This document shows positions 1 through 64,000 of a stretch of 64,000 nucleotides of DNA, one piece after another; position 1 is the first letter of the stretch; every line of letters starts with the position of its first letter. The position numbers were made by a program, and so were the translations under genes. The DNA lies in assembly GCA_947629265.1 (NCBI GenBank), contig CANRCZ010000002.1, positions 6,567 to 70,566 on the forward strand. The letters run 5' to 3'. The notes under the pieces are model-generated. The model was given only the letters and a program-made list of their open reading frames with translations. It did no database searches and was not told the DNA's origin. The stretch is from an uncultured Bacilli bacterium (lineage in GTDB: Bacteria > Bacillota_I > Bacilli_A > RF39 > UBA660).

Positions 1-7
1 GATAAAT

Positions 8-430
8 ATGAATGAATATAAATTTGAGGATATTAAATTAGGCTTAGAACATGAGTTTAAAGTTGAACTAACACAAGAAAAAATGGATGCATTTTTAAGT
101 ATAACAGGGGATATAAATCCTCTTCATAATAACAAAGAATTTGCATTATCAAAAGGTTATGAAGATAAAGTAGTGTATGGAATGCTTACCTCATCATTTT
201 TATCTACACTAGCAGGAGTATATTTGCCTGGAAAATATAGTTTAATACATTCAGTGGACATTCTTTTTAAAAGATCAGTGTATTTAAAAGATAGTCCTCT
301 TACCATAAAAGGAAAAGTAATTGATAAAAATGACATATTTAAAGAATTTACAATAAAATATGAGATACTTAACAATAATAATGTGAAAGTAACAAGAGGT
401 ACAATGAAAGTAGGGTTGTTAGATGAATGA
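8..430 (+). CDS. MaoC-like (hotdog fold) dehydratase
   Basis: 140 aa. Hotdog/MaoC-like motifs (INPLHNN..FA..GY...VVYGML). Overlaps the start of the next ORF, so operonic. Confidence 0.5.
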   Translation: MNEYKFEDIKLGLEHEFKVELTQEKMDAFLSITGDINPLHNNKEFALSKGYEDKVVYGMLTSSFLSTLAGVYLPGKYSLIHSVDILFKRSVYLKDSPLTIKGKVIDKNDIFKEFTIKYEILNNNNVKVTRGTMKVGLLDE

Positions 431-1157
431 AAAAGTATTATTAGTAACAGGTGCATCAAGTGATATTGGAGTAGAGTTAATAAAAAATATACATCAAAAT
501 TATGACTATATAATTGCACATTACAATAATGATAAAGGTGACCTTGTAGAATTAGAAGATAAGTTAAATGATAAATTAATATTATTATCTAGTAACTTTT
601 TAGATGAAGAAGATACAAATAAATTTGTAGATACAATTATAGAAAAAGGTATAATTCCTAATCATATTGTTCATTTGCCTGCTGGAAATTGTATTAATAA
701 AAAATTTCATCAATTAAATTGGGAAAAGTTTAATAAAGATTTAAATATTGGATTAAGATCTATAACTACTATATTAATGAAATTAATACCATTAATGTTA
801 AAGGAGAAAAATGGTAAAATAATTTTTATGCTAACATCTTATACATTAAATATTCCTCCTAAATATTTAACTAGTTATGTAACAAGCAAATATGCATTAT
901 TAGGATTGATGAAATCTTTGGCTCAAGAATACGCTAGTAAGGGAATAACAGTAAATGGAATATCACCAAGTATGATAGAAACTAAATTTTTAAATAGTAT
1001 TCCAGAATTAATTGTAAAACAAAATGCTGAGAATAGCCCTACAAAAGAAAATTTAAAGGTTAATGATGTCGTTCCAACTATAGAGTTTTTATTATCTGAT
1101 AAAGCAAACTGTATAACTGGCGAAAATATTGCCATTACAAACGGCAATATAATGTAG
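423..1157 (+). CDS. short-chain dehydrogenase/reductase (SDR) family oxidoreductase
   Basis: N-terminal Rossmann motif LLVTGASSDIGVELI. Catalytic Y-x3-K (YVTSKYALLGLMKSLAQEY). Confidence 0.6.
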   Translation: MNEKVLLVTGASSDIGVELIKNIHQNYDYIIAHYNNDKGDLVELEDKLNDKLILLSSNFLDEEDTNKFVDTIIEKGIIPNHIVHLPAGNCINKKFHQLNWEKFNKDLNIGLRSITTILMKLIPLMLKEKNGKIIFMLTSYTLNIPPKYLTSYVTSKYALLGLMKSLAQEYASKGITVNGISPSMIETKFLNSIPELIVKQNAENSPTKENLKVNDVVPTIEFLLSDKANCITGENIAITNGNIM

Positions 1158-1172
1158 GAAGTAGGTATTATT

Positions 1173-2702
1173 ATGAATTTGATATCATTTATATTTGCAA
1201 TGTTTTGTATTTTAACAATATTGGTTTATTTTGTAACACCTAAAAAAATAAGATGGATAGTATTATTAATATCAAGTTTATTTTTCTTATTTTATAAAAA
1301 TTTTAATGTAGTAACAATATTACAAGCTTTAACAATATTTTTATCAGCATATATATTTGCTAGATTGATAGAAAAGTATAAAGATACACATAAATCAAAA
1401 ATATTTTTAGTAATTAGTATTTTGTTAATATTATTAGTGTTGATGTATTTTAAGTATTCTAATTTATTTTTAATAACTATAGATCATATTTGTAATATTT
1501 TGAAAATAGATTATGATTTAAAACTTGTGAGTAGAAATTCATTAATCGGTCTTAGCTATTATTCATTAATTATGATTGGATATTTAACTGATGTTTATAG
1601 AGGTAGTGTTAAAGCTGAAAAAAATATATTTAAATGTGCATTATTTATGGCATATTTTCCAATATTAAATTCTGGACCTTTTATAAAATTTGAAAATATG
1701 AAAGACACATTATATGAAGGTCATAAATTCAGCTATAAGAGAATGTGTAATGGTCTTATCAGGATAGCTTGGGGAGCATTTAAAATATTAGTTATATCTC
1801 AAAGATGTGGATATTTTGTAAATACTGTTTGGGGTGATTTAGCTAAATTTAATGGTGTATACTCAATTATTGCAGCTTTATTGTTTCCGGTAGAACTGTA
1901 TGCTAATTTTTCAGGATCAATTGATATTATAATGGGAGTTAGTGAAATAATAGGTATAGGGTTGCCGGAAAACTTTGATTCTCCATTCTTTTCAAAAACG
2001 ATGACTGAATTTTGGAGAAGATGGCATATAACATTAGGAGCATGGCTTAGGGATTATATTTTTTATCCAATTCAAAAATCTAGTATTATACAAAAGCTAA
2101 ACAAATTTTGTAAATCTAAATTTGGTAAAAAGGTTGGAAAAAAGATACCATTATTTATTTCTATGTTTATTATGTGGTTATGTATAGGAATATGGCATGG
2201 TGGAGAATATCACTATATAATTGGATCGGGAATATTACAATTTGTAATAATATTTTTAGAAGATACATTAACACCAATATCTAATAAAATAAATGATAAA
2301 TTAGGAATAAACAGAGAAACTTTTGGATATAAACTGTATCAAGTAACTAGAACATTTTTATTATTTTCATTTACTATGATATTTTTTAGAGCTACTGGTG
2401 TTGCCGAAGCTATTGAATTTATAAAGAGCATGTTTGTTTCAAATCCGTGGGTACTTTTTGATAATGAATCATTATATACAGCTGGACTTGATATGTTAGA
2501 TTTTAGAATTTTAAATATATCATTAATAGTTTTATTCGTAATTGATTATTTAAAGACTAAATTTGATGTTAGAGAAAAATTATTTTCTCAAAATATAGTA
2601 TTTAGATGGACTGTCATATTTGTTTTATTATTCTCTATTATAATATTTGGATGTTATGGCGTAGGTTATAATGCTGCTGACTTTATTTATAGGGGATTTT
2701 AG
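1173..2702 (+). CDS. MBOAT family membrane-bound O-acyltransferase (DltB/AlgI-like)
   Basis: Polytopic membrane protein carrying the MBOAT hallmark FWRRWHITLGAWLRDYIFYP with the conserved His. Confidence 0.7.
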   Translation: MNLISFIFAMFCILTILVYFVTPKKIRWIVLLISSLFFLFYKNFNVVTILQALTIFLSAYIFARLIEKYKDTHKSKIFLVISILLILLVLMYFKYSNLFLITIDHICNILKIDYDLKLVSRNSLIGLSYYSLIMIGYLTDVYRGSVKAEKNIFKCALFMAYFPILNSGPFIKFENMKDTLYEGHKFSYKRMCNGLIRIAWGAFKILVISQRCGYFVNTVWGDLAKFNGVYSIIAALLFPVELYANFSGSIDIIMGVSEIIGIGLPENFDSPFFSKTMTEFWRRWHITLGAWLRDYIFYPIQKSSIIQKLNKFCKSKFGKKVGKKIPLFISMFIMWLCIGIWHGGEYHYIIGSGILQFVIIFLEDTLTPISNKINDKLGINRETFGYKLYQVTRTFLLFSFTMIFFRATGVAEAIEFIKSMFVSNPWVLFDNESLYTAGLDMLDFRILNISLIVLFVIDYLKTKFDVREKLFSQNIVFRWTVIFVLLFSIIIFGCYGVGYNAADFIYRGF

Positions 2703-2713
2703 GAGGAAAAGTT

Positions 2714-3772
2714 ATGCGTAAATATATGAACAAATGTTATATATATATATATATATCAAGGGTTATATTATTTATCATTGTATTTTGTATGCTTTGGAAT
2801 TCTGTTTTTAAGATATTAAATGTGGATGCTAATCCTATAACTGAATTTTATAAAGAAGATAAAAATACAATGGATATTGCATATATAGGTAGCAGTAATG
2901 TGTTTATGCATTTTAATGCAACTCTAGCGTATGACAAATATGGCTTCACTACCGGTCTTTTTTCGATAGGTTCAGCACCTTTCATGACTTCAAAATATAT
3001 GATTGAAGAAGTATTAAAGTATCAGAGACCTAAATTATTTATTATAGATTTATCAACTGTAGCTACCGATTCTAATATTGTGTTTACAGAAAATAATGTA
3101 AGAAATATATCTAATTCATTCAAGCAATCAAAAAATAGAATGAATTTACTTAATGAAATGTTGAGCAAGTTAAAAGCTGATGGTGTTGAAATTGAAAAAG
3201 ACTATACCTTCTATTATCCATTTCTTTTGTATCACAATTCTTGGAAATCTTTAACTCATGAAAAACTTACTAAATCTAAAAATTATTTTAAAGGTTACTA
3301 TTTGTCAGAAAAACAAGTTGCAACAATTAGTTATTCAGATTTGCAATGGGTTGATGGAAGTGAACGATTACAAGAATATAACAATAATGTACTAATCGAC
3401 ACCTTAGAATATTTAAAGAGAAAAAATATAGAAGTTATTTTTACTGTTCCTATTAAAAATTATGATTGGCACGTCAAAAGGAAAACTAACAGAGCAATAG
3501 AAATTATAAAAAGTTATGGTTTTAATTATATTAATTTTAATGATCTTGATACGAATATAGTTGATTTTTCCACTGATTTATACGATTGGGGACATTTAAA
3601 TGTGTATGGCGCTACTAAATATACATTGTATTTTTCAAAGTATTTAAAAGAAAATTATGATTTACCAGATCATAGAAATGATAATAAATATTCATCTTGG
3701 AAAAGTGAATACGAAAGGTTTAAAATAGAATTTAATAATTTAACTAAAAAAAATTTTGATGATTTAATTTAA
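2714..3772 (+). CDS. MBOAT-partner DltD/AlgJ/DHHW-like SGNH-type O-acyltransferase accessory protein, paralog 1
   Basis: N-terminal signal anchor, then YIGSSN... and a C-terminal DLYDWGHLNVYGATKYT motif. Lies immediately downstream of the MBOAT gene. The 5' end contains a (TA)9 tract. Confidence 0.45.
   Translation: MRKYMNKCYIYIYISRVILFIIVFCMLWNSVFKILNVDANPITEFYKEDKNTMDIAYIGSSNVFMHFNATLAYDKYGFTTGLFSIGSAPFMTSKYMIEEVLKYQRPKLFIIDLSTVATDSNIVFTENNVRNISNSFKQSKNRMNLLNEMLSKLKADGVEIEKDYTFYYPFLLYHNSWKSLTHEKLTKSKNYFKGYYLSEKQVATISYSDLQWVDGSERLQEYNNNVLIDTLEYLKRKNIEVIFTVPIKNYDWHVKRKTNRAIEIIKSYGFNYINFNDLDTNIVDFSTDLYDWGHLNVYGATKYTLYFSKYLKENYDLPDHRNDNKYSSWKSEYERFKIEFNNLTKKNFDDLI
2738..2756. repeat. (TA)9 dinucleotide tract inside the 5' coding region (encodes YIYIYI)
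   Basis: Read directly: tatatatatatatatatat, in frame as tgt tat ata tat ata tat ata tca. Confidence 0.8.
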
Positions 3773-3785
3773 AGAGGGAGATAAT

Positions 3786-4835
3786 ATGAGAACAAATGTT
3801 ATATATATATATATATATAAAATATTTATATTTATAATTGTATTTATATTATTATGGAATAGTATATTCAATATTTTGTGGATAAATAAAAGTCCAATAT
3901 CACTATTTTATAAAGAACCAAAAAATTCTCTAGATATTGTTTACATTGGTAGTAGTAATGTATATGCGTACTTTAATACAACACTTGCTTATAATCAATA
4001 TGGATTTAAAACAGGTATTTTTGCAACAGATATGATGCCATTTTTGACGTATAAATATGCGATAGAAGAGTCATCAAAAACACAAAATCCAAAGCTATAT
4101 GTAATTGATTTAGCTACATCGATTGCTTCTTTAGATGTTTATAGTGAAGGTGATTTTAGAAGAACAATAGATTCTTTTAAATTTTCTAAGACTAGACGTG
4201 ATTTAATAAAATCTATGTATGAATATAAGGATTATTTAAGTTTTGAAATTAATGATATAAATGATTTTTATTTTTCATACCTTATGTACCATAATAAATG
4301 GAAGGAAATAACTGAAAGTTCGTTTAATAATGAAAAAAAATTATTTAAGGGATACTTATTTACATACTTTCAAACTAGAAAAGAAAAACATATTAAGTAT
4401 GATTGGAATTGCACTGAAAAAAAATTGATAAATTATAGCAAAGAAATACTAGAAGATTTATTAGAATATTTAAATAAAAATAATATTAATGTATTATTTA
4501 CTATACCTGTTAAAGTGTATACATTAGAACAAAATCAATATTTAAATAATGTTACCAAGATAATTGAAAAAAATGGATATAAAGTAATAAATTTTAATAA
4601 AGTTGATGATTTAAATATTGATTTTGATAATGATTTATATAATGCAAGTCATTTAAATGTATATGGCGCTACTAAATATACATTGTATTTTTCAAAATAT
4701 TTAAAATCTAATTATAATTTGCCTGATCATAGAAATAATGAAAAATATTCATCTTGGAAGAGTGAATACGAAAGGTTTAAAACAGAATTTAATAATTTAA
4801 CTCAAAGAAATTTTGATGAATTGTTAGATAATTAG
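3786..4835 (+). CDS. MBOAT-partner DltD/AlgJ/DHHW-like protein, paralog 2
   Basis: Tandem paralog of the preceding ORF with the same C-terminal motif (DLYNASHLNVYGATKYTLYFSKYLK). The 5' end contains a (TA)10 tract. Confidence 0.45.
   Translation: MRTNVIYIYIYKIFIFIIVFILLWNSIFNILWINKSPISLFYKEPKNSLDIVYIGSSNVYAYFNTTLAYNQYGFKTGIFATDMMPFLTYKYAIEESSKTQNPKLYVIDLATSIASLDVYSEGDFRRTIDSFKFSKTRRDLIKSMYEYKDYLSFEINDINDFYFSYLMYHNKWKEITESSFNNEKKLFKGYLFTYFQTRKEKHIKYDWNCTEKKLINYSKEILEDLLEYLNKNNINVLFTIPVKVYTLEQNQYLNNVTKIIEKNGYKVINFNKVDDLNIDFDNDLYNASHLNVYGATKYTLYFSKYLKSNYNLPDHRNNEKYSSWKSEYERFKTEFNNLTQRNFDELLDN
3800..3819. repeat. (TA)10 dinucleotide tract inside the 5' coding region of the paralog (encodes IYIYIY)
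   Basis: Read directly: tatatatatatatatatata. Same relative position as in paralog 1. Confidence 0.8.
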
Positions 4836-4968
4836 TATAAAGATTTTTTTATAAAAATAATGTAAGAAATATTTCTGGTTAATTTAAATAACATAAAGAT
4901 AGAATAAATTTGTTTGGTGAATAGATATATACTATTAGTTATCAATTGCAATCTATATCAATAAATTA

Positions 4969-5286
4969 TTAATCTTTATTTTCAAATATTGCTACTGCGA
5001 TTGTATATTTCTTTTCATGGGAAATAGAAATATTAATATTGCTATTGTTAGAGCAATATGGTTTTCCATCTTTATCATTCAATATTTCAAAGTCTAAGAA
5101 ATTATATGTCTTAGTATTAGGCAGTGCCTTCATAATAGCTTCTTTACCAGCTATTCGGCCACATAAATATAGATATCCTTTGTTTTTAAATTCTAATTGT
5201 TCATTTTTAGTTAAAACTAGATTAATAAATTCTTCATTCTTGTCAACTAGTCTTTCGTTTTCTACAATATCACAACCAATATTCAT
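4969..5286 (-). CDS. acpS: holo-[acyl-carrier-protein] synthase (4'-phosphopantetheinyl transferase)
   Basis: N-terminal MNIGCDIVENER (GxDxxExxR motif). ISISHEKKYTIAVAIF matches the SxSHxxxyAxA region of AcpS. Length 105 aa. Confidence 0.65.
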   Translation of the reverse strand: MNIGCDIVENERLVDKNEEFINLVLTKNEQLEFKNKGYLYLCGRIAGKEAIMKALPNTKTYNFLDFEILNDKDGKPYCSNNSNINISISHEKKYTIAVAIFENKD

Positions 5287-5514
5287 AAAATCACTTCCTA
5301 ATCTCTATTATACTAAAAAAGTATATAAAGTAAAGTTAATATTTAATTTTCAATATAAAATAAAAATCCTTTAGTAATAATATTGGATTGTTTTCTAAGA
5401 TTTTATTAATTTATTTTACTAATAATTTTTTGTTAATATTAAAATTTATGTATGAATTATCATTTTACATAATTAGTAAATAATGTTATAATGTTTAATA
5501 TAAAGAGGTGGATT

Positions 5515-6960
5515 ATGCGAAGTAAAAAATTAAAAAGAAAAAGAATACGTATTGCAAGTATTGTAATATTTACTTTAATGGTAATAATGATGTGTATTTT
5601 TATGGGATATTTAAAATATACTAACGTTTTATCTATGAAATATTATGGAGCTATACTATTTATGTTTTTAGTAATTGTATTACTTACTATGGCTATAACA
5701 TTTAAAAAGAATATAAAAAGTGGCATTAAAATCTTTTTTGATGTAATAATGGTTATTATTACATGTTTATTGGTAGCTGGAATGTTTCCTATGAGTAAAT
5801 TAATGAACTTTATGGGAAACATTCAAGATGATAACAAAGAATATGAAAATTATTATGTTTTAGTTCTAAAAGATAGTAAATATGATAAACTAAATGATAT
5901 TAAAAATAAAAATATCGGAATTTTAAAAAGTGATGATAAAGAATATAAAAATGCTTTAGAAAAATTAAATGATACTGTAAAAACAAAACAAACAGATTAT
6001 AAAGATAGCACAGCTTTATCAGATAACTTGTTAAATAAAAAAGAAGAGGCTATATTCATTGATAGTGTTGGTTATTATATGACAGAAGAAGAAACCAGTA
6101 AATATTATGGTAAATTTAAAGTATTAGATACTATTAATATAGCAACTGAAAGCAAAATTGAAAAAGAAGATGTTAATGTTGTAAAAGAATCATTTAACAT
6201 TTATATTAGTGGTATTGATACATATGGTAAAATATCTACTAAATCAAGAAGTGATGTAAATATTATAGCTACAGTAAATCCTAAAACCAATAAGGTATTA
6301 TTGACTAGCATTCCACGTGATTATTATGTACAATTACATGGAACTACTGGATATAAAGATAAATTAACACATGCTGGTGTTTACGGAATTAATCAATCAA
6401 TTAATACTATTGAGGATTTATTAGATATTAAAATTAACTACTATATGAGGGTAAATTTTACAACATTAATTAAAATGGTAGATGTCATTGGTGGTGTGGA
6501 TATTAATTCTGATATGTCTTTTTATCCTTTATCTGATTCAACATGTTATATAAAGAAAGGTAATAATCATTTAAATGGTAAATGTGCTTTAGCATATGCA
6601 AGAGAAAGACATGCTTATGCCTCAGGAGATAGACATAGAGGACAAAATCAACAACAAATTATAACAGCTATGATTAATAAATTTACAACAAATAAATCAT
6701 TAGTTTTAAAATATAACAGTATATTTAATTCATTAGAGGGAAGTTTTCAAACTAATATGGGTACAAGTAAAATTACATCACTTGTTCAAAAACAAATTGA
6801 TTCTATGCCAAGTTGGGATATTGAATCATACAATCTAGATGGTAGTGGTAAAATGACATATACATATAGTTATCCAGGACAAAAATTATATGTAATGGTT
6901 CCATATGAAGAAACTGTAGAAACAGCTAAAACAAAAATAGACAGTTTATTACAGGAATAA
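5515..6960 (+). CDS. LytR-CpsA-Psr (LCP) family cell-envelope phosphotransferase
   Basis: N-terminal TM segments, then an LCP core (ATVNPKTNKVLLTSIPRDYYV...GVYGIN...MRVNFTTLIKMVDVIGGVDIN). Start moved to the ATG at 5515, preceded by AAGAGGTGG. The track start at 5491 has no SD. Confidence 0.7.
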   Translation: MRSKKLKRKRIRIASIVIFTLMVIMMCIFMGYLKYTNVLSMKYYGAILFMFLVIVLLTMAITFKKNIKSGIKIFFDVIMVIITCLLVAGMFPMSKLMNFMGNIQDDNKEYENYYVLVLKDSKYDKLNDIKNKNIGILKSDDKEYKNALEKLNDTVKTKQTDYKDSTALSDNLLNKKEEAIFIDSVGYYMTEEETSKYYGKFKVLDTINIATESKIEKEDVNVVKESFNIYISGIDTYGKISTKSRSDVNIIATVNPKTNKVLLTSIPRDYYVQLHGTTGYKDKLTHAGVYGINQSINTIEDLLDIKINYYMRVNFTTLIKMVDVIGGVDINSDMSFYPLSDSTCYIKKGNNHLNGKCALAYARERHAYASGDRHRGQNQQQIITAMINKFTTNKSLVLKYNSIFNSLEGSFQTNMGTSKITSLVQKQIDSMPSWDIESYNLDGSGKMTYTYSYPGQKLYVMVPYEETVETAKTKIDSLLQE

Positions 6961-7215
6961 TAAAATTAATTATCCCTGTAATAAATACCAATTATAGAAA
7001 ACGATTTTACTTTAATATAACAAATAAATACTATATAAAAGATTTATGAGTTCCTCATCAAATGTTTGTAGTTATCAAATATTTATTAAAGTTAATTTAA
7101 TAGTTGTGTTGATTTCAGTTTTTCTTTTAGTGGTGTGTCTTGATGGATGGTATCTGATATAAATAGTTATAGTTTTAAGTAATAATTATAACTTTGAATG
7201 ATAGGGTGGGTAATT

Positions 7216-8325
7216 ATGAAAAATTTAAAAGTTGATAGTAAACCAAAAAATCATCGCCAATCAAATATAGAATTACTTAGAATTGTATCGATGTTATTTA
7301 TTATAATGTTTCATTATGTATATAAAAGTGGATATACCTCACCAACATTTACATTTAATTATTTTATAGTAAAATTATTTTATATGCTTGGTGAATTAGG
7401 AGTAAATATATTTATTCTAATAAGCGGTTATTTTATGATAAAAGGTAAGTTTAGTATAAAGAAATTAATTAAATTATTATTAGAAGTAGAATTTTATTAC
7501 CTTTTTTCAGTGTTTATCGCTTCAAAACTAGGAATTTACACAGTTAGTCATACTTTTAAAGGTATATTTATGTTGTTCTTCCCAACTACTTTAAATAGGT
7601 ATTGGTTTATAACAGTTTACGTATTGATCTATATTTTAAGTCCATATCTAAATATACTAGCTAATAACATGGATAAAAAGACTTATCAAAAGTTTTTGTT
7701 TACTGTTTTATTAATATGGTGCGTGATACCAACTTTCTTTGGATTATTTTTTAACGGAACAGAATCAATGTTATATTATTCAAGATTTATCTGGCTTATT
7801 ATAATATATTTTGTTGGTGCTTATATAAGACTAAATCCTGTAAATATTTTTTCTAAAAATAATAATGCCATCATATGTTTTTCAATATCAACAGTGGCAA
7901 CTATTATAGGAATTTTAGGTTTTTATAAATTTAGAAATATTTTAGCAAATTTAGGTACAACAGAAATTGCATATTTTTGGCAACCAAATTCCATTTTAAT
8001 GTTTTTATTAAGTATTTCATTATTCACTATTTTTCTAAAGGTAAAAATAAACTATAATTTTATAATAAATAAATTAGCATCTACAACTTTAGCAGTCTAC
8101 ATGTTACATGATGGTATCTTGCAAGGGTATATTTGGAATAATATTTTTAAAACAAAAATGAGGCTCGGGGGGGGGTATTCTATAATTCATATATTGATTG
8201 CAACCGTAATAATATACCTAGTTGGCAGTGTAATAGATTTAATAAGACAATTCTTATTTGATAACGTACTAGATAGATTGATAAATAACTTTAAATCAAA
8301 AAAAGCATCAGTGCAACTTAATTAA
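7216..8325 (+). CDS. Acyltransferase_3 family (OatA/OafA-like) integral membrane O-acyltransferase
   Basis: NHRQSNIELLRIVSMLFIIMFH and about 10 TM segments are typical of acyltransferase family 3. ATG at 7216 follows GGGTGGG. Contains an in-frame G9 tract at 8167-8175. Confidence 0.6.
   Translation: MKNLKVDSKPKNHRQSNIELLRIVSMLFIIMFHYVYKSGYTSPTFTFNYFIVKLFYMLGELGVNIFILISGYFMIKGKFSIKKLIKLLLEVEFYYLFSVFIASKLGIYTVSHTFKGIFMLFFPTTLNRYWFITVYVLIYILSPYLNILANNMDKKTYQKFLFTVLLIWCVIPTFFGLFFNGTESMLYYSRFIWLIIIYFVGAYIRLNPVNIFSKNNNAIICFSISTVATIIGILGFYKFRNILANLGTTEIAYFWQPNSILMFLLSISLFTIFLKVKINYNFIINKLASTTLAVYMLHDGILQGYIWNNIFKTKMRLGGGYSIIHILIATVIIYLVGSVIDLIRQFLFDNVLDRLINNFKSKKASVQLN
8167..8175. repeat. poly-G tract (G9) inside the acyltransferase ORF
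   Basis: aggctc GGGGGGGGG tattc encodes RLGGGY. The same aggctYggggggggg context recurs at 40858. Confidence 0.85.
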
Positions 8326-8433
8326 AGTTTCAATATGCTTTTTATTTTTATGCAACAATATGTAGATATTGTTAATTTATAGATATGTAAATGATACAAT
8401 AAACTCATTTAATAGATAGATGGAGATGGATTT

Positions 8434-10800
8434 ATGAAAATTAGTAAAATTAAAATAGATAGTTCATTTGCAAAATTTGAAGATGGTGAAATATTAGATT
8501 TATCAACTTTATCAGAAAAAAATCAAAATCGGGTTTTTATATATGGCAGTAATGGTGCTGGTAAAAGTTCATTGTCAAAATTATTTTCAATTGGTAATAT
8601 GAAATTAGATGGCAATTTAGATTATCAAAATAGACTATCTTTATTAAAAACTACCAATAATGATAATCCATTATCTGTAAAAATATATTATAATGAAGAA
8701 GATTATACGGAATTTAATAATGATATTATAAGGCCCAAAAGGATACCTGTTTTTAATAAAGACTATATTGATTCTAAAATAACCTATCAAACTGATTTTA
8801 AAAATAATAAATTTGATCAGCAAGAATCTACATATAGTATTGAATTAGAATCAAAAACCAATTATCATGAAAAACTGAAAGAATTTACAAGAAATAAAGA
8901 AAAATTAGATGAATTAGAATTAAAAATCAATAATGAAATAATGTCAGGCATTAATGAAACAACTAAGGATACAGGTACAACTAAGGCAAATAAGATATAT
9001 ATGGAGGAGTATAATTTTACACAGTTTATAAGTCTGTCAGCTAAATCAATTCCAACTAGTAATTTAGATAAATTAAGATTAGAGCATCAGCAGTTCATTA
9101 AAAATTTAAAAGATTTAACAGAAGAAGATATCATAGAATTTGAAATAAAAGAATTTGATAAAGAAAATAAAATTCAAAAAAGAATAGATGAAATAAACAA
9201 AACAATAAAATTTAATGAAGATAAATCGAAATTAGATTTTGTTAAAAAATATTTAGATAGATATAGTGATGAGGAAAGAGAGTGGAAGATAAAAGGAGCT
9301 ATTTTATTAGGTGATGCTGATAAATGCCCATTTTGTGAACAAAATATTAAAGATATTGGTATAGTTGAATCATACAAGAATTATGTTAATAGCAGTACTA
9401 AAAAAGTAGAAAATTTTATCGAAGGGCAAATTGAATTTTTTAAAAATAGTAATAACGTAGTTAATAACTATATTGAAGGATATATTTTAAAGGCTAAAAA
9501 TGTAGATAAAATTTTTAATACTAATATAGCTGAAGACATTGATTTATTTATTAAAGAATTAATGAACTTTAACAAGCGTGTAATCGAACTTTTAAATAAA
9601 AAATTAAATCCTGAAAATCTATATATTGATTGTTCTGATATTTTAGAGGAGATAGATTTTAATTTGTTTGAAGAATTGGAATATAACTATAATAATCTAG
9701 TAAAGAAAATAGAAGATATTAATAGAAAAGTTACTAGTAATAAAAACGAAAAAGATAAAAGAAATAGAGAATATTTAAGGACAACTGGTAAATATATTAT
9801 CTATAATAAAATTAGGGATGAAATAAAAGAGTATAACTCATTAAAAATTAAAGATACTTTATTATCATCAGAAACTGGAGAATTAAAATCAAAATATCAA
9901 AAAGATATTCAAGAAAAAAATGAACTGTTAAAAACTATCAATAGTATATTAGATGAATTTAATATTACTAATTATAGAGTTGATGAAAATTTTGATATAT
10001 TTTTAAATGATTATAATGTAAGCACAAATGTAGAAAAAATGCTAAGTGATGGTGAAAAAAACATGATAGCATTTGCATTATTTGCAGCAGAACTTAAATT
10101 GCTGTATACAGAATCCGAGAAAGAAATTATATTTATTGATGATCCTATTACATCTGTTGATTATCCTAATTTATACAATATATATAATTACCTTGTAAAT
10201 ATAATTGAAGAAAATAAATCATCACAAATTTTTATTACATCACATAATATCGTATTTTTAAATATGTTAAAATTTAGATATAGTAAAGAAGCTACATACT
10301 ATAAACTATACACAAAACACAATAAGACTTATATTAAAATGGATGATTGTAAGTATGATTCTATTTACTTGGAAAAATTAAAAGAAATTTATAAAATTTC
10401 TAAAGAAAATGAAATAGATAAAAATCAAAAATTATACATTCATAATTATTGTAGGTATGTACTTGAAACACTATCAAGATTTGAATATCCAGATCATAAT
10501 AATGATGCCGATTCTTCTAGAGAATACATCAAAAATCTAAAGAAAGATATTAAAAATGGAAAAGTAAATTTATCAATAAGTGAAAAGAAATTAGATAGTT
10601 TATTAAATATCATTAATAAAGGTTCACATGCAACTTTAGATGTTGTTCATGATGGTGAAATATTTACGGATGAACATTATATTAATGCTTGTAAACAGGT
10701 AATAAATATAATTCATGCTAAGTATGAGGGACAATATCAATTATTAACTAATTCATATTCATCTGATGATTCAAAGAAAGAAAAAATTTCAAAAAAATAG
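8434..10800 (+). CDS. RloC-like Rad50/ABC-type ATPase with C-terminal anticodon-nuclease-like region
   Basis: Walker A GSNGAGKSS, a long coiled-coil insert containing a CPFC (CxxC zinc-hook-like) motif, an ABC signature-like LSDGEK, Walker B IIFIDDP, then a C-terminal region with Arg/Glu/His candidates (NYCRYVLETLSRFE ... KGSHATLD). This 788-aa architecture matches RloC/PrrC. Confidence 0.5.
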   Translation: MKISKIKIDSSFAKFEDGEILDLSTLSEKNQNRVFIYGSNGAGKSSLSKLFSIGNMKLDGNLDYQNRLSLLKTTNNDNPLSVKIYYNEEDYTEFNNDIIRPKRIPVFNKDYIDSKITYQTDFKNNKFDQQESTYSIELESKTNYHEKLKEFTRNKEKLDELELKINNEIMSGINETTKDTGTTKANKIYMEEYNFTQFISLSAKSIPTSNLDKLRLEHQQFIKNLKDLTEEDIIEFEIKEFDKENKIQKRIDEINKTIKFNEDKSKLDFVKKYLDRYSDEEREWKIKGAILLGDADKCPFCEQNIKDIGIVESYKNYVNSSTKKVENFIEGQIEFFKNSNNVVNNYIEGYILKAKNVDKIFNTNIAEDIDLFIKELMNFNKRVIELLNKKLNPENLYIDCSDILEEIDFNLFEELEYNYNNLVKKIEDINRKVTSNKNEKDKRNREYLRTTGKYIIYNKIRDEIKEYNSLKIKDTLLSSETGELKSKYQKDIQEKNELLKTINSILDEFNITNYRVDENFDIFLNDYNVSTNVEKMLSDGEKNMIAFALFAAELKLLYTESEKEIIFIDDPITSVDYPNLYNIYNYLVNIIEENKSSQIFITSHNIVFLNMLKFRYSKEATYYKLYTKHNKTYIKMDDCKYDSIYLEKLKEIYKISKENEIDKNQKLYIHNYCRYVLETLSRFEYPDHNNDADSSREYIKNLKKDIKNGKVNLSISEKKLDSLLNIINKGSHATLDVVHDGEIFTDEHYINACKQVINIIHAKYEGQYQLLTNSYSSDDSKKEKISKK

Positions 10801-10928
10801 TTTTTATTAAAATATTTAATAAAAATTTTACAAAATAACACCAATATTAACCAATAATAAAAAATAACAAACGCATACATAAAAATTTCAAAAAATTACA
10901 ATATAATTAATATAGGAAGTGAGTTAGT

Positions 10929-11046
10929 ATGTTTTTGATTGGATTGATTATTGGTTTATTTATAGGTAGTTTTATAACTCTAATATTATATTCATGTATG
11001 GTCATTTCTAAAGAAGCTGATGAATGTATAGATAAAATGAATTAGT
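10929..11046 (+). CDS. small hydrophobic membrane peptide (39 aa)
   Basis: Not in the track. MFLIGLIIGLFIGSFITLILYSCMVISKEADECIDKMN, with an AGGAAGTGAG SD. Confidence 0.2.
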
Positions 11047-11094
11047 ATTTTAATACCATAATTAATATGATATAATTGCTTAGAAGGAGCATTT

Positions 11095-11541
11095 ATGAAA
11101 AAAATTATATCATGGATATTATTGTTAATTTGGTTGTTGATCATTTTTTATCTATCAAACCAAAATAGTGATATATCAGGTAATAGTAGTGGCAAAATAT
11201 TAAAAAATATTTTAAATTTTATCTATGACTTATTTAATATTAATACAAATAGTATAGACAGTGTTTTAGAAATAATACATAATCCTGTTAGAGAATTGAT
11301 GCATACATTTGAATACTTAATTTTAGGATTATTAATCTTTAATCTACTAAGAGTATATAATGTAGATAACAATATCATAATTATATGTATTTTATTATCC
11401 TTTTGCTATTCTATATCAGATGAAATTCATCAAATATTTGTAAAAGGTAGAACTTTTGAATATTTAGATATAATAATGGATACATTAGGTAGTATCTTAG
11501 GCACCTTAATAGGATGTAAGCTAATGAAGCGTAACTTATAA
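11095..11541 (+). CDS. VanZ family membrane protein
   Basis: Four TM segments and the ISDEIHQIFVKGRTFEYLDIIMDTLG motif typical of VanZ-like proteins. Confidence 0.5.
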   Translation: MKKIISWILLLIWLLIIFYLSNQNSDISGNSSGKILKNILNFIYDLFNINTNSIDSVLEIIHNPVRELMHTFEYLILGLLIFNLLRVYNVDNNIIIICILLSFCYSISDEIHQIFVKGRTFEYLDIIMDTLGSILGTLIGCKLMKRNL

Positions 11542-11563
11542 ATTACGTTTTTTTGTTTCTAAA

Positions 11564-12058
11564 CTACCTGTACCCACCATTAACCAAAGATGTATTTTCC
11601 CGAGCAATCAAAGCATTACTATCCAATTTTTTAATAATATCGATCAACTTATTAGTTTTATACCTATGCGTAATAATCAAATGCGTATATATCTTCGTTT
11701 CTAATCCATCGCTTTTTAACGTCGTAACCGCATAACCATTACCACGGATTTGGCTAGATAAATCCCACTTAGTAATACATATAATCAAATTAGTCCCTAG
11801 CGCCAATTTCTCCTCAACCTTGCTACCTAAATAAGAACCAAAAGCCGAACCAAGCGCAAAAGCAAACAATTTAAAAATATCCTGATCAATATCCACAATA
11901 ACCAAACTAGTACCAAGTAACCAGACCATCGTATTAGCAAACTGTAATAGAGCACCCAGTACTTTCTTATTATTATTGATGATGATAATCCTTAAAGTCG
12001 CTAACATATTTTCAAGTATTTTAGAGCCAAAAATAAATAAGTATAGTAATATATTCAT
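11564..12058 (-). CDS. UPF0316/DUF2179 family membrane protein
   Basis: Layout and motifs resemble Bacillus YebE-type UPF0316 proteins (GSKVEEKLALG..., C-terminal ...NGGY). Confidence 0.4.
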   Translation of the reverse strand: MNILLYLFIFGSKILENMLATLRIIIINNNKKVLGALLQFANTMVWLLGTSLVIVDIDQDIFKLFAFALGSAFGSYLGSKVEEKLALGTNLIICITKWDLSSQIRGNGYAVTTLKSDGLETKIYTHLIITHRYKTNKLIDIIKKLDSNALIARENTSLVNGGYR

Positions 12059-12154
12059 ACTTATATTATTACAATAATTAAGATAAATTATACAACTTTA
12101 AAAAAAGTATGTTAAAATTAAAAAAAATATGTTACAATTATCCTAGGTGATAGA

Positions 12155-12694
12155 ATGAACATAGAAACCGTTTTTGAAACTTTAAAAAATAATCAGAATA
12201 TCGATGATGACTTTAAAGAACTAATCCAAGAATTGATAATCATCTTTACTAAGTTTTTTCCAAACGTCGATTTAACCAACCTAAACAATAAACTAAAAGA
12301 CTTAAAGATTATCAAAGCTAATAAATTGATCAGTAAAGATATTATCGACTATAACGTTGTAAATAACGAACTTATCTTTAACCTAGAAGAAATAATGAAA
12401 GATTACGATCTAAGACATGTTCTAATGCATGGATTACTTAGAGTTATAACATCCTACGATAATACCTTTGGTTTCGATCAAAACAACCGCTTTACAGCCT
12501 TAAATATAGGTTATACCGAAATAATTACGAACTTTATTATCGGTAACGAAAGTATCTTAACCTTGTTTGATGATGAGGTTATCGCTACCAACTTAATAGC
12601 GGATGTCGTAGGTCACGATGTTTTATTTCAAGCGTACTTTACTAACAATGCTAACTTATTAGCAAGTACTTTAATCGATAAAGGAGTTGAATAA
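12155..12694 (+). CDS. hypothetical protein
   Basis: 179-aa ORF with SD-like GGTGATAG upstream. No recognisable motif. Confidence 0.3.
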   Translation: MNIETVFETLKNNQNIDDDFKELIQELIIIFTKFFPNVDLTNLNNKLKDLKIIKANKLISKDIIDYNVVNNELIFNLEEIMKDYDLRHVLMHGLLRVITSYDNTFGFDQNNRFTALNIGYTEIITNFIIGNESILTLFDDEVIATNLIADVVGHDVLFQAYFTNNANLLASTLIDKGVE

Positions 12695-12998
12695 AATGAA
12701 ATCAAAAACAATGGATTTAATGAATGCTAATTACCTATCAAGAAAATGCGATAACAATAACGTATATCGTAGTACCTTAGGTGATATCGAAAAGATAATT
12801 ATCGATGCCTATATCAAAAATCCTCATACCGAAGAAGAGGTTAATAACTTTGAAGCTAATCTGTATGGAAATAGTAGCATGTTTGACGATGATATCCATA
12901 AATCTGTCGATAACGTTTATCCATATTGGGACGTCGCTAAAACCAATATTCAAACCTATAGCTATGACACAGAACAAAGTCTAGGAAGAACTATTTAA
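12687..12998 (+). CDS. hypothetical protein
   Basis: 103-aa ORF overlapping the end of the previous ORF. No recognisable motif. Confidence 0.25.
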   Translation: MNKMKSKTMDLMNANYLSRKCDNNNVYRSTLGDIEKIIIDAYIKNPHTEEEVNNFEANLYGNSSMFDDDIHKSVDNVYPYWDVAKTNIQTYSYDTEQSLGRTI

Positions 12999-13116
12999 TA
13001 TGATCAAAAAGTAACTTTACATTTAAGTATAGTTATTTTTATATTGTCAATATTCGAATTATGTTTTAAAAAGATACATATATTATGGTATAATAGTAAT
13101 GATTGGAGAGAATTAT

Positions 13117-14205
13117 ATGAGAGTAATTGTCAGCGCTGGTGGAACAGGTGGTCATATCTATCCCGCTTTAGCAGTTATAAACAAGATAAAAGAGATGGAA
13201 CCTGATAGTGAATTTGTGTATATAGGTACACATAACAGAATGGAAAAAGACATCGTTCCTAGCAAAAATATTCCTTTTGAATCTATTGAAATATATGGTA
13301 TCAATAGAAAACACTTGCTTAAAAATTTTAAGACTTTAAAATGTTTTATCAAAAGTCAAAAAAAAGTTAAAAAGATCATCAAAGAATTTGATCCTGATAT
13401 CGTAATTGGTTTTGGAGGATACGTAACTGGTCCCGTTATTAAAATCGCCCATAAACTAGGTTATAAAACTTTCATCCACGAACAAAACTCAGTCGTTGGA
13501 AAAGCTAATCTGTATTTAGCAAAATACAGTAGTAAAATAGGCGTATCATTTGAATCAAGTATCGATAGTTTCCCTAAAAAGAAAACCGTTTTTACTGGTA
13601 ACCCTGTCAGTGAAGAAGCTGTTAAAAAAGAACCATTAAAAAAATCACAATTAGGTTTAAACGATAATAAAAGATTGATCGTCTTTGTCATGGGTTCACT
13701 AGGTTCTAGTAAAGTAAATGATATTTTAGTTAAAACGATGAACTCTTTTAAAGATAAAGATTATCAAATCTTATTTATAACTGGTAACTCTGGTTACGAT
13801 AAGATAAGTCAAAACAAATTTCCAAGTAACGTTAAAGTTATGCCATACTTAGATGATATGACGCGAATTTTAAAAAATACCGACTTAATTGTAACGCGAG
13901 CTGGAGCATCGACATTAAGTGAGATAATCGCTTTAAACGTTCCGGCTATCTTGATACCAAGTCCATATGTAACTAACAATCATCAATATAAAAATGCTTG
14001 TGACCTTACTAAACACGATGCCGCTATCATCATTGAAGAGAAAGATTTAAGTAAAAAAGTTCTTGTCGATAAGATCGATGAACTTATGAACGATAAAGAA
14101 AAATTAAAGGTTATGAAAGAAAATTTAAACAGTTTAAAAATAGAAAATAGTGCTTTAAAAATATACAATGTTTTAAAAGAATTGGTAGATCAAAATGCTA
14201 GATAA
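13117..14205 (+). CDS. murG: UDP-N-acetylglucosamine--N-acetylmuramyl-(pentapeptide) pyrophosphoryl-undecaprenol GlcNAc transferase
   Basis: MRVIVSAGGTGGHIYPALAV N-terminus and the GT28 C-terminal domain. The ATG at 13117 follows GGAGAG. Confidence 0.8.
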   Translation: MRVIVSAGGTGGHIYPALAVINKIKEMEPDSEFVYIGTHNRMEKDIVPSKNIPFESIEIYGINRKHLLKNFKTLKCFIKSQKKVKKIIKEFDPDIVIGFGGYVTGPVIKIAHKLGYKTFIHEQNSVVGKANLYLAKYSSKIGVSFESSIDSFPKKKTVFTGNPVSEEAVKKEPLKKSQLGLNDNKRLIVFVMGSLGSSKVNDILVKTMNSFKDKDYQILFITGNSGYDKISQNKFPSNVKVMPYLDDMTRILKNTDLIVTRAGASTLSEIIALNVPAILIPSPYVTNNHQYKNACDLTKHDAAIIIEEKDLSKKVLVDKIDELMNDKEKLKVMKENLNSLKIENSALKIYNVLKELVDQNAR

Positions 14206-15073
14206 CTTAGACGTTGGTACAGTAAGTTACAATGTTGCAATTAAAAAATATACAACCTATAAGTTAGATGGCACTATTAAAACGCTAGTCGTACCTGATA
14301 ATACGAGACAACTTATCAACGTTATCAAATACGCTAAAGAAAACAATATCAAATATAAAGTTATTGGCAATGGTTCTAATTTGATATTCGCCGATGATTT
14401 TGATGGTATTATCATTAAACTAGATAATTTTAATCATTTAGAAATAATCGATAACTTTGTCGTTGTAGGAGCAGGTTACAGTTTACCACTTTTAGCCCTT
14501 AACCTATCAAAAGAGGGGTACTCAGGATTAGAATTTGCAGCTGGTATTCCAGGTACTGTAGGCGGCTCTATTTTCAACAACGCTGGAGCTTATAAAAGCG
14601 ATATGGCAGCGGTTGTTAAGTCTATCTTAGTTTTAACACCCGATTTAGAAATCAAAAGACTTAGTAGTGAAGATTTAAAATTTAATTATCGAACATCATT
14701 TTTAAAAGATCATCCCGATTATATATGCTTAGAAGCCATAATTAAATTGATTAAAGGTCATACCGATGTCATCATGGAGGTTATCGATAGTAGAAAAAAA
14801 AGAAGAATGGAAACCCAACCTTTAGACTATCCATCAGCGGGTAGTATCTTTAGAAATTCTGATGACTTTTCAGCTTGGAAACTAATTGATGGTATCGGTT
14901 ATAAAGGAAAGCAAATCGGCGATGCTAAAGTAAGTGAAAAACATGCTAATTTTATTATAAATGTAGGTAATGCTAAGGGTAAAGACGTTATCAAATTAAT
15001 AGATGAAATTAAAGAAAAAGTAAAAGAAAAGTACGATATTGAATTAGTATTAGAACAAGAAATAGTAAAGTAG
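14195..15073 (+). CDS. murB: UDP-N-acetylenolpyruvoylglucosamine reductase
   Basis: FAD-binding domain and MurB C-terminal motifs (GSNLIF..., PSAGSIFRN). Overlaps the murG stop. Confidence 0.8.
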   Translation: MLDNLDVGTVSYNVAIKKYTTYKLDGTIKTLVVPDNTRQLINVIKYAKENNIKYKVIGNGSNLIFADDFDGIIIKLDNFNHLEIIDNFVVVGAGYSLPLLALNLSKEGYSGLEFAAGIPGTVGGSIFNNAGAYKSDMAAVVKSILVLTPDLEIKRLSSEDLKFNYRTSFLKDHPDYICLEAIIKLIKGHTDVIMEVIDSRKKRRMETQPLDYPSAGSIFRNSDDFSAWKLIDGIGYKGKQIGDAKVSEKHANFIINVGNAKGKDVIKLIDEIKEKVKEKYDIELVLEQEIVK

Positions 15074-15080
15074 GGATAAT

Positions 15081-15761
15081 ATGAAAAAGGTAAAAAAGAA
15101 AAAAAGGATCCGTTTTAAAAGAGTTTTTATTTTAATCGTTATATTTATCATAATTGGTTATATAATTAAAAGCTTGTTTTCTTTACCTGTTAGTAATATT
15201 ATTATCAAAGGAAATACTTATCTTTCTGATCAAGAAATTATCGATTTATCAGGTCTATCTAATTATCCATCTATCATTGATAATAGTTCTAAGCAAATCG
15301 CTAATAAACTTGAGGAAAATATCTATATTTCATCCGCTAAAGTTAGTAAGAACATTCATCGTGAGGTAACGATTGAAATTTCTGAAAATAAACCATTATT
15401 TTATAATTTATCGAAAAAGAAAACTGTTTTGATGAACGGTAAGGATATTGATGAAATGTTGGAGGTACCTGTTTTAATCAATTATGTACCTGATACTATT
15501 TATAATGATTTTATAAAGAGTATGTCTAAAACAGAGTATAGTATTTTAAAAAAAATATCCGAAATAAAGTATGATCCTAGTAATGTGGATAAGAAACGTT
15601 TCTTATTATATATGAGTGATCGAAACAAGGTATATGTAACATTAGATAAATTTTCTAAAGTAAATAATTATAATGATATTATTGAAAAGGTATTAGTCAA
15701 ATACGATGATAAAAAGGGTACTTTATATTTGGATGAGGGTGAGTATTTTGTCCTTAATTAA
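15081..15761 (+). CDS. divIB: cell division protein DivIB/FtsQ-like
   Basis: Basic N-terminus, one TM segment and a POTRA-like segment. Position after murG-murB matches the Firmicutes division and cell wall (dcw) cluster. Confidence 0.5.
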   Translation: MKKVKKKKRIRFKRVFILIVIFIIIGYIIKSLFSLPVSNIIIKGNTYLSDQEIIDLSGLSNYPSIIDNSSKQIANKLEENIYISSAKVSKNIHREVTIEISENKPLFYNLSKKKTVLMNGKDIDEMLEVPVLINYVPDTIYNDFIKSMSKTEYSILKKISEIKYDPSNVDKKRFLLYMSDRNKVYVTLDKFSKVNNYNDIIEKVLVKYDDKKGTLYLDEGEYFVLN

Positions 15762-15810
15762 TTATAACGAAAGTTATAATTTTTTTCTTTTAAATTAATA
15801 AAAAAATAGA

Positions 15811-15849
15811 CCGATATCGGTTGACTTGTTAAAAATTAAATGTTATACT
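15811..15849 (+). promoter_or_regulatory. 10-bp palindrome CCGATATCGG abutting a TTGACT-17-TATACT promoter
   Basis: Perfect palindrome at 15811-15820, then TTGACT (15821-26), a 17-nt spacer and TATACT. The same palindrome recurs at 16178-16187. Confidence 0.45.
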
Positions 15850-15882
15850 TGTATAAAATAAAGGGTAAAAAAAATGATAATG

Positions 15883-16122
15883 TTAATCATCAATTTTATC
15901 GAAATTAAATAGTTCGCTATCATAGAAATCTTTTAAAGATATCCTTAGTGTTCTACATATTTTATAAATAACGTATGAACTAGGATTATCAACTTTATTC
16001 GCTAGTAGTGATCTTAAAGTAGTAGGTGGAACTGTTGACATTTCGGCTAGTTTATTTGGTGTATATTTGTATTCTTTGCATAGGTTTAAAATTCTTTTGC
16101 TTACGGCCTCTTTATATAACAT
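15883..16122 (-). CDS. XRE-family helix-turn-helix transcriptional regulator (cassette A)
   Basis: 79-aa HTH protein (KLAEMSTVPPTTLRSLLANK). Divergent from the P1 gene. GGAGAT SD. Confidence 0.5.
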   Translation of the reverse strand: MLYKEAVSKRILNLCKEYKYTPNKLAEMSTVPPTTLRSLLANKVDNPSSYVIYKICRTLRISLKDFYDSELFNFDKIDD

Positions 16123-16177
16123 TAAATCATCTCCAAATACTAATAGAATTTTATCAAAAAATTTTACCTTTTATTCG

Positions 16178-16187
16178 CCGATATCGG
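16178..16187. promoter_or_regulatory. operator palindrome CCGATATCGG in the HTH-A/P1 divergent intergenic region
   Basis: Perfect 10-bp palindrome lying between the divergent start codons and overlapping the -35 region of the P1 promoter (GGTTTA..TAATAT). Confidence 0.5.
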
Positions 16188-16239
16188 TGGTTTAATATAT
16201 TAGTAATGTTAATATATTTTAATTTGAAAGAAGGTTTAT

Positions 16240-17094
16240 ATGGGAAGATTATTTAATAAGAAAAAATTTGTTTTTGTTTTTGGATTATTGATAGGAGTAA
16301 TCATCATGGGAGGAGCGAGCTATGCTTTAAATGAGATCCAAAGTAGTAGTGTTAGTTATAAGAAAAAAGATGGAACGATTACGACTGTTAAACAAGCTTT
16401 AGATGATTTAATTAATACGTCATTAAGTAGAATTGATGAATTAGATGAGAAAGTAACTGATTATGAGAAAGGTATTCATTATTTAGCGGATGTGGTTAAA
16501 GTTGGAGAATATGTTGCCTATGATGCTGGTGAGTGGAATGAAACAAAAGAGAAACCAAAATCACAAGGAGAATTTGGTGGATATACTGATGGGCAAAGTA
16601 AAAATGATAGTGTAGAGTGGTGTTATAGTAATAGTCATACCACCTCATTAAAGGGATGGCGAGTGTTATCAAAAAATGAAACAACTAAAACTGTAACCAT
16701 TATACACGCCGGTCAACCGGAATGTTATTATCACGGTACTAATCCTACAGAAAGTATAACTAAGTTAAATGATCGAGCTAAAAATCAGTATTTAAACCAA
16801 ATATACGCCGAGTCAGCCCATGCCATGAATTATGGTGATGCATATGCAATTACCGGAGATGGTGGTGCTACTAGTGAGACATTGCGAAATACTGGATCTT
16901 TGTATTGGTTAACTAATTCTGGTTATCCAACTGGCTTATATTATGTGTGGTATGATGGTAGTATTCATAGTGATGAGACTAATTCATTTGGCTTTCGTCC
17001 AGTCATTGAATTAAAAGCTAAAATATTAACAACGGGTCAAGGATCAGATAAAGTAGGCAATAATAAAGCATGGCAACTTGTAAAACCACAATAA
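16240..17094 (+). CDS. membrane-anchored surface protein P1 of the two-Cys C-terminal domain family (possible C-type-lectin/FGE-like fold)
   Basis: Signal anchor FGLLIGVIIMGGASYA. Conserved SVSYKKKDGTITTVKQALDDLI segment. C-terminal domain VGEYVAYDAGEWN...VEWC...LKGWRVL...HAGQPECYYHG...YAESAHAMN...YWL...GFRPVIELK, shared with four paralogs. Confidence 0.6.
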   Translation: MGRLFNKKKFVFVFGLLIGVIIMGGASYALNEIQSSSVSYKKKDGTITTVKQALDDLINTSLSRIDELDEKVTDYEKGIHYLADVVKVGEYVAYDAGEWNETKEKPKSQGEFGGYTDGQSKNDSVEWCYSNSHTTSLKGWRVLSKNETTKTVTIIHAGQPECYYHGTNPTESITKLNDRAKNQYLNQIYAESAHAMNYGDAYAITGDGGATSETLRNTGSLYWLTNSGYPTGLYYVWYDGSIHSDETNSFGFRPVIELKAKILTTGQGSDKVGNNKAWQLVKPQ

Positions 17095-17116
17095 ATTATT
17101 TAGATCAATTATAAAA

Positions 17117-17150
17117 TAGTGTTCTTTTTAAATTGAACACTATTTTTTTT
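17117..17150. terminator. bidirectional rho-independent terminator between P1 and HTH-B
   Basis: ATAGTGTTC tttttaaattg GAACACTAT followed by a T8 run. Confidence 0.6.
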
Positions 17151-17355
17151 CTTTTAAAATTATTTCAATATTACATGCTTCACATATTTTTATAAAGTCA
17201 CTGTAATATATTCTATTTATACCTTGTTCTATATCTCTTAGCCAACCGATTGATTTATTTAATTTTTTAGCAAGTTCAGCTTGTTTAAAATTACCAGCTT
17301 GTCTTATAAACTTTACTGTTTCGCCTGTTTTATATTCGTTTCCTTTTATTTCCAT
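17140..17355 (-). CDS. XRE-family HTH transcriptional regulator (cassette B)
   Basis: 71-aa HTH protein (FKQAELAKKLNKSIGWLRDIEQG). Confidence 0.5.
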   Translation of the reverse strand: MEIKGNEYKTGETVKFIRQAGNFKQAELAKKLNKSIGWLRDIEQGINRIYYSDFIKICEACNIEIILKEKK

Positions 17356-17424
17356 ATTATTATAACCTTTCTTGATAATAGTTATTAAACCTTACTATAT
17401 CATTTATTTATAAAAAAAAGTGTT

Positions 17425-17495
17425 ATTACGGTTGACAACCGTAATATAGCATGTTATAATCTAAATAATAACGGTGGTCAACCGTACTTTATAAT
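17425..17495 (+). promoter_or_regulatory. two palindromic operators overlapping consensus promoters upstream of P2
   Basis: ATTACGGTTG-A-CAACCGTAAT (17425-45) has perfect 10-bp arms. It embeds TTGACA (17432-37), then a 17-nt spacer and TATAAT (17455-60). A second, related palindrome ACGGTGGTCAACCGT (17471-85) abuts TATAAT (17490-95). AGGAG SD. Confidence 0.6.
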
Positions 17496-17518
17496 ACATT
17501 AGTAGGAGATGAATATAA

Positions 17519-18349
17519 ATGAAATTAATTAAAAATTTATTTAAACAAAAACTTGGTATTGCTTTTGGATTGCTAATAGGAGTAGTACTTATGGGTGGTG
17601 TAAGTAGAGGACTCGACCAATATACTAGTGCAGGGGTGAGCTATACTGGAAAAGATGGAAAGTTAACAACTGTCAAAGATGCATTAGACAATTTGATAGA
17701 TAAATCATTAACTCAAATTGATACGTTAGAGAAAAAAGTTAGCGAGTTGGAAAAACAAAAATCAAATGTTTATTTAGCAGAGGTCGCAAAACAAGGTGAC
17801 TATGTAGCTTATGATGCTGGTAACTGGAATGGAGCAACTGGTCAACCAGCAAGTCAAGGTGGATTTGGAGGAAATGGAACAGGTAATCGTGGAAATAGTG
17901 TAGCATGTAGAGAAAGTACAGCTCCGTCCTTAAAAGGTTGGAGAGTATTAAAAATTGAAAGTGGCCAAGTTTACCTAGTTCACGCAAGCCAACCTGAATG
18001 TTACTATCATGGATATAATCCAAGTGATAGCCAAACTAAATTAGCTGCAAGGGCACAAAGTACTTACTTAAATGGAACATATGCCGAATCTGCACATGCT
18101 ATGAATAAAGAAGAGGTTGAAGCTATTGACTCATCTAATGACTTACGAGCCACTGGAACACAATATTGGTTGTCCACCATTTTCGGTACTTACAACATAT
18201 ATTACGTGTTCACAGATGGTAGCTTCCGCTCCCTCAGCGGCGACTCGCTTGGCTTCCGGCCGGTTGTAGTTCTTAAATCTACAGTCCTTACCACCGGAAA
18301 AGGATCAGATGGCCTTGGACATAGTAATGCATGGTTAATAACAATTTGA
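17519..18349 (+). CDS. surface protein P2 of the two-Cys C-terminal domain family, with an NNC-codon-rich C-terminal variable segment
   Basis: Same architecture as P1. The segment between YWL and GFRPVVVLK is GC-rich and A-poor with mostly C-ending codons (agc ttc cgc tcc ctc agc ggc gac ...). Confidence 0.6.
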   Translation: MKLIKNLFKQKLGIAFGLLIGVVLMGGVSRGLDQYTSAGVSYTGKDGKLTTVKDALDNLIDKSLTQIDTLEKKVSELEKQKSNVYLAEVAKQGDYVAYDAGNWNGATGQPASQGGFGGNGTGNRGNSVACRESTAPSLKGWRVLKIESGQVYLVHASQPECYYHGYNPSDSQTKLAARAQSTYLNGTYAESAHAMNKEEVEAIDSSNDLRATGTQYWLSTIFGTYNIYYVFTDGSFRSLSGDSLGFRPVVVLKSTVLTTGKGSDGLGHSNAWLITI

Positions 18350-18408
18350 CACAGATCCGCCCAAGCTAGGCTTAAGCCCTAGCGAACTGACAATTATGAG
18401 GTTAAAAT

Positions 18409-18597
18409 ATGTCAATGTTGAATGTGTATAATGAAATAAAGAAAGTTCATCCAGATTTTGTGTTGTTAATAAAATCTGGAACCTTTTATGAAATACTAGA
18501 AAATGACGCATACGTACTCAGTAATATAAGTGGTTATAAAATAGTAAATAAAACAAATTACCAATTATGTGGTTTCCCTAGTAATGTGCTTGCATAA
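18409..18597 (+). pseudogene. mutS: mutS N-terminal fragment (mismatch-binding domain I remnant)
   Basis: The 62-aa ORF KKVHPDFVLLIKSGTFYEILENDAYVLSNISGYKIV...CGFP resembles the MutS N-terminus (HPD..l.fr.GdFYElf..DA). The rest of mutS is absent. Confidence 0.4.
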
Positions 18598-18606
18598 ATA
18601 TAATAA

Positions 18607-18640
18607 GTTAGACTGATTAATTCAGTCTTTTATAATCCAT
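18607..18640 (+). terminator. rho-independent terminator (AGACTGATTAATTCAGTCT hairpin plus T-run)
   Basis: Hairpin agactga-ttaat-tcagtct followed by TTTTAT. A near-identical hairpin recurs at 19618-19650. Confidence 0.5.
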
Positions 18641-18723
18641 AAAAATGTAAATAAAAAAATATTTGTCAGAAATTATTATGTTTTTTAGTTTGAATGTGTT
18701 AAAATATACATGAGGGTGAAAAT

Positions 18724-19617
18724 ATGAAAGATACAAAAAAAATAGGAACTTTTATCGTAGCAGGTATTATCTTAGTTGGAGTTATTATAGTTGGTTTTAT
18801 GATTACCAATAAAAATTCATCAAAAAGTACAGCTAAAAATAAAACAAATTCAAAAACAGCAAATACTAGTATAAAAATAAATAGCAAAAAAGACTATGTT
18901 TATGATGCCGACTATAAATCCGAAACAAAACATTCTAAGTACGCTTACGATAAAAAACAAGACAAAATCTTAACCGATGATAAAGTAAATATAGAAGATA
19001 AAATAACAACCGTAAACGATGGTATAGTAAACTATAAATACAATGAAAATGTTAGTTACGTAAAAGATTTAAAAGTACCTTATATTAACATTAATAGTGA
19101 TGCTGCATTAAGTGTTAATACCACACTTGAAAAAATGTATACCCATGCTTATAAAAAATTCGATAATTTCGCTGAAACAAAAGAACCATTTTGTAGTCAA
19201 GTTTTAGACTATAAAGCTATAACAAATAAAGATATTTTATCCGTAATAGTCGTTGAAATAGTTAACTGTTCATCACAACCAATCACAAATTACCATACCT
19301 ATAACTTTGATTTAAAAACTGGTAACTTATTAACATATCAAGATATCTATAGTGGACTTAATATATCAGAAAGTGACCTTAAAACTAAAGTAGAAGAAGC
19401 TATCACTAAAAAACAAAAAGAAAAAATGGCAAATGATGAAGAATATGAAAGTGATTTTGATACCTTTAAAGAAGAAAGTATCAAAAATTACGAAGAAGCT
19501 GTTTCAAATGGTGAGGTTAAATACTATCTATCTGAACAAGGTAAACTTAATATCATAACAACCTTTAGCTTGCCACAAGGTAGCGGTGAATTTGAATACA
19601 ATATTGAAATCGATTAA
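18724..19617 (+). CDS. membrane-anchored extracytoplasmic protein (possibly DUF3298/DUF4163-like)
   Basis: N-terminal TM segment, then an S/T/K/N-rich linker and a globular domain. Family assignment is weak. Confidence 0.3.
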   Translation: MKDTKKIGTFIVAGIILVGVIIVGFMITNKNSSKSTAKNKTNSKTANTSIKINSKKDYVYDADYKSETKHSKYAYDKKQDKILTDDKVNIEDKITTVNDGIVNYKYNENVSYVKDLKVPYININSDAALSVNTTLEKMYTHAYKKFDNFAETKEPFCSQVLDYKAITNKDILSVIVVEIVNCSSQPITNYHTYNFDLKTGNLLTYQDIYSGLNISESDLKTKVEEAITKKQKEKMANDEEYESDFDTFKEESIKNYEEAVSNGEVKYYLSEQGKLNIITTFSLPQGSGEFEYNIEID

Positions 19618-19650
19618 AAGACTGATTAATTCAGTTTTTTTTAATACCTT
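19618..19650 (+). terminator. rho-independent terminator (GACTGATTAATTCAGT hairpin plus T8)
   Basis: Same hairpin as at 18611, followed by TTTTTTTT. Confidence 0.55.
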
Positions 19651-19713
19651 ATTAAAAAAACAGTGGACAAAATAAATAAACAAAACAAAAACATATTATT
19701 AATTGGTGATAAA

Positions 19714-20412
19714 ATGTTAAGATTTTTAAAATATCTATTCAAAGATTTCTATATCTTTACAGCTGCTTATTCCAATAATCTCTTTCCATATCCCTTATCC
19801 AAAGAAGAAGAAAAAAAATACGTTGAACTCGCTAAACTAGGTGATAAAGAAGCTAGAAATATCCTTATCGAACATAACCTAAGACTAGTAGCACATATCG
19901 TTAAAAAATACGACCATAACGCATCAATGTCCGACGATTTAATAAGTATCGGAACGATCGGTCTCATCAAAGGTATCGACAGCTATTCCTATAAACATGG
20001 AACTAGAATAACAACTTACTGTGCTAGATGCATCGAAAACGAAATCCTCATGTATTTTAGAAACGATAAAAAAAATAGCAAAAACATAAGCTTAAACGAA
20101 CCGATCGGCTTTGATAAAGAGGGAAACGAAATAACCTTTCTAGATATATTAAAAACACCAAAACCTGACTATGCTCTAGATATCCATAACCAAAATAATT
20201 TGGATCTTTTAAAAGACTATTTTAAAGTATTAAACGATAGAGAAAAAGAAATAATCATCAAAAGATATGGATTAGACGACGAAGAACCCATAACCCAAAA
20301 AGAGATCGCTAAAGTACTTAACATATCTAGAAGCTACGTATCACGAATAGAAAAAAGAGCTTTAACCAAAATGCTCAGAGAGTATATTAAAAATAAAAAT
20401 TATACTGACTAG
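19714..20412 (+). CDS. sigK: sporulation sigma factor, pro-sigma-K-like
   Basis: Pro-sequence ...SNNLFPYPLSKEEEKKYVELAKLGDKEARNILIEHNLRLVAHIVKKY closely matches Bacillus pro-sigma-K (NNAFPQPLS..EEKKYLEL..GD..AR..LIEHNLRLVAHIVKKF). Region 2 (DLISIGTIGLIKGIDSY) and region 4 (ISRSYVSRIEKRAL) are present. ATG at 19714 follows a GGTGA SD. Confidence 0.6.
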   Translation: MLRFLKYLFKDFYIFTAAYSNNLFPYPLSKEEEKKYVELAKLGDKEARNILIEHNLRLVAHIVKKYDHNASMSDDLISIGTIGLIKGIDSYSYKHGTRITTYCARCIENEILMYFRNDKKNSKNISLNEPIGFDKEGNEITFLDILKTPKPDYALDIHNQNNLDLLKDYFKVLNDREKEIIIKRYGLDDEEPITQKEIAKVLNISRSYVSRIEKRALTKMLREYIKNKNYTD

Positions 20413-20522
20413 AACAATTAAAGTTCTTTTTTTTAAAATTTAAAAAAATGTATTGAAAAACAATATTCTTTTGTGTTAAAATTATAGTGTTATTAAAAAA
20501 ATAAAAGAATTGAGGGATTATT

Positions 20523-20792
20523 GTGGATAGAAAAATCGTAATTGAAAATAAAAAGGGAATTAAATATGAAGCCGACATTATCATGTGTTTTGATATAGAA
20601 GAACTAAATAAAAGCTACGTAGTTTATAAATTCGATGATGAGGTAGAAGATGATTTATCAACCTTTCATACGTCTGTCTTAGTTTCAAAAAACGACGATA
20701 ACTATGTACTTGAAGATATCAAAGACGAGAAAGAATGGGATATTATTAAAGGTCTTATGAAAAAGATTGTCGACGAATCAGAGGAGGTTTAA
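20523..20792 (+). CDS. small acidic protein (DUF1292-like)
   Basis: 89-aa acidic ORF. Weak resemblance to DUF1292 proteins. Confidence 0.25.
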   Translation: MDRKIVIENKKGIKYEADIIMCFDIEELNKSYVVYKFDDEVEDDLSTFHTSVLVSKNDDNYVLEDIKDEKEWDIIKGLMKKIVDESEEV

Positions 20793-20794
20793 TT

Positions 20795-22768
20795 ATGATG
20801 AACGATGAAAAAACAGTAGATAGAAACGATTTGATAACAGTCCAACTAAGTACTGGTGAGGTATATCAAATAAAAAGAAAATATCTAAAAGATTGTAATG
20901 CTAAAATCAATACTGCTAAAGATAAAAGATTTTTCGGAAAAAAAGCTAAATCCTTTACATCTGTCTTAGAATTAATCAAAAGTAAATACGATAAATTCAT
21001 GAAAACTGTCGAAGAAAAATTAACGACAGCAGGAGATCGTTTTCAAGAAAGTCTTAAAAAGAACGATATCAATGCTTTTTCTAGCTTAAGTCCTGAAGAG
21101 ATGGATGAAGAATTAGAAAGACTTGAAGATAAACTACAACGTGAAATAAAAAATGTAAAATCAACTTTAAGAACTACCACTAATGTGCTTCAAGAAAGAT
21201 CTGTAAAATTAGAAGCACGTTTAGGTGAACTTGAAAGAGAAATTCAAAACAGTAAAGCAGATGATCCTAATACCGAAAAACTACACGATGAAATGGATGA
21301 TACATTAGCAGAATCTAATATCTTAAATGATCGACTTGAAAGATTAGAAAATGTTGATTTCTCTAGAAGCTTTGAAGAGGGAATGGATGGTTTAGCTAAT
21401 CTAAACGAGGTAGATTTAGAATTAGTAAACATGAAAAAATTACAATCATTATATCAAGAATTCATGGATAAAAGACAAATTAGTGCCTTAAGAGATAGTA
21501 TGATGGAACAACCTGCACCTATTAACGAAGACTTACAAGCTCGTCTTAATGAATATAAAGAAGCACAAGCAGAAACTAAAGAAGAGACAGTTGAGCCAGT
21601 AGAACCAACTGTTGAACCAGTAAGTACAGTTGAACCAACAGAACCAACTGTTGAACCTGAGGTTGTTGCAGGACCACAATACGATCCAGAATATTATCAA
21701 AATAATTCTGTTTTAGAACCAGTATCAGAAGAAATCGAAGAGGAGTTAACACCAATTACTCCTACTAATATTGAAGAAGAAATGGAAAGTACTTTATCTG
21801 AGGAGGTTAATAACATGATGAACGAAACAGTAGCTGTACCTGAAGAAACTGAAATTGTTGAAGAAGAACCAGTAGAAGAGGTAACAACTCCAGTTGTAGA
21901 ACCTAAAGCTGAAGAAACTCAAGTTGAAGAGACAGTGACTGAAGAACCTCAAGCTGAAGAGGTTGAAGAAAAAGTCGAAGAACCTAAAGAAGAGACAGTA
22001 GCTCCAGTTGAAGAAACTGTTGAAGAACCTAAAGAAGAACAAGTTCAAGAAACTGCTGTTCCAGCTGAGGTTAAAGAAGAAGCTAAAGTTGAAAAAGTAT
22101 CTGATAGCCAATCTACTAATACTTTCGAGGTAAAAGATTTCTTCGCTACACCAGATGGTAATAAATTAGTAGGTGATTTCAAAGGCTTAATCAATGGCTT
22201 CGCTAGAGAGGTTGTTAGTAACTATACAAACGTTATCACATCTTCATACAAATATTACGAAGATAATATCAGCAGAATAAATGCTGAATACGATAAAGTT
22301 GCAGATCAAAATCAAGATTTAGAAAACAATTTAAAATTATCAGAAGCTAAAAACGATGAATTATCACAACGTGTTACTAGCTTAGAAAGATTAATGAAAA
22401 ACGACTATACACCAAATGTTCAAGTGGCAGCTATGAAAAACGACTTAGAAAGTGCTTTAAGTAGTAAAGAAACAATGTTAAGACTTGAACAAGCTAAAAG
22501 TAGTGGTTTAACTGATAAATTAGGACAAGCTACAAAACAAAATCGTGATTTAGCAAGACAAATTACAACTTTAAATAGTGCAATTCAAGAAGATTACGTT
22601 CCTAAAAATAAATACGAAGAACAAGTAAAATCAAATCAAAATTTAAGATCAGAATTAGATGAGATAAAAGAACAATTAGCAGCTATTAGTCAAATCGTTA
22701 GAACAACTAGTGTCTTGGGACAAGCTATGAATGCTGAAGAATTAAGCACTCCATCAAAAAGAAGATAA
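20795..22768 (+). CDS. coiled-coil protein with central acidic P/E/V-rich low-complexity repeats
   Basis: 657 aa with N- and C-terminal coiled coils. Central VEPVEPTVEPVSTVEPTEPTVEPEV and (VEEPKEE)n tracts at about 21590-22080. Confidence 0.4.
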   Translation: MMNDEKTVDRNDLITVQLSTGEVYQIKRKYLKDCNAKINTAKDKRFFGKKAKSFTSVLELIKSKYDKFMKTVEEKLTTAGDRFQESLKKNDINAFSSLSPEEMDEELERLEDKLQREIKNVKSTLRTTTNVLQERSVKLEARLGELEREIQNSKADDPNTEKLHDEMDDTLAESNILNDRLERLENVDFSRSFEEGMDGLANLNEVDLELVNMKKLQSLYQEFMDKRQISALRDSMMEQPAPINEDLQARLNEYKEAQAETKEETVEPVEPTVEPVSTVEPTEPTVEPEVVAGPQYDPEYYQNNSVLEPVSEEIEEELTPITPTNIEEEMESTLSEEVNNMMNETVAVPEETEIVEEEPVEEVTTPVVEPKAEETQVEETVTEEPQAEEVEEKVEEPKEETVAPVEETVEEPKEEQVQETAVPAEVKEEAKVEKVSDSQSTNTFEVKDFFATPDGNKLVGDFKGLINGFAREVVSNYTNVITSSYKYYEDNISRINAEYDKVADQNQDLENNLKLSEAKNDELSQRVTSLERLMKNDYTPNVQVAAMKNDLESALSSKETMLRLEQAKSSGLTDKLGQATKQNRDLARQITTLNSAIQEDYVPKNKYEEQVKSNQNLRSELDEIKEQLAAISQIVRTTSVLGQAMNAEELSTPSKRR

Positions 22769-22800
22769 AAAATTAAGTGGATTAATCCACTTTTTTTAAT
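22769..22800 (+). terminator. rho-independent terminator
   Basis: AAGTGGATTAATCCACTT hairpin followed by a T7 run. Confidence 0.6.
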
Positions 22801-22919
22801 AAAAAAATAGTATTGAAAATAACAAACGGGTATATTACTAAATAAAAAAATATATAATAATATACTTAATTAGGCGAAGAAACATACTATTAAATATAAA
22901 GTAAAAAGAGGCGATAGTA

Positions 22920-23600
22920 ATGAAAGAAGAATTATGGCTAATTTGGAAAGATCCAATTTTACGTAGAAGATATAAAATCGGGTCATTAATTAAAGAAAAT
23001 AACAGATATATTTTTAATTATATTAATCCAGAGTTAGATGAGGCTAAAGCAGTAGGATTTAAATATTTTCCGGGTTTTGAAGATTTAATGAAATCATATG
23101 AAAGTGATGACTTATTTACAAATATTTTAACAAGATTACCAAATGAAACAAGACCCGATTATTTAGAAATTTTAAATTGTTATAATTTGGAAAAAGATTC
23201 AGATGATTTTGATATTTTAAAGGCAACTCGCGGAAGAACAATTACGGATAATTATGAATTCGTTCCAGCTTTTGACTCAAGTAAAATTGAGTTCGATGTA
23301 GCAGGAACAAGTCATTGCAGTGATGTAGAAGAATGTAAAAATTATCTTAAGGTTAATAAAAAATTATATTTAGACCCAGAACCAGAAAATTTAAATGATC
23401 CTAATGCAATTAAAATTATCTTTAAAGAAAATGGTAAATCGTATCATTTGGGTTATGTGCCAAGATATTATTGTAAAGAATTATTAGCAGAATTAAAAAA
23501 AGGAACCCAGTATTCTGCAATGATTCAAAGCTTAAATCTAGACTCACAATTAAGTGATGAAAATATTACTGCTAATGTTAAACTTATTCTTAATATTTAA
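22920..23600 (+). CDS. hypothetical protein
   Basis: 226-aa ORF with an AAGAGG SD. No recognisable motif. Confidence 0.3.
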   Translation: MKEELWLIWKDPILRRRYKIGSLIKENNRYIFNYINPELDEAKAVGFKYFPGFEDLMKSYESDDLFTNILTRLPNETRPDYLEILNCYNLEKDSDDFDILKATRGRTITDNYEFVPAFDSSKIEFDVAGTSHCSDVEECKNYLKVNKKLYLDPEPENLNDPNAIKIIFKENGKSYHLGYVPRYYCKELLAELKKGTQYSAMIQSLNLDSQLSDENITANVKLILNI

Positions 23601-23794
23601 TTTTAGGTCATAAATCTAGATACTAAATGCAAAAATAAAGTCATTTTAATACATTTATTTACAATTAAATATGAAAATAATTATATAACAAGATGGTAGG
23701 AATAATTAAAATTATTCTTTTTTTCATGATATTGATATTTTTGTCTAAAATTAGTGACATAAACCATATATTTTGTTATAATAAATATGGATTT

Positions 23795-23870
23795 TGCCTC
23801 ATGGCCAAGCGGTAAGGCATCAGACTCTGAATCTGACATTTCGTAGGTTCGAATCCTACTGAGGCAACCA
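23795..23870 (+). tRNA. tRNA-Gln (anticodon CUG)
   Basis: Folded by hand. U1-A72 acceptor pair as in bacterial tRNA-Gln. D-arm AGCCAAGCGGTAAGGCA. Anticodon stem TCAGA/TCTGA with loop CTCTGAA giving CTG. T-arm GGTTCGAATCC. Encoded CCA. Ends 20 nt upstream of gltX. Confidence 0.75.
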
Positions 23871-23890
23871 ATTAGAAAGGAAGAAATATT

Positions 23891-25549
23891 ATGAACGAAT
23901 TAGCAGATTTAATATTTCCTAATATAGATAAAACTGTTGCTGATTACGAAAAAATGTATCCAGCTAGAGAATTAAAAGAGGGAACTATCGTAACTAGGTT
24001 TGCCCCAAGTCCAACCGGATTTATTCATATCGGTCATCTATTCTCATCTTTTGTAGCAAAAAAAGTAGCGCAAGATACAGATGGTATCTTCTACCTTAGA
24101 ATTGAAGATACCGACCAAAAAAGAACCGTCGAAAACGGTATAACTAATATTATTAGGGATCTAAAAAACTACAACATAACCTTTAACGAGGGAATGATAA
24201 GTGAAACCGAAGAAATAGGTAACTATGGACCTTATATCCAAAGCAAAAGAAAAGAAATATATCAAACTTTCGCTAAAGAATTATTAAAAAAAGGTTTAGC
24301 ATACCCTTGTTTTTGTACCGAAGAAGAGGTAAACGACGTTAGAGAAATCCAAAAAAGAAGAAAAGACCGCATTGGATACTATGGCGAATATGCTAAATAT
24401 CGTAACTTTGACGAACAAGAAGCTATTAAAAAAATAAAAAACAACGAACCATATGTCGTTCGCTTTAAATCAATGGGTGATTACAATAAAAAAATCGAAA
24501 TAAACGATGCTATCAAAGGTAAATTAACCTTTCCTGAAAACGATTTAGATATCGTTATCATTAAAAGTGATGGCCTACCAACTTACCATTTCGCTCATTT
24601 TGTCGATGATTACCTAATGCATACAACCCATATCATTAGAAGCGATGAATGGATATCATCATTACCAATCCATATTCAATTATTCAAAACATTTAATGTT
24701 AAACCACCAAAATATGCCCATTTATCACCACTTATGAAGATCGATGAAACAGGTAGCAAAAGAAAACTATCCAAAAGAAAAGATCCAGAAAGTGCTGTTA
24801 GTTACTACCATGAAAAAGGTATCCCTAAAGAAGCGGTTATTTTATATATTTTAACAGTCGCTAATTCAAACTTTGAAGCTTGGTACGATACCAATAAAGA
24901 TGCATCAATCGATGATTTCAAATTTGATTTTAAAAAGGTAAGCAGTAGTGGTTCACTATTCGATTACGATAAACTATTAAATATCTCTAAAAATTATATT
25001 AGTAGATTAACCGCTAAAGAGGTATACGATGGCGTATTAGAATATGCTAAAGAATTTGACTTAGAATTTTATAATCTACTAACAAAATATAAAGATTATT
25101 CAATAAAGATCTTCAATATCGAAAGAGAACAAAAAAAGCCAAGAAAAGACTACGACAGCTATGGCAATATCAAAGATCAAGTCTTCTATATGTACGACGA
25201 ACTATTTAGCGATGTTACCTATGATTTTGATGAAAAAATCAATAAAGAAGAAATCAAAAAAGTCTTAGATAGCTATATCGAAATTTACGACGAAAACGAT
25301 GATAAAGATACTTGGTTTAGCAAAATGCAAAATATCGGTGATAACTTAGGTTATTGTTCTAACATAAAACAATATAAAGAAAATCCTGATAACTATAAAG
25401 GTAGTATCGCTGATATAAGTAATATCATAAGAGTCGCTGTTACTACTAGTCGTATGTCACCAGACTTATACGAAATACTAAAATTACTAGGTAAAGATAG
25501 AATAAAAGATCGTTTTAATAAAGCTATTCAAAAATTAGAAAACAAGTAG
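23891..25549 (+). CDS. gltX: glutamyl-tRNA synthetase
   Basis: Class I HIGH motif (PSPTGFIHIGHL) and a KMSKS-like KLSKRK. GluRS catalytic core. Confidence 0.85.
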   Translation: MNELADLIFPNIDKTVADYEKMYPARELKEGTIVTRFAPSPTGFIHIGHLFSSFVAKKVAQDTDGIFYLRIEDTDQKRTVENGITNIIRDLKNYNITFNEGMISETEEIGNYGPYIQSKRKEIYQTFAKELLKKGLAYPCFCTEEEVNDVREIQKRRKDRIGYYGEYAKYRNFDEQEAIKKIKNNEPYVVRFKSMGDYNKKIEINDAIKGKLTFPENDLDIVIIKSDGLPTYHFAHFVDDYLMHTTHIIRSDEWISSLPIHIQLFKTFNVKPPKYAHLSPLMKIDETGSKRKLSKRKDPESAVSYYHEKGIPKEAVILYILTVANSNFEAWYDTNKDASIDDFKFDFKKVSSSGSLFDYDKLLNISKNYISRLTAKEVYDGVLEYAKEFDLEFYNLLTKYKDYSIKIFNIEREQKKPRKDYDSYGNIKDQVFYMYDELFSDVTYDFDEKINKEEIKKVLDSYIEIYDENDDKDTWFSKMQNIGDNLGYCSNIKQYKENPDNYKGSIADISNIIRVAVTTSRMSPDLYEILKLLGKDRIKDRFNKAIQKLENK

Positions 25550-25622
25550 GCAAACTTGTTTTTTCATGTTATAATTAGCATATGTGTATTATAAATTAAG
25601 AAAAAGATGAGGAGTTAAAGAA

Positions 25623-26546
25623 ATGAAAAAGATTAAATTCATAATTCCTATTTTAATTATAATCGTTTTAATAGGTATCTTATTTATTAATAAAAATAAG
25701 AAAATAGAACCATTTTATTTAGAAGATAATTACTATCTAAAGAGTGAATTAATCGATACTGATATAGATAATATAAATAGTTTAATAGATAAAAAAGAAA
25801 GCTTTGGTTTATTTATCTATCAACCAGATTGTATTACATCCGCTAATTTAGGAAATGTCATCGATCTTTTACAAAAGGACTATAAAGTAACCTTTTATCA
25901 AATACCATTTTCTGAAATTAAAAAAACTTTCATCAACGACTATGTTACTTATTATCCATCATTTGTTATTTATAAAGATGGTAAACTAGTCGATTATCTA
26001 GATGCTTCTAAAGATGAAGATACGGCTTATTTTAGTGATTACGATCGCTTTAAAACATGGTTCACAAGCTATATCAATTTAAAAGAAAAAAATGATGAGA
26101 TAACAACTGAAATAGATCCACCAGATGTGACTAGTTCGGATACCAATATAGATGAAATAACCTTAGAAAGTGATCTATCCAAAGTAAAAGAAGATAAAGA
26201 TATACCATACGATAATGGTAAAATTAATATTTATCTATTTTGGGGTGATGGTTGTCCACATTGCGCTAAATTAAAACAGTATTTAAGTAGTATTGAAAAA
26301 GAATACGGTAAATACTATAACTTACATACTTTTGAGGTTTTCTATAACGAGAATAATAATCGTTTATTTCAAGATTTCACTAAAGTATTAAACGATAATA
26401 CTACCGGTGTACCATATACCGTTATTGGTCATGATGCTATTAAAGGTTATGCTGATGGAATGGAAAGTCGCTTTACCGATGCGATTATGAAAGAATATCA
26501 AGCTAAAGAACACTACGACGTTTATCAAGTAATTAAAAATAAATAA
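25623..26546 (+). CDS. membrane-anchored thioredoxin-fold protein (CxxC)
   Basis: Signal anchor and a WGDGCPHCAKL redox motif. Confidence 0.4.
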   Translation: MKKIKFIIPILIIIVLIGILFINKNKKIEPFYLEDNYYLKSELIDTDIDNINSLIDKKESFGLFIYQPDCITSANLGNVIDLLQKDYKVTFYQIPFSEIKKTFINDYVTYYPSFVIYKDGKLVDYLDASKDEDTAYFSDYDRFKTWFTSYINLKEKNDEITTEIDPPDVTSSDTNIDEITLESDLSKVKEDKDIPYDNGKINIYLFWGDGCPHCAKLKQYLSSIEKEYGKYYNLHTFEVFYNENNNRLFQDFTKVLNDNTTGVPYTVIGHDAIKGYADGMESRFTDAIMKEYQAKEHYDVYQVIKNK

Positions 26547-26597
26547 CATTAAATCTTCGCTAAAGTATATATTTATAATATAAAAGGAGCGAAGAAA

Positions 26598-27245
26598 ATG
26601 AATATCAGAATTCCTAAATATTCACTTAGTGAAGAACTTATAAATGCTATTAGTCATGGTATTGGTAGTGGTTTAAGTATTTGGTTACTTGTAATATTGA
26701 TTATCAAAGCTAGTAATATTGGGTGGTTAGCAGTTACCTCAGTAACTTTATATGGTAGTAGTATGATAATGCTATATCTGATATCGTGTATATATCATAG
26801 TCTTAGCAAGAATGTTAAAGCTAAAGGTGTTTTTAGAATAATCGATCACTGTAATGTTTTCTTATTAGTTTATGGAACGATTATTCCCGTCTTTTTATTA
26901 GGTATCGGTGGCTTTAAAGGCTTTATTTCCTTTCTTATCATCACCATTATTATCATCGGTGGTATGATGCTATCGATTATCGCCATCGATAAATATCAAA
27001 TTTTAGAGGTTTTATGCCATCTAACAGTCGGGTGGAGTGTCTTACTATATAAAGATGATATCATAAACAGTATGACTATTAACGGATTACTATTTATTAT
27101 TCTAGGTGGTGCAATGTATACCTTAGGCGCTATATTATATGGTTTAGGCGTCAAAATAAAATACATGCACTCTGTTTTTCATATCCTATGTTTAATCGGT
27201 AGCTTATTTCACTTTATCGCTATATATATTTATCTTTTAGCATAA
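26598..27245 (+). CDS. hemolysin III / PAQR family membrane protein
   Basis: Seven TM segments and conserved N-terminal EELINAISHGIG typical of the HlyIII/YqfA family. Confidence 0.6.
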   Translation: MNIRIPKYSLSEELINAISHGIGSGLSIWLLVILIIKASNIGWLAVTSVTLYGSSMIMLYLISCIYHSLSKNVKAKGVFRIIDHCNVFLLVYGTIIPVFLLGIGGFKGFISFLIITIIIIGGMMLSIIAIDKYQILEVLCHLTVGWSVLLYKDDIINSMTINGLLFIILGGAMYTLGAILYGLGVKIKYMHSVFHILCLIGSLFHFIAIYIYLLA

Positions 27246-27324
27246 TTATCTAAAATACTACTTTTTTTTAACAAAATATGTTACAATATTTATAGTATGA
27301 ATAGTTAGAAAGGATGAAGAAATA

Positions 27325-28020
27325 ATGAAAAAAAAGATTATAAAAAATATCCTAGTTTGTCTATTTATAACCTTAATTATAACAGGTTGTAACGAAAAAA
27401 AAGAAACAACAGTAACTGTAAATAAATTTGAAGAAGAATACGAAAAATTAAATGGAACGACCAACGATAGTGGTAAAAATTATATGGAAATTGATATTCC
27501 AACTGATAACTTAATGACCTATGCTACGATGGAAGATTTAAAAAATATCTTTGAAAACAAAGGTACAGGAGTTATCTATTTTGGATATCCTGAATGTCCA
27601 TGGTGTCGTAATGCTGTTCCTAATTTAATTAAAGCGGCTAAAAAAACAGCATTAGATAAAATCTACTACTTAAATGTTCACGATATTCGTGATACTTATA
27701 TCTACCAAGATGATAAACTAGTTAAAACCAAAGAGGGTACAGAAGATTACTATCAAATTTTAAAATGGTTGGATTCTATTTTAGATGAATACGTTATCAA
27801 AGATGGTGATAAAGAACATGCAACTGGTGAAAAGAGATTATATGTACCAACGGTCGTCTTTGTTAGAGATGGTACAATTGTCGGTTACCATGATGATACT
27901 GTACCTACTCAAGAAGATCCATATGTACCATTAACTGATGAAGAAAGTCAACAACTACAAGATAAATACGAAGAATTAATTCATAAAGTATTAAACGATC
28001 TATGTGATGAAGCTTGCTAA
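27325..28020 (+). CDS. thioredoxin-like lipoprotein (CPWC)
   Basis: Lipobox LIITGC and a GYPECPWCRNAVP thioredoxin-fold motif. Confidence 0.45.
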   Translation: MKKKIIKNILVCLFITLIITGCNEKKETTVTVNKFEEEYEKLNGTTNDSGKNYMEIDIPTDNLMTYATMEDLKNIFENKGTGVIYFGYPECPWCRNAVPNLIKAAKKTALDKIYYLNVHDIRDTYIYQDDKLVKTKEGTEDYYQILKWLDSILDEYVIKDGDKEHATGEKRLYVPTVVFVRDGTIVGYHDDTVPTQEDPYVPLTDEESQQLQDKYEELIHKVLNDLCDEAC

Positions 28021-28041
28021 TAAACTTAAGGGGATGATAAA

Positions 28042-29784
28042 ATGTATGAACTAATTTTAGGAAGTATGTTGTTTATCCTAAGTTTAATAATAAAAAATAA
28101 AGTTATTGTTTTTATAACTTATTTTCTTTTAAGTTACAAACTATATATAAATTTAATTAAGAATTTTAAAGTCGATCATCAGTTATTGATCTTGCTCGCT
28201 ACCTTAACCTCTTTTATTATCGGTGAAGATATAACAGCCTTATTTATGCTTTTGCTGTACCAAATTGGTATGGTTTTATACGATTATCAAATTAATGATA
28301 TCGAAAGACAATATCAAAAGCGTTTAAATGTTAAAACAGTTCATCTAAAAAATAAAGATATCACTCCTAATAAAGTTAAAAAAGGGGATATTATAACTAT
28401 TAAAGATGGTGAGGTCGTACCATTAGATGGAACGATCGTAAAAGGTAGTGCAAGTATCGATATGAAATTAATCGGTTTAGATAAAGCGATCAAAGTTGAA
28501 ACTAATGACTATGTTTTATCAGGTTTAACCGTTATTGATGGTTCAATCGATATTAAAGTCGATAAAACGTTATCAGAAAGTACTAATAATAAAATATTAG
28601 AAATCGTTTTAAATTCTTTTAAAACCATAACTAAAAAAGAAAAATTAATAAGTAAACTAGTTAAAATAGCCACCTTTATCATTATCTTAATCGCTATGGT
28701 ATTAATTATCGTACCCCTTGTTTTAAATTTAGATGTTAAAATATGGGTAAATAGAGCGATAATCTGTTTAATCATTTTCTGTCCTATTTCTTTAGTAACA
28801 ACAGTTCATTTTGGTCATATTTATGGTATTAAAAGATTATATGAAAAAGGTATCTTAATAAATGGTAGTGATATATTAGAAAGTTTAACTAGTATTAAAA
28901 CCATCATCTTTAATAAAACGGGAATTATAACTAAAGGAATATATAAGCTTGAAAAAGTAATACCATATAAAATATCTACTGATGAACTATTAAGCTATGC
29001 CGCTTATGGGGAAGCTAACTCCAATCATCCAATCGCTTTAGCCATTAAAAATAAATATGGTAAAAAAATTGATACCAAATACATTAAAGATTATAAAGAA
29101 TTACCATCATTAGGAGTAAAGGCGAAAATCAATGGTGATAACTTAATTATCGGTAATAGCCAATTATTTGAAAAAGAAAAAATTGTCTATCCTAAAATAG
29201 AATTTACCTCATCCGCTATTTTAGTCGCTTTAAATAAGACGTATATCGGAACGATCGTCATCGGTGATAAAGTTAAAAACGAATGTTTAAATATCGCTAG
29301 TGAATTAAAAAAAATCAATCTAAAATCGGTTATGTTATCATCTGATGATGACGATATCGTTAAAAAAATTGGTAAAAAATTATCTTTCGATAGCGCTTAT
29401 GGTAGTTTATTAAAAAAGCAAAAACTTAATAAAATTGAAACCTTAAAAGAAGATGGTAACGTCATCTTTATCGGTGATGTTAATACTGATATAGAATATT
29501 TACAAGCTAGTGATATTGGGGTATCACTAAATACGATCGATAAATTATGTAATATTGTCATTATGAATGATGATCCAACTAAAATAATCGATGCTTACAA
29601 TATCGCTAAAATAACCAAAAAAAGGGTAAATGTCAGTATATATTTATCCCTAATTATCAAGATACTATCTCTTATATTAGGACTAATCGGTCTTATCCCA
29701 ATTTCCGTTATCGTTTTAATTAATCTAATTATAACGGTATTATCACTACTAATCTATAAATTACCTAATTTTAATAAGTACTAG
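28042..29784 (+). CDS. degenerate P-type ATPase homolog (catalytic Asp replaced: NKTGIIT)
   Basis: P-type ATPase architecture with a C-terminal TM pair. The DKTGT phosphorylation motif reads FNKTGIITKG, TGES is absent, and GDGxND reads GDVNTD. Confidence 0.45.
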   Translation: MYELILGSMLFILSLIIKNKVIVFITYFLLSYKLYINLIKNFKVDHQLLILLATLTSFIIGEDITALFMLLLYQIGMVLYDYQINDIERQYQKRLNVKTVHLKNKDITPNKVKKGDIITIKDGEVVPLDGTIVKGSASIDMKLIGLDKAIKVETNDYVLSGLTVIDGSIDIKVDKTLSESTNNKILEIVLNSFKTITKKEKLISKLVKIATFIIILIAMVLIIVPLVLNLDVKIWVNRAIICLIIFCPISLVTTVHFGHIYGIKRLYEKGILINGSDILESLTSIKTIIFNKTGIITKGIYKLEKVIPYKISTDELLSYAAYGEANSNHPIALAIKNKYGKKIDTKYIKDYKELPSLGVKAKINGDNLIIGNSQLFEKEKIVYPKIEFTSSAILVALNKTYIGTIVIGDKVKNECLNIASELKKINLKSVMLSSDDDDIVKKIGKKLSFDSAYGSLLKKQKLNKIETLKEDGNVIFIGDVNTDIEYLQASDIGVSLNTIDKLCNIVIMNDDPTKIIDAYNIAKITKKRVNVSIYLSLIIKILSLILGLIGLIPISVIVLINLIITVLSLLIYKLPNFNKY

Positions 29785-29847
29785 TATTACTAGTATTTTT
29801 AGTTGCAATTTAAGTGTTTTTATGTTATTATTTCTAAGGTGATTTAT

Positions 29848-31260
29848 ATGCATATACCTTCATTAAAAGAAGCTAAAGTAAGAAGCAAAAAATTAGTTAA
29901 TATAAGTGAATATATTTTAAACCAAAATTTAAAAGAACTAGGTTTAGGTAAAAAATACTATATAAGAACCTATGGTTGTCAGATGAACGAACACGATAGT
30001 GAAAATATCAAAGCTCTATTAGAAAGTATGAGTTTTAAAGAAACAGATGAGATGGAAAAAGCTGATATCGTCTTACTTAATACCTGTGCCATTAGAGAAA
30101 ACGCTCATAATAAAGTCTTTGGTTTTTTAGGACGTGTTAAACATTTAAAGGATGAAAATCCTAATCTTATAACTTGTATATGTGGTTGTATGGTTCAAGA
30201 AGAGTCTGTCGCTTTAGAAATAATGAACAAATATAAATGGGTAGATATTGTCTTTGGTACACATAATATCCATGAATTACCCGATATTTTAAATAGGTTA
30301 ATTAAGAAACAAGAAAGACAGATCGAGGTATATAGTATCGAGGGTGACATCGTCGAAAAAAATCCATATAAACGGGATAGTCAGTATAAAGCTTGGGTAA
30401 ATATCATGTACGGATGTGATAAGTTCTGTACCTATTGTATTGTGCCATATACTAGAGGTAAACAAAGGAGTAGAAAGAAAGAATATATTTTAAATGAAAT
30501 AAAAGAGCTGATGAAAGATGGTTATAAAGAGGTAACTTTATTAGGACAAAATGTCAATGCTTATGGTAAAGATCTATACGATGATTACGATATGTCTAAT
30601 CTATTAGAAGATACTGCCTTAACAGGTATCGAACGCGTTAGATTTGTCACTAGTCATCCATGGGATTTTAACGATAAAATGATTAGTATCATTAAAAAGT
30701 ACCCTAACATAATGCCATATATCCATCTACCATTACAATCAGGATCCGATCGTATCTTAAAACTTATGGGTAGAAGATATACAAAAGAAGAGTATTTAAA
30801 ACTATTTAATAAATTAAAAGAAGCTTTACCTTATTCATCGATTACAACCGATATTATCGTCGGTTTTCCTGGTGAAACAGAAAAAGATTTCAATGATACT
30901 TTAGACGTTGTCAATACTTGTAAATTTGATTCAGCCTTTACTTTTATCTTTTCACCTCGTGAGGGTACACCAGCTAGTAAGATGGAAGATAATGTTACAA
31001 AAGAAGAAAAAGAAGCTAGGTTAGAAACTTTAAATCAACTTGTCAATAAATATTCAAAACAAGCTAATATGAACTATTTGAATAAAGTTGTTCCTGTTTT
31101 AATCGAGGGATATTCTGATAAGGATGATAATAAATTAATGGGTTATACTGATACGATGAAACTTGTCAATGTTAAGGGTGATGAAAGCTCTATTGGTAAG
31201 ATTGTAAATGTTAAAATAACCGACGTCAAAACGTGGAGTATGGATGGAGAAATCATCTAA
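29848..31260 (+). CDS. miaB: tRNA-2-methylthio-N6-dimethylallyladenosine synthase
   Basis: N-terminal MTTase domain (YIRTYGCQMNEHDSE), radical-SAM CxxxCxxC (YGCDKFCTYC) and a C-terminal TRAM domain. The ATG at 29848 follows GGTGA. Confidence 0.8.
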   Translation: MHIPSLKEAKVRSKKLVNISEYILNQNLKELGLGKKYYIRTYGCQMNEHDSENIKALLESMSFKETDEMEKADIVLLNTCAIRENAHNKVFGFLGRVKHLKDENPNLITCICGCMVQEESVALEIMNKYKWVDIVFGTHNIHELPDILNRLIKKQERQIEVYSIEGDIVEKNPYKRDSQYKAWVNIMYGCDKFCTYCIVPYTRGKQRSRKKEYILNEIKELMKDGYKEVTLLGQNVNAYGKDLYDDYDMSNLLEDTALTGIERVRFVTSHPWDFNDKMISIIKKYPNIMPYIHLPLQSGSDRILKLMGRRYTKEEYLKLFNKLKEALPYSSITTDIIVGFPGETEKDFNDTLDVVNTCKFDSAFTFIFSPREGTPASKMEDNVTKEEKEARLETLNQLVNKYSKQANMNYLNKVVPVLIEGYSDKDDNKLMGYTDTMKLVNVKGDESSIGKIVNVKITDVKTWSMDGEII

Positions 31261-31312
31261 GTGACTTGTTTTTAAGACTAAATTTTGGTATAATTAGTAT
31301 CGAAAAGGTGAT

Positions 31313-31897
31313 ATGATGAAAATAACAAGTGTCGATATGACTATCAGTGCTGTAAGACGTAGTCAATATCCAACTGATAATAAACCAGAGTTTTTATTAG
31401 TCGGTAGATCTAATGTCGGTAAGAGCAGTTTTATAAATACATTAATAAATCGTAAAAATTATGCTAGAACGTCCGCTAATCCTGGTAAAACCCAAACGAT
31501 CAATTTTTATCTAGTCAACGATAAATTTTACTTAGTTGATGCTCCAGGATACGGGTTCGCTAATTTAAGTAAAGCTAAAAGAAAAAAATTCGGTCTAATG
31601 ATGGAAGACTATCTAACTAATCGTGAACAATTAAAACAAGTATTTATGTTAGTCGATTTCCGTCATCGACCAAGTGAAGACGATAAAATGATGTACGAGT
31701 TTTTAAAATATTACAAACTACCAGTTACGATTATCGCTACTAAGTCAGATAAAGTAAATATTACAAAACACCAAATTCAAAGAAATTTAATTTTAAACGA
31801 CTTAGAATTAGGTGTCGGTGATGACTTTGTTGTCTTCTCTAATGTAAATAAAGAGGGAAAATCCGAAATTCACGATAAGATTGAAAGAATTATTTAG
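31313..31897 (+). CDS. engB: ribosome biogenesis GTP-binding protein YsxC/EngB
   Basis: G1 GRSNVGKSS, G3 DAPGYG, G4 TKSD. Length 194 aa. Confidence 0.75.
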   Translation: MMKITSVDMTISAVRRSQYPTDNKPEFLLVGRSNVGKSSFINTLINRKNYARTSANPGKTQTINFYLVNDKFYLVDAPGYGFANLSKAKRKKFGLMMEDYLTNREQLKQVFMLVDFRHRPSEDDKMMYEFLKYYKLPVTIIATKSDKVNITKHQIQRNLILNDLELGVGDDFVVFSNVNKEGKSEIHDKIERII

Positions 31898-31939
31898 AGC
31901 ATAAATAATTTTTTTTCATACATTAAAATAGGTGATAGA

Positions 31940-32365
31940 ATGAAAATTATCTTTGATGATGACTATATTAAAATTTATGTTCCCAAAGAATATAAAAAAA
32001 TAGATAGTGATAACTTTGAAGATATTTTAAAAAGTATCCTTTTAAAGTATAAGAAATTATACGATATAAGCTTAAGTGGTTTCTATACGGTCAACGTATA
32101 TAGTGATAAAATATATGGATCGATAATCTATATGCATAAAGAAGATATCGATTATTACGATTATTACGATAATCAAATAGATATGAAGATAATCTATGAA
32201 GAAACCGAATTTTTATATCAGATCGATGATTATTTTTATTTTAATAACAAAGATTATTTAGATATATTATTCTTAGAGGGTAAAATGTATGGTAAAATAA
32301 ATAGAGAGATACCTGTATCAGAACTTGCAAAATTAATGGAAATGACCAACATAATTAAAATATAA
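31940..32365 (+). CDS. hypothetical protein
   Basis: 141-aa ORF lying between the engB and der genes. Confidence 0.3.
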   Translation: MKIIFDDDYIKIYVPKEYKKIDSDNFEDILKSILLKYKKLYDISLSGFYTVNVYSDKIYGSIIYMHKEDIDYYDYYDNQIDMKIIYEETEFLYQIDDYFYFNNKDYLDILFLEGKMYGKINREIPVSELAKLMEMTNIIKI

Positions 32366-32418
32366 CAATTGTAAAAAAATCTTTAATATGGTATATTATT
32401 ATAAGAAAAGGTGATTAA

Positions 32419-33735
32419 ATGAAAAAACCAACCGTAGCCTTAGTAGGTAGACCAAATGTCGGTAAGTCGACAATTTTTAATAAAATCATCGGTAAAAAGA
32501 TGGCTATTATCGAAGATACCCCTGGTGTTACTAGAGATCGATTATACGGTAGCGCTAAATATGGAGACTATAACTTTTACTTAATCGATACTGGTGGTAT
32601 TGAAAAAGGTAACAACGATTTCAATGAAGATATTAAATTACAAGCTATGATCGCTATTGAAGAAGCTGATAAAGTCGTTTTTGTTTTAGATGGTAAAGAG
32701 GGACTTACAAGCGATGACTTACTAGTTAGAGATCTACTTATAAAATCTGGTAAAGAGGTAATAGTGGCAATCAATAAGACCGATACTAGAGATTATAAAG
32801 ACCATATCTACGATTTTTATGAATTAGGATTTGATAATTATATCGAATTAAGTGCTGAACAGAATGTTGGAATTACATCCTTACTAGAAAAAATAACCGA
32901 AGATTTTAAAGAGGTTAAAGAAGATGAAAGTGATGCTATTAAATTTTCGATTATCGGTAGGCCCAATGTCGGTAAAAGTAGTTTAGTAAACGCTATTTTA
33001 AATGAAGATAGAGTCATCGTATCCGATATCGCTGGTACGACTAGAGATAGTGTCGATCTACCATTTACTTATCATAACCAAAGTTTTCTAGCGATCGATA
33101 CCGCTGGTATTAGAAAAAAAGGTAAAATAAGTGAGAAGATCGAAAAATATAGTTTACTACGTTCGATGCGAGCTATCGATCGATCTGACGTCTGTCTTTT
33201 AGTAATAAATGCTAGTGAGGGTATCGTCGAACATGATAAACATATAGCATCCTATGCTTTAGAAGCTGGTAAAAGTATTATTATCGTCGTTAACAAATGG
33301 GATTTAATCGAAGATAAAGATAAAGAGATGAAAAAGTTCACTGATTTAATTAGATCTGAATTCGCTTTTATTTCATATGCACCGATCGTCTTTTTATCAG
33401 CATTAACTAAAAAAAGAATTCATACACTTATGCCAGAGGTAATTAAGGTATATGAAAATAGCAAAAGAGAAATTAAAACGAGCCTAATCAACGACGTTAT
33501 TAAAGATGCTTACGAATTAAATTTACCACCATCATATAAAGGTAAAAGACTTAAAATATACTTTGTAAATCAATCAGGTACGATGCCGATTAAATTTGAT
33601 ATTCAAGTTAATAGCAAAGGATTAATCCATTTCTCTTATGAAAGATATTTAGAAAATAAAATCAGAGAGAATTTTGATTTTGAGGGTGTACCTATTATAT
33701 TAAATTTTAAAAATAAAGGTGAAAAAGAATTGTAA
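32419..33735 (+). CDS. der: ribosome-associated GTPase Der/EngA (double GTPase domain + KH-like C-terminus)
   Basis: Two G domains (GRPNVGKST ... DTGG ... NKTD and GRPNVGKSS ... DTAG ... NKWD) and a KH-like C-terminus. Confidence 0.85.
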   Translation: MKKPTVALVGRPNVGKSTIFNKIIGKKMAIIEDTPGVTRDRLYGSAKYGDYNFYLIDTGGIEKGNNDFNEDIKLQAMIAIEEADKVVFVLDGKEGLTSDDLLVRDLLIKSGKEVIVAINKTDTRDYKDHIYDFYELGFDNYIELSAEQNVGITSLLEKITEDFKEVKEDESDAIKFSIIGRPNVGKSSLVNAILNEDRVIVSDIAGTTRDSVDLPFTYHNQSFLAIDTAGIRKKGKISEKIEKYSLLRSMRAIDRSDVCLLVINASEGIVEHDKHIASYALEAGKSIIIVVNKWDLIEDKDKEMKKFTDLIRSEFAFISYAPIVFLSALTKKRIHTLMPEVIKVYENSKREIKTSLINDVIKDAYELNLPPSYKGKRLKIYFVNQSGTMPIKFDIQVNSKGLIHFSYERYLENKIRENFDFEGVPIILNFKNKGEKEL

Positions 33736-33745
33736 GGGTGATAAT

Positions 33746-34303
33746 ATGAATAAAGATAGTAAAGAGATTAAAAAATTTAATATAAATATTTTAGAATATG
33801 ATGATTATAAAAAAACAAAAGAAAAAAGTAAAAAATTAAAGATCAAAGTAATATATAAATTAACTGGTTTTAAATTTTTTATATGTGATGATAAAGATAA
33901 TCTATTATGTAAAGTTAAAAAGAAAATATTTGGTTTAAACGATAAATATATCATTTATAATCCTTACGATAGTGAAAAAGGTGATTTAACTTATCGTAGT
34001 GGTAGAGAAAATAAAGGTTACGATATATATTTATATAAAGGTAATAGTTTTTCTATCTTACAATCTAAATATAGTGATCATATCGATTATGAATTAGACA
34101 AGTTACCGATCTACTATAAAGGTGATGTCTTAGGTTCTAACTTTGAAATTATCAATAAAGAAACAAAAAAATTGATCGCTAAAGTAAGTTACTACTCACA
34201 TGGTAGTAAAGGTATGGAATATAATATCGAGTTTAAAGATACGACCTATAATTTAGAGATTTTGCTTGGTATTATATGTACAAAATTGATACAAGTTATA
34301 TAA
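33746..34303 (+). CDS. hypothetical protein (possibly LURP-one-related/DUF567 tubby-like)
   Basis: ATG at 33746 follows GGGTGA. Repeating beta-strand pattern. Family call is weak. Confidence 0.25.
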   Translation: MNKDSKEIKKFNINILEYDDYKKTKEKSKKLKIKVIYKLTGFKFFICDDKDNLLCKVKKKIFGLNDKYIIYNPYDSEKGDLTYRSGRENKGYDIYLYKGNSFSILQSKYSDHIDYELDKLPIYYKGDVLGSNFEIINKETKKLIAKVSYYSHGSKGMEYNIEFKDTTYNLEILLGIICTKLIQVI

Positions 34304-34390
34304 ATGTTAGAAAATTTCTAACTTTTTATATGTTAGATAATCATAGAAAAAATATCTTTTTTTTGATATACTAAATACAAGGGTGATATA

Positions 34391-36880
34391 ATGGAAGACG
34401 TATTAAATAAAGTTTACGACTATGCTTTAGAAGATATCATGGGTGATAGCTTCGGTGAATATGCTAAAAGTATCATTCAAGATCGAGCTTTACCCGATGT
34501 AAGAGATGGCTTAAAACCCGTTCAAAGAAGAATACTATATTCGATGTTTAATGGTGGTAATACTTTTGATAAACCACACCGTAAATCAGCTCGTGCTGTC
34601 GGTGATATCATGGGTAAATACCATCCACATGGCGACTCTAGTATCTATGAAGCGATGGTCCGTATGAGCCAGTGGTGGAAACAGACGACACCTTATATCG
34701 ATATGCACGGTAACAATGGTTCGATGGATGGCGATGGTGCAGCAGCTATGCGTTATACCGAAGCTCGTAACGAACTACTTAAAGATATTGATAAAAATAC
34801 TGTCGTTTGGACTAATAACTTTGATGATACCGAATTAGAACCAACGGTTTTACCTGCTAAATTTCCCAACCTTTTAGTTAATGGTGCTAATGGTATCAGT
34901 GCTGGTTATGCTACTAATATTCCTCCCCATAATCTAGGTGAGGTCATCGATGCAACCATCAAAAGGATCGATAGTCCTAACTGTACTTTGGATACGATTT
35001 TAAATATCGTTAAAGGTCCTGACTTTCCAACTGGTGGTATCGCTAGTGGTAAAAAAGGTATCATCGATGCTTATAAAACCGGACGTGGTAAGATCGTCGT
35101 TCGTTCTAAGTATGAGTTTGTTAAAACCAAAAATAAAGAACAAATTGTCATCAGTGAAATACCTTTTGACGTTAATAAAGGAGCTCTAGCTAAAAAGATA
35201 GGGGAGATTATCATCGATAAAAAAATCGATGGTATGACTGAGGTTCGTGATGAATCAGGTCGTGATAATCCTGTTAGGATCGTCATCGATTTAAAGAAAG
35301 ATGCTAATAAAGATTTAATCATCAATTATCTACTTAAAAATACCGAACTACAGATATCTTATAATTTTAATATGGTAGCGATCGTCAATCATAGACCGAT
35401 GGAGTTAGGTATCTTACCGATTTTAGATGCTTATATCGCTCATCAAAAAGAGGTCGTAACTAAAAGAACGCAGTACGATCTAAATTTCGCTAAAGCGAGA
35501 ATGCATATCGTCGAGGGTTTAATTAAAGCGTTATCGATTTTAGATGAGGTTATTAAAACGATACGAGCTAGTAAAAATAAAAGTGATGCTGTCGATAATT
35601 TAGTTAAAGAGTTCGCTTTTACTGAAAAACAAGCTGATGCGATTGTTAAGTTACAATTATATCGTTTAACTAATACTGATGTGACGGAGTTAGAAGCTGA
35701 GTTTAATAATTTAAAGATTATCATCGCTAGTTTAGAAGAGATATTAAACGATGAAAATAAACTTAAAAATGTTATGAAAGAAGAGCTTAAAAAGGTTAAA
35801 AAAGAGTATGCTCAACCAAGAAAGACTGTCATCGAAGATGAAATCGCTGAAATTAAAATCGACATGAAAGATATGATACCTAAAGAGGATGTCATCGTCG
35901 TTGTTACTAAGGAGGGATATGTAAAACGCGTATCTGTTCGTAGTTACGATAGTGATAATGATACTCAAGTTAAAGATGGTGATTATGTAATTGGTAAATA
36001 CAAGATGAATACTTTGGATACTTTAATCTTGTTTACTGATTTAGGTAATTATCTATATATACCAGTTTTTGAATTACCGGATTTAAAATGGAAAGAACTT
36101 GGTAAACATGTAAGTAATATTATTCCGATAAAAGCTAGTGAAAACATTATCGCTAGTATGCCAGTTTATGATTTTAATACTAAAGATTATATAACGGTCT
36201 TTACTAAAAATGGTATGGTTAAACGAACTTTAATCAGTGATTTAAAACTTGTAAGGTATTCAAAACCTGTAACGATCATTAAATTAAAAGATGATGATTT
36301 AGTTATCAATGTTGATTACCATAATGATGAGCGTATTTTTATCACAACTAACAATGGCTATGGTTTAACTTATTTGACAGAAGAGGTACCAATAACGGGA
36401 CCTAAGACAAGTGGTGTTAAGGCTATAAGTTTAAAAAATGATCATGTTGTAGGTGGTAGTGTCTATGGTAGTGATATGGAATATTTAACGGTTATTACTA
36501 ATAAAAATACCGCTAAAAGAATAAAATTAACTGAGTTTGAAATGACTAGCCGAGCTAGAAAAGGAATTCAAATTGTAAGGGATGTTAAAACTAATCCATA
36601 TCATATTTTAAAAACGTTTATTATCGGTTATAAGGAGATACTAGGTATTAAGACTAATTTAGAGATATTAAATATCAAATTAACGGAATTACCTATTGTC
36701 GATCGTTATTCATCAGGTACGTCCATTTGTAAAGATGATATTATCGATGCTTTTAATGTTGTAAATTTAGAAGAGAACACTGTAAAAAAACAGGTTGAAA
36801 AGGAAAATATTTCTTTAGAACAAGTAGATAGTAAGATCCTTACGATCGAAGACTTTTTAAACGATATTGAAAACAGTTAA
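34391..36880 (+). CDS. parC: type IIA topoisomerase subunit A, topoisomerase IV ParC-like
   Basis: Catalytic-Tyr region and the GKYHPHGDSSIYEAMVRMSQWWK / HGNNGSMDGDGAAAMRYTEAR motifs. No gyrB/parE partner is adjacent in the window. Confidence 0.55.
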   Translation: MEDVLNKVYDYALEDIMGDSFGEYAKSIIQDRALPDVRDGLKPVQRRILYSMFNGGNTFDKPHRKSARAVGDIMGKYHPHGDSSIYEAMVRMSQWWKQTTPYIDMHGNNGSMDGDGAAAMRYTEARNELLKDIDKNTVVWTNNFDDTELEPTVLPAKFPNLLVNGANGISAGYATNIPPHNLGEVIDATIKRIDSPNCTLDTILNIVKGPDFPTGGIASGKKGIIDAYKTGRGKIVVRSKYEFVKTKNKEQIVISEIPFDVNKGALAKKIGEIIIDKKIDGMTEVRDESGRDNPVRIVIDLKKDANKDLIINYLLKNTELQISYNFNMVAIVNHRPMELGILPILDAYIAHQKEVVTKRTQYDLNFAKARMHIVEGLIKALSILDEVIKTIRASKNKSDAVDNLVKEFAFTEKQADAIVKLQLYRLTNTDVTELEAEFNNLKIIIASLEEILNDENKLKNVMKEELKKVKKEYAQPRKTVIEDEIAEIKIDMKDMIPKEDVIVVVTKEGYVKRVSVRSYDSDNDTQVKDGDYVIGKYKMNTLDTLILFTDLGNYLYIPVFELPDLKWKELGKHVSNIIPIKASENIIASMPVYDFNTKDYITVFTKNGMVKRTLISDLKLVRYSKPVTIIKLKDDDLVINVDYHNDERIFITTNNGYGLTYLTEEVPITGPKTSGVKAISLKNDHVVGGSVYGSDMEYLTVITNKNTAKRIKLTEFEMTSRARKGIQIVRDVKTNPYHILKTFIIGYKEILGIKTNLEILNIKLTELPIVDRYSSGTSICKDDIIDAFNVVNLEENTVKKQVEKENISLEQVDSKILTIEDFLNDIENS

Positions 36881-36917
36881 AAATAATAGTAAAATATTGA
36901 TAGAGAGGAATGATTTT

Positions 36918-37130
36918 ATGTTAATAGATATACTGCAAATATTAGGTGGTTTTATCGTTGGAGCTATTGTTGGTTTCGTTGTGGCTAGAAAAGTTATTCA
37001 AAAATATATGAAACAAAATCCACCAATCAATGAACAGATGATTAGAGCGATGATGACTAGTATGGGAAGAACTCCTAGTCAAAAACAAGTTAATCAAACA
37101 TTGAAACAGATGCAAAAATATATGAACTAA
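36918..37130 (+). CDS. UPF0154 (YneF-like) small membrane protein
   Basis: One TM segment (ILGGFIVGAIVGFVVA) then a basic tail. ATG at 36918 follows GAGAGGAATGA. Confidence 0.4.
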   Translation: MLIDILQILGGFIVGAIVGFVVARKVIQKYMKQNPPINEQMIRAMMTSMGRTPSQKQVNQTLKQMQKYMN

Positions 37131-37240
37131 TAAGTTCATTTTTTTATGTTGATTGATAAAACGGTCGATAAACGGTCGATTGAACGATTAGGTATTTAAA
37201 ATAATAATTTTTGCAGTATAATAATATTAGAGGTGATACT

Positions 37241-38173
37241 ATGCTAGAAAATGAAACTTTAAAACAGATGATTATAAAAAATAGCAATCTTTCATATGAA
37301 ACATCAGTTTCAATCAATCAAAATTTAACTTTTAATTATATCAAAAGTGCTTTTAATGATATCAATATCGCTATTGACGATAGTAATATAAAAAATAATC
37401 TTCATTTAAAAAATGAACAAAACCAATATACCAATCTAGCATTACTTTTATCAGATCAAAATCCATTTACTATAAAAATCGCTACATATGAGTCTTTTGA
37501 TAAAAATAACTTTTTAGATCGAAAAGAATTTGGTGGTTCTTTATTAGAAATTTACGATAAAACATTAGATTATTTAAAATTGAATTCAGCAATGTATGGA
37601 TTAATAGATGATTCAATTAGAAAAGATATCGAAGAATATCCTGAATTTATCTTGCGTGAAATTATTTTAAATTCATTAATCCATAGAGATTATTCAGCAA
37701 TGACCTCTAATATTATAAATATTTATAAAAATGAGGGTATTGAATTTATAAGTTATGGTTCGTTATATGGTAACATAACTATTGATGATGTTTTAGCAGG
37801 TTTATCTACATCGAGAAATCCATATTTACAATCTATTTTTATGCGATTAAAAAGAGTAGAGGCTATAGGCAGTGGCCTTAGAAGAGCTAATGCATATTAT
37901 AAAAATAAGGATTTAAAATTTATTGTTGAAGCTTTACCATCCTCATTTATTGTTAAGCTTCCAAGGATAACTTTAGTAACTGAAAAAGAAAACGATGATA
38001 CTAAAATTATAATCGATTATTTAAGTAAGCATGGAGAAATAACTAGAAAAGTAGCTGAACAATTAACTAATAAAGAAAAAACATCAGCAACGTTCATTTT
38101 AAATAAAATGGTTGATGATAATATGATTTATAAAATTGGTAATGGTCCAAATACAAAATATATTTTAAAATAG
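37241..38173 (+). CDS. AlbA_2/HATPase_c_4-type putative ATP-dependent DNA-binding regulator
   Basis: The motif ILREIILNSLIHRDYS matches divergent-AAA/Schlafen-AlbA_2 transcriptional regulators. C-terminal wHTH-like segment. Confidence 0.4.
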   Translation: MLENETLKQMIIKNSNLSYETSVSINQNLTFNYIKSAFNDINIAIDDSNIKNNLHLKNEQNQYTNLALLLSDQNPFTIKIATYESFDKNNFLDRKEFGGSLLEIYDKTLDYLKLNSAMYGLIDDSIRKDIEEYPEFILREIILNSLIHRDYSAMTSNIINIYKNEGIEFISYGSLYGNITIDDVLAGLSTSRNPYLQSIFMRLKRVEAIGSGLRRANAYYKNKDLKFIVEALPSSFIVKLPRITLVTEKENDDTKIIIDYLSKHGEITRKVAEQLTNKEKTSATFILNKMVDDNMIYKIGNGPNTKYILK

Positions 38174-38290
38174 TTAGAAATACGATCATTTTTGAACCTA
38201 GTAATACTAGGTTTTTAATTTATATAAAATAATTATTTAAAAGTTGTTTTAATTAATAAAATTTTTTCCATAATAAAAATGGTGATAGAT

Positions 38291-39223
38291 ATGAAAATAA
38301 GATTAGGATATGTCTCAATCAGTAAGACAGTTGATTTAACACCATCGAGAAATGTTACTTATACTAATTATTTACAAAATCACGATTTGAATAAAATTGA
38401 TGAAATAATTAAATCAAATTTAGAAGCTTTAAGTAAATTACTTGATTATAATATAAAAAACAATATCCATTTTTATCGTTTAACATCCACTCTTATTCCT
38501 TTAGCTACTAAAGATGACGTTGTTTTTGATTATATAAAACCATATAAAAAATTATATGATAAGTGTGCCTTAAAGATTGAAAATAACAATATGCGAGTCG
38601 ATGTCCATCCTAGTGAATATGCTGTATTAAATAGTACTAAAAAAGAGGTAGTGACTAATACATTTGAAATTTTAAAGTACCATTATAATATTTTAGAAGC
38701 CTTAAAAATAAAAAATAAGGTTATTATTTTACATGTTGGTAGTAGTGTTCTTGGTAAACAAAATAGTATCAAAAGGTTTATCAATAATTTTAATAAGTTA
38801 GATGATAATATTAAAAAAACTATCGCTTTAGAAAATGATGATAAAATTTATAACGTTGATGACGTTTTAAATTTATGTAATACTTTATCTATTCCTTTTG
38901 TTTTGGATTATCATCATCATATATGTAATCATGAAAATATCGATATTGATTTTGACAAAGTATTTAGTACTTGGAAAGATATTAATCCTAAAGTTCATTT
39001 TTCTTCACCTAAAAATAAAACAAAAAAGGACTTTAGGAGTCATCATGATTATATTAATAGTGATGATTTTATCGCTTTTTTGAATTTAATTAAAGATTAT
39101 AATTATGATATTGATATTATGATTGAAGCTAAAGCTAAGGATGACGCATTATTTAGATTGGTTAGGGAATTAAAATATAAAACTGATTATAAGTTTATTG
39201 ATGAAACAACTTTTATCATTTGA
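38291..39223 (+). CDS. uvsE: UV DNA damage endonuclease UvdE/UvsE-like
   Basis: N-terminal MKIRLGYVSIS... matches the UvsE start (M.RLGYV). TIM-barrel-like length. ATG at 38291. Confidence 0.45.
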   Translation: MKIRLGYVSISKTVDLTPSRNVTYTNYLQNHDLNKIDEIIKSNLEALSKLLDYNIKNNIHFYRLTSTLIPLATKDDVVFDYIKPYKKLYDKCALKIENNNMRVDVHPSEYAVLNSTKKEVVTNTFEILKYHYNILEALKIKNKVIILHVGSSVLGKQNSIKRFINNFNKLDDNIKKTIALENDDKIYNVDDVLNLCNTLSIPFVLDYHHHICNHENIDIDFDKVFSTWKDINPKVHFSSPKNKTKKDFRSHHDYINSDDFIAFLNLIKDYNYDIDIMIEAKAKDDALFRLVRELKYKTDYKFIDETTFII

Positions 39224-39248
39224 AAAAACGTGTTAATAATACACGTTT

Positions 39249-39479
39249 TTATATATCTTTTCTAATTAGTTCTTTAATTTCAAATTCATCGTTATCACTT
39301 ACAAATAAAATTTTGTAACCACATATTTCAGCGATTTTTTCGATTGTTTCAAAATTGATATCTGTAAAACCTGTTTCATATCTTGAAAGAGTATTTTGTT
39401 TAACATTTATTTTATTTGCCATATCTGTTTGACTTAATCCTTTTTTCTTTCTCATGTATTTAATAGCTAAACCAATCAT
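39249..39479 (-). CDS. XRE-family HTH transcriptional regulator (cassette C)
   Basis: 76-aa HTH protein (KGLSQTDMANKINVKQNTLSRYETG). Confidence 0.55.
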   Translation of the reverse strand: MIGLAIKYMRKKKGLSQTDMANKINVKQNTLSRYETGFTDINFETIEKIAEICGYKILFVSDNDEFEIKELIRKDI

Positions 39480-39500
39480 ATATTTCCTCCATAATTAAAT

Positions 39501-39585
39501 TATCCAATAAATGTATAAAAAATACTTTACTTATCCAATAATTGGATATATAATATAAATAGATAATATCCTATTATTGGATATT
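39501..39585. promoter_or_regulatory. operator set and promoter for P3 / HTH-C
   Basis: Palindrome TATCCAAT-A-ATTGGATA (39532-48) lies between TTACTT and TATAAT (39549-54). A related element ATATCC-tattatt-GGATAT sits at 39567-85. A TATCCAATAA half-site lies at 39501-10. Confidence 0.5.
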
Positions 39586-39606
39586 AAGAAAGGATAAGGT
39601 AGTAGA

Positions 39607-40719
39607 ATGTTTAAAGAAAACGGAAGACTTATAATAGGTATATTTATTGGTGTTATTTTAATGGGAGGGGTTAGCTATGCTGTTAATAGTTTTACAAGTG
39701 AAAGTGTGAGTTATACTAGAAACGGTCAAACGATGAATGTAAAACAAGCATTAGATGACCTTATTGTTAAGGTTGATAAAAAGAGTGGTAACTTTAATAT
39801 TGAACTTACAACAGAACAGACAGTGGTAAAAGATAAGACAGTAGATGCAATGACATATAAAACTATGATTAATAGTGTAATCGATAAAATGATATCTGCA
39901 ATGGGATCAACAGCTAAAATGGCAGAATTAACAGCATTAAAAAATGCAACATCGTTAACATGGGCAAGTGAAAATACAACTATTGCGAGTGTAACGAATA
40001 ATACAACCGTAAAAGGTGTTAAAGTAGGAACAACTAGAGTAATAGGGACAACATCTAATGGCAAACAGGTAATAGTACCAGTAAATGTTAAATCAGCATC
40101 ATATTTAGCTGTTCAAGCTAATGTTGGAGACTACGTAGTGTATAATGCCGGAAAATGGGATTCATCAGCTAATAACCCAACTGAATATTATGCATTTGGA
40201 GAATATAAACAGGGACAAAGCAAAAATGCTAGTGTTGAATGGTGTAGCGATGAAAATAATAAAACGACATTAAAAGGTTGGCGTGTATTATCAAAAGATA
40301 CGAATTCTAAAACAGTAACTATAATCCATGCCGGTCAACCGGAATGCTACCGGCATAATACATATACTTATAGTAATGCTGGTGATGAAAGTGTAGCTAG
40401 ATTAAATTTGCGTGCTAAAAATCAATATTTGAATGCAACATATGCACAATCAGCCAGATCAATGACAAAAGCTGATTTAGATACTATTACTCCTGAAAGT
40501 AACACATTACGAAAAACAGGAGAGATGTATTGGTTGGCTAATGCAAACTCTGGTTACTTGTGGTACGTGACAACTTATGGTACTTTTGTCGATGGTTACT
40601 CAGGTACCTACTCATATGGTTTTCGACCTGTCATTGTTCTAAAACAAGGAATGCTAACAACAGGTAAAGTAAAAGATGAATTTAATCAAGATGCTTGGAG
40701 TTTAGTATTACCAAGCTAA
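39607..40719 (+). CDS. surface protein P3 of the two-Cys C-terminal domain family
   Basis: Signal anchor IGIFIGVILMGGVSYA, an inserted ~110-aa middle region, and a C-terminal domain (VGDYVVYNAGKWD...VEWC...LKGWRVL...HAGQPECYRHN...YAQSARSM...YWL...GFRPVIVLK) with an AT-rich, unremarkable variable segment. Confidence 0.6.
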   Translation: MFKENGRLIIGIFIGVILMGGVSYAVNSFTSESVSYTRNGQTMNVKQALDDLIVKVDKKSGNFNIELTTEQTVVKDKTVDAMTYKTMINSVIDKMISAMGSTAKMAELTALKNATSLTWASENTTIASVTNNTTVKGVKVGTTRVIGTTSNGKQVIVPVNVKSASYLAVQANVGDYVVYNAGKWDSSANNPTEYYAFGEYKQGQSKNASVEWCSDENNKTTLKGWRVLSKDTNSKTVTIIHAGQPECYRHNTYTYSNAGDESVARLNLRAKNQYLNATYAQSARSMTKADLDTITPESNTLRKTGEMYWLANANSGYLWYVTTYGTFVDGYSGTYSYGFRPVIVLKQGMLTTGKVKDEFNQDAWSLVLPS

Positions 40720-40778
40720 AATAATTTAATTACAATTTAGGCCTTATTTTTCAACTTGTTTTTTGTAATTAAAACGTC

Positions 40779-40815
40779 TTGAAAATATAATATAATTATT
40801 GTATAATTAAGATGT
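40779..40815 (+). promoter_or_regulatory. promoter of P4 (TTGAAA ... TGTATAAT extended -10)
   Basis: TTGAAA at 40779-84 and TG-n-TATAAT about 17 nt downstream. AGGAG SD at 40826-30 serving the ATG at 40843. Confidence 0.45.
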
Positions 40816-40861
40816 AAAAATAAAGGAGAGGAAGATAAAAAAATGAAAGAAAAAATAAGGC

Positions 40862-43800
40862 TTGGGGGGGGGTTATTCAACCCTAAAAAATAAGGGATTT
40901 ACGCTAATAGAGCTATTGGCAGTAATCGTTATATTAGCAATCATCGCAACGATAGCAGTGCCAATAGTATTAAACTTAATTGAACAATCAAGAAAAAATG
41001 CTTTTAAGGATAGTGTCTATGGCATTATGGAAGCAGCAGATCTATTCGTAGTATCAGAAAATTATAATCCTAATGATGAAATAGAATTTGTCTGCGATGG
41101 AGCATCTTGTTCTTTAGATGATGGTAGACAACTATCATTTAAAGGAGATGTACCTATAAGTGGAAGCATTCAAATAAAAGATAAAAATACTTTAGCATAT
41201 TTTATAAAAAGTAATGAATATTGTGCTTTAGGTACAAAAGAAAATTTAGATGTAAATAAAGACTGTACCAAACTAGATTATACAAAAGCTGAAATAGAAT
41301 TAAATTTAGTAAAGTCAACAACTAATAGTGTTATAGTATCATTTGAAGCGACAGATATCGAATCAGGTATATCTAATGTAGAGGTTAAATTAAATGATGA
41401 TGTAAAAAATTTTGAATATGAAAAATCACCAATTGTAACCAGTGGTGAAGCTGGTATAGTATTTGATAAACTAGAAAGTAATAAAGAATACACAGTAACA
41501 TTAACTGTAACAAATGGTAACTACTTAACTGAAACTAAAGATTTAAAAGTATCAACTAAAGAAATGAAAAATCCAGATTTAGTATCTATAAATGATCCAA
41601 CAGAAGCTCAAGATGGATATTTTAAAACTCAAACGATAAAAATAACTTTTGATAAAGAAAATGTATCAGAAACAACCAAACATTATGTAAAGACAACTAA
41701 AGAGGGTACAAGTAGTATAGGGGTTACAAAGAGATGTGGTAATATTGATGATACAGATACACCAGATGTTAATAAATGTGAAACTATAAATAGTACAACA
41801 ACATTAGCAGCAAATGTATGGTATGAAATTGATGGTGATTTAGATGTTAAATATGATAAGACAGATAAAACCACAGATAAAAATTTATATGCAATAACAT
41901 ACGATGGAACAAATTATAGTAATTCATCAACATATACCTTATCTAAAATAGATGGAACAAAACCAACATTAGAAATGAAAGAAATAATATCTAAAACAGA
42001 TAAGTTATCAATAGGATATACCGCAACTGATGATGAATCAGGAATAGAAACAAGAACATGTAAATATGGAACAACTCAAAGTAATTTAGATAAAGAAGGA
42101 GCAATAACTGATACCAATTGTGGCCTTACAAAATTAAATCCAAAAACAACATATTACTATAAAATATGTGTAACTGATAAAGTAGGTAATGAAGAGGTAT
42201 GTAAAGAAGGACATACAGATACACAAGCATTTATTAATCCAAAACTAGATTCAGTTATAAGCCCTACAACAGCAGTAAGTGGCTTTGTGAAGACACAAAG
42301 TATAACAGCAACATTTAACAATGCAAATATAGAAAATCCAAATCATTATATAAAAACAACAAGAGAAGGAACAGCAAGCGATAATGTAACAGAAAGTTGT
42401 GGAAGCGAGGACAATCCAGGTAATTGTACAAGTATTACAGGAACAACAACATTAAGTGCAAATACATGGTATAAAGTAAATGGAACTACAATTACGGTAA
42501 AATATGATAAAGCTAGTACAGCAACTGGAGATACTTTAACAGCCATAACCTATGATGGAACAAACTATAGTGGAGTAGCAACATATACATTATCAAAGAT
42601 AGATGCAACAAATCCAACATTTACAATGAATACAGCAACTTCAACAACAAATAGTATAAGTATACCATATACAGCATCAGATAGTGAAACAGGAGTAAAT
42701 GTAACATGTAAATATGGAACAACAAATGGAAACTATGGAACTAGTGGATCATTAGCAAATAATACATGTACATTATCAGGCTTAAAAGCAGGAACAACAT
42801 ATTACTATCAAATGTGTGCTAGTGATGGAGTAGGAAATGAAGCAACATGTCAAACAAGTAGTTTTGCAACTAAATCAATAACAGCACCAAGTATAACATT
42901 AACAACAAATACAGCAGGGACAGTAGCAAATTACGCATTAAAACAAGTGGCAGCAGTAACATTTAATAAAACTAATGTAACAAGCCCAACATATTATATA
43001 AAAACAACGAAAACAGGAACAAGTAGTTTGGGTGTAACACAAAGTTGTGGAAATGGAACTACACCAGGAACTTGTAGTAATGTAACAAGTACAACAACAT
43101 TAAGTGCAAATCTATGGTACAAAGTAAGTGGAAATGTTAATGTAACATATAGCACACCAAGTACAGCAACAGGAACACTATCAGCCATAACATACGATGG
43201 AACAAATTATAGTACAGCAGCAAGTCAAGCTATAAGTATGATAGAGCAATCTGCAACAAGTATATCATTAAATAAAACAAGTGCAACAATAAAAGAAGGA
43301 GAGACAACAACATTAACAGCAACAATATCACCAACTACAACAACAAATAAGAATGTAACGTGGTCGACGAATAATGCTAATGTAGCAACAGTATCAGGAG
43401 GAACAGTAACAGGAAAAGGAGTAGGAACAGCTACGATAACAGCAAAGACAGCAAATAATCAAAGTACAACAGCAACAATAACAGTACAACCCAAAGGTGA
43501 ATTATTATATGGTAAAGTATCTGTTGGAGATTACGTAGCCTATGATGCTGGAAAATGGGGTGCTGCTACTGATATACCAACATATTCAAGTTCCGTGAAA
43601 TTTGGAGGAAATGCAGCAAATACAAATAAAGGAATGAGTGCAAAATGTTATAATTCTACAACATTAAACGGATGGCGTGTACTTAAAAAAGAAAATAATC
43701 AAGTAACAATAGTCCACGCTGGCCAACCCGAATGTCATTTTCATTATTATTCTGAAATGAACGCTATAACTTTATTAAATAACAGAGCAAAACAATACAT

Positions 43801-44134
43801 GGATTCAACATATGCCGAATCAGCTCATGCTATGACTAGAGATGAAGCCAAAGCAATTACTGGTGATGAGCGTAGTACTGATAACGACTTACGAGACATT
43901 GGAGCGTTTTATTGGCTAGCTAGTATTTCTAGCGAGAGTGTCGGCATGGGCTACGATAACCTTTACCTATTTTACGTTAACGGCGCTGGCGGCATCAACG
44001 AATACGGCAATGGCGTCAATGAAGCGTACGGTTTCCGTCCTGTAGTAGTCTTAAAATCTAATGTCTTAACCTCAGGACAAACAACAGATCAATTTGGAAA
44101 TGCTAAATCTTGGACTTTAGTAGGATTAAAATAA
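40862..44134 (+). CDS. giant prepilin-type (class III signal) surface protein P4: pilin N-terminus, three FN3-like repeats, a Big_2 domain and the family two-Cys C-terminal domain
   Basis: KG|FTLIELLAVIVILAIIATIAVP is a canonical type IV prepilin cleavage/N-methylation motif. Three ~215-aa repeats (...TYDGTNYS...YTLSKIDGT...CKYGTT...YYYK.C..D..GNE) follow. Big_2-like segment SISLNKTSATIKEGETTTLTATISP...VTGKGVGTATITAKT. C-terminal domain VGDYVAYDAGKWG...AKCYNS...LNGWRVL...HAGQPECHFHY...YAESAHAM...YWL...GFRPVVVLK with an NNC/AAC-rich variable segment. The track start is a TTG with no SD. The real start is probably the ATG at 40843 after -1 G slippage. Confidence 0.6.
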   Translation: MGGGYSTLKNKGFTLIELLAVIVILAIIATIAVPIVLNLIEQSRKNAFKDSVYGIMEAADLFVVSENYNPNDEIEFVCDGASCSLDDGRQLSFKGDVPISGSIQIKDKNTLAYFIKSNEYCALGTKENLDVNKDCTKLDYTKAEIELNLVKSTTNSVIVSFEATDIESGISNVEVKLNDDVKNFEYEKSPIVTSGEAGIVFDKLESNKEYTVTLTVTNGNYLTETKDLKVSTKEMKNPDLVSINDPTEAQDGYFKTQTIKITFDKENVSETTKHYVKTTKEGTSSIGVTKRCGNIDDTDTPDVNKCETINSTTTLAANVWYEIDGDLDVKYDKTDKTTDKNLYAITYDGTNYSNSSTYTLSKIDGTKPTLEMKEIISKTDKLSIGYTATDDESGIETRTCKYGTTQSNLDKEGAITDTNCGLTKLNPKTTYYYKICVTDKVGNEEVCKEGHTDTQAFINPKLDSVISPTTAVSGFVKTQSITATFNNANIENPNHYIKTTREGTASDNVTESCGSEDNPGNCTSITGTTTLSANTWYKVNGTTITVKYDKASTATGDTLTAITYDGTNYSGVATYTLSKIDATNPTFTMNTATSTTNSISIPYTASDSETGVNVTCKYGTTNGNYGTSGSLANNTCTLSGLKAGTTYYYQMCASDGVGNEATCQTSSFATKSITAPSITLTTNTAGTVANYALKQVAAVTFNKTNVTSPTYYIKTTKTGTSSLGVTQSCGNGTTPGTCSNVTSTTTLSANLWYKVSGNVNVTYSTPSTATGTLSAITYDGTNYSTAASQAISMIEQSATSISLNKTSATIKEGETTTLTATISPTTTTNKNVTWSTNNANVATVSGGTVTGKGVGTATITAKTANNQSTTATITVQPKGELLYGKVSVGDYVAYDAGKWGAATDIPTYSSSVKFGGNAANTNKGMSAKCYNSTTLNGWRVLKKENNQVTIVHAGQPECHFHYYSEMNAITLLNNRAKQYMDSTYAESAHAMTRDEAKAITGDERSTDNDLRDIGAFYWLASISSESVGMGYDNLYLFYVNGAGGINEYGNGVNEAYGFRPVVVLKSNVLTSGQTTDQFGNAKSWTLVGLK
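40864..40872. repeat. poly-G tract (G9) between the SD-linked ATG (40843) and the body of the P4 ORF
   Basis: aggctt GGGGGGGGG ttattc. At G9 the ATG at 40843 terminates after 14 codons (MKEKIRLGGGLFNPKK*). At G8 it reads through as MKEKIRLGGGYSTLKNKG|FTLIELL... Confidence 0.85.
41560..43230 (+). repeat. three tandem ~640-nt intragenic repeats encoding FN3-like modules of P4
   Basis: Recurring DNA and protein blocks (acatacgatggaacaaattatag..., ITYDGTNYS, TLSKIDGT/ATNPT, TCKYGTT, TTYYYK/QMC). Confidence 0.6.
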
Positions 44135-44285
44135 TAACGAAGAAACTCTAAAATTATTTGGGGTTTTTTTGTTTTATATCAAAAATATAAATGTCGAAAA
44201 TTGTCGTACAATTTTTGATACAAATTTTTTCTAAAAAAAAGGAAATGAAAAAGTTTTGTCGTATCATATAAGTAGGGAGGGAAAA

Positions 44286-46301
44286 ATGAAAAGGTACGCA
44301 TTTGAAAAACAAGATGGTATAAAAGATTGTGGTGTAGCATGTTTAAAAATGATTATAAGATATCATAAAGGCTACGTTGGTACAGAACTATTAAGAGATA
44401 TGACTAAAACCGACAAAAATGGTGTAACGGCTTTCCACTTAGTAAATACATTAAATAAACTAGGTTTTAAATCTAGAGGTTTGAAAGTATCAATTGATAA
44501 TATCAAAACCTTACCAGCCATAGCTCATGTCACTATCGATAACACTTATAATCATTATGTCGTTATATACAATATCAATAAACAAAAAGAAGAAATCCTA
44601 ATAGCGGATCCAGCTAAAAGAATAATGAAAATGTCTTTTCAAAAGTTTAATGAAATATATAATAACATTATTATCGAAGCTATTCCATATAAAAAAATAC
44701 CCGTTATCAAAGATTATTCAATCTCAAAATTCATTCTAAATTTAATAAAAAATGAGAAAAAAATAATATGTATAATTCTAATAATGTCACTAATTACAAC
44801 GGTATTATCGATTATATCATCTTTCTATGTACAGCTATTACTAAATAATTTGAATCGAAAAATAATTATTCTCTTCTTTTTCATGAGTATATTGTTACTT
44901 ATATTAGAATATATAAAAAACAATATCTTAATTAAATTAGATAGTAAGCTTGATCGTAAACTGACGATGAGTACCTACCAAAACATTATAAACCTCCCTT
45001 ATCAATATTTTAAGAACCGAACAACCGGAGAAATAATAACTCGCTTAAATGACTTAAAAAGTGTCAAAAATACAATAAATAGAGTAATTATTACGATCTT
45101 TATCGATGGTATCCTAGTCTTTTTATCAAGTATCATTTTAATCAAAATAAATGTAGTGCTATTCTTAATAGCAGTAACGATTTTGATTATGTATATACTG
45201 ATAACAATCATATTTAATAATAAATTTAAATACGAAATAAACGATATAAAAGAAAAAAACGAATATCTAAATAGTAACCTAATCGAAAGTATCGATGGTA
45301 TTGAAACAATAAAAGGACTAAACCTCCAACCAGAATTTTTAAATAAAGTTGAAAAAATATATACAGATTATATGAAAGAAAGTATAACCCTAGATAAAAA
45401 AATAAATATTCAATTTACCTTAAAAGAAATGGTCAACACTATCGGTAACATGATTATTCTATGTGTAGGTGTATGGTTTATTCAAAAGAAGATAATGGAT
45501 TTCGGTAGTCTATTCACTTTCCTGACTTTAGTAGCTTACTTTTTAAATCCAATTAGAAATATTATCGACTTAAATATCGATATCACTGAATCAATCAGTG
45601 CTATAAAAAGAATCTTAGAACTAGATTACTACCAAAATGATCCTGGTAAAATAAACATTGATGAAATAAACAATATCGAAATAAAAAAACTATCTTATTC
45701 CTATAACGACTACAATTATATATTAAAAGATATCAATTTAAAAATATCTAAAGGTGAACATATTATGGTAGTTGGTACAAGTGGTAGTGGTAAATCTAGT
45801 TTACTAAAAATAATTAATAATTACTATGAAACCAAAAAACAAGTTTATATAAATGATAACGAAATAAACCAATTAAAAAATATACCAATTAATTACATAT
45901 CCCAAAACGAAATTTTATTTACTGACACTTTATTCAATAATTTAAAACTTAATCGTCAAATAGATAAAAACACTATTGAAAAAATATACAAAGAGTACGA
46001 AATCGATAAAATAATTCCTTTAAACGGATTAATCGAAGAAAATGGTTTTAACATATCCGGTGGTGAAAAACAAAGAATTGTACTCGCTAGAACATTATTA
46101 AATCAACCTAAGTTTTTAATTATCGACGAAGCCTTAAATCAAGTAGATATCAACATGGAAAGAAAAATATTAAAACAAATACTAAAAATCAAAAATTTGA
46201 CTTTAATATACGTATCACATCGTAATAACAACGTCGATCTATTTGATAGAGTTATTAAAATCGAAGACGGGTTCTTAAAAGAAGATATCAGAAAGGAATG
46301 A
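44286..46301 (+). CDS. peptidase-C39 domain ABC exporter (bacteriocin/double-glycine peptide processing transporter)
   Basis: N-terminal C39 domain with the catalytic Cys in DCGVACLKMII. Six TM segments. C-terminal ABC ATPase (GTSGSGKSS, LSGGEKQRIVLAR, FLIIDEA). ATG at 44286 follows GGGAGGG. Confidence 0.75.
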   Translation: MKRYAFEKQDGIKDCGVACLKMIIRYHKGYVGTELLRDMTKTDKNGVTAFHLVNTLNKLGFKSRGLKVSIDNIKTLPAIAHVTIDNTYNHYVVIYNINKQKEEILIADPAKRIMKMSFQKFNEIYNNIIIEAIPYKKIPVIKDYSISKFILNLIKNEKKIICIILIMSLITTVLSIISSFYVQLLLNNLNRKIIILFFFMSILLLILEYIKNNILIKLDSKLDRKLTMSTYQNIINLPYQYFKNRTTGEIITRLNDLKSVKNTINRVIITIFIDGILVFLSSIILIKINVVLFLIAVTILIMYILITIIFNNKFKYEINDIKEKNEYLNSNLIESIDGIETIKGLNLQPEFLNKVEKIYTDYMKESITLDKKINIQFTLKEMVNTIGNMIILCVGVWFIQKKIMDFGSLFTFLTLVAYFLNPIRNIIDLNIDITESISAIKRILELDYYQNDPGKINIDEINNIEIKKLSYSYNDYNYILKDINLKISKGEHIMVVGTSGSGKSSLLKIINNYYETKKQVYINDNEINQLKNIPINYISQNEILFTDTLFNNLKLNRQIDKNTIEKIYKEYEIDKIIPLNGLIEENGFNISGGEKQRIVLARTLLNQPKFLIIDEALNQVDINMERKILKQILKIKNLTLIYVSHRNNNVDLFDRVIKIEDGFLKEDIRKE

Positions 46302-46383
46302 TAAAATGAAAATCATAAGATTAATCTTAAAAATAATGCTATTATTTGTTTAAACTAAAAACTAACTAAGAAAGGAGATATTT

Positions 46384-46545
46384 ATGGAATTAAATCAAAA
46401 TGAATTATTAACAATCAATGGTGGTGTCAATTGGAAAATCGTCGGAGGTATCGTCGTAACTTTAATAAGCTTTATCTCTGGAGTAGTAGATGGTTTTACT
46501 CATCCTAAAGCTTGTAGTTTGAAAGGAAAGAAATCATGGGTATAG
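46384..46545 (+). CDS. double-glycine-leader peptide 1 (bacteriocin-like or pheromone-like precursor)
   Basis: Not in the track. MELNQNELLTINGG|VNWKIVGGIVVTLISFISGVVDGFTHPKACSLKGKKSWV. Leader matches the LS-x-x-EL-x-x-I-x-GG consensus. Strong SD AAAGGAGA. The mature part is hydrophobic with GxxxG-like spacing. Confidence 0.5.
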   Translation: MELNQNELLTINGGVNWKIVGGIVVTLISFISGVVDGFTHPKACSLKGKKSWV

Positions 46546-46694
46546 AAAAGAGTGAATTACTAAATATAAAAGGAGGCATTAAAATAACTGCTGCCTTATT
46601 AACAAGTATTTATAAATGCCTAAACTACGTAAGCGAACTAGGAAAAAGCATTGGCTCAACCATCAGACGTATTCAAACTAATAGAATGTGTTAA
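46536..46694 (+). CDS. double-glycine-leader peptide 2 (bacteriocin-like precursor)
   Basis: Not in the track. MGIEKSELLNIKGG|IKITAALLTSIYKCLNYVSELGKSIGSTIRRIQTNRMC, cationic with two Cys. Overlaps the stop of peptide 1. SD GAAAGGAAAG. Confidence 0.5.
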   Translation: MGIEKSELLNIKGGIKITAALLTSIYKCLNYVSELGKSIGSTIRRIQTNRMC

Positions 46695-46696
46695 AA

Positions 46697-46725
46697 TAAA
46701 AGCTTAATGCTTTTATTTTTGTTTG
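46697..46725 (+). terminator. rho-independent terminator after the GG-peptide pair
   Basis: AAAAGC-ttaat-GCTTTT followed by ATTTTTG. Confidence 0.55.
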
Positions 46726-46757
46726 GAAATTGGTATAATATCATTGGGGGATAGATT

Positions 46758-46910
46758 ATGGAAGAACTAGAAAATTTATTAAACGAATTAGAAGAAAATA
46801 TTGAAGCATTACAAGAACAACAAGAAAATTTAGATAATAACGTAAACAAAGGTAATATCTTAAAAGAATTAGACGAAATAATGGGTGATATCGAAAATAA
46901 AACCTTATAG
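46758..46910 (+). CDS. small acidic coiled-coil protein (50 aa)
   Basis: Not in the track. MEELENLLNELEENIEALQEQQENLDNNVNKGNILKELDEIMGDIENKTL with a GGGGGA SD. Function unknown, and not a typical membrane immunity protein. Confidence 0.25.
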   Translation: MEELENLLNELEENIEALQEQQENLDNNVNKGNILKELDEIMGDIENKTL

Positions 46911-46984
46911 TTTAAAAAACAATTAAACGGTAGTTGTTAAATCACTAAACTATGTAGTATAATTTATTAGATGGGAGAGATTTC

Positions 46985-48043
46985 ATGATAGAGAGATTAA
47001 AAAGTATTGAAGAAAAATACAACAGCTTAACTTTAGAACTTACCAAAGAAGAGGTTCTTTCCAACGTCAAAGAAACACTTAGATTAACCAAAGAACAAGC
47101 TAGCTTAAAAGATGCTTACGAAGCTTATCAAGAATATAAAAAAATCGAAAGTGGAATAAACGATGCTTCAGAACTTTTAAAAGATCCTGAAATGGGTGAA
47201 ATGGCTAAAGAAGAATTAGAAGATTTAAAACAAAAAAAAGAAGAACTAGAAAAGAAGCTAGAAATTTTATTGTTACCTAAAGATCCTAACGATTTAAAAA
47301 ATGTTATCGTTGAAATAAGAGGTGCCGCTGGTGGTGATGAAGCTAATATCTTCGCTGGTGATCTATATCGTATGTATTTTAAATATGCTGAAAAACAAGG
47401 ATGGAGTATCGAGGTATTAAACGAAGAACCTAGCGAAGCTGGTGGATATTCCCAAATTGAATTCATGGTCAAAGGTGATAACGTTTACTCTAAATTGAAA
47501 TACGAAAGTGGCGCACACCGTGTTCAAAGAGTACCAGCTACGGAAACGCAAGGACGTGTTCATACCTCAACAGCAACTGTTTTAGTTATGCCAGAAGCTG
47601 AAGAGTTAGATTTTGAACTCGATATGAACGAGGTTAGAATTGATATAACAAGGAGTAGTGGCTGTGGTGGTCAAGGTGTCAATACAACCGACTCAGCTGT
47701 CCGTTTAACACATATTCCAACTGGTATTGTCGTTTATTCACAAACCGAAAGATCACAAATTAAAAATAAAGAAAAAGCTATAAAGATATTAAAGACAAGA
47801 CTATATGATTTAAAAGAACAAGAAAGAGAAAAAGAACTAGGTGCTGAAAGAAAGAACAAAATCGGAACTGGTGATCGTTCTGAAAAGATAAGAACTTATA
47901 ATTATAGTCAAAATAGAGTAACAGATCACCGTATCGGTTTTACTTTAAAACAACTTGATAGAGTAATGGAGGGGGCACTTGATGAAATAATTGAAGCCCT
48001 TATTACAGAAGATCAAAATCGCAAACTTAAAGGTGAAGCTTAA
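46985..48043 (+). CDS. prfA: peptide chain release factor 1
   Basis: PAT tripeptide motif (RVPATETQGR) and the GGQ motif (SGCGGQGVNTT). Confidence 0.9.
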   Translation: MIERLKSIEEKYNSLTLELTKEEVLSNVKETLRLTKEQASLKDAYEAYQEYKKIESGINDASELLKDPEMGEMAKEELEDLKQKKEELEKKLEILLLPKDPNDLKNVIVEIRGAAGGDEANIFAGDLYRMYFKYAEKQGWSIEVLNEEPSEAGGYSQIEFMVKGDNVYSKLKYESGAHRVQRVPATETQGRVHTSTATVLVMPEAEELDFELDMNEVRIDITRSSGCGGQGVNTTDSAVRLTHIPTGIVVYSQTERSQIKNKEKAIKILKTRLYDLKEQEREKELGAERKNKIGTGDRSEKIRTYNYSQNRVTDHRIGFTLKQLDRVMEGALDEIIEALITEDQNRKLKGEA

Positions 48044-48046
48044 ATA

Positions 48047-48754
48047 ATGACCGATATTGATTATTTAAAAAAATACTATGATGGTGATATATCTTCCGCT
48101 ATCAAACGTTTAAATGATGGTGAAGCTGTTCAATATATAGTAGGTAATGTCGATTTTTGTGGTAATAAAATAAAAGTTAATAAAAATGTTTTGATACCTC
48201 GTTTTGAAACAGAAGAACTAGTTATGAAGACATACGAATATATCAAACAATTATTTAGTGATAAAGGAAAAATTCTCGACTTAGCAACTGGTAGTGGTTG
48301 TATAGCGATAACTTTAAAAAAATTATTACCTAATTATCAAGTTACTGCTTCTGATATTTCACCTGAGGCCTTACAGGTAGCTAAAGAAAATGCTGATGGT
48401 TTGGATATTGCTTTTTTTGAGGGTGACATGTTAGAACCGATCACTGATAAGTATGATATTATCATATCCAATCCACCTTATTTAACCCCTGATGATGATA
48501 TTATGGATATTGTTATTAGTAATGAACCTCATTTAGCATTATTCGCTTCTAATAATGGGTTATATTATTATGAAAAGATACTTAAAAATATAAAAAAATA
48601 TCTAAATAAAAAAAGCCTTATAGCTTTTGAAATAGGTGAAAATCAAGCTGAAGAAATATCAAAATATATAGAAAAGTATCTACCTAATGCTACATATAAA
48701 ATCGAAAATGATATGCAAAATCGCAATCGCTTCATTTTTATTTTTAACAATTAA
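48047..48754 (+). CDS. prmC: release factor glutamine N5-methyltransferase
   Basis: SAM-binding DLATGSGCIA and the NPPY motif (IISNPPYL). Immediately downstream of prfA. Confidence 0.8.
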   Translation: MTDIDYLKKYYDGDISSAIKRLNDGEAVQYIVGNVDFCGNKIKVNKNVLIPRFETEELVMKTYEYIKQLFSDKGKILDLATGSGCIAITLKKLLPNYQVTASDISPEALQVAKENADGLDIAFFEGDMLEPITDKYDIIISNPPYLTPDDDIMDIVISNEPHLALFASNNGLYYYEKILKNIKKYLNKKSLIAFEIGENQAEEISKYIEKYLPNATYKIENDMQNRNRFIFIFNN

Positions 48755-48758
48755 AAAA

Positions 48759-49043
48759 TCACGAACGTGATTTTTTTTCAATAGTAATTATTAAATCTTC
48801 ACCTTTAGCTACCTCTAAAAATTTATCTAAAGACATTTTATTTCTACCTAATTCATAACTTTGAACTGTGTCCTTGCTTCTATTTATCTTTTTAGCGAAA
48901 TCAGCTTGTGTCATTTCTGACCATTCACGTATTATTTTCAGTATTTCCTTTGGTTCGTAATTGTTAGCTATTATTTTCATATTAACTCCTTTAAATAATT
49001 GTATTAAAAATATATTTACATGTTCTAAAATACGTATTGACAA
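48759..49043 (-). CDS. XRE-family HTH transcriptional regulator (cassette E)
   Basis: 94-aa HTH protein (EMTQADFAKKINRSKDTVQSYELG). Confidence 0.55.
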   Translation of the reverse strand: MSIRILEHVNIFLIQLFKGVNMKIIANNYEPKEILKIIREWSEMTQADFAKKINRSKDTVQSYELGRNKMSLDKFLEVAKGEDLIITIEKKSRS

Positions 49044-49101
49044 TACGCAAATGTTATAGTAGAATATAATTGTAAGATACGTATTATTAATACGTTATAA
49101 T
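49033..49101 (+). promoter_or_regulatory. two palindromic operators overlapping promoters upstream of P5
   Basis: CGTATTG-A-CAATACG (49033-47) embeds TTGACA (49037-42), then a 17-nt spacer and TAGAAT (49060-65). A second palindrome ACGTATTA-T-TAATACGT (49079-95) abuts TATAAT (49096-101). AGGAGG SD. Confidence 0.6.
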
Positions 49102-49116
49102 AGGAGGCAGTTATAA

Positions 49117-49980
49117 ATGAAATTGATTAAAAATTTATTGAAACAAAAACTAGGTGTGACCTTTGGATTAGTAGTTGGTGTCATGTTGATGGGTGGTGTA
49201 AGTAAAGGACTTGACCAATATAATAGTACTGGGGTCAGCTATACTAAAAGTGATGGAACAGTAGTTTCGGTAAAAGATGCTTTAGATGAATTGATAACTA
49301 AATCGTCTAAAGTTGATACATTAGAAAAACAGGTAGCTGATTATAAAAAAGTGATTTTTAACTTATATGATAAAGTAGCTGTAGGAGATTACGTAGCGTA
49401 TGATGCTGGAACATGGGATTCATCAGTACCAGATAAACCAATAGAACAAGGAAAGTTCGGTGGATATAGTCAAGGACAAAGTAAAAATTCTAGTGTAGAA
49501 TGGTGTTGGAAAAGTGATTATAAAACAACATTAAACGGATGGCGTGTACTTAAAAAAGATGGTGGAAAAGTTTACCTAGTTCACGCTGGCCAACCTGAAT
49601 GTTATTATCATGCGGGTAGTAGATATATTGACGCCAGTGAAAAAGCCTTAAACGAAAGAGCACAAAGTACTTACTTAAATACAACATATGCAGACTCAGC
49701 ACATGCTATGAATTATCAAGAAGCATATGATATTGATAAAACTGAACCTATGGTTGCTACCAATAATGATTTACAAAAAACTGGAGATTATTATTATCTG
49801 GCTGCTGACTTTACTGGCAGCATCTGGAGCGTGGAAAATGACGGCAGCATGTGGTCCAACAACATCGCCTCGCGAGGTTTTCGTCCCGTCATCGTCCTAA
49901 AAGCAAGCGTTCAAACTACAGGTAAAGTACACGATGAATTTGGACAAGAAGCTTGGAACTTAATATTACCACCTCAATAA
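49117..49980 (+). CDS. surface protein P5 of the two-Cys C-terminal domain family, with an NNC-codon-rich variable segment
   Basis: Signal anchor FGLVVGVMLMGGVSKG. Conserved SVSYTKSDGTVVSVKDALDELI. C-terminal domain VGDYVAYDAGTWD...VEWC...LNGWRVL...HAGQPECYYHA...YADSAHAMN...YYL...GFRPVIVLK. The variable segment 49800-49905 is rich in gac/ggc/agc/atc/tcc/aac/gcc/gtc codons. Confidence 0.6.
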   Translation: MKLIKNLLKQKLGVTFGLVVGVMLMGGVSKGLDQYNSTGVSYTKSDGTVVSVKDALDELITKSSKVDTLEKQVADYKKVIFNLYDKVAVGDYVAYDAGTWDSSVPDKPIEQGKFGGYSQGQSKNSSVEWCWKSDYKTTLNGWRVLKKDGGKVYLVHAGQPECYYHAGSRYIDASEKALNERAQSTYLNTTYADSAHAMNYQEAYDIDKTEPMVATNNDLQKTGDYYYLAADFTGSIWSVENDGSMWSNNIASRGFRPVIVLKASVQTTGKVHDEFGQEAWNLILPPQ

Positions 49981-50063
49981 AATATTATAACGCAAACTGT
50001 TTTAAACAGTTTTTCTTTTTCATAAAATATCCATTATTATAATAAAATTATATAGGTGATACT

Positions 50064-50303
50064 GTGGATTTTATAAAAAATTTTAAAGATATAATTTTAG
50101 ATACAGAATTTAAAATAACCGCATTTCTCGATAAAGTTGATATCATAAACTACGATTCAATAGGTCACTTTGATAACAATAAAGTAATCATAAGACATAA
50201 AAACGGTGAGGTAATAATAAAAGGTAAAAATTTAGTTGTTTCAAAATTAATGAATGATGAGGTTTTAGTAAGAGGTAAAATTGAAAATATAGAACTAAGG
50301 TGA
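50064..50303 (+). CDS. yqfC: YabP/YqfC family sporulation protein
   Basis: 79-aa protein with the YabP-like beta pattern. Gene order yqfC-yqfD-ybeY-cdd-era-recO as in Bacillus. Confidence 0.45.
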   Translation: MDFIKNFKDIILDTEFKITAFLDKVDIINYDSIGHFDNNKVIIRHKNGEVIIKGKNLVVSKLMNDEVLVRGKIENIELR

Positions 50304-50307
50304 TAAA

Positions 50308-51492
50308 GTGCATTTAAAATCAGTTATAAAAATTCGTATAACCGGTAAAAATACAAATCGCTTTCTAAGAAAAATTATAAACAAAAAAATCGAAATACTA
50401 GAAATAAACGAAATAGACTATAAAACCATCGACATAAAAATATACGATAAAGATTACGACGAAATAATAAAACTAAAAACTATCTACGAGGTAGAAATAA
50501 TCGACACCTATGGATATAAAAAACTAAAAAAAATAATCAAACTAAATAAATACCTAATCATCTTTATCATCATCGGTTTTATTATTTTATTATTTTTAAC
50601 CAATACCATCTTCGAGGTCGAGGTCATCCATAACGATAAAGAAATAAGAAAAATTCTAACCCAAGAATTAGATAAATACGGTATCAAGAAATTTAACATG
50701 GTTAAAAATTACCATCAAATCGAAAAAATAAAAGAAAATATTTTAAAAGATTATAAAGATAAAATAGAATGGTTAGAAATCGAAAGAATTGGAACTAAAT
50801 ACGTAGTTAGAGTCGAAGAACGTATACTAAATTCCAAAAAAGAAAAAACCGAACTAAGACATGTCGTCGCTAAAAAGAATGCCATCATCAAAGACGTCTA
50901 TGCCGAAAGTGGTGACGTCTTAAAAAGAAAAAACGACTACGTAAAAAAAGGTGACATAATTATAAGTGGGACAATATCCCTAAACGAAGATGTTAAATCA
51001 TCATTACCCGCTAAAGGAGTCGTATATGGTGAGGTGTGGTATAACGTCAAAGTTGAAATGCCATACTATAACTATGAAAAAATAAAAACCGGTAAAAAAA
51101 ATAACGTTATCACCTTAAAAATACTTAATCACCGGTTTGAACTTTTCAACTTTCATAAATATAAAACCAAAGATATTAAATCTAAAACCCTACTTAAAAG
51201 TAACCTAATTCCTATCAGTTTAAATAAAGAATTCCAAGAAGAAACCGTCGTAAGTGAAAAAGTTTATCTAAAAGAAGAAGCTATATCACAGACTGAAAAA
51301 AAAGCTAAAGAAGAAATTCAAAAAAAATTAGATGAAAAAGAAAAAATAATTAGTATAAAAAAATTGCATGTTAGCGAAAATAATAGTAAAATAATAGTAG
51401 ATTACTTTGTAACTGTATATAAAAATATAACAGACTATAAAAGTATCAGTATGGAGGAATTAGATGTACGAAATAGTGAACCAAACCAATGA
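50308..51492 (+). CDS. yqfD: sporulation protein YqfD-like
   Basis: 394 aa with a central TM segment. Synteny with yqfC and ybeY. Confidence 0.45.
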   Translation: MHLKSVIKIRITGKNTNRFLRKIINKKIEILEINEIDYKTIDIKIYDKDYDEIIKLKTIYEVEIIDTYGYKKLKKIIKLNKYLIIFIIIGFIILLFLTNTIFEVEVIHNDKEIRKILTQELDKYGIKKFNMVKNYHQIEKIKENILKDYKDKIEWLEIERIGTKYVVRVEERILNSKKEKTELRHVVAKKNAIIKDVYAESGDVLKRKNDYVKKGDIIISGTISLNEDVKSSLPAKGVVYGEVWYNVKVEMPYYNYEKIKTGKKNNVITLKILNHRFELFNFHKYKTKDIKSKTLLKSNLIPISLNKEFQEETVVSEKVYLKEEAISQTEKKAKEEIQKKLDEKEKIISIKKLHVSENNSKIIVDYFVTVYKNITDYKSISMEELDVRNSEPNQ

Positions 51493-51901
51493 AAAAATCG
51501 ACGAATTAACTATAGTTGACTCACTAGTTCAACAAGTAGTTAAAAAATTTGATCTACAAAATTCAGAATTCAATATTATCCTAGTCGATAACGAATACAT
51601 TCATAAACTAAATAAAGAATATCGCAATATCGATCGAGAAACCGACGTCATAACCTTTGCCTTAGAAGACGATAAAGACGTATGCTTAGATCATCGGATA
51701 TTGGGTGATATATATATATCAATAGATAAAGCCCATAGTCAATCCTTAGAATACGGTCATAGTTTCCTAAGAGAATTATCATTTTTAACCGTCCATGGTA
51801 TGTTACACTTATTAGGTTACGACCATATGACTAAAGAAGACGAAGCGGTAATGTTTAAACTACAAGATGAAATATTAGAAAGTGTTGGTATAAATAGATG
51901 A
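51464..51901 (+). CDS. ybeY: rRNA maturation RNase YbeY
   Basis: Zinc-binding HGMLHLLGYDH motif. Length 145 aa. Confidence 0.8.
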   Translation: MYEIVNQTNEKIDELTIVDSLVQQVVKKFDLQNSEFNIILVDNEYIHKLNKEYRNIDRETDVITFALEDDKDVCLDHRILGDIYISIDKAHSQSLEYGHSFLRELSFLTVHGMLHLLGYDHMTKEDEAVMFKLQDEILESVGINR

Positions 51902-52275
51902 ACGAAAAATTAGAAAAATTATTAAATAATGCTTATAGTCCATACTATAACTTTAAAGTGGCAGCAATCATAATAACGAACGATTTAAAAGAATTCGGTG
52001 GTGTCAACGTCGAAAACGCTAATGGAACAAGTATCTGTGCCGAGAGAAATGCAATCGCTAATGCAGTTGCAAACGGATATAAAAAAGGTGACTTTAAAGA
52101 ACTACATATCATGTTAGAAAAAGGATTAGGAACACCTTGCTTTGCCTGTCGACAAGTTATTCTAGAATTTATGGAACAAGACGCTAAGATCATCTGTCAC
52201 GATAAACTAGGTAACATTAAAGAATATACCGTCAAACAACTTTGTCCATATCCATTCAGCGAGGAAAACCTATGA
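51898..52275 (+). CDS. cdd: cytidine deaminase
   Basis: CAERNAI (H/C-A-E zinc site) and PCFACRQVILEF (PCxxCRQ). Length 125 aa. Confidence 0.7.
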   Translation: MNEKLEKLLNNAYSPYYNFKVAAIIITNDLKEFGGVNVENANGTSICAERNAIANAVANGYKKGDFKELHIMLEKGLGTPCFACRQVILEFMEQDAKIICHDKLGNIKEYTVKQLCPYPFSEENL

Positions 52276-53159
52276 GAAGCGGTTTCGTAGCCTTAGTAGG
52301 TCGACCAAACGTCGGTAAATCGACCTTGATGAATAGCATCATCGGTAAAAAAATCGCTATTACATCCAATAAACCCCAAACGACAAGAAACACTATCCAA
52401 GGTATCTATAATGAACCTGATACCCAAATCGTTTTTGTCGATACTCCTGGTATCCATAAACCTAACCATAAACTAGGTAGCTACCTAAATAAACAAGCTT
52501 ACTCATCAACCTACGACGTCGATATAATATTGTGGCTAGTCGACATCAGCGAAGAACTAGGTAGAGGAGACATGTTCGTCTTAGACAAAATCAAAGAAGC
52601 TAAAAAACCCGTCATTCTCGTTTTAAATAAAATCGATAAAATAAATAAAGAAACCATCCTAGAAAAAATCGCTCAATTTAAAGATCTATATAACTTTGAA
52701 GAAATTATCCCGCTTTCAGCTATGAAAAAAGATAATACCGATACCTTAATCAGTGTCATTAAAAAATACCTAAAAGACGATATCAAATACTATGACGATA
52801 ACACCTTATCCAATAAACCTCTTACCTTTATGATAAGCGAAATAGTAAGAGAAAAAGTCTTCAATCTAACCAAACAAGAGGTACCACACTCCTTAACCTG
52901 TATCGTCGAAGACTTAAAAACTAAAAAAAACGTATGTCATATCAACGTGGCAATCATCGTCGATCGCGAATCCTTAAAACGTATTATCATCGGTAAAGGT
53001 GGTAGTATGATAAAAGAAATCGGTTCCAAAGCTAGAGTAGAATTAGAAGCATTTCTAGATAAAAAAGTATATTTAGAACTGTATGTCAAAGTCGTAAAAA
53101 AATGGCGTGATAAAGATAGATACTTACAAGAATTTGGTTTTAACGATTTTGATGAATAA
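52272..53159 (+). CDS. era: GTPase Era
   Basis: G1 GRPNVGKST, G3 DTPG, G4 NKID and a C-terminal KH domain. The ATG at 52272 fits the MRSGFVALVGRPN N-terminus better than the track start at 52242. Confidence 0.85.
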   Translation: MRSGFVALVGRPNVGKSTLMNSIIGKKIAITSNKPQTTRNTIQGIYNEPDTQIVFVDTPGIHKPNHKLGSYLNKQAYSSTYDVDIILWLVDISEELGRGDMFVLDKIKEAKKPVILVLNKIDKINKETILEKIAQFKDLYNFEEIIPLSAMKKDNTDTLISVIKKYLKDDIKYYDDNTLSNKPLTFMISEIVREKVFNLTKQEVPHSLTCIVEDLKTKKNVCHINVAIIVDRESLKRIIIGKGGSMIKEIGSKARVELEAFLDKKVYLELYVKVVKKWRDKDRYLQEFGFNDFDE

Positions 53160-53288
53160 AAATTATAAAATAGTCCCAATATAAAATAGGTGATGAAAAT
53201 GAAAAAAGAACTACTATGGGATTTATTTAAAAATACTGGAAAAATAGAATACTACATGAAATTTAAACAAGAGAAAGAAGATGACTAG

Positions 53289-53510
53289 ATGAAAAAAGTA
53301 AAAGTTGGTGAAAGATATCGCCATTTTAAAGGGATGATCGTTAAAGTAATCGCTTTAGCGAAACATTCAGAAAGCCTAGAAGATATGGTTATCTATGTCC
53401 ACGAAGAAGATGGACAAACTTGGGCTAGACCACTTGAATCTTTCATATCCAAAGTTGATAAAGAAAAATATCCTGATATCGAACAGGAGTACCGTTTTAC
53501 TAAAATATGA
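53289..53510 (+). CDS. small protein (DUF1653-like)
   Basis: 73-aa protein with KVGERYRHFKG at the N-terminus. Confidence 0.3.
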   Translation: MKKVKVGERYRHFKGMIVKVIALAKHSESLEDMVIYVHEEDGQTWARPLESFISKVDKEKYPDIEQEYRFTKI

Positions 53511-54247
53511 TTGAAAAAGTAGAAGGTATTATCTTAAACGAACGAGCTTTTTTAGAAAACTCCAAAATCATCAATATCATAACGAAAGAATATGGTATCA
53601 TTGGCGTTATCGCTAAAGGAGCTAGAACATTAAAAAGTGACTTAAGGAGTGTTACATCGAAACTTACTTATGGAACCTTTAATATCTATTACAAAAAAGA
53701 TAAATTATCAACTTTAAAAAGTGTCGATATAATAAACAACTTTAAAGAAATTAAAACCTCACTAGATAAAATAAGCTATGCTACCTTTATCTTAGATCTA
53801 ACCGAACAAGTAATGAAACATACTAACAACCTAGAAATATACGATCTACTAGTAAGTGCCTTAACTAAAATAAACGAAAACTATGATCCGATGGTCATCA
53901 TGAATATTTTAGAACTAAAATACCTAGAATATTTAGGGGTCATGCCCGTTTTAGATAACTGTAGTATATGTGGTAGTAAAAAAGCTATTGCTACCTTATC
54001 AGCTAGTAAAGGTGGTTACGTTTGTCATAACTGTCTAACAAACGAAAAAATTGTCAGTGAAAAGACGATCAAACTGATTAAAATGTTTTACTATGTCGAT
54101 ATATCTAAAATAGAGAAGACCGATATTAAAGAAGATATCAAAAAAGAAATCAATAGTTTCTTAGATGAGTACTATGATTCATATACAGGCTTATATTTAA
54201 AAAGCAAAATGTTTTTACAAAACCTAAATAGAAATATTTATAATTAA
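53507..54247 (+). CDS. recO: DNA repair protein RecO
   Basis: Position after era. C-terminal zinc finger CSICGSK...CHNC. Length 246 aa. Confidence 0.65.
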   Translation: MIEKVEGIILNERAFLENSKIINIITKEYGIIGVIAKGARTLKSDLRSVTSKLTYGTFNIYYKKDKLSTLKSVDIINNFKEIKTSLDKISYATFILDLTEQVMKHTNNLEIYDLLVSALTKINENYDPMVIMNILELKYLEYLGVMPVLDNCSICGSKKAIATLSASKGGYVCHNCLTNEKIVSEKTIKLIKMFYYVDISKIEKTDIKEDIKKEINSFLDEYYDSYTGLYLKSKMFLQNLNRNIYN

Positions 54248-54270
54248 ACATGTTAACCATGTTTTTTTTA
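54247..54270 (+). terminator. rho-independent terminator after recO
   Basis: AACATGTTAACCATGTT hairpin followed by TTTTTTTA. Confidence 0.5.
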
Positions 54271-54461
54271 TAAACTTTACAAAAAACGATAATTATTGTA
54301 CAATTATAAAGTAGTTTAAATAAAAAATGTAACCTATTATTAGGTCACAATTTAATTAAATTGTGTTTTTTTTAAATCTTATAGATAAACATAATTATTG
54401 ATTTTTATAATTAAACAAGATAATATTATATTGTTTTAATATCTTAAAGGAGTGATTTACT

Positions 54462-56153
54462 TTGATAATAAATGAACTAGAAAAAGTATTAAGTAACGTC
54501 TTCGATGAGTTAGATTACCATATCGATAATGTAAAAGTAATCAAATCTAATCGTTTAGATCTATGTGATTATCAATGTGATGATATTTTTAAATTAGCGA
54601 AAACCTACCATGATAATCCTATCAATATTGGTGAAAAAATTATCAATAAAATTAAAACCATCGAAAATAGTGATTACTACTTTAAAGAAATAACCTTTGT
54701 TAAACCAGGTTTTATCAATATAAAAGTAGGTAATCAACTATTAAACGACGTCTTAAGAAAGATGCACGATTTAGATAAATTTGGAATTGGTAACCCTGAT
54801 AAAGTTAATACTTTTATCCTAGATTACGGTGGACCTAATATCGCTAAACCATTACACGTAGGTCACTTAAGACCAGCTATCATCGGTGAAGCGATGAAAA
54901 GAATAATATCATACTTAGGTCATAAGACGATCGCTGACGTTCATCTAGGTGACTATGGCTTACAAATAGGACAAGTTATCTATGGTATTATGGCTGATAA
55001 AAAAGATATCGATCTAATAACACTAGATTATTTAAAAGAAACATATCCTAAGATCAGCAAACTATGTAAAGAGGATAGTGATATCTTAAATAGCTGTGCT
55101 GAAATAACTAAAAAGTTACAAGATGGCGATGAATACTATCATAAACTATGGAAAAAAATATGTGAAATTTCAATTAGTGACACAAAAAGACTTTATGATT
55201 ACTTAGACGTTCACTTTGATCTATGGAAAGGGGAAAGTGATTCTTATCCTTATATTGATGAGTTACTAGATTTTTTAAAACCATATACGACAGTTAGTGA
55301 TGGGGCTAAAGTTATCGATATTAAAAAAGATGATGATAATAAAAATATGCCACCATTAATCTTACAAAAATCTAATGGAGCTTATCTATATGCTACGACC
55401 GATTTAGCAACTATTTTAGAAAGAAAAAAAGATTTTAATCCCGATTATATTATCTATTTTACAGATTTAAGACAATCACTACATTTTGAACAGGTATTTA
55501 GAGTATGTGAAAAGTGTCATTTAATCGATGCTAAATTAGAACATGTTGGTTTTGGTACTATCAATGGGCCAGATGGTAAACCATTTAAAACGCGAAATGG
55601 TGATATGTTGTCGTTAGATGAATTAATTCAGGATGTGACCAATTCTTTTAAAGAGTTAAAAGATAGCAACAAAGATATGGATTTAAAAGATATTAATATA
55701 ATCGTCAATGCCATTATTAAGTACGCTGATTTACAGAACAATCGGAGTAGGGACTATATTTTCGATATCAATAAATTTTCCAGTGTAGTAGGTAAGACAG
55801 GTCCTTATATTTTATATACTTATTTAAGAATTAACAAAATTTTAAATGAAGAAAAAGAAAGTAATTATTTATCCAACAATATTTATAATCAAGATGACTT
55901 AAATTTAAGAATAAAATTAACTGATTTAAAAGAAGCATTAGTCGAATCTTTTAATACACGTCAACCTAATTATCTAGCTGATTATATTTACGATGTATGT
56001 GTATGTTTGAACACATTCTATCAAAGTAATCACATTCATAACTTGGAAGATGAGGTTAAAAAAAGTGACTATTTATATGTTTTAAATCTAGCGAATAAAG
56101 TTATTAAAGAAATGTTACATTTGTTGATTATCGATATACCAAGTGAAATGTAA
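54462..56153 (+). CDS. argS: arginyl-tRNA synthetase
   Basis: HIGH-like PNIAKPLHVGHLR, class I ArgS catalytic core and a DALR anticodon-binding C-terminus. Begins with TTG per the track. Confidence 0.85.
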   Translation: MIINELEKVLSNVFDELDYHIDNVKVIKSNRLDLCDYQCDDIFKLAKTYHDNPINIGEKIINKIKTIENSDYYFKEITFVKPGFINIKVGNQLLNDVLRKMHDLDKFGIGNPDKVNTFILDYGGPNIAKPLHVGHLRPAIIGEAMKRIISYLGHKTIADVHLGDYGLQIGQVIYGIMADKKDIDLITLDYLKETYPKISKLCKEDSDILNSCAEITKKLQDGDEYYHKLWKKICEISISDTKRLYDYLDVHFDLWKGESDSYPYIDELLDFLKPYTTVSDGAKVIDIKKDDDNKNMPPLILQKSNGAYLYATTDLATILERKKDFNPDYIIYFTDLRQSLHFEQVFRVCEKCHLIDAKLEHVGFGTINGPDGKPFKTRNGDMLSLDELIQDVTNSFKELKDSNKDMDLKDINIIVNAIIKYADLQNNRSRDYIFDINKFSSVVGKTGPYILYTYLRINKILNEEKESNYLSNNIYNQDDLNLRIKLTDLKEALVESFNTRQPNYLADYIYDVCVCLNTFYQSNHIHNLEDEVKKSDYLYVLNLANKVIKEMLHLLIIDIPSEM

Positions 56154-56159
56154 AAAAGC

Positions 56160-56783
56160 CTAACTGGCTTTTTCTTTATATTCATTAACGATATTGTTTA
56201 ATTCGACCATCGTCTGATCGATTTGACTGATATTTTTAGAGTATTTGAATAATTGGTTAGTAACCTCTTTAGGTATCGTATTAGAGAATTTGTATTGGAT
56301 CTTATGATCGATACTAGCCCAGAAATCCATCGCTAGGGTTCTAATTTGAATTTCACATTTGATATCTTTAGTTCCATTAGCGGTAGGAACAGGGAACGTT
56401 ACGATAAGATGGTAGCTTCTATATCCCGTCGCTTTAGGATTTTTAATGTAATCTTTTTCTTTGATGATAGAGATATTTTTATCGTTTTTAATGATATCGA
56501 TTATTAGTGGTATATCTGTTATAAAGGCACATATTATTCTAATACCTACAACGTCGTATATGTATTCGATAATGTTGTAACAATTTATTTCATAATTTTT
56601 ATTTTTTAATTTTTGAAAGATACTTTCTTTTGATTTAATTCTTGTTTTAACATGTTCAACGGGATTGTATCCTGTTTTTATTTTATTTTCATATATTAAT
56701 GTATCAAGTTCTGTTTCTAGTAGCCTTAATGCTGACTTGTAATAGAACATCATATTTTCATATTTTTCGTCATCTATTTTCAT
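56160..56783 (-). CDS. small alarmone synthetase (RelQ/RelP-type GTP pyrophosphokinase, YjbM/YwaC-like)
   Basis: RelA/SpoT synthetase-domain motifs (DVVGIRIIC...GYRSYHLIV...). Length 207 aa. Confidence 0.65.
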   Translation of the reverse strand: MKIDDEKYENMMFYYKSALRLLETELDTLIYENKIKTGYNPVEHVKTRIKSKESIFQKLKNKNYEINCYNIIEYIYDVVGIRIICAFITDIPLIIDIIKNDKNISIIKEKDYIKNPKATGYRSYHLIVTFPVPTANGTKDIKCEIQIRTLAMDFWASIDHKIQYKFSNTIPKEVTNQLFKYSKNISQIDQTMVELNNIVNEYKEKAS

Positions 56784-56885
56784 GTGATTATCATTCCTCT
56801 CATGTGCTCATAAATTATACATTATCTTTGTTAAAAAGTCAAATTTTGTTTTTATTTTTTTAAATATGTGGTATAATTTAGTTAT

Positions 56886-56961
56886 GCTAGAATAGCTCAG
56901 TCGGTAGAGCAACTGTCTCGTAATCAGTAGGTCGCGGGTTCGATTCCTGTTTCTAGCACCA
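56886..56961 (+). tRNA. tRNA-Thr (anticodon CGU)
   Basis: Folded by hand. Acceptor GCTAGAA/TTCTAGC. D-arm GCTCAGTCGGTAGAGC. Anticodon loop CTCGTAA giving CGT. T-arm GCGGGTTCGATTCCTGT. Encoded CCA. Confidence 0.75.
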
Positions 56962-57269
56962 GTAAGCAATTTGTTCAAACTTTTATAGTTTAGGACTTAA
57001 ATATATAAGTATCAATTTCTAAAGAGGTTGGTATTTTTTTAGTGTTTAAGGAATAAAGGACAGGTTTAAATGGTAAATATTACAAAGAAAAAATTAGAAA
57101 GTGATAATGAATTAAAGAAAAAAATAGAATTCATAAATGATTTATATGATAAAGATATACTTGATGATAGTTAAATTGATATAATACAAAGTAATAAAAA
57201 TATTGATAAAGATGATGATTTTGGACGATAAATATGTTAAAATAATACGTAGTTAAAGGAGGTTTAAGT

Positions 57270-58304
57270 TTGATTTATTCAGAGGTAATTGAAAAAAGGA
57301 ACAAACATTGTAAAAAAATACAAACTAATCATTTGATTGTTTTATGTGAAATTGGAGAAAATTATAAATCATTTTGTGATGATTTAGAGAAATTAGTTAA
57401 ATCCATAAGTCATAGGGATTTAGTTAGTGATCTATATCGTGTTATGCAAGGAAAATTATCTATTAGCTCTAACAAATATAAAGAGTTTATAGAAAAACAT
57501 AAACATACTATAGAAATAATGAATAAGTATTCTTGTTTAAGTAATTTAACTGTTTTAAGTTATGATGAACAAGGAAAACGTAGAGAAAATTTAGCAGAGG
57601 ATTATTTCTATCAATATATTCAAGAACACAATGCGGATATAGAAACAATAAAAGCACTAGCATTAAAAATTAAGGCTCTTGGATTTAATGAGATTAATTT
57701 TGGAGAAAAATTAGATTTTACTGAAATTGAATATGAATTAGATAATTCATATGGAAGTGATTTTGCTTTTCTAGAAAATATGGAGGTCAATCCTACATAT
57801 TTAAGTAGTCCAATTAAATATAGAACAAATGGTTCGCATTATTGTTTGATTTTAAGTTCTAGTGGTTATGGTAGTAATAAAGAAATAAGTAAATATGGTA
57901 GAAACATAGAATTAAACAGTTTGATATTTGATCCAAATAAATTACCAAATGAAATAACAACAGAATCTACTATTGGTATAATTCAAGCATTAGCCGAAAA
58001 GAAAAAAGTAGAACATGAAGATATACAAGCTTCTGTAGATTTGAGTATAACTACTAGCGATTTAGTAGGTTATTTTGAACGCTTGAAAGAGGTATCTGAA
58101 AGAATTGATAAAATAAAAGATAATCCAGAATTAAAGAACTTATTAAATCAAATGCAAAATACATTGGCTCAATTACAATTATTTGGAGCAAATTTTGAAA
58201 ATCAAATAATTGATTCTTATGCAGGAATTACAGATGAAACAATGAGAAGAGAGAAAAAATTATATTTAGATAGAAGATATTGGTCCAGTATAGATATTGA
58301 TTAA
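57270..58304 (+). CDS. hypothetical protein (first gene of the tRNA-Thr-proximal islet)
   Basis: 344-aa ORF with no recognisable motif. Begins with TTG per the track. Confidence 0.3.
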   Translation: MIYSEVIEKRNKHCKKIQTNHLIVLCEIGENYKSFCDDLEKLVKSISHRDLVSDLYRVMQGKLSISSNKYKEFIEKHKHTIEIMNKYSCLSNLTVLSYDEQGKRRENLAEDYFYQYIQEHNADIETIKALALKIKALGFNEINFGEKLDFTEIEYELDNSYGSDFAFLENMEVNPTYLSSPIKYRTNGSHYCLILSSSGYGSNKEISKYGRNIELNSLIFDPNKLPNEITTESTIGIIQALAEKKKVEHEDIQASVDLSITTSDLVGYFERLKEVSERIDKIKDNPELKNLLNQMQNTLAQLQLFGANFENQIIDSYAGITDETMRREKKLYLDRRYWSSIDID

Positions 58305-58397
58305 TTTAATAAAATTTAACAAAGTGGCAAAAATGAATTGCTACTTTTTTTATTTTGTAGAATTATAGTAGAAATTGATACAAATATTGTATTGATT

Positions 58398-58555
58398 ACT
58401 CACTTTAGCGAAAATAGTTTGAAACAACCTACTTACTCGCACAATATAGATATTAAACTCGGAAAATTAGAGTAAAAATAGAGAAACTTGCAAAAAGTTC
58501 TTTTTTATGTTATTATGAATATGTCAAGGGAACTTGAATAAAATAAAAAAGGAAT
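58398..58555 (+). repeat. copy 1 of a ~110-150-nt direct repeat carrying a TTGCAA-17-TATTAT promoter
   Basis: Copy 1 and the copy at 58893-59012 are about 85-90 % identical (tatagatatYaaMctcggaaaattMgagYaaaatagagaa(a)cttgcRaaaagttcttttttatgttattatgaaYatgtcaaggRaacttga). Confidence 0.7.
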
Positions 58556-58634
58556 ACCTAATTATAACGAGTTAGGTACTATTCCTGAGATTTTAAGATT
58601 AGTACCGACCTATATAGTTGGTACTATTTTTATT
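58488..58634 (+). ncRNA. candidate antisense sRNA (type I antitoxin-like): promoter, ~110-nt transcript and intrinsic terminator
   Basis: -35 TTGCAA (58488-93), 17-nt spacer, -10 TATTAT (58511-16). Terminator hairpin TAGTACC...GGTACTA (58600-26) plus T5. The terminator region is complementary to the 3' end of the convergent toxin ORF. Confidence 0.4.
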
Positions 58635-58702
58635 AGTATGATTATAATCACAATAATAAGGAGTATTATGATATTACAAAGATATTTCTCTGATTTTCTC
58701 AT
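58610..58702 (-). CDS. candidate type I toxin: 30-aa hydrophobic peptide MRKSEKYLCNIIILLIIVIIIILIKIVPTI
   Basis: Not in the track. SD GGGGTG 6 nt upstream of the ATG. Minus-strand promoter TTGTGT-17-TATAAT at about 58757-58790. The 5' UTR contains the near-perfect palindrome CCCCTTT-c-ACTTTTAAAAGT-AAAGGGG (58711-37), which can sequester the SD. The 3' end overlaps the convergent sRNA terminator. Confidence 0.45.
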   Translation of the reverse strand: MRKSEKYLCNIIILLIIVIIIILIKIVPTI

Positions 58703-58892
58703 AATTTCACCCCCTTTCACTTTTAAAAGTAAAGGGGAATAGTACCTAAACTAACTAAGTATTCCTAAAGTAATTATATCAAACTTTTGTTTGTAACACA
58801 ATAGTTTTTGTAATAAATTTATTACAAATTACAAATAGCTATAGAATTAAATTGTTTATTTATTTGTGGTGTTGATTTTGGACTATTTTAAC

Positions 58893-59012
58893 TATCGCAC
58901 CATATAGATATCAACCTCGGAAAATTCGAGCAAAATAGAGAACTTGCGAAAAGTTCTTTTTTATGTTATTATGAACATGTCAAGGAAACTTGACCAAAAT
59001 GAAAAGGATACA
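58893..59012 (+). repeat. copy 2 of the direct repeat (TTGCGA-17-TATTAT promoter)
   Basis: See copy 1. Drives transcription into 59013-59225, a hairpin-rich region. Confidence 0.7.
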
Positions 59013-59332
59013 TTTGATTGCGTGAATCAGATGTTATCCCTTGTGGAGTGCATCTGAAATCAACGATTGTTGAAATCAGATGTTTTTATTATTTAAGTTT
59101 CAAAGGTGTCGAATTCGACACCTTTGAAATTGAAGCTACTAGTAATAAATTTAAAATATCTCCACAAAAATTGATTAAAGAAACAAATACAATTGAAATA
59201 ATATCTAAATCAAGTAATCTATAAATTAAATATTTTATTTAAAAAATCATAAAAACTCAATTTTTGCATATAATAATATGAACACTTGACGTACGTAAAA
59301 AAGTACGTTATAATTGAATTGAGGTGAGAGCT

Positions 59333-59590
59333 ATGAGTACAATAAATATAACTAATGCAAGAGCTAATTTATATCAGTTGGTATCAGACGTAAATGTTGG
59401 ATTTAATCCAATTACGATCGTTAATAATAAAGGAAAAAATGCTGTTTTAATATCAGAAGATGAATGGAAAAATATTGAAGAAACTTTGTTTTTATCAAGT
59501 ATACCAGGCTATGTTGAAAATATAAATGATATAAGAAATAACGAAAATTGGACTAATGCTAAGGAATATAAAGAAGATGAGGAATGGTAA
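59333..59590 (+). CDS. yefM: YefM/Phd-type antitoxin
   Basis: MSTINITNARANLYQLVSDV...AVLISEDEWKNIEETL is typical of YefM. An operator-like inverted repeat ACGTACGT-a6-GTACGT lies between the -35 TTGACG and -10 TATAAT upstream. Confidence 0.65.
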   Translation: MSTINITNARANLYQLVSDVNVGFNPITIVNNKGKNAVLISEDEWKNIEETLFLSSIPGYVENINDIRNNENWTNAKEYKEDEEW

Positions 59591-59858
59591 TTCTTATATA
59601 ATTAAATTTTCTAAACAAGCAGAAAAAGATAAAATTAAACTTAAAAATGCTAATTTAGATAAAAATTGTAAAAATATATTAAATTTAATTCTTGAAGATC
59701 CATTTTGTTATCCACCAACCTATGAAAAATCAATAGGTGAATTAGCTGGTTTATATTCTAGAAGAATAAATAGACAACATAGAATTGTGTATGAGGTTGA
59801 TGAAACTAAAAAAGAAATTCACATTTTAAGGATGTGGACACATTATGAAAAATTGTGA
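59577..59858 (+). CDS. yoeB: YoeB/Txe-type ribosome-dependent mRNA interferase toxin
   Basis: C-terminal ...LYSRRINRQHRIVYEVDETKKEIHILRMWTHYE matches the YoeB signature (R..H..HRLVY.....i.v..c..HY). Start overlaps the yefM stop (ATGAGGAATGGTAA). Confidence 0.65.
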   Translation: MRNGNSYIIKFSKQAEKDKIKLKNANLDKNCKNILNLILEDPFCYPPTYEKSIGELAGLYSRRINRQHRIVYEVDETKKEIHILRMWTHYEKL

Positions 59859-60068
59859 TTATCAAAATATAATTTAATTAAAATATTATAAAATACTATA
59901 AAAATATGGTATAATAAATAACCAATAAAGGAGGAATTTTATATGGGATTATTTAATAAAAAGAATATCGAAAGAAATTATCCAACTTATGAAGAATATA
60001 TTGAAAATATTGAAAAAATATAAGAAGAAGAATTAAAATCCGATAGATATATCTTAGCAAGAGCTTTT

Positions 60069-60767
60069 TTGATTAATAATTATTGGAATAGACAAAATAG
60101 AAATTTAGAAGATGAACTATTTGAAATGGTAGGAACATATGGTACTAAAGATGAAATGTTTAATGTGTCAAATGATTATAAAAAAACCGCTAGATTAAAA
60201 AGATATGCTAAGTTAAAAAGCTTTATCGATTCACTAACTGAAGAAGAAATTGCTTCAAATATATTTTTAAAAAGTGCAAATTCATTTATGAAAACAAGTA
60301 CTAAGGATTGTAGTATCATCTTAGATGAGCTAAATGAAACGATAAGTAGTGGAAATGAATCAAATACAATAACAGTAAATTGCGATATTCCAGATGAAAC
60401 TCAAGAACTTATACCAGAATATATAGATAACACAAAATCTATTAAATATTACCGACCTGAATGGTATCAAGAAGAATGTATTAATGTTTTGAATTATAAT
60501 TATATGAAAGTTTACCGTGATTACAATGACTGTGTATCAAAAATTGGTAAAATCGCTGAAGATATCTACTTTTTAAACTTAAACAATGTATTAGCGACCC
60601 TTTCAACTGACTTAATGTGTTATCATTTTCAAGTTTATCATCCAGGAAAGAATAATCATTTTATTGCATCGTTTGCTGTGAATAATAAAGAAGCAAATAA
60701 AATAGATATGGCTATTTTAAATGAACAAACTGATGGAAAAGTTTTAAAAAAGACCATAAATAACTAA
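60069..60767 (+). CDS. hypothetical protein
   Basis: 232-aa ORF with no recognisable motif. Confidence 0.3.
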   Translation: MINNYWNRQNRNLEDELFEMVGTYGTKDEMFNVSNDYKKTARLKRYAKLKSFIDSLTEEEIASNIFLKSANSFMKTSTKDCSIILDELNETISSGNESNTITVNCDIPDETQELIPEYIDNTKSIKYYRPEWYQEECINVLNYNYMKVYRDYNDCVSKIGKIAEDIYFLNLNNVLATLSTDLMCYHFQVYHPGKNNHFIASFAVNNKEANKIDMAILNEQTDGKVLKKTINN

Positions 60768-61067
60768 ACAAAGTAACTAAGTATTACGTTAATTTATAAA
60801 CTTTATAAAATATAGTTAGCAGATTAATCGCTTGCTTTTTATTTAAGATACTGTATATATAATTGGCATAATTTATAAACATATACATATATATTAATGA
60901 ATTATGTTTTAATTTGTATAATAAAGTTTATTTTTATATAAATAGTCATATCATATAAAAATAAAAATAGAGGTGATTATATGAAAAAGTGTATCGTTTT
61001 ACTTTATCATAATTTAAAATTTGGTTGTATTAATGTATTAATTTCAAAATAAAAAAAGGAGGGATTA

Positions 61068-61756
61068 ATGCAAATACAATTATCGATGAATTATATAATT
61101 TAAACTATCAATTTTTACAAAACAATAAAAACGGTTTAAAAGTAAATGGTAAAAATTATATATATAAAATAGGAAAAATACCAATCGTATTATCAGCACC
61201 ACATGCTGTAAGACAATCTAGAAATTCCCAAGTTAAACCGAGTGATTATCTAACAGGACCACTAGCTATTTACTTATCAAAAAGGTGTGAATGTTCTTAC
61301 TTTGTTAGAGTTTATAATGATAATGACGATCCTAATTATCCTTTAGGTACGACCTTATTAAATATCCAAAATGATTACTTAAAAGAATTAAAAAAATTTA
61401 TTCAACTGTATAATCAATTTTTAGTGATAGATATCCACGGATGTAAGGACATAAAACAATATGATTGTAGTTTATGGTCTAATAATTATGATACTTGTGA
61501 TAAGGAGATTATTAAAATATTTGAAAATAACTTTAATCATGTTAATCTATCAGTTGATAACGGCAGTGAATATTCAGGTGGGCAAGTAGCTAGACAATGT
61601 TCTTTAGTTACTAATGCCTTTCAAATAGAAATAAAAAGAAAAATAAGATCCTTAGAATTAGAAAATTATTACCTATTAAAAGCGTTTATTGATTCAGCAT
61701 CAAAATCTATTTATGAAACTTATGATTATTCTATGAAACTAACAAAGGTAAAATAG
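61068..61756 (+). pseudogene. possibly frameshifted gene (metallo-carboxypeptidase/AstE-AspA-like DxH motif)
   Basis: An excellent SD (AAGGAGGG) plus the ATG at 61068 runs into a stop after 11 codons. A long, start-codon-free open frame in another phase (…IVLSAPHAVRQ…VIDIHGCKD…) continues into track ORF 61424-61756. My hand count in this stretch was unreliable. Confidence 0.25.
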
Positions 61757-61840
61757 ATAGTAATATAAATGATAAAAGTAACAACTTGCTATTGTTACTT
61801 TTTAATTATTATTTTATAAAATAATAATTATAACTTGTTA

Positions 61841-62293
61841 TTAAAGATCAAATTTATATAGATATTCACCTGATTTTAATTTCTTTATAAAAATAGCACC
61901 AAATTTTTCATAATAATTTTCTAGATTAGTTTTTAAATATATGGTTTTAAAACCTCTTTTTTTAGCTTCTTTTAATATGGCATCGTTTAATATTTTAGAG
62001 TATCCTTTATTTCTATATTCCTTTTTTACATACATTGTTGCATACCAAGGAGTTAATGTGGGTTCTTCATCACAATCACTTGGAAAAATCGATATAAAAC
62101 CTAATAATTTATCATCATCGATTAAAATTAATTTACAAAAAGATTTATTATCAAACATTTTACAAATTTTCTTTTTTTTATTTAAAATTCTATCAAGTTT
62201 ATTTTTATTTGGATAAAGCGCCCATTCTTCATATTCTAACTTGGCGATTTCATCTAAGTATTCTACCTTATCCTTTAAATTAAATATTTCCAT
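61841..62293 (-). CDS. GNAT family N-acetyltransferase
   Basis: Acetyl-CoA binding region ...RNKGYSKILNDAILKEAKKRGFKTIYL. Length 150 aa. Confidence 0.6.
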   Translation of the reverse strand: MEIFNLKDKVEYLDEIAKLEYEEWALYPNKNKLDRILNKKKKICKMFDNKSFCKLILIDDDKLLGFISIFPSDCDEEPTLTPWYATMYVKKEYRNKGYSKILNDAILKEAKKRGFKTIYLKTNLENYYEKFGAIFIKKLKSGEYLYKFDL

Positions 62294-62470
62294 CTATTTT
62301 CTCCTTAAAATGTTTTCTTTAAAATATTATATCATCAAATACTGATACTTTAATCTATATTTTTAATTTTTATAAAGTATAATAATATTAAAAAAATAAT
62401 CATAAAAGTCGTGACTTTGCTAGATATTTATGATAAAATAACTGTTACTAGAGAAAGGAGGTTTATCTAA

Positions 62471-63184
62471 ATGACAGATGAAATGGCTAAAAAATATGAA
62501 TTTTATAAAAATGATAAAAATGTATTAGTAGATTATGATGAAATATTGTTACTTTATCCAGAATATTATAAAACCAAAAGTGAATTACAAGATTTAGATT
62601 TTATTTCTAAAGATGATGCTGAAGATTACTTTGAACGTCATTATCGAAACTCAAAATTATATGAAGAATTAGCTAGTGTAGCAATGACTGATGATGAAAT
62701 TTATGACTTGATGAAACATAATATGGAATTTAAGTATTCACGTGTAAGCTCACTATATAAAAAGGCAGTTACATCAGTTATCCAACTTTGTGATTTAATT
62801 AATTATATCGGTCATTATCCAACAACTTATCCATTACCAAAAGATGAAGAAAAAGATATGGATATGGAGATATTGCTAGAAAAATATGATATTTTAGTTA
62901 GATATCGTTTAATTGATGAAATTAATAAAATGCAAATTACATCTGATGACGTTGTAAGAATTATTGAAACGTTAAAATCAAGAATGAAATATGTTACAGC
63001 GATAATTAGAAAAACTTATAGCAATACCTGGTTGTTAACTAGAAATATGAAAGAAGAAAAGATCGATCAAATATTTAATGAATTAACTGAAACATTTGAT
63101 GATTTCCCTTTATCTATTTATCAAGAACAAAATAGATCGATAAGAGAAGAGGAAAAAAGACATTTAAAAAGACAAAATATTTAA
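62471..63184 (+). CDS. hypothetical protein
   Basis: 237-aa ORF. Confidence 0.3.
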   Translation: MTDEMAKKYEFYKNDKNVLVDYDEILLLYPEYYKTKSELQDLDFISKDDAEDYFERHYRNSKLYEELASVAMTDDEIYDLMKHNMEFKYSRVSSLYKKAVTSVIQLCDLINYIGHYPTTYPLPKDEEKDMDMEILLEKYDILVRYRLIDEINKMQITSDDVVRIIETLKSRMKYVTAIIRKTYSNTWLLTRNMKEEKIDQIFNELTETFDDFPLSIYQEQNRSIREEEKRHLKRQNI

Positions 63185-63255
63185 TGAATTAGTATAAATA
63201 AAAAATAGTTATATCACAAAACGACTTTTAAGTAAGCCGTTTTTAATTTTAAATA

Positions 63256-63837
63256 TTAAAGGGTAGGATTATCCTTTTTCTTTGACAATTGATGATTTTT
63301 AAATGTTTCGATATTGTCTGTAATCTCCATATTTTCAGTATTGGATAAAGATAACTCTTCAAATAATTCACAAATATCTAACTGTTCATCAAAATCTTTA
63401 CGCATTTCATCTAAAGTTTCTTTTAATTTTGAATTAGATACACTATAATTAATCTCGGAAACGAGTTGTCTTTTCATTTCTTCATTTTTTTCATTCGCTA
63501 TTACTTTAGCATCTTCATAACAATCGAATATATCAGAAACAGTATCATATACATATGGATTAAAGCTAGCATAACAAGTAGGTATAATTTTTTTGTCCAT
63601 AATTTCTTCACTGTTATTACGTAAGGATATTTTAAAATCACTTAAGTCTTTATAAGGAAAGATTACTTGATGAAAGATTTTGCTTTCACCGTTTGGAAAA
63701 TATTTGATACCTGATTCGATCACCCAACATTTAGAAACAATGTAACCTCGAACGATATCTTGATAGCTGCAATAGTAACCACCAGTTTCTTTTAATTCTA
63801 ATACAGCATATTTTATTGGAAATTTATTATCATTCAT
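63256..63837 (-). CDS. hypothetical protein
   Basis: 193-aa ORF. Confidence 0.3.
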   Translation of the reverse strand: MNDNKFPIKYAVLELKETGGYYCSYQDIVRGYIVSKCWVIESGIKYFPNGESKIFHQVIFPYKDLSDFKISLRNNSEEIMDKKIIPTCYASFNPYVYDTVSDIFDCYEDAKVIANEKNEEMKRQLVSEINYSVSNSKLKETLDEMRKDFDEQLDICELFEELSLSNTENMEITDNIETFKNHQLSKKKDNPTL

Positions 63838-64000
63838 TTAAAACACCCCCAAAATAAGTTCATTTCAATATAAAATATCGACAATTAACGATATTTTACC
63901 ACAAATTTCTCTAAATGTCTTAAAAAATTATAAATTTTATGATAAAAAGTTGTTATCGATTAAAAAAATGATTGGATTAAACTGATATATATCTATTTAT

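Follow-up and report, generated by a model that had tools for sequence, protein, structure and literature searches.

DUF6273 heads serve as receptor-binding modules of phages (PMC10743442), and the N-terminal domain of the Thomasclavelia ramosa IgA protease (IgAse; PDB 9qa6) is annotated as DUF6273 with a CTLD core (PMC12402451, PMC12237041). Modular pilins such as Streptococcus sanguinis PilB and PilC, in which a binding module is grafted onto a class III signal peptide/pilin N terminus (PMC8179133, PMC9934059), are a known adhesion strategy (PMC8179133). Among small regulators, R-M controller (C) proteins and phage Cro/CI are 70- to 80-aa, HTH-only proteins with two adjacent palindromic operators over promoters. 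Poly-G contingency loci are known from Neisseria pilC, where the tract lies in the signal-peptide region, and from the poly-G genes of Campylobacter. The Mycoplasma Vlp/Vsa and Bacteroides invertible-promoter loci, with many surface paralogues each under its own ON/OFF control, offer a functional analogy only; the locus described here has private trans-acting repressors or poly-G instead of an invertase or inverted-repeat-flanked promoters. Its parts are of known kinds, and their combination appears to be undescribed.

The window, i.e., the whole 64-kb stretch of DNA that was analyzed, belongs to an uncultured low-GC (27%) gut Bacillota with sporulation genes. Five of its genes, P1 to P5 (Table 1), encode a common C-terminal domain of ~195 aa (hmmsearch, E 1e-71 to 1e-87; pairwise identity, 43 to 53%), and the domain HMM matched nothing further in the window. 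The HMM and the identities thus bear out the homology that the first-pass annotation had proposed for the C-terminal domains of these ORFs, which lie where it had placed them.

Table 1. Genes, candidate operators, promoter-like sites, and homopolymer tract of the five-gene family, numbered from the first nucleotide of the window
Feature	Position	Strand	Description
O_A1, CCGATATCGG	15811-15820		Abuts -35 box of strong + strand promoter-like site
Cassette A promoter-like site	15821-15849	+	TTGACT-17-TATACT plus TG extension; consensus scan 10/12; putative function
HTH-A	15883-16122	-	79 aa, XRE-type; HTH_26/HTH_3; HTH_26 35.3 bits (cut-off 22)
O_A2, CCGATATCGG	16178-16187		Between HTH-A and P1
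P1	16240-17094	+	Signal anchor, SVSY/ALDxL motif, short helical stalk, predicted C-type-lectin-like head
HTH-B	17140-17355	-	71 aa, XRE-type; HTH_3 28.3 bits (cut-off 23)
O_B1, TATTACGGTTG-A-CAACCGTAATA	17424-17446		Perfect 11+11 palindrome; covers P2 -35 box
P2 promoter	17432-17460	+	TTGACA-17-TATAAT; 12/12 consensus, with TG
O_B2, ACGGTGGTCAACCGT	17471-17485		About +4 to +18 of predicted P2 transcript start
P2	17519-18349	+	Paralogue, architecture as P1
HTH-C	39249-39479	-	76 aa, XRE-type; HTH_3 59.1 bits (cut-off 23)
Cassette C half-site, TATCCAAT	39501-39508		Adjoins HTH-C start; possible autoregulatory site
P3 promoter	39526-39554	+	TTTACT-17-TATAAT; 17-bp spacer is exactly the O_C1 palindrome
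O_C1, TATCCAAT-A-ATTGGATA	39532-39548		Perfect palindrome
O_C2, TATCCTAT-T-ATTGGATA	39567-39583		15/16 palindromic; downstream of -10 box
P3	39607-40719	+	Signal anchor, SVSY motif, Big_2 Ig-like spacer, predicted lectin-like head
P4 promoter	40779-40807	+	TTGAAA-17-TATAAT; part of 5′ module also in paralogues of other assemblies
P4	40843-44134	+	Modular type IV pilin; leader MKEKIRLGGGYSTLKNK, then prepilin motif G/FTLIE
G9 homopolymer	40864-40872	+	In P4 leader-peptide codons
HTH-E	48759-48980	-	73 aa, XRE-type; HTH_3 25.4 bits (cut-off 23)
O_E1, CGTATTG-A-CAATACG	49033-49047		Covers TTGACA (+ strand) and TTGTCA (- strand)
P5 promoter	49037-49065	+	TTGACA-17-TAGAAT; 11/12 consensus
O_E2, ACGTATTA-T-TAATACGT	49079-49095		About +7 to +23
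P5	49117-49980	+	Paralogue of P1 to P4

Predicted structure and Foldseek also support an earlier guess that the domain has a C-type-lectin-like fold. The P1 head (residues 86 to 284) was modeled by AF2 with a pLDDT of 97.5, solved CTLDs resemble it in 3D fold, as expected of a member of the CTLD superfamily, and its top Foldseek matches among viral models were DUF6273 phage proteins. Compared with DUF6273 proteins such as the gut-phage "tentaclin" receptor-binding proteins, the window copies lack a Pfam match: PF19789 hit none of P1 to P5 even at an E of ≤0.1, so its gathering score was not reached, and weakly matched 5/30 relatives (best E, 2.8e-4). P1 to P5 had no sequence match among PDB chains, the likeness of their heads to the Legionella Lcl C-terminal domain/DUF1566 and to classical C-type lectins is distant (~10 to 13% identity), and the EPN/QPD-type calcium/carbohydrate motif is absent among the conserved columns of the domain. 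Whereas the IgAse N-terminal domain has a D/H/C zinc site, the window subfamily has a co-varying Cys pair (both present in 136 of 262 homologous domains, both absent in 116, discordant in 10); the disulfide previously proposed from these two conserved residues is likely. Within the close family, the loop just before GFRP is the most variable stretch. In contrast to DUF6273/C-type-lectin-like heads, the window copies have no diversity-generating retroelement (DGR) nearby; no reverse-transcriptase match came from Pfam scans that covered nearly all window ORFs of at least 100 aa, and the copies do not class as DGR targets. On the structural model, the C-terminal ~195 aa is a disulfide-braced C-type-lectin-like head, a divergent relative of DUF6273.

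A signal anchor and an SVSY...VKxALDxLI segment, reported in the first-pass annotation for four copies, were seen in P1, P2, P3, and P5. The full-length P5 model has a TM helix (residues 3 to 27), a beta-hairpin plus helix (41 to 61), a stalk helix (64 to 77), and the head (~80 to 287). None of these four proteins matched a type IV pilin model or has a Glu at +5. P4 carries the class III signal peptide motif KG/FTLIELLAVIVILAII (KGFTLIE), its N terminus scoring 30.7 bits against PF07963 (N_methyl; cut-off 21.2) and 31.9 bits against TIGR02532 (cut-off 16.3). The prepilin motif is followed by a series of Ig/FN3-like repeats, then by a Big_2 domain and finally the lectin-like head, with Big_2 and fn3 models also matched. 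The anchors, the P5 model, and the P4 motif uphold the view of these proteins as surface directed. We term P4 a modular pilin because in it a type IV pilin module and Ig-like spacers lead up to the head; this pilin identity had previously been overlooked. P4 resembles S. sanguinis PilB and PilC, as do many distant relatives, in joining a binding module to a class III signal peptide/pilin N terminus. What is joined here, however, is a lectin-fold head whose family has no working Pfam model, and in four of the five window copies a plain membrane anchor replaces the pilin module. Prepilin-type N termini occur on a large share of the distant relatives and a plain N-terminal membrane anchor on most others. 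No pilus machinery, prepilin peptidase, assembly ATPase, or platform genes lie within the 64-kb window. The five genes most likely make up an expanded family, specific to this lineage, of ligand-binding proteins at the cell surface, putative adhesins.

P1, P2, P3, and P5 are each divergent from an XRE-type gene, as originally described. All four HTH proteins pass Pfam, at 70 to 79 aa and not the 71 to 94 aa first given; HTH-E most likely starts at 48980, with a ribosome-binding site, and not at the TTG at 49043. With a window-derived HMM, 4/4 XRE-type genes detected in the window flank family genes, and 4/5 family genes have one. The HTH proteins have no sensor domain and are matched by the PADLOC "Control_protein" and PHROG repressor models. 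HTH-B, HTH-C, and HTH-E are mutually homologous (28 to 30% identity), and HTH-A had no BLAST similarity to any of them.

The private palindromes attributed to the HTH cassettes were recovered in place together with extra copies, each restricted to its cassette. Thus, in the window, ACGGT-N5-ACCGT (at 17428 and 17471) is private to cassette B and CGTATT-N3-AATACG (at 49033 and 49080) to cassette E, while the exact 10-mer CCGATATCGG occurs twice, both times in cassette A and 367 bp apart. The chance expectation for each operator motif anywhere in 64 kb is ~0.4. The window has few perfect palindromes with arms of at least 7 and no fewer than 2 G/C in each arm, and of those that are not operators, several are terminators. 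The best promoter match per region (12/12, 11/12, 10/12) coincides with the operators, these promoters being consensus matches in AT-rich DNA whose total count is no higher than in shuffled sequence. Overlap of the operator with the big-gene promoter, originally claimed for every HTH cassette, holds for B, C, and E, and the TTGACA -35 box said to be embedded in the B and E palindromes is indeed covered by O_B1 and O_E1. Cassette A departs from this layout in its 10-bp operator, the spacing of the copies, and its unrelated HTH. Its only strong promoter-like site beside an operator copy is not in the HTH-A/P1 intergenic region: it lies past the 3′ end of HTH-A, directed antisense through that gene toward P1. 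From the sequences, we infer DNA binding, repression, and orthogonality of the HTH proteins.

In cassette E, the operator is conserved together with the repressor beyond this genome: CGTATT-N3-AATACG was found upstream of 7/7 fetched HTH-E orthologues and at 0/78 other loci. The recognition helix [KR]SKD[TS][VI]QSY is conserved, and one of the orthologues is transcribed divergently from a pilin-type gene of the family, TTGACA once more lying within the operator; a divergent HTH_3 gene is also present at another relative, P0019. HTH-E has 169 homologues. Among the best 120 of the 169, the closer ones are 70 to 84% identical and occur in numerous Bacilli MAGs, some of them in phage-like surroundings that lack a lectin-fold gene; a 76%-identical orthologue heads a row of small phage-like genes carrying three operator copies. 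In a 5.8-billion-protein set, the sole homologue of HTH-B was itself, and no HTH gene was found next to the domain genes of the distant relatives. The HTH-lectin pairing is hence not a conserved "system" across the family, since HTH-B is without other detected homologues and HTH-E also occurs in phage-like loci. As to the suggested co-divergence of repressor and operator, the homology of HTH-B, HTH-C, and HTH-E fits and the lack of detectable relationship of HTH-A does not; recruitment or swapping of repressors is at least as likely, given the wide distribution of HTH-E.

P4 has its own promoter and no HTH gene, as first noted, but its ORF had been started at a TTG inside the G9 tract. The real start is an ATG with a ribosome-binding site at 40843, which as assembled does not share a frame with the long ORF (40862-44134). 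G8 or G11 would give a product of 1,096 to 1,097 aa, while G9 leads to a stop after 16 codons; P4 thus shares with contingency loci a frame-setting homopolymer of 8 or more bases in its 5′ coding sequence. This frameshift tract in the conserved 5′ module of P4 had escaped the first-pass annotation. There are two G9 tracts in the 64 kb at 27% GC, that of P4 being far beyond chance; the other lies, in frame, in a surface-polysaccharide-type acyltransferase gene. Homologous tracts were found in loci L049, L057, L058, and L001. A promoter/RBS/MKEKI[RK]LGGG/poly-G module, which stands ahead of paralogues in related metagenomes, is common to P4 and the first three and is conserved from the -35 box to the tract over several loci and assemblies, the tract being G9 or G10 in different ones, all states OFF. 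In two further loci, L017 and L026, the poly-G run lies between -35 and -10. The likeness to Neisseria pilC and the Campylobacter loci is that G8 to G10 in the leader-peptide codons of a putative pilus-associated adhesin sets the frame and that a second tract lies in the acyltransferase gene; the differences are the low-GC Bacillota host and the position in a promoter/leader module common to paralogues.

We infer real tract-length switching of P4. In the assemblies, each of the five poly-G loci that could be read is OFF, and none of 73 homologues was called in the ON frame, a pattern odd for random switching that could reflect pseudogenes, homopolymer assembly error, or transcriptional/ribosomal slippage. 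Four of the five loci exceed an in-frame length by exactly one G. About 36 of 75 homologue protein calls start with MGGGY, MVTNG, or MTSDG and look like truncated gene calls downstream of poly-G tracts.

Overall, we consider it probable that the locus encodes a variable adhesin family, each copy gated separately by a Cro-like repressor/operator pair or by slipped-strand phase variation. In P1, P2, P3, and P5, the head would be carried on an N-terminal membrane/signal anchor with a short helical stalk, and in P4 at the tip of a type IV pilin module, with Ig-like spacers between. Beside each of the four anchored copies, the tiny, divergently transcribed, sensor-less Cro/C-protein-like repressor would bind two copies (possibly three in cassette C) of the cassette-specific palindrome, one over the adhesin -35 box or spacer, and probably also over the repressor promoter lying back to back with it, and a second a short way past the predicted transcription start. 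Repression and autoregulation insulated from the other cassettes would follow. P4 would instead be gated by slipped-strand changes in G9 length, with the assembled length OFF and G8 or G11 ON. The net outcome would be different combinations of adhesin heads on different cells. The size and HTH-only make-up of the regulators, the two adjacent palindromic operators over promoters and, likely, autoregulation are shared with R-M C proteins and phage Cro/CI; unlike there, the controlled gene is a surface protein, and several non-identical regulators occur per chromosome, each beside a paralogue.

Alternatively, the HTH genes may be ordinary local regulators beside paralogues, in a plain surface-protein set answering a shared signal with no insulation, bistability, or variation between cells, the G9 tract marking a pseudogene or assembly error. 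That XRE genes are very common beside unrelated genes, that the histories of HTH-A, HTH-B, and HTH-E differ, that distant relatives have no adjacent HTH gene, and that every poly-G copy is OFF would all fit. We nevertheless think this unlikely in view of the near one-to-one pairing of XRE and family genes in the window, the small size of the sensor-less HTH proteins, and operators that are distinct and private to each cassette; nor would conservation of the poly-G module with G9/G10 variants be expected of decaying pseudogenes. Less probable still is that the cassettes are domesticated or decayed phage or ICE modules, a Cro/CI repressor with a receptor-binding-like or superinfection-exclusion protein, acting in phage defense or exclusion and not in adhesion. 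The phage-like gene string headed by an HTH-E orthologue, the frequency of DUF6273 heads in gut phage receptor-binding proteins, and the resemblance of the HTH proteins to phage repressors and R-M control proteins point that way. However, PADLOC models for known anti-phage defense or toxin-antitoxin systems did not match P1 to P5 (there were generic HTH matches only, for the small genes), and PHROG and PADLOC matched nothing in the lectin-fold proteins beyond the Ig and pilin parts. The neighborhood is free of integrase and structural genes, the flanks being core genes (murG-murB-ftsQ, uvdE, prfA-prmC, yabP-yqfD); each N terminus is a membrane anchor or a prepilin leader and not a virion attachment module, and the family elsewhere is largely pilin-borne. 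Constitutive low-level expression of the poly-G genes via programmed transcriptional slippage or +1 ribosomal frameshifting, not heritable DNA phase variation, would account for the recurrent one-G excess and the missing ON-frame calls but is very improbable, since L001 (G10; ON at G8 or G11) needs the opposite shift, the acyltransferase G9 is in frame, and in the promoter spacers of L017 and L026 only a change in DNA length can act.

Returning to a separately gated adhesin family, the four private repressors and one slippery G9 suggest that the targets of adhesion vary from cell to cell. It is conceivable, though doubtful, that the four cassettes are orthogonal, sensor-less, Cro-like bistable and heritable epigenetic toggles, each paralogue being independently ON or OFF per cell; in cassette A, convergent transcription from the operator-controlled 15821 promoter through HTH-A would then form the second arm of a double-negative loop. 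If this is true, phase variation would have a protein-based counterpart in these toggles, working alongside the poly-G DNA switches of the family.

The five ORFs P1 to P5, surface-protein genes described in the first-pass annotation, are all present in the window (GC content, 27%), and they form one family: an HMM of their common C-terminal domain (here, the head) matches exactly these five window ORFs, with E values from 1e-71 to 1e-87. The head spans ~195 aa, has 51 invariant columns in a MAFFT alignment, and is 43 to 53% identical between pairs (BLASTP, over the domain). The alignment also bears out the N-terminal hydrophobic anchor and SVSY...VKxALDxLI segment attributed to P1, P2, P3, and P5, and the small genes divergent from these four (HTH-A, HTH-B, HTH-C, and HTH-E, of cassettes A, B, C, and E, respectively) pass the Pfam thresholds for HTH_3 or HTH_26, as their proposed identity predicted. 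The probable start of HTH-E is an ATG preceded by a ribosome-binding site, for a 73-aa product. Core genes flank all cassettes; no integrase, reverse transcriptase, or pilus machinery was found within the window, and an Rfam search returned two tRNAs only. On the best-supported reading of the data, the family consists of variable adhesins, and each copy is gated singly, either through a Cro-like repressor of its own or through a slipped-strand tract. Each surface-protein copy would then be switched separately, through its own repressor/operator set or G tract. The analysis establishes the homology, the fold of the head, the pilin motif of P4, the gene and operator layout, the co-conservation of operators, and the effect of G-tract length on the reading frame; DNA binding, repression, orthogonality, bistability, actual tract switching, and the ligand are inferred.

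Coordinates of the cassettes, predicted operators, G tracts, and neighboring features in the window
Feature	Position	Detail
Cassettes A and B		Between murG-murB-ftsQ and a sigma factor gene
Cassette C and P4		Between uvdE and a C39 ABC exporter
Cassette E		Between prfA-prmC and yabP-yqfD
Cassette A motif	15811, 16178	CCGATATCGG
Cassette B motif	17428, 17471	ACGGT-N5-ACCGT
Cassette C motif	39501; both arms of 39532-39548; 39576	TATCCAAT half-sites
Cassette E motif	49033, 49080	CGTATT-N3-AATACG
HTH-E probable start	48980	ATG
P4 start codon	40843	ATG
P4 G tract	40864-40872	G9
Acyltransferase ORF	7198-8325 (+)	Acyl_transf_3, membrane protein
Acyltransferase G tract	8167-8175	G9, in frame near 3' end of ORF
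ATPase	8434-10800 (+)	788 aa
Small ORF	18409-18597 (+)	62 aa
ABC exporter	44256-46985	C39 peptidase
Longest perfect palindrome	59098-59129	16+16 bp
Toxin gene	59556-59858	YoeB/ParE type

Several neighboring features were recorded in their own right. Immediately downstream of P4 is the exporter, of a type that exports bacteriocins or peptides; the ~680 bp that follow it contain no ORF of 60 aa or more in the + frames listed and could leave room for small double-glycine-leader peptide genes. The ATPase matches the PADLOC candidate defense family PDC-S06 (E = 5e-48) and, more weakly, PrrC, AriA, and LmuB-like proteins. The longest perfect palindrome of the window lies near the toxin gene.

The heads of the window copies gave no Pfam, NCBIfam, PHROGs, or PADLOC match, and a PDB-sequence profile search gave one spurious match only; 5 of 30 relatives matched DUF6273 (PF19789) weakly. 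An AlphaFold2 model of the head built from a 30-sequence alignment reached a pLDDT of 97.5 and a pTM of 0.93, and its top Foldseek matches among viral models were DUF6273 proteins of gut phages. DUF6273 heads of gut phages are receptor-binding modules (PMC10743442), and the Thomasclavelia ramosa IgA protease domain is a DUF6273 with a C-type-lectin-like core (PMC12402451, PMC12237041). The heads of P1 to P5 would likewise bind a ligand. Across 262 homologous domains, both conserved Cys residues are present in 136, neither in 116, and only one in 10, and nearby His residues vary independently of the pair. Since the Cys residues co-vary with each other and not with the His residues, a disulfide, as the first-pass annotation had proposed, is favored over a His/Cys metal site; the co-variation thus argues against a zinc site like that of the N-terminal domain of the IgA protease. 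Variability within the close family is greatest in the loop directly before the GFRP motif. A diversity-generating retroelement was rejected, as no reverse transcriptase was found in the window. Among 1.84 billion cluster representatives, a profile search retrieved 1,437 proteins at E ≤ 1e-3, 131 of them at E ≤ 1e-30. Two giant proteins, P0196 (5654 aa) and P0199 (2947 aa), carry 10 to 11 tandem copies of the lectin-fold domain, so the head also serves as a repeat unit.

The first-pass annotation missed the class III signal peptide of P4 (KG|FTLIELL), which scores above the thresholds of PF07963 and TIGR02532; behind it come repeated Ig/FN3-like units, then a Big_2 domain, and last the head. 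Among 44 species-representative domain loci, a large share have prepilin-type N termini and most others a plain N-terminal membrane anchor. P4 and its prepilin-type relatives match the known "modular pilin" design (PMC8179133).

The ATG of P4, preceded by a ribosome-binding site, had also been overlooked. Because of a G9 run, this ATG is not in frame with the long ORF, and its own frame ends after 16 codons; by frame analysis, a run of G8 or G11 would instead give MKEKIRLGGGYSTLKNKGFTLIELL... and a product of 1096 to 1097 aa. The same module (-35 box, ribosome-binding site, ATG, MKEKI[RK]LGGG, and G run) lies ahead of membrane-anchored paralogues in loci L049 (G10), L057 (G9), and L058 (G9) from other assemblies, and a pilin-type relative (L001) has G10 at the position equivalent to the P4 tract. 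All poly-G copies are OFF in the assemblies (5/5 readable loci). About 36 of 75 homologues are called as proteins beginning MGGGY, MVTNG, or MTSDG, starts that we read as gene-caller truncations downstream of G tracts. Slipped-strand change of tract length would then turn individual copies on and off; programmed slippage at the poly-G run fits less of the evidence. A literature search found nothing relevant on poly-G phase variation in Erysipelotrichaceae or Firmicutes pilins.

Other G runs were seen as well. Two distant relatives carry one directly upstream of TATAAT, between -35 and -10 (L017 4232-4241, G10; L026 228-234, G7). The window has a second G9 in the acyltransferase ORF, whose 375-aa product would be truncated to 328 to 354 aa at other tract lengths; the sequence around this G9 (AAAATGAGGCTCG9TAT) is similar to that around the P4 tract (AAAATAAGGCTTG9TTAT), and it is likely a further contingency locus. 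The 62-aa ORF, with its own ribosome-binding site and terminator, matches solely MutS domain I; it is what remains of a mutS gene or else an independent mini-protein. Homopolymer tracts would be hypermutable if the genome is without mismatch repair.

The private palindromes proposed for the four HTH cassettes held up: each motif is limited to its own cassette and present in more than one copy, against a chance expectation of about 0.4 per motif in the whole window. As a class, promoter-like sites show no excess over shuffled sequence; region by region, the top promoter-like match overlaps or adjoins a predicted operator. In cassette B (TTGACA-17-TATAAT, 12/12), operator copy O_B1 covers the -35 box, and O_B2 spans about +4 to +18. 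Cassette E (TTGACA-17-TAGAAT, 11/12) is arranged likewise, O_E1 covering the -35 box and O_E2 spanning about +7 to +23; O_E1 reads TTGTCA on the opposite strand, so a single operator copy may act on both divergent promoters. The palindrome of cassette C is exactly the 17-bp spacer of TTTACT-17-TATAAT, with a 15/16 copy downstream. Cassette A departs from the other three, with one operator copy between the genes and the other beyond the 3' end of HTH-A, adjoining a strong TTGACT-17-TATACT site directed antisense through HTH-A toward P1. An invertible element was rejected for cassette A, as the flanks of the CCGATATCGG copies are otherwise unlike and no recombinase lies nearby. We infer from this layout that each HTH protein binds its own operators and represses the adjoining surface-protein gene, in circuits that would be orthogonal and perhaps bistable. 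Ordinary local regulation by the HTH genes fits less of the evidence than does this singly gated family.

The P2/HTH-B layout recurs in two other assemblies (L084 and L085). At the end of a further contig (L046 1-40 versus window 17356-17395), P2, its promoter, and both operators are identical, and the sequence differs at the expected HTH-B start; this could be a strain without HTH-B or the chimeric end of a low-coverage contig.

HTH-E has 169 homologues, the nearer ones 70 to 84% identical (best 120 of 169 listed). One orthologue (L050, 84% identical) and a pilin-type gene of the family are transcribed divergently, with CGTATTGTCAATACG and a second similar site in the gap between them. Other orthologues, 76% identical (L052 to L056), face a row of eight or nine small phage- or mobile-element-like genes across a divergent region with three ACGTATT-N3-AATACGT-type sites (around 3860-4000), a context that suggests a mobile-element origin for this repressor family. 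The exact cassette E motif occurs in 7/7 loci with an HTH-E orthologue and 0/78 other loci; together with the recognition helix conserved among orthologues, this is good indirect evidence that cassette E-type palindromes are cognate sites of HTH-E. That the cassettes are domesticated mobile-element modules fits less of the evidence than separately gated adhesins. In L050 (2187-3936, - strand), the pilin-type gene consists of two ORFs that overlap by 20 nt, one of 98 aa (N_methyl) and one of 490 aa, owing to a frameshift or sequencing error at a junction without a homopolymer.

The other repressors are more isolated. A homologue search with HTH-B returned HTH-B alone, HTH-A is unrelated to HTH-B, HTH-C, or HTH-E (BLASTP), and a P2-like relative is paired with a further, different HTH_3 protein. 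Distant relatives have no HTH neighbor save for one uncertain case (L015, HTH gene ~690 bp upstream); a JGI metagenome scan returned distant relatives only, without HTH gene or poly-G tract, and a GTDB scan only relatives at ≤44% identity. The pairing of surface-protein and HTH genes is thus lineage specific, with repressors of mixed origin. Relatives come from gut MAGs labeled Bacilli, Clostridia, or Erysipelotrichaceae, and ENA copies of the closest ones from three metagenome assemblies, on 1- to 3-kb contigs.

CTLD/DUF6273 heads, modular pilins, XRE repressors with dual operators, and poly-G contingency tracts are each of known kinds. What appears undescribed is their combination in one surface-protein paralogue family of a low-GC Bacillota organism, where every copy has either its private repressor/operator set or the poly-G leader module that paralogues share; literature searches found no description of such a combination, nor, for low-GC Bacillota, any earlier account of pilus-borne adhesins with poly-G contingency loci. 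With about 1,400 cluster representatives in the profile search, the domain family lies outside current Pfam and is one for curation, with the caution that roughly half of it is mis-started or truncated by gene callers because of the G tract. The small repressor/operator pairs may be useful as genetic parts, if orthogonal. If the reading is true, gut Bacillota with small genomes, known so far through metagenomes alone, would vary binding via many separately switched lectin-fold heads, using two switching mechanisms within one family.

Follow-up and report, generated by a model that had tools for sequence, protein, structure and literature searches.

GC-rich, C-ending codon islands in C-type-lectin-like loops of paralogous proteins from an AT-rich gut Bacillota, and their possible origin by retroelement-type templated rewriting

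The window analysed in this study is a 64-kb stretch of a 97,280-bp contig. It has a GC content of 27.5% and carries five paralogous genes of one family, P1 to P5, all on the forward strand. P1 (16240-17094), P2 (17519-18349) and P5 (49117-49980) encode proteins in which an N-terminal membrane helix and a coiled-coil stalk precede the C-terminal domain, itself about 190 residues long. From its open reading frame and translation, P2 is a membrane-anchored protein of 276 residues with a C-type-lectin-like C-terminal domain. P5 (287 residues) has the architecture of P2 and is 53% identical to it. P3 (39607-40719) has a Big_2 domain in addition to the family domain. P4 (40862-44134) is much longer (1090 residues) and was dissected by Pfam, a repeat search and tblastn with P2 into N_methyl, three 648-nt repeats (D11, D14 and D19), fn3, Big_2 and a C-terminal CTLD-like domain. 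Pfam thereby confirmed the Big_2 domain that a first-pass annotation of this DNA had claimed for P4. The protein is type IV pilin-like, with a match to PF07963 (N_methyl) at residues 9-32 (KGFTLIELLAVIVILAII...; E value of 2.1e-7) in which the motif is followed by a hydrophobic helix. In this gut Bacillota MAG, which is AT-rich and spore-forming, the five paralogous products probably act as surface adhesins, either membrane-anchored or, in the case of P4, pilin-like.

Upstream of P2 lies a divergent gene for an XRE/HTH_3 regulator (17140-17355, reverse strand), and the P2 promoter (17432-17460) is a consensus sigma-70 promoter overlapped by palindromes. The same arrangement of an HTH gene and a family gene recurs in the related loci L028, L029, L034 and L035.

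The C-terminal domain of P1 to P5 was not recognized by Pfam up to E = 0.01, PF07603 included, or by NCBIfam, and a family profile found no sequence match in the PDB. Among 5.8 billion database proteins, only 45 relatives of P2 reached E ≤ 0.001, all of them originating from NCBI, ENA or Logan gut-type MAGs. AlphaFold2, run on the 45-sequence alignment, gave a confident model of P2, with a mean pLDDT of 85.7 and values above 95 in the C-terminal domain. When this model was compared to the PDB with Foldseek, the best match was the C-terminal domain of Legionella Lcl (8q4e, DUF1566-type), and classical C-type lectins came next. The best structural matches also include the N-terminal domain of the Thomasclavelia ramosa IgA peptidase (9QA6), which has been described as an enlarged CTLD core (PMC12237041), and TvpA is among the matches as well. 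As modelled, the P2 domain has the CTLD core fold. The lectin/FGE-like scaffold guessed at first pass is thus right at the fold level for the P2 model, although no sequence model matches the domain. The model thus assigns the family domain, which had no name before, to a C-type-lectin-like fold; the predicted ligand-binding loop that immediately precedes its invariant GFRPV strand is hypervariable. The loop is encoded at the 3' end of the open reading frame, in what is predicted to be a C-type-lectin ligand-binding fold. Diversity-generating retroelements (DGRs) act predominantly on targets with CLec and DUF1566 folds (PMC11661182).

It is in this loop that P2, P4 and P5 depart from the composition of the genome. 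A 60-nt sliding window moved over the 64 kb gave a mean GC content of 27.5% (sd 7.6%), and its three highest values were at 18205-18264 (65%), 43981-44040 (60%) and 49814-49873 (58%). They coincide exactly with the stretches of P2, P4 and P5, respectively, that separate the conserved YWL from the invariant GFRPV and whose abrupt GC enrichment had been noticed at first pass. The P2 island lies at 18188-18265 of the forward strand, with a core at 18218-18263; it holds the highest GC window, the longest run of codons with C at the third position (C3) and a cluster of rare codons. The first-pass entry spanned 18180-18350, but 18266-18350 encodes an ordinary C-terminal tail. The P4 island (43931-44020, forward strand) has 18 C-ending codons out of 30, many of them GGC, and retains AAC, AAT and TAC. 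In the P5 island (49804-49875, forward strand) 13 of 24 codons end in C, and the sequence AAC AAC ATC GCC TCG is found.

The 16,941 codons of the forward-strand open reading frames served as a baseline, with C3 at 11.6% and G3 at 8.0%. Third-position C:G:T:A counts were 14:4:6:2 in the P2 island, 18:2:8:2 in P4 and 13:5:4:2 in P5. P1 and P3 carry no island and act as internal controls: their equivalent segments gave 3:3:16:4 (16927-17004, mostly T-ending codons) and 7:3:12:4 (40555-40632). C is therefore far above G in all three islands, and the shift is one from T3 to C3. Every 15-codon window with at least nine C3 codons lies inside the P2, P4 or P5 island, and the longest C-ending run of the window is eight codons in P2 (18221-18244). 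The P2 island contains the sequence AGC TTC CGC TCC CTC AGC GGC GAC TCG CTT GGC TTC CGG CCG. These 14 codons include CGG, CTC, CGC and CCG, which occur 6, 16, 17 and 21 times, respectively, among the 16,941. GGC, frequent among the Gly codons of the P4 island, makes up 8% of the Gly codons of the window. The claims that codons in these segments end mostly in C and that P1 and P3 are ordinary at the same position were both upheld, and the signature proved to be codon-phased and C-specific. The accompanying description of the segments as A-poor holds for the P2 core (7% A), but not for the P4 and P5 islands (26% in P4; 25-26% for the two), which are no lower than the equivalent segments of P1 and P3 (19-23%); the genome has 40% A.

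These islands are real and far beyond chance. Taken as a group, explanations by coincidence, by chimeric assembly or by translational selection on local codon usage are extremely improbable. A few other genes do reach 8 C-ending codons in 15, and the contigs come from metagenome assemblies. However, the probability that the three highest GC windows would all land on one homologous stretch of 25-30 codons in three paralogues is negligible, and the islands of the relatives P0002/P0046 and P0004 were assembled independently in different samples. Codon selection is contradicted by the codons themselves, since CGG, CCG, CTC and GGC are not favoured in low-GC Firmicutes and are among the rarest here. 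Rfam found no RNA gene at the site of the signal. The first-pass annotation had named import of the whole gene from a high-GC donor, with G3 similar to C3, as the finding that would overturn its reading. This was rejected: GC content of the family genes is 32-39%, so that the anomaly is not a whole-gene effect, C3 greatly exceeds G3, and the island spans only 50-90 nt. A deamination-type process (A-to-G or T-to-C) was also rejected, because it predicts G3 similar to C3 and persistent A3.

Islands are also present in the relatives P0002 (L002), P0004 (L027 and L028) and P0032 (L030), and are absent, as in P1 and P3, from P0020, P0040, P0036, P0017, P0043 and P0044. DNA of the close family members is available as short ENA contigs of 1-4 kb, and about 35 further members are known as proteins only. 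The invariant FRP residues are encoded by TTC CGG CCG/CCC in island-bearing genes and by TTT CGT CCA in island-free paralogues. The use of GC-rich synonymous codons even at invariant GFRP residues points to a templated or compositional origin rather than to selection on amino acids.

P2, P0002 and P0032 occupy one shared locus in three MAGs, with conserved downstream flanks, and their islands align as xGT AGC xTC xGC xxC xxC xxC ... GGx TTC CGx CCG GTx. Between P2 and P0002, differences at codon positions 1, 2 and 3 number 9, 3 and 3 in the 12 island codons, whereas position 3 dominates elsewhere. Among the codons of this 12-codon patch that change the amino acid, the third base is kept in 6 of 7, 7 of 8 and 5 of 7 cases in the three comparisons, against about 45% elsewhere in the gene (Fisher p of 0.06, 0.017 and 0.09, the three tests not being independent). 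As judged from these aligned codons, divergence at positions 1 and 2 with a kept C3 is the pattern expected of AAC-to-NNC adenine mutagenesis. In P2 the AAC-to-NNC signature is thus seen in the divergence of orthologues; in P4 and P5 it is seen in the static C3 excess alone. The loop of P0118/P0148 (GSINNNGYNFDSW) may represent an almost unmutated variable region (VR) of the AAC type.

We propose that the ligand-binding loop of P2 and, less clearly, those of P4 and P5 could have been written by DGR-type mutagenic retrohoming. A template repeat (TR) rich in AAC, AGC and ANC codons would be reverse-transcribed with errors at adenines, and the mutated cDNA would replace the 3' part of the gene. 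The outcome would be NNC codons with a conserved C3, together with GC-rich synonymous codons even at invariant residues. For P2, the expected TR would read roughly AGT AGC ATC AGC AAC AAC AGC AGC GAC TCG ... TTCCGGCCGG. A GC-rich, A-free stretch (GGCTTCCGGCCGG) is found at the 3' edge of the P2 island, where an IMH-like element would sit. The cassette with the reverse transcriptase (RT) and the TR would be located outside the 64 kb, or would have been lost. The compositional islands and the position-1/2 divergence of the orthologues are observed, as is the fold in the model; the RT and the TR are what we infer as their cause. We regard DGR-type templated rewriting of the loop, active or relic, as the most parsimonious reading, although in our judgement it is an even question whether it took place; the reading is unproven, and P2 is its most convincing case. 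That the islands are a relic or an inherited DGR footprint is possible if taken by itself, though doubtful, and a DGR currently active in this genome is unlikely.

A hairpin downstream of P2 had been regarded at first pass (18362-18385) as reminiscent of the cruciform element of DGRs. The hairpin exists (18365-18383, forward strand, after the P2 stop codon) and is GC-rich, but with -4.6 kcal/mol and z -0.9 it is weak and not significant, as 31 of 200 shuffled sequences fold equally well. A DGR cruciform would also not be expected at its position, about 100 nt past the island and beyond the stop codon, and that role is not supported. The alignment shows it to be a degenerate version of the hairpin that follows the orthologue P0032 in L030, which is stronger (-10.5 kcal/mol, z -3.3).

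The search for the two components gave negative results wherever it was carried out. Within the window, an A-tolerant sliding scan for a TR matched only A-rich low-complexity sequence, a generic repeat search returned only the similarity between paralogues, and motif regular expressions, tblastn with Brt and phmmer --max detected no RT, in agreement with the earlier statement that neither is present in the 64 kb. The same three methods detected no RT in 33 related loci from genome and metagenome contigs. These distant relatives are at most 45% identical and have ordinary loop codons without islands. The A-tolerant scan of all 45 fetched loci retrieved orthologous VRs only, and the related loci devoid of RT or TR amount to about 0.6 Mb. 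A DGR VR was taken to require a TR in the same genome with at least 75% of the mismatches opposite TR adenines, and a DGR-type RT, usually accompanied by Avd and typically close to a target; no such TR was found in the window or the fetched loci, and no RT in the window or the 33 related loci. A degenerate, TR-only pattern derived from the P2/P0002 consensus had no match in GTDB-representative genomes or viral contigs, and degenerate {X,A} patterns for P4 and P5 had none in viral contigs. These negative patterns are weak evidence, because the best family relative in those genome collections is only 45% identical. A viral or phage origin was rejected, since no family relatives occur in IMG/VR or in the GenBank phage collection.

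Variation among strains was compared for P2 in L001, for P0002/P0046, for P0004 in two samples and for eight pairs of cluster members. None of these near-identical pairs from different samples or sources differed in the loop, although differences were found elsewhere; because the pairs are almost clonal, the comparison has low power. P0002 and P0046, from independent assemblies, are separated by one SNP outside the island, and P0004 is identical in its two samples. The variation confined to these segments that the first-pass annotation proposed to look for among strains was therefore not seen, and the strain pairs give no support for ongoing diversification.

The lack of loop variation between near-identical strains speaks for an alternative in which no retroelement is involved and the loops were shaped by ordinary diversifying selection together with mosaic recombination or allele replacement among paralogues and strains. 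The islands would then be short tracts imported from unsampled alleles of another codon composition. The family is indeed mosaic: in P0032 the N-terminal half resembles P3 and the C-terminal half P2, the flank downstream of P0032 matches the P2 flank at 92% identity over 220 nt while the two proteins share only 44%, and P0036 and P0143 are identical apart from a swapped N-terminal module. Moreover, no RT was found near any of the 33 related loci, and every family member, with or without an island, has a loop that is hypervariable in sequence and variable in length. Loop length varies through indels across the family, and length changes of the indel type are not produced by DGRs. On the other hand, no GC-rich donor is known, as the approximately 80 relatives recovered all come from genomes of 25-36% GC and have ordinary loop codons. 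Import from a GC-rich donor predicts G3 similar to C3 and arbitrary borders, but the islands have C3 far above G3, are codon-phased and occupy one structural position in three paralogues. It would also leave unexplained why the third base is conserved across amino-acid-changing codons. We consider recombination without a retroelement rather unlikely.

A different difficulty for DGR-type rewriting is that the islands do not derive from one template. The P2, P4 and P5 islands cannot be aligned with each other and differ in the third positions of their GFRP codons, and the islands of P0002 and P0004, from one MAG, are 42% identical by hand count. Compared codon by codon, neither the islands of P2, P4 and P5 nor those of P0002 and P0004 could have shared one TR. 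Either several TRs would have been in use, or P4 and P5 are older relics. It is quite unlikely, taken jointly, that a chromosomal DGR with several TRs or cassettes diversifies three or more dispersed and non-identical VRs in trans, with unnamed C-type-lectin-like adhesins of a Gram-positive gut bacterium, including the tip domain of P4, as its targets, or that NNC rewriting proceeds without any RT.

One could also think of a diversifying process that is targeted, templated or codon-phased but differs from a canonical DGR, such as gene conversion without an RT from dedicated donor cassettes located elsewhere in the genome, or a multi-TR system working in trans. Three unrelated islands in one genome with no adjacent cassette would be consistent with it, and so would their C-ending codons, which differ from the T-ending ones of bona fide DGRs in AT-rich genomes. 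In addition, an XRE regulator and a strong promoter accompany every family gene, a pairing that suggests that the expression of alternative adhesins is controlled. However, tblastn found no silent cassettes or partial copies in the 64 kb, no recombinase is evident beside the family genes, and positive evidence for such machinery is lacking. The AAC-to-NNC signature is, besides, already explained by known DGR chemistry. We regard this process as improbable. The original proposal of DGR variable regions is therefore only partly sustained: the codon signature, the fold and the divergence of the P2 orthologues speak for it, and the failure to find an RT or TR in the searched loci, the unvarying loops of the compared strain pairs and the lack of a shared TR speak against it.

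If DGR activity were confirmed, an unannotated C-type-lectin-like family, with no Pfam or NCBIfam model and structurally closest to the N-terminal domain of an IgA peptidase of Erysipelotrichaceae, would join the repertoire of DGR targets. An uncultured gut lineage would then possess a diversified Gram-positive type IV pilin-like adhesin as well as membrane-anchored adhesins under XRE control; the novelty would reside in the target family and the host lineage. In very AT-rich genomes, short GC/C3 islands in C-terminal lectin-like loops can serve to flag DGR targets, orphan or relic ones included, also where the cassette sits on a different contig. Should a complete genome prove to have no RT, a new reason would have to be sought for the conservation of C3 in codons that change the amino acid, and only then would the finding be surprising.

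Compared with known systems, the family differs in several respects from the C-type-lectin variable proteins of DGRs. No TR, RT or Avd was found in the searched loci, about 28 residues follow GFRPV whereas in those proteins the VR ends the protein, the three islands are non-homologous and the compared pairs show no variability. Nor does the family resemble FGE-sulfatase or DUF1566 models in sequence. The C-terminal domain of Legionella Lcl (DUF1566, PF07603; 8Q4E) has a fold like that of P2, but PF07603 matches none of P1 to P5. The corresponding domain of the T. ramosa IgA peptidase (9QA6) is accessory to the metallopeptidase and dispensable for IgA cleavage and is not reported to be hypervariable or a DGR target (PMC12237041). 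The type V pili of gut Bacteroides carry DGR-diversified adhesins (bioRxiv 10.1101/2024.11.15.621889) and match P4 in concept, that of a pilus-tip or adhesin domain for ligand binding that is diversified in gut bacteria; P4, a pilin-like protein, ends in the island-bearing domain. P4 is distinct from them in being type IV pilin-like, Gram-positive and of another domain family.

The similarities concern the position and the composition of the variable stretch. As in Mtd of Bordetella phage, TvpA of Treponema denticola (2Y3C) and TaqVP of Thermus, it lies C-terminally in the domain, before a conserved G-F-R. The NNC codon runs resemble the BPP-1 VR, whose comparison with its TR shows the AAC-to-NNC pattern. 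As a control we used 13-kb loci of two crAss-like phages with genuine DGRs and 28-32% GC, cr56_1 (NC_055890) and LMMB (MT006214). In contrast to the genes studied here, the phages have their TR about 150-270 nt downstream of the VR, beside the RT, and their VR codons are mostly T-ending and not C-ending as in the P2, P4 and P5 islands. Their GC enrichment comes from the loss of adenines, to which the A depletion of the P2 core alone is comparable. Nevertheless, in both phages no 60-nt window of the locus has a higher GC content than the VR, which indicates that the VRs of AT-rich genomes are indeed conspicuous as GC islands, just as the islands of P2, P4 and P5 are the top GC windows of theirs.

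Judged from sequence comparison, the adhesin family genes are evidently mosaics. P0032, a P2 orthologue from another MAG, consists of a P3-like N-terminal half and a P2-like C-terminal half (contig L030 compared to window positions 39744-40545 and 17795-18569). Two further family proteins, P0036 and P0143, have completely different N-terminal 45 residues and are identical over the remainder. At the P2 locus, conserved flanks enclose alleles of only 44% identity. Directly 3' of P2 lies a plus-strand ORF of 62 aa (18409-18597) that matches MutS domain I only (PF01624, E 7.7e-10) and is a truncated mutS remnant. Over 220 nt, this stretch shares 92% identity with the P0032 flank, and an unrelated membrane protein gene comes after the remnant. 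The GC-rich element 3' of the P0032 stop codon (L030 1395-1431) is a strong hairpin (-10.5 kcal/mol, z -3.3); its counterpart after the P2 stop codon (18356-18392) is degenerate, and no such element lies 3' of P0002, another P2 orthologue. The element has no T-tract.

Upstream of P2, a sequence match identified a perfect sigma-70 promoter (17432-17460; TTGACA-17-TATAAT with TG), which is overlapped by the palindromes TATTACGGTTGACAACCGTAATA and ACGGTGGTCAACCGT. An XRE/HTH_3 gene encoding 71 aa (17140-17355, minus strand) is divergent from P2. The same pairing of an HTH gene with an adhesin gene recurs in four contigs carrying family genes (L028, L029, L034, and L035), which suggests that individual family members are under repressor control.

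The window adhesin P4 (40862-44134) is a type IV pilin-like protein of 1090 aa with three internal repeats of 648 nt each (spanning 41768-43223); it also has fn3 and Big_2 domains and carries the lectin-like domain at the tip. The next gene encodes a C39-peptidase ABC exporter (44256-46301). Apart from the GC-rich islands in the adhesin loops, two further 60-nt windows of high GC are explained by tRNA genes (23795-23867 and 56886-56958), beyond which Rfam gave no matches in the window.

The window also encodes the sporulation protein YqfD (50308-51492), a sigma-70-family factor (19663-20412), and the UV endonuclease UvdE (38279-39223), and the host is therefore, by its predicted gene content, a low-GC Bacillota that forms spores. 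The adhesin family has relatives in gut and rumen MAGs, where they are labeled as uncultured Bacilli, Erysipelotrichaceae, or Clostridia. The family proteins P0118 and P0148, known as protein only and from a MAG with a 73,636-bp contig, have an Asn-rich loop, GSINNNGYNFDSWGFRPV. Such a composition would be expected of an AAC-type variable region that has undergone little mutation, or of a TR-like state.

Follow-up and report, generated by a model that had tools for sequence, protein, structure and literature searches.

In Neisseria, Haemophilus, Campylobacter, and Helicobacter, phase variation of surface structures by slipped-strand mispairing is textbook knowledge. To our knowledge, it has hardly been documented in the uncultured, reduced-genome Bacilli abundant in animal and human guts, and phase variation in commensals is otherwise known to us mainly through invertons. 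Among the closest described systems is Neisseria pilC, in which a poly-G tract in the signal-peptide region drives phase variation, with frameshift switching that is RecA-independent and repeat-encoded residues that are absent from mature PilC (as recounted in passages of PMC5354566 that cite Jonsson et al. 1991). The phasomes of Campylobacter jejuni and Helicobacter comprise many loci per genome in low-GC (~30%) DNA, where G8–G13 tracts, otherwise absent, lie in the 5′ parts of surface-structure genes and G9 is a common length (PMC6321876, PMC2823697). The modular pilins PilB and PilC of Streptococcus sanguinis join a pilin module bearing a class III signal peptide to grafted adhesive modules that are probably tip-located, and such pilins are widespread and diverse (PMC8179133). 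At the locus described here, from an uncultured low-GC gut bacterium, a G9 tract very probably serves as a slipped-strand translational phase-variation (simple-sequence contingency) switch on a predicted modular type IV pilin.

The locus lies within a 64-kb window (the whole stretch of DNA analysed), and all of its features are on the + strand. A promoter-like site (TTGAAA-17 nt-TATAAT, 40779–40807) located 35 nt 5′ of the ATG agrees with the consensus at 11 of 12 positions and is the top score in 40600–44400; it is a consensus match only, in AT-rich DNA that gives many such matches (18 found vs. 20 expected in shuffles). A purine-rich Shine-Dalgarno (SD) region (AAGGAGAGGAAG, 40823–40834) ends 8 nt 5′ of an ATG start at 40843–40845. 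The preliminary description had recognised an AGGAG core in this region, which is present, and had placed it at 40826–40830; its actual position is 40824–40828. The G9 homopolymer, the proposed hypermutable switch, occupies 40864–40872 with T on either flank, and both this tract and the SD-linked ATG at 40843 are read directly in the sequence as first described. At G9, the ATG frame (40843–40893) runs for 16 codons (MKEKIRLGGGLFNPKK) to a TAA stop at 40891–40893; early termination had been reported correctly, while the figure of 14 codons given for it is the G10 value. Also in agreement with that account, the long ORF (40862–44134; 1090 aa, identical to database protein P0001) is reachable at G9 from an SD-less TTG (40862–40864), which overlaps the first G of the tract and has its nearest SD-like sequence, AAGG, only 1 nt upstream. 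A predicted prepilin peptidase site, G↓FTLIE (arrow, cleavage; 40895–40912), follows, with Gly-1 at 40895–40897, Phe+1 at 40898–40900, and Glu+5 at 40910–40912, and leads into a hydrophobic α1-N helix. Rfam gave no match at the poly-G locus, two tRNAs being the only matches in the 64-kb window.

When the tract was rebuilt at other lengths, the ATG opened a 1096 aa prepilin at G8 (MKEKIRLGGGYSTLKNKG↓FTLIELL...) and a 1097 aa prepilin at G11, and its frame spanned only 13–16 aa at G7, G9, and G10. G8 and G11 are the ON lengths of this locus, and G7, G9, and G10 the OFF lengths. The earlier expectations that deletion of one G would fuse the ATG to the prepilin leader with its G↓FTLIE site, and that the locus had been caught OFF, are both borne out by this reconstruction, G9 being nominally an OFF length. 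The body ORF is intact, and a change of one G in either direction toggles its translation from the ATG, as at a contingency locus. The window has 27% GC and 15.5% G and contains exactly two G or C runs longer than 5, both of them G9, where 0.003–0.006 are expected; there are no G or C runs of 6–8 in the 64 kb. G9 lies within the hypermutable range (homopolymers of 7–8 or more, far above compositional expectation). GGG is the rarest glycine codon in the window (31/752, 4.1%), such that three GGG codons in a row have a probability of 7e-5. These run statistics and the rarity of GGG exclude chance or protein-level selection as the origin of the tract. The second G9 of the window sits in a surface-polymer acyltransferase-type gene.

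The N-terminus carries the features of a class III signal peptide: a basic leader ending in KNKG↓FTLIELLAVIVILAIIATIAVPIVL, Phe+1, Glu+5, and about 20 hydrophobic residues. It is matched by Pfam N_methyl (PF07963, IPR012902) at residues 9–32 of the 1090-aa protein (30.7 bits vs. a cutoff of 21.2). Pfam also places an fn3 domain at residues 584–660 and a Big_2 Ig-like domain at residues 798–874 (43253–43483; E = 3.2e-10), and a unit of ~220 aa is repeated about three times (residues 232–448, 454–664, and 671–~860). Nearly all of the 460 homologues of the protein contain PF07963, and the database names of some are prepilin-type, PilA, or type II secretion system protein. The combination of a pilin module with fn3, Big_2, repeat units, and a C-terminal C-type-lectin-domain (CTLD)-like domain corresponds to a modular pilin sensu Raynaud et al. 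2021 (PMC8179133). By these predicted domains, the gene encodes a modular type IV pilin with fn3-like, Big_2, and C-type-lectin-like modules, in line with the initial view of a prepilin fused to fn3-like repeats, a Big_2 domain, and a family C-terminal domain. Its pilin module would probably insert into a filament at the tip, with assembly into a pilus assumed, and we infer from the sequence that it would be processed by a prepilin peptidase and act as an adhesin. Among the ORFs of at least 100 aa in the 64-kb window, there were no matches to Peptidase_A24, T2SSE, or T2SSF, and genes for a prepilin peptidase, a pilus ATPase, or a platform component were absent from the window.

The C-terminal domain (~210 aa, residues 881–1089, 43502–44131) is common to four other ORFs of the window, contains the motifs HAGQPEC, YWLA, and GFRPVVVLK, and has a predicted C-type-lectin-like fold. 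The AlphaFold2 model is good when built on an 83-sequence alignment and poor in a 5-sequence version (pLDDT 59). Pfam gave no match for the domain, with a weak DUF6273 match in one relative (P0110), and an HMM search of PDB sequences returned nothing meaningful. In structure, it resembles the N-terminal C-type-lectin-like domain of the Thomasclavelia ramosa IgA peptidase (PDB 9qa6), at 17% identity; that domain is N-terminal and not needed for catalysis, whereas the one described here is C-terminal, on the pilin or on TM-anchored paralogues. It is presumed to be a ligand-binding tip module. The preliminary description had called it a DGR-like variable tip, for which we find no support: the C-type-lectin-like fold is there, and it matches the DGR variable proteins TvpA, TaqVP, and Mtd no better than it does ordinary C-type lectins. 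No DGR reverse transcriptase (RVT domain) occurs among the ORFs of the 64-kb window, and no template repeat for the last 735 nt is found there, the best DNA match being 72% over 250 nt in a paralogous gene. Over the 64 kb covered, a role of the domain as a DGR target is thus unsupported.

Two pattern scans for related poly-G leaders returned at least 119 matches in genome contigs and 71 in metagenome contigs. High-GC matches (Planctomycetota, Verrucomicrobiota, Myxococcus, and others) did not have the SD-ATG layout, were treated as chance or unrelated, and were filtered out by requiring GC ≤ 0.37. A few further matches, including L153 (G27) and L138 (A30...G20), resemble two-colour poly-G artefacts at contig ends. 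Among the matches listed, 59 low-GC loci shared the layout of SD, ATG, 6–16 codons in an open frame to the tract, G8–G15, 4–10 codons (12–32 nt to the Phe codon), and (G/A)↓FTLIE, mostly in MAGs labelled as uncultured Bacilli or Tenericutes; the poly-G cassette also occurs in MAGs labelled Tenericutes/Firmicutes, Saccharibacteria, and Elusimicrobiaceae. Twenty-one of the 59 were ON and 38 OFF, near the 1:2 ratio expected for free-running lengths, calls that hinge on the ATG chosen (at least L118, with overlapping ATGs in two frames, may be ON). Some alternative in-frame start codon was available in 16 of the 38 OFF loci and none in the other 22. One G too many (−1 needed) accounted for 30 of the 38, and eight needed +1; this excess could partly reflect non-independent paralogues or assembler/Illumina bias. 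All 16 complete OFF loci retain a long body, with a median of 590 aa and a maximum of 1218 aa, against 561 aa for the ON alleles. These OFF alleles are long and intact in DNA of ~27% GC and are therefore still under selection, which fits reversible switching. Other adhesin-type modules also stand behind related poly-G leaders, such as the BspA-type LRR in L118.

Several sets of loci with near-identical flanks differ in the number of Gs alone: G8 (ON, L172) vs. G9 (OFF, L124), G9 (ON, L145) vs. G10 (OFF, L166), G9 (ON, L012 and L035) vs. G10 (OFF, L045), and a series of G8, G9, and G10 (L190, L103, and L142). Within the MIKLTNSK family, also with near-identical flanks, the tract ranges from G9 to G13. 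One MAG (Lapin-027__bin54) holds nine poly-G loci, eight at G10 and OFF and one at G9 and ON, whose 5′ cassettes are 90–97% identical and whose bodies are 47–81% identical; another (Lapin-020__bin127) holds five. A distant homologue from a different ENA sample (P0064/L001, 32% identity) has AGGAG, ATG, G9, and 26 nt before TTTACTTTAATAGAG, and is likewise out of frame at G9, but needs +1 G where the locus studied needs −1. A plain MKKKG leader is found in the nearest relative (P0002, 69% identity) and in most homologues, so the long poly-G leader is an add-on not required by the protein. No second copy of the exact locus was found in the searched collections, a metagenome-contig scan with a locus-specific DNA pattern giving 0 matches; a locus search of genome contigs with the 1090-aa protein found no relative, which places the source genome outside the GTDB species representatives. 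Exact-protein look-ups of P0001 and P0002 gave no match, and those of P0279 and P0245 gave only low-coverage ENA contigs of 1–1.6 kb. The many contig breaks near these genes were considered as a sign of read heterogeneity and rejected, as they fall in the conserved pilin N-terminal repeat.

The slipped-strand ON/OFF switch on a prepilin-type surface protein, as originally proposed for this locus, is strongly supported by the recurrence of the layout at 59 loci, by alleles that differ in length alone, by the presence of both states, and by the intact OFF ORFs. In the proposed mechanism, transcription would start from the promoter about 35 nt upstream of the ATG, and ribosomes would load at the SD and initiate at ATG 40843. 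With 8 or 11 Gs, they would read through Gly-Gly-Gly(-Gly) into YSTLKNKG↓FTLIELL and produce a prepilin of ~1096 aa; with 9 or 10 Gs, they would terminate after 14–16 codons and the adhesin would not be made. Slipped-strand mispairing at replication would add or remove single Gs at high frequency, so that a clonal population would always contain both ON and OFF cells. A prepilin peptidase would then remove the leader together with the tract-encoded glycines; with the leader cleaved, these residues would be absent from the mature protein, and length changes of ±3 would be cost-free. For the locus itself, we infer tract-length heterogeneity, the rate of switching, and a lack of initiation at TTG 40862.

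One alternative is a homopolymer miscall, in which the true allele is G8 (ON), the gene is simply expressed, and the apparent OFF state arose in sequencing or assembly. We regard this as unlikely but far from negligible: every sequencing platform is prone to errors in homopolymers of 9 or more, the OFF alleles of the census are mostly one G over an ON length (the 30 vs. 8 above), and a few scan matches, such as L153 and L138, are clearly two-colour poly-G artefacts at contig ends. The G9 tract, however, is internal to a contig of 97 kb (per the protein database) and has unique flanks, and tracts of G8–G15 occur at the same position in many independent assemblies from different studies, with ON as well as OFF lengths among them. 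At the locus itself, the internal tract, the unique flanks, and the conserved position rule out a two-colour Illumina poly-G artefact. Moreover, a tract of either G8 or G9 would still be a hypermutable switch, so a miscall alters the state and not the mechanism.

Constitutive expression from TTG 40862 would make the upstream ATG ORF irrelevant and the tract a mere Gly-Gly-Gly in a 12-residue leader (MGGGYSTLKNKG↓FTLIE). This start is the one chosen by gene callers (P0001, 1090 aa), and its leader is still basic and ends in Gly-1; nevertheless, we consider it very unlikely to be the functional one. It has no usable SD, as the AAGG ends 1 nt before it, and the strong SD serves the ATG. An SD-ATG precedes the tract in the 59 related loci, the ON alleles read through from that ATG, and an in-frame start of any kind is lacking in 22 of the 38 OFF alleles. 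The TTG codon exists only since TT happens to precede the G run, and three GGG codons would not be expected from protein-level selection (P = 7e-5). Weak initiation at this codon may occur. Programmed recoding, with ribosomal frameshifting or RNA-polymerase slippage on a stable G9 yielding a fixed low level of full-length protein, is somewhat less credible still. Transcriptional slippage and tRNA re-pairing can take place on homopolymer runs, and this locus and L001 are both out of frame at exactly G9, but known bacterial slippage sites are mostly A/T runs, and the shift needed varies from the +1 frame here to the opposite in L001 and seven others. No stimulatory element is seen downstream and no hungry codon is evident; a third of the related loci already read in frame, and alleles whose flanks are identical differ in the DNA itself. 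Leaky slippage could act on top of a DNA-level switch. Decay of the gene into a pseudogene, after a frameshift at a hot spot of mutation, would account for a frame broken relative to the only good start, yet this reading is scarcely tenable given a 1078-codon body after the Phe codon that is fully open in 27%-GC DNA, 16 of 16 complete OFF relatives with long bodies of ON-like length, and a single required change of the type that occurs most often at tracts of this kind.

Beyond the single locus, dozens of related pilin genes share the switch design, which points to a set of putative switchable surface adhesins not described before in such bacteria. We lean, by a modest degree, towards a lineage-wide “pilin phasome” in uncultured low-GC gut Bacilli, in which many modular pilin-adhesin genes share a recombining poly-G 5′ leader cassette and each cell would display a random selection from the tip adhesins (fn3/Big_2/CTLD, BspA-LRR, glycine-rich, and other modules). 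No description of such a pilin phasome was found in the searchable literature; if true, it would be a simple-sequence-repeat-type contingency system in commensals. If the census holds, these Bacilli vary the pilus-tip adhesins they display, and G-tract length can be read directly from metagenomic reads, so that one could test in vivo which adhesins are ON or OFF in different hosts, over time, and under immune pressure. The C-type-lectin-like surface modules form a large family, with a relative at the N-terminus of an IgA protease from the gut, and offer candidate host- or glycan-binding tips. For annotation, the lesson is that gene callers wrongly place the start of such genes at a TTG, cut the N-terminus short, or split the gene.

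Compared with the described systems, the protein resembles S. sanguinis PilB and PilC in that an N-terminal pilin module carries added adhesion-type modules, but it is much larger (1090 aa, at least six extra domains), and control by a repeat tract has not been reported for the S. sanguinis pilins. As in the phasomes of Campylobacter and Helicobacter, a further G9 of the window falls in a surface gene, that of the acyltransferase type; the locus differs in phylum and in placing its tracts in prepilin leaders rather than in glycosyltransferase, flagellar, and capsule genes. The likeness to PilC1/PilC2 of Neisseria gonorrhoeae and N. meningitidis lies in a homo-G tract within the cleaved N-terminal region of a pilus-associated adhesin. 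PilC, however, is not a pilin but a Sec-type secreted protein of the PilY1 family from a diderm pathogen, whereas the tract described here falls within the class III (prepilin) leader of a fusion built on a pilin module, the host being an uncultured gut bacterium of low GC content and monoderm type, and the design recurs among many paralogous pilin genes within a genome.

The 5′ region of the prepilin-type gene was read from positions 40500–41200 of the window with positions confirmed by an indexed check. A promoter-like TTGAAA-17-TATAAT (40779–40807), the best-scoring such site in 40600–44400, lies upstream of the ATG start codon at 40843 and is followed by a purine-rich Shine-Dalgarno (SD) block (AAGGAGAGGAAG, 40823–40834). 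Beyond the ATG lie a run of nine guanines with T on either side (G9, 40864–40872) and, 25 nt past it, a prepilin site (GGA/TTT ACG CTA ATA GAG, encoding G/FTLIE). Direct reading thus upholds the preliminary description, which had placed a G9 between an SD-linked ATG and the prepilin body, except that its AGGAG was mispositioned and lies at 40824–40828. When tract lengths G7 to G11 were rebuilt in silico, translation from the ATG yielded 13 aa at G7, 1096 aa at G8 (MKEKIRLGGGYSTLKNKG/FTLIELL...), 16 aa at G9, 14 aa at G10, and 1097 aa at G11. Loss of one G therefore joins the ATG to the prepilin, as had been proposed, while the dead-end frame at G9 spans 16 codons rather than 14. At G9 the long ORF (40862–44134, 1090 aa) is accessible solely from a TTG overlapping the first G of the tract, in agreement with its earlier description as SD-less: the closest SD-like sequence is an AAGG that finishes 1 nt upstream.

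The tract is not readily attributed to base composition or protein sequence. The window has a GC content of ~27% and contains no G or C runs of length 6–8 but exactly two of length 9, where a first-order model expects 0.006 G9 runs. GGG is the rarest glycine codon in the window (31 of 752, 4.1%), and three consecutive GGG codons have P = 7e-5 if selection were for Gly-Gly-Gly alone. Run statistics and GGG rarity together therefore indicate that the homopolymer is maintained at the DNA level.

The encoded protein contains Pfam domains N_methyl (residues 9–32, above the gathering score), fn3 (584–660), and Big_2 (798–874), and self-comparison identified a ~220-aa unit present three times (232–448, 454–664, and 671–~860) along with an additional fn3-like copy at residues 136–231. 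The last ~210 aa constitute a domain found five times in the window (42–46% identity). The four paralogues combine an N-terminal membrane anchor and coiled coil (16240–17094, 17519–18349, and 49117–49980) or a membrane anchor, coiled coil, and Big_2 (39607–40719), and none contains a pilin module. Profile searches with this domain recovered only 87 relatives, several per genome; no Pfam model matched the family, although one relative is tagged DUF6273. An AlphaFold model built from 83 sequences reached a pLDDT of 93, and the structural comparison, the N-terminal domain of the Thomasclavelia ramosa IgA peptidase, is described as a C-type-lectin-like core with a structural zinc (PMC12237041). 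From the Pfam domains, repeats, and C-terminal fold, we thus assign the protein as a modular type IV pilin (sensu PMC8179133), in which Ig-like domains are predicted to form a stalk on the pilin module, with a lectin-like domain at the tip. The tip had been called similar to those of diversity-generating retroelements, but no reverse transcriptase or template repeat occurs within the window, and the likeness is therefore at fold level only. The window contains one prepilin motif and no pilus machinery genes among its ORFs of at least 100 aa.

Housekeeping genes in the window include murG, murB, ftsQ, yqfD, a sigma factor, parC, and prfA. Its ParC shares at most 73% identity with any other, and those relatives that carry a name are listed as “MAG: Bacilli bacterium” or “Lactobacillales bacterium”, which indicates an uncultured low-GC Bacilli-type gut MAG without a close sequenced relative. 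The gene immediately downstream of the pilin gene (44256–46301) encodes an ABC exporter with a C39 peptidase, the bacteriocin/double-glycine-leader type. The sole other G or C run >5 in the window, a G9 at 8167–8175, lies in frame at codons 324–326 of an Acyl_transf_3 membrane acyltransferase (ORF 7198–8325), near LytR_cpsA_psr (5491–6960) and MBOAT (1173–2702) genes. G8 would cut this protein to 328 aa and G10 would give 354 aa with a changed tail; the tract is probably a second contingency locus, targeting surface-polymer acylation. Both G9 runs have common flanks (8161–8180 vs. 40858–40878; AGGCT[C/T]-G9-[T]TATTC) and encode R-L-G-G-G-Y-S in the ON frame, despite belonging to an acyltransferase and a prepilin leader. 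GGCTY preceding the tract is absent from all other fetched low-GC loci, and the common flanks could reflect chance or copying between tracts.

Most of 120 homologue N-termini, including that of the nearest relative (P0002, 69% identity), have a short MKKKG/FTLIELL leader. At L001, the locus of the distant homologue P0064, AGGAG, ATG, 10 codons, G9, and 26 nt precede TTTACTTTAATAGAG; it is likewise out of frame at G9, and G10 or G7 would restore the frame. A pattern of G8 with TTYACNYTNATHGAR within the next 4–34 nt matched at least 119 stretches in a scan of 185,579 species genomes, and a low-GC version of it matched 71 stretches in JGI/ENA metagenome contigs. High-GC matches look unrelated, and the census was limited to GC ≤ 0.37. 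Two matches in metagenome contigs, L138 (G20 after A30) and L153 (a contig-terminal G27), resemble poly-G artefacts of two-colour Illumina sequencing, against which such scans require a filter.

One architecture, an SD and ATG upstream of the tract, is common to 59 low-GC loci from both scans, with an open frame of 18–49 nt from ATG to tract and 12–32 nt from tract to Phe codon. Tract lengths are G8 (6 loci), G9 (20), G10 (24), G11 (5), G12 (2), G13 (1), and G15 (1). Their source MAGs bear the labels uncultured Bacilli, Tenericutes, Firmicutes, or Lactobacillales; the guts sampled include those of rabbit, deer, and Hadza. Like the target, the related genes lie among housekeeping genes, and some encode other adhesin-type modules (e.g., BspA-type LRR in L118). 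Across ~540 kb of low-GC loci, 82 prepilin motifs have an upstream G run ≥8 and 11 do not, a ratio biased because loci were chosen for having such a tract; ~390 kb from the genome scan contain only three further G runs ≥7. Outside the strict census, similar loci occur in one Saccharibacteria MAG (L005, L021, L039, L043, L074, and L117) and one Elusimicrobiaceae MAG (L050 and L069, both G13 and in frame). Their leaders have a similar motif (..NSK..GGG Y.L...A/FTLIE), and in adjacent genes the tract is decayed or interrupted (G7, or GRY for GGGY). Horizontal transfer, mis-binning, and convergence are candidate explanations for poly-G leaders in MAGs labelled as other phyla.

Tract length varies between loci with 48-nt flanks that match exactly or with a single mismatch: G8 in L172 vs. 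G9 in L124, G9 in L145 vs. G10 in L166, G9 in L012 and L035 vs. G10 in L045, G8, G9, and G10 in L190, L103, and L142, and every length from G9 to G13 in the MIKLTNSK family. A homopolymer miscall at the target, with a true allele of G8, is possible but doubtful, and would change its state only. Constitutive initiation at the TTG is unlikely: this codon has no SD, the related loci favour the upstream ATG, and the rarity of GGG as a glycine codon speaks against protein-level selection. Scored by the SD-linked ATG, 21 census loci are ON (in frame with the prepilin body) and 38 OFF, about the 1:2 expected for freely wandering lengths, although calls depend on the ATG chosen (L118, with ATGs in two frames, may be ON). 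Twenty-two of the OFF loci lack any other in-frame start.

G9 is ON in 12 of 20 loci and G10 OFF in 23 of 24. Thirty OFF loci are one G too long (requiring −1 or +2) and eight require +1 or −2, a partly non-independent excess that could reflect insertion bias, selection, related paralogues, or assembler bias. Programmed frameshifting or transcriptional slippage fits poorly with loci that require opposite shifts, a third being already in frame. Paralogues that share a MAG do not count as independent. In Lapin-027__bin54, nine prepilin loci (L020, L022, L023, L024, L032, L034, L049, L068, and L114) have 5′ cassettes 90–97% identical but bodies only 47–81% identical, and eight are G10 (OFF) and one G9 (ON), which suggests gene conversion of the cassette and mostly-OFF expression. 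Pseudogene decay is contradicted by complete bodies, with an OFF median of 590 aa (maximum 1218, n = 16) vs. 561 aa for ON; the OFF alleles thus show no decay, as such bodies could not survive by chance in AT-rich DNA.

Together, the 59-locus architecture, length variants, and intact OFF bodies make slipped-strand, simple-sequence-repeat (SSR) translational phase variation of the prepilin, as first proposed, the best-supported reading. The tract would lie in the leader cut off by prepilin peptidase, and its glycines would therefore be absent from the mature pilin. The mechanism is well known: its closest precedent is Neisseria pilC, with a poly-G tract in its signal-peptide region (PMC5354566), and at genome level it most resembles the poly-G phasome described for Campylobacter and Helicobacter (PMC6321876, PMC2823697). 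For uncultured gut Bacilli, full-text literature searches turned up no account of either poly-G tracts in prepilin leaders or pilins that phase-vary by SSR. A family-wide “pilin phasome” is the more novel reading, and a probable one.

Follow-up and report, generated by a model that had tools for sequence, protein, structure and literature searches.

The window, the 64,000-nt stretch of DNA analyzed here, contains a locus that probably constitutes one operon for an unmodified two-peptide bacteriocin or fratricin, processed and exported by its own PCAT (an ABC exporter that carries a C39 peptidase domain at its N-terminus). As judged from its sequence, the module appears to be of a known kind, the two-peptide bacteriocin type, although its second peptide seems to be without known relatives. 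The predicted operon order is promoter, PCAT, mini-ORF, pepA, pepB and terminator, and the features of the locus are as follows.

44238..44266, + strand: predicted sigma-H-like promoter, with a –35 element AAAGGAAAT, an 11-nt spacer and a –10-like element GTCGTATCA (aligned, conserved upstream motif)
44286..46301, + strand: PCAT, ABC exporter with N-terminal C39 peptidase domain, 671 aa (Pfam domains, PCAT1 alignment)
46306..46353, + strand: 15-codon mini-ORF (MKIIRLILKIMLLFV) whose cationic, hydrophobic product has no leader (AAAGGAA Shine-Dalgarno site)
46384..46545, + strand: pepA, precursor of 53 aa with a 14-aa double-glycine leader and a 39-aa mature peptide (ORF, leader, family alignment)
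46536..46694, + strand: pepB, precursor of 52 aa with a 14-aa double-glycine leader and a 38-aa mature peptide (ORF, leader, locus alignment)
46693..46719, + strand: hairpin resembling a terminator, with an AT-rich 11-bp stem, a 5-nt loop and a T-rich run after it; predicted operon end (fold)
46731-46739: extended –10 element of the acidic ORF, TGGTATAAT (sequence)
46758..46910, + strand: acidic coiled-coil ORF, 50 aa, net charge –12, behind the terminator and with its own extended –10

Architecture of the PCAT–pepA–pepB locus

The exporter gene starts with an ATG at 44286 that is preceded by a GGGAGGG Shine-Dalgarno site. Its product scored above the respective cut-offs for the Pfam domains Peptidase_C39 (108.8 bits), ABC_membrane (125.8 bits) and ABC_tran (89.5 bits), aligned end-to-end with PCAT1 of Clostridium thermocellum (PDB 4RY2; E = 6e-95) and over the full length with ComA (PDB 8HF7; E = 4e-90), and shares the domain order of both; the earlier note was thus right in placing a C39-protease/ABC exporter directly upstream of the peptides. 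The segments DCGVACL, NHYVVIY and ADPAKR, which we take to be the catalytic Cys/His/Asp sites of the C39 domain, lie in register with the corresponding PCAT1 segments, and a Walker A (GTSGSGKS) and a signature motif (ISGGEKQR) are present. The protein hence combines the elements that define a PCAT: an N-terminal C39 domain with catalytic Cys/His/Asp, the six-helix membrane domain of an ABC exporter and a nucleotide-binding domain. It scored 390.3 bits for TIGR01193 (peptide cleavage/export ABC transporter; cut-off 523.85) and 297.3 bits for the second-best NCBIfam match, NF045998 (Mycoplasma-type, Mbov_0121 family; cut-off 500), and as both values are below the cut-offs, it represents a divergent PCAT lineage.

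The reading frames of pepA and pepB share 10 nt, and each gene has a Shine-Dalgarno site of its own (AAAGGAG ahead of pepA, GAAAGGAAAG ahead of pepB). Double-glycine leaders follow a consensus of a hydrophobic residue at –12, Glu at –8, Leu at –7 and Ile at –4, then GG, and both leaders match it (L/I at –12, E at –8, L at –7, I at –4, GG). Coordinates, leaders and Shine-Dalgarno sites were all exactly as claimed beforehand; the description of the pair as unannotated holds insofar as the ORFs are nameless, but both had already been called in the public NCBI/ENA gene sets. When the 64 kb were searched by regex in all six frames, no other double-glycine-leader ORF came up. Mature PepA (net charge +4) consists of a hydrophobic helix with GxxxG at mature residues 19–23, a DGFxxPxxC motif and a Lys-rich tail, while mature PepB (net charge +5) is an amphipathic helix in which GxxxG spans mature residues 22–26, and has an IRRIQT motif and a C-terminal Cys. 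The average masses are 4171.9 Da for mature PepA and 4260.1 Da for mature PepB. Both peptides are cationic, and both carry GxxxG. AlphaFold2 predicted helices at residues 5–13 and 17–39 of the pepA precursor and a single helix (residues 5–51, pLDDT 90) in that of pepB. G33, G37, P41 and C44 are invariant among 25 pepA-family sequences (alignment A3), as are G36, G40, R44 and C52 in pepB from 10 loci (alignment A5); that is, the GxxxG motif and a single Cys near the C-terminus are invariant in each peptide.

Upstream of PCAT, a bipartite motif (AGGAwwT ... G(A/T)AT) was conserved in 11/11 loci with upstream sequence, its –10-like element lying ~20 nt ahead of the PCAT Shine-Dalgarno site in the window. 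The sigma-H consensus reads RNAGGAWWW at –35 and RNNGAATWW at –10 (PMC8510167). Nearly all loci agree with it at –35; at –10, L008, L014, L017 and L018 have GAAT and the rest GTAT or GAAA, with GTAT in the window. The sigma-H-like pattern shows no enrichment in the window. From this conservation, we infer a sigma-H-type promoter.

No terminator was found between PCAT and pepB, the sole hairpin with a T-run being that 3′ of pepB, where a terminator had been proposed. The 61-nt stretch containing it folds with –10.4 kcal/mol (z = –2.25). A consensus terminator scan, for which this hairpin is too AT-rich, detected nothing. Hairpins occupy the equivalent place, 3′ of the last small gene, in 10 examined loci; those of L007 and L008 keep the position, but have an altered loop and one added G-C pair. 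The acidic ORF, described before as the only neighbor of the pair, does exist at 46758–46910, but is most likely outside the peptide operon, as a neighbor with a separate transcription unit behind the terminator and with its own promoter element. The same arrangement of terminator, extended –10 and acidic ORF recurs in L007 and L008, always immediately 5′ of prfA, and the three copies are weakly similar (E = 6e-4 and 0.12). Searches that included Pfam and NCBIfam gave no family match for the acidic ORF.

Conservation in related genomes and candidate immunity genes

The comparison set comprised the window and 11 other loci, reached via relatives of PCAT or pepB. In 12/12 loci the order PCAT–pepA–pepB is kept, at a core-genome position given by ylbD–ylbE–rsmD–module–rpsU–yqeY or module–prfA, and the subclades of the module agree with those of the neighboring housekeeping genes. 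Plasmid and viral searches for the locus returned nothing. On this comparison, the module is vertically inherited at a fixed core-genome place in a group of uncultured, AT-rich, spore-forming Bacilli. Sporulation genes in these genomes include YqfD, YabP family, YlbD_coat and Peptidase_U4. The giant prepilin-type protein to which the earlier note had implicitly tied the peptides is not part of the conserved module.

The module diverges faster than its housekeeping neighbors. Between the window and L007, for instance, identity amounts to 89% for prfA, 64% for PCAT, 55% for pepA and 56% for pepB, and PCAT identity across genomes is only 42–64%. The peptides share 31–73% overall identity across the 12 loci, yet their Gly/Pro/Cys/Arg invariants, leaders, Shine-Dalgarno sites and terminators are intact.

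In eight sister loci, pepB is followed by pepC, which encodes a leaderless, membrane-anchored paralog of PepB (hhalign probability 94%, E = 1.2e-7) and is likely a self-protection factor in these lineages. The window, L007, L008 and L010 have no pepC and no immunity gene, and the lineage of the window has lost pepC. In L013 and L015, a ~150-aa single-transmembrane protein is encoded after PCAT, with near-full-length but weak matches to the MAG1140 family NF045999 (13.4 and 12.8 bits; cut-off 35). ORFs of 15–21 aa with a Shine-Dalgarno-like site lie between PCAT and pepA in 7/12 loci, exclusively in those without this ~150-aa accessory gene; L008 lacks pepC, mini-ORF and accessory gene alike. 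The window operon offers no immunity candidate beyond the 15-codon mini-ORF, nor is a small multi-transmembrane protein encoded within ~15 kb of it. Histidine-kinase, response-regulator and LytTR families were absent from the Pfam lists of called genes in the 5–8-kb flanks of 10 loci, and neither kinases nor response regulators occurred among the window ORFs scanned (32–57 kb). The initial observation that neither an immunity gene nor a two-component system adjoins the pair also holds.

Predicted function and competing readings

By profile score, the PepA relatives are borderline cases for the class IIb family TIGR03949 (lactobin A/cerein 7B family; 45-position model, cut-off 21.5 bits). Exhaustive phmmer searching with pepA gave 18 small relatives. 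Among the pepA family, 24/25 members match NF038034 (lactococcin G-beta/enterocin 1071B family; cut-off 37 bits) and 23/25 match TIGR03949. Several relatives exceed the TIGR03949 cut-off, namely P0133 (31.3 bits), P0146 (28.2), P0130 (26.8) and P0137 (25.9), with the matches of P0133 and P0137 extending to the end of the model, whereas window pepA does not (17.6 bits). For NF038034, 0/6 members with a displayed score reach 37 bits, and the best E among the 25 is 7.9e-8; Pfam Bacteriocin_IIc (PF10439; gathering threshold 27.1 bits) is matched below threshold by 18/25 (best E = 1e-4). Window pepA falls below these curated cut-offs, too (29.3 bits for NF038034, 15.2 bits for PF10439), and window PepB has no match in Pfam or NCBIfam. 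No named member of the peptide family was found in the databases. The pepA family has a conserved C-terminal motif, GxxDG(Y/F)xxPxxC(N), which to our knowledge cannot be ascribed to the TIGR03949 family. Against a bacteriocin speak the lack of an immunity gene in the window operon as well as these sub-threshold scores of pepA and the missing matches of pepB.

In the proposed mechanism, PepA and PepB would be made as precursors with 14-residue double-glycine leaders. Family membership and intact catalytic residues suggest that the C39 domain recognizes these leaders and cleaves after Gly14, upon which the exporter would secrete the peptides. Mature PepA (39 aa, with a hydrophobic helix) and PepB (38 aa, amphipathic) would be unmodified and cationic, and may function jointly, perhaps linked by a disulfide, as a single membrane-active unit that kills or permeabilizes unprotected cells, i.e. 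competitors or non-expressing siblings. The conserved sigma-H-type promoter would probably drive expression, placing it at the passage into stationary phase or sporulation. Fast divergence relative to the housekeeping neighbors would suit a system driven by antagonism or specificity. For competitive bacteriocins, it is unusual to be inherited strictly vertically at one core-genome site throughout a broad clade.

A physiological role would account equally well for such inheritance. The exported PepA and PepB would then stay with the producer envelope, for instance in stationary phase or sporulation, as a non-antagonistic module kept by need, which we regard as possible but rather unlikely. Evolution much faster than that of the housekeeping neighbors is atypical for a housekeeping function of structural type; homology was detectable to bacteriocin families only, the cationic, amphipathic, GxxxG-containing architecture is of the class IIb toxin type, and the membrane-anchored PepB paralog of eight loci is most easily read as protection. 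What keeps this explanation under consideration is the conserved core-genome position in 12/12 loci with subclades matching those of the neighbors, along with the conserved sigma-H-like promoter, the sporulation genes of the genomes, the four loci (window, L007, L008 and L010) without an immunity gene, and a PepA as hydrophobic as a transmembrane helix.

Signaling pheromones had been raised as an alternative, which we retain at low weight as quite improbable; the PCAT would then mature the peptides as in the case of ComC, BlpC or PlnA, and a receptor with its gene at another site would sense them. PCATs export double-glycine pheromones too, and some double-glycine peptides lie far from two-component systems (PMC7595303). 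Quick co-divergence of PCAT, pepA and pepB resembles pherotype evolution, and the window lacks an immunity gene; the reading is nonetheless weakened by the absence of kinase/response-regulator families around the 10 loci and among the scanned window ORFs, and by the transmembrane-like hydrophobicity of PepA. Known double-glycine pheromones are soluble and roughly 17–27 aa long, whereas the mature peptides of both families have 30–40 residues, with a GRAVY of 0.65–1.5 for PepA, equal to that of a transmembrane segment. Two co-conserved GxxxG peptides also suit a heteromeric membrane unit better than a ligand. Chance or decaying, unexpressed ORFs beside an exporter for another substrate could be suspected from a 19-nt deletion in the PCAT gene of the low-coverage sibling contig L001. 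As the essential prfA of L001 is hit by a 7-nt deletion as well, at ~2x coverage, the indels of this contig are probably assembly errors; its pepA is identical to that of the window, and its pepB shows two synonymous changes and one conservative one. Recurrence of PCAT–pepA–pepB with conserved motifs in 11 other loci argues that the small ORFs are not a chance pair, and with invariant residues, leaders, Shine-Dalgarno sites and terminators retained despite 31–73% overall peptide identity and no second double-glycine-leader ORF in the window, such a reading is barely credible.

Beyond the two-peptide bacteriocin or fratricin that we favor, the locus might be a developmental system rather than an ordinary competitive bacteriocin, defining a lineage of uncultured, spore-forming, very AT-rich Bacilli; with all of the following parts combined, this is an unlikely proposition. 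In this scenario, a sigma-H-type promoter would switch the module on at entry into stationary phase or sporulation, and PepA and PepB would form a heterodimer via GxxxG packing and a disulfide between their single invariant cysteines. The targets may be siblings (cannibalism/fratricide) or the mother cell/forespore envelope, and PepC, as a membrane-anchored copy of PepB, may protect as a decoy by capturing PepA. In the sublineage of the window, this decoy would have been lost and replaced, perhaps by the mini-ORF peptide or the acidic ORF.

If active, the peptides would make up a further family of two-peptide bacteriocins, from an uncultured lineage of Bacilli, and as the mature PepA and PepB sequences are fully defined, they are synthesizable antimicrobial candidates. 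The comparative picture outweighs the single locus: a toxin-like module fixed in the core genome, with an alternative-sigma-type promoter and a membrane-anchored paralog. If confirmed by experiment, it could show a coupling of toxin and development, and immunity arising via duplication of a toxin gene.

Comparison with known systems

Class IIb bacteriocins are encoded by adjacent genes in one operon that is said always to include an immunity gene, and have double-glycine leaders of 15–30 residues, a dedicated ABC transporter and GxxxG in both peptides (PMC2850506). Here, the two peptide genes stand together in one operon in 12/12 loci, GxxxG is found in 25 pepA and 10 pepB sequences, and the adjacent PCAT has intact Cys/His/Asp; the leaders fit the consensus but span 14 residues, and the window operon has neither an immunity gene nor an accessory protein. 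With lactococcin G, enterocin 1071 and plantaricin EF/JK, the locus shares side-by-side peptide genes, GG leaders and a C39 ABC transporter, and with class IIb bacteriocins in general cationic, 30–40-aa mature peptides (predicted helical here) with GxxxG in each. The pepA-family matches to the lactococcin G-beta model are consistent, albeit sub-threshold. Invariant GxxxG, cationic charge, mature lengths and profile matches thus bear out the class IIb resemblance proposed earlier. In contrast to class IIb systems, no relative of PepB is detectable in the known bacteriocins, each window peptide carries one invariant Cys near the C-terminus, and the locus is a vertically inherited core-genome module rather than part of a plasmid or variable island.

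The Mycoplasma-type families NF045998 and NF045999 presumably describe neighboring genes, as we guess from their adjacent accession numbers. The window has no MAG1140-like gene, and all scores are far below the cut-offs; in one paper, Mbov_0121 occurs as a table entry only, and none of the papers searched mentions MAG1140. ComC/CSP, BlpC and PlnA, which work with ComAB-type exporters, share leader and exporter type with our locus. Unlike in ComCDE- or BlpCHR-type loci, no cognate kinase and regulator were found in the flanks of 10 loci or the window (32–57 kb), and the peptides are longer, far more hydrophobic, and two co-conserved ones rather than one.

In pneumococci, the two-peptide fratricin CibAB belongs to the core genome and is accompanied by a transmembrane immunity peptide, CibC (PMC7595303). 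Our locus resembles this system in its core-genome double-glycine pair and small transmembrane candidate protector; it differs in having the PCAT inside the same operon, in PepC being a PepB paralog, and in the window lineage being without pepC. The position of pepC after pepB parallels that of cibC after cibAB, and the sigma-H-like promoter parallels the dependence of cibABC on ComX, a sigma factor of the sigma-H family. With CibABC, there is a precedent for a two-peptide toxin that resides in the core genome and is linked to a developmental program.

Anatomy and proposed promoter of the module

The module consists of the gene for a peptidase-containing ABC transporter with an N-terminal C39 domain (PCAT) and two downstream, overlapping peptide genes, pepA and pepB.

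Features of the module and its immediate surroundings (window positions)
44238–44266, + strand: sigma-H-like promoter of PCAT, reading AAAGGAAAT-N11-GTCGTATCA
44286–46301, + strand: PCAT, 671 aa, starting at an ATG preceded by a GGGAGGG Shine-Dalgarno
46306–46353, + strand: mini-ORF of 15 codons, MKIIRLILKIMLLFV, with a Shine-Dalgarno-like site, between PCAT and pepA
46384–46545, + strand: pepA precursor, leader MELNQNELLTINGG, mature peptide VNWKIVGGIVVTLISFISGVVDGFTHPKACSLKGKKSWV, own Shine-Dalgarno
46536–46694, + strand: pepB precursor, leader MGIEKSELLNIKGG, mature peptide IKITAALLTSIYKCLNYVSELGKSIGSTIRRIQTNRMC, own Shine-Dalgarno
46693–46719, + strand: terminator-like AT-rich hairpin (11-bp stem, T-rich tail) after pepB
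46758–46910, + strand: acidic coiled-coil ORF, 50 aa, behind the terminator of the peptide operon

Both leaders match the double-glycine pattern L/I(–12), E(–8), L(–7), I(–4), GG, and the coordinates, leaders and Shine-Dalgarno sites are as the earlier note gave them. Described there as unannotated, the two genes were indeed missing from the ORF track used at the time, but are called, nameless, by both NCBI and ENA. The mutual likeness of pepA and pepB is confined to the leader, and a six-frame scan of the whole 64 kb revealed no further double-glycine-leader ORF. Across loci (L-numbers denote contigs of other genomes carrying relatives of the module), mature PepA measures 30–39 aa, has a net charge of +1 to +5 and is hydrophobic (GRAVY 0.6–1.5), with a GxxxG motif beginning at mature residue 19 (17 in L015). 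Mature PepB (37–40 aa, net charge +3 to +6) is amphipathic, its hydrophobic moment reaching 0.74, and its GxxxG begins at residue 22 (20 in L010). In the window, mature PepA has 39 aa and an average mass of 4171.9 Da, and mature PepB 38 aa and 4260.1 Da. Single-sequence AlphaFold2 models predicted one helix for PepB (residues 5–51, pLDDT 90) and two for PepA (5–13 and 17–39, pLDDT 70). The terminator reported to follow the pair corresponds to the hairpin listed above; the 61-nt stretch containing it has a folding energy of –10.4 kcal/mol (z = –2.25), and a consensus terminator scan missed it because its stem holds few G–C pairs.

Directly upstream lies the C39-protease/ABC exporter that had been proposed from the sequence, aligning end to end with PCAT1 (4RY2, E = 6e-95) and ComA (8HF7), both of known structure. 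All three of its domains (Peptidase_C39, ABC_membrane and ABC_tran) exceeded their Pfam cut-offs. Its segments DCGVACL, NHYVVIY and ADPAKR, which we take to be the catalytic Cys, His and Asp sites of the C39 domain, face counterpart segments of PCAT1, and the catalytic residues are intact. Separately, we noticed that the PCAT gene calls in L007 (~7259–7261) and L008 (~1423–1425; coordinates approximate) are ~24 codons short and begin past the catalytic Cys. Behind a conserved GGAGGTG, the in-frame codon at the position of the window ATG is ATT in L007 and ATC in L008; PCAT starts with GTG in L014 and L017 and with TTG in L016. Translation of the exporter thus seems to begin at start codons that are weak or near-cognate.

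In all 11 loci with upstream sequence, PCAT is preceded by AGGAwwT, a gap of ~14 nt, G(A/T)AT..TAT and then a AGGAGGTG Shine-Dalgarno (GGGAGGG in the window). The element of L008, AAAGGAAAT-N11-ATCGAATAA, is a perfect fit to the sigma-H consensus RNAGGAWWW / RNNGAATWW (PMC8510167). Within the window the pattern is not enriched (2 matches vs 2.95 expected); as it is no rarer there than chance, the argument for a sigma-H-type PCAT promoter, which we infer, rests on conservation across diverged loci. As a side observation, TTGTCGTA occurs just twice in the 64 kb, 55 nt apart: the copy at 44201 sits in a 13-bp hairpin (44192–44220), and that at 44256 overlaps the –10-like element of the PCAT promoter. 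No counterparts of the repeat and hairpin features (44191–44263) were seen in L007 or L008. The idea of an RNA element ahead of PCAT found no support beyond this hairpin and a sub-threshold Rfam RT-6 match at 44170–44243 (27.9 vs 46.7 bits).

Conservation and genomic setting

Exact-word homology searches with pepA and pepB matched only the peptides themselves. Loci were gathered with PCAT as the anchor, yielding contigs of ten relatives 42–63% identical to the window PCAT, and a metagenome scan with the pepB alignment added one further locus, L010. PCAT, pepA and pepB occur in the same order in all 11 additional loci (L007–L011 and L013–L018; L012 is a second contig with the same PCAT and gene order as L011), including L014, whose pepB is absent from the gene calls though present in the sequence. 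Searched exhaustively by phmmer against 1.84 billion cluster representatives, pepA retrieved 18 further small proteins of 43–54 aa (E ≤ 1e-3); a few long matches were dismissed as spurious repeat proteins (two, P0129 and P0143, were inspected). Alignment of 25 pepA sequences revealed G33, G37, P41 and C44 as invariant and the motif F-I-x-G-x-x-D-G-Y/F-x-x-P-x-x-C; among ten pepB sequences, G36, G40, R44 and the C-terminal C52 are invariant and the motif is L-G-R-S-x-G-x-x-I-R-R. Neither tblastn against plasmids nor a pepB scan for viral counterparts found any.

One contig, L001 (a contig of ENA ERZ27249440 with roughly 2x coverage), is a ~99% identical sibling of window 44996–47354. Its pepA is identical; in its pepB two changes are synonymous and a third replaces Ser by Asn. 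PCAT carries a 19-nt deletion and prfA a 7-nt deletion; decay of PCAT was rejected, since the essential prfA has a similar indel at ~2x coverage, and misassembly is the most likely cause of both.

In nine loci (L009, L010, L011 and L013–L018) the module sits directly beside core genes, in eight of them between ylbD-ylbE-rsmD and rpsU-yqeY; L016 has two extra genes before the module, while a glycosyltransferase gene (L011) or a Bro-N gene (L018) follows it. The L017 contig stops before rpsU, and the short contig L010 shows rpsU downstream only. The remaining three, the window, L007 and L008, have it directly upstream of prfA. Around it, the window carries genes for housekeeping and sporulation, namely der, a gene for a topoisomerase IV/gyrase A-type subunit, uvdE, prfA, prmC, a YabP-family gene, yqfD, recO and argS (the names prfA and prmC follow the Pfam families found for the equivalent genes of L007). 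Identity matrices gave the same three subclades for PCAT, the peptides and the flanking genes, with the module diverging faster than its flanks: window and L007 share 89% identity in prfA vs 64% in PCAT, 55% in pepA and 56% in pepB, and the rpsU-adjacent loci share 65–91% in rpsU vs 45–62% in PCAT. Taken together, these identities indicate that the module is inherited vertically and diverges rapidly. The genomes are MAGs of 20–28% G+C, some of them named by NCBI as "Bacilli bacterium", "Lactobacillales bacterium" and, doubtfully in one case, "Ignavibacteriales".

A functional tie to the prepilin-type giant protein upstream, implied by the earlier note, was dropped as coincidental because every other locus with upstream sequence has different genes there. 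This 1090-aa prepilin-leader protein is one of three paralogous secreted or anchored proteins (39607–40719, 40862–44134 and 49117–49980, all + strand) sharing a ~200-aa C-terminal domain without a Pfam match (VGDYV.YDAG.W ... GWRVL ... HAGQPEC ... YWLA ... GFRPV.VLK). Small Xre-type HTH genes on the opposite strand precede the first and third paralogue (39249–39479 and 48759–49043, – strand).

Additional small genes around the pair

As stated in the earlier note, neither a membrane immunity protein nor a two-component regulator adjoins the pair: no multi-transmembrane immunity-like protein was found within ~15 kb in the window, and Pfam lists of called genes around 10 loci contained no histidine-kinase, response-regulator or LytTR family. 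Other small genes accompany the module in its relatives.

Small genes in related loci (contig positions)
pepC: L009 4357–4527
pepC: L011 8666–8836
pepC: L013 8843–9019
pepC: L014 7437–7604
pepC: L015 7885–8061
pepC: L016 7853–8032
pepC: L017 7467–7634
pepC: L018 7761–7922
Accessory gene: L013 8084–8533
Accessory gene: L015 7069–7524
Accessory gene: L016 7087–7545
Accessory gene: L018 7045–7464
Accessory-gene remnant, 49 aa: L011 8072–8221
Mini-ORF: L007 9296–9343 and 9380–9427
Mini-ORF: L009 3956–4018
Mini-ORF: L010 395–454
Mini-ORF: L011 8250–8309
Mini-ORF: L014 7042–7098
Mini-ORF: L017 7069–7134
Acidic ORF: L007 9835–9993
Acidic ORF: L008 3850–4008

The third gene, pepC (53–59 aa), overlaps the pepB stop codon in eight loci and was not present in the window, L007, L008 or L010. 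PepC lacks a double-glycine leader and combines a basic N-terminus, one transmembrane helix and a PepB-like tail (GxxxGTxxR...C) ending in the same invariant Cys as PepB. Profile-profile comparison by hhalign recovered its homology to pepB (probability 94%, E = 1.2e-7), and we read PepC as a putative membrane-anchored PepB paralogue, most plausibly a self-protection factor; it is a candidate decoy-type immunity protein.

Directly after PCAT, four loci encode an accessory protein of 139–152 aa with a single transmembrane segment. Those of L013 and L015 matched NCBIfam NF045999 (MAG1140 family) near-full-length but weakly, at 13.4 and 12.8 bits (cut-off 35). This accession adjoins that of a Mycoplasma-type PCAT model (NF045998, Mbov_0121 family), a hint that Mycoplasma may have a related system; in the literature, MAG1140 was not found mentioned, nor was anything useful on Mbov_0121. 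The mini-ORF, with 15–21 codons and a Shine-Dalgarno-like site, occurs in 7 of 12 loci and encodes a leaderless, cationic, amphipathic or hydrophobic product. It is confined to loci without an intact ~150-aa accessory gene (L011 has it beside the remnant, L008 neither accessory gene nor mini-ORF). Derivation of the mini-ORF from the C-terminal helix of the accessory protein found no hhalign support; the mutually exclusive occurrence stands. For the mini-ORF, roles as an immunity peptide, a helper peptide or a translated leader are conceivable.

The acidic ORF (50–52 aa, net charge –7 to –13) is present in three of the four pepC-lacking loci and in no pepC locus. In all three it lies between the terminator and prfA, directly upstream of the latter, and has its own extended –10, TGnTATAAT; it is probably a separate unit rather than part of the peptide operon. 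The copies resemble each other weakly, and a profile search against PDB sequences returned coiled-coil noise only. The idea of a small regulator of known type, such as a Spo0E-like one, found no support: no Pfam or NCBIfam match fell below E = 0.004.

Proposed function and relation to known systems

Anatomy, conservation, family signal and intact catalytic residues are directly observed. The overall observation of the earlier note was real and its interpretation essentially right. We consider it fairly probable, on sequence grounds, that the pair is a class IIb-type toxin made of two unmodified peptides, which the PCAT of the module would cut and secrete. Cleavage would occur after Gly14 of each leader, PepA and PepB would act as a heteromer through GxxxG packing, and the two invariant cysteines could possibly form an inter-peptide disulfide. 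Expression may be under sigma-H-type control, with PepC serving as the putative immunity factor in the sister loci.

The core-genome synteny of the module and the four loci without immunity genes would also suit peptides with a physiological, non-toxic function in the envelope of the producing cell, a reading that we regard as unlikely. Still less probable is a function of PepA and PepB as signalling pheromones, given that no sensor genes were found around the loci and that PepA is hydrophobic. Hardly any credence attaches to the small ORFs being non-functional: the conservation pattern contradicts it, as does the near-identical L001 sibling, which keeps pepA unchanged and pepB nearly so. On comparison the locus stands out by its inheritance in the core genome, by PepB as a new family with a putative membrane paralogue derived from it, and by a conserved alternative-sigma-like promoter, features that make it readily testable.

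Among curated families, window pepA resembled NF038034 (lactococcin G-beta/enterocin 1071B; 29.3 bits, cut-off 37), TIGR03949 (class IIb lactobin A/cerein 7B; 17.6 bits, cut-off 21.5) and Pfam Bacteriocin_IIc (15.2 bits, cut-off 27.1), remaining under every cut-off. The family as a whole matched these models in 24, 23 and 18 of 25 members, respectively, and four relatives passed the TIGR03949 cut-off at 25.9–31.3 bits. Window pepB had no family match in Pfam or NCBIfam; its relatives gave weak NCBIfam matches only (best E = 0.0012), taken to be leader matches. Searches of PDB sequences with both profiles returned nothing beyond a match of the leader to that of carnobacteriocin B2, and no description of the peptide family was found in the literature.

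Class IIb bacteriocins are characterized by two adjacent genes in one operon, double-glycine leaders of 15–30 residues, a dedicated ABC transporter, a same-operon immunity gene, GxxxG motifs and a requirement of both peptides for activity (PMC2850506). The window shares the gene arrangement, the dedicated transporter and the GxxxG motifs, which together with the pepA-family matches uphold the resemblance to this class proposed earlier, but its 14-residue leaders fall just under the quoted range and it lacks an immunity gene. For a development-linked core-genome pair, the closest functional precedent, by analogy, is CibAB of pneumococcus, a core-genome pair tied to development and accompanied by the transmembrane protector CibC (PMC7595303).
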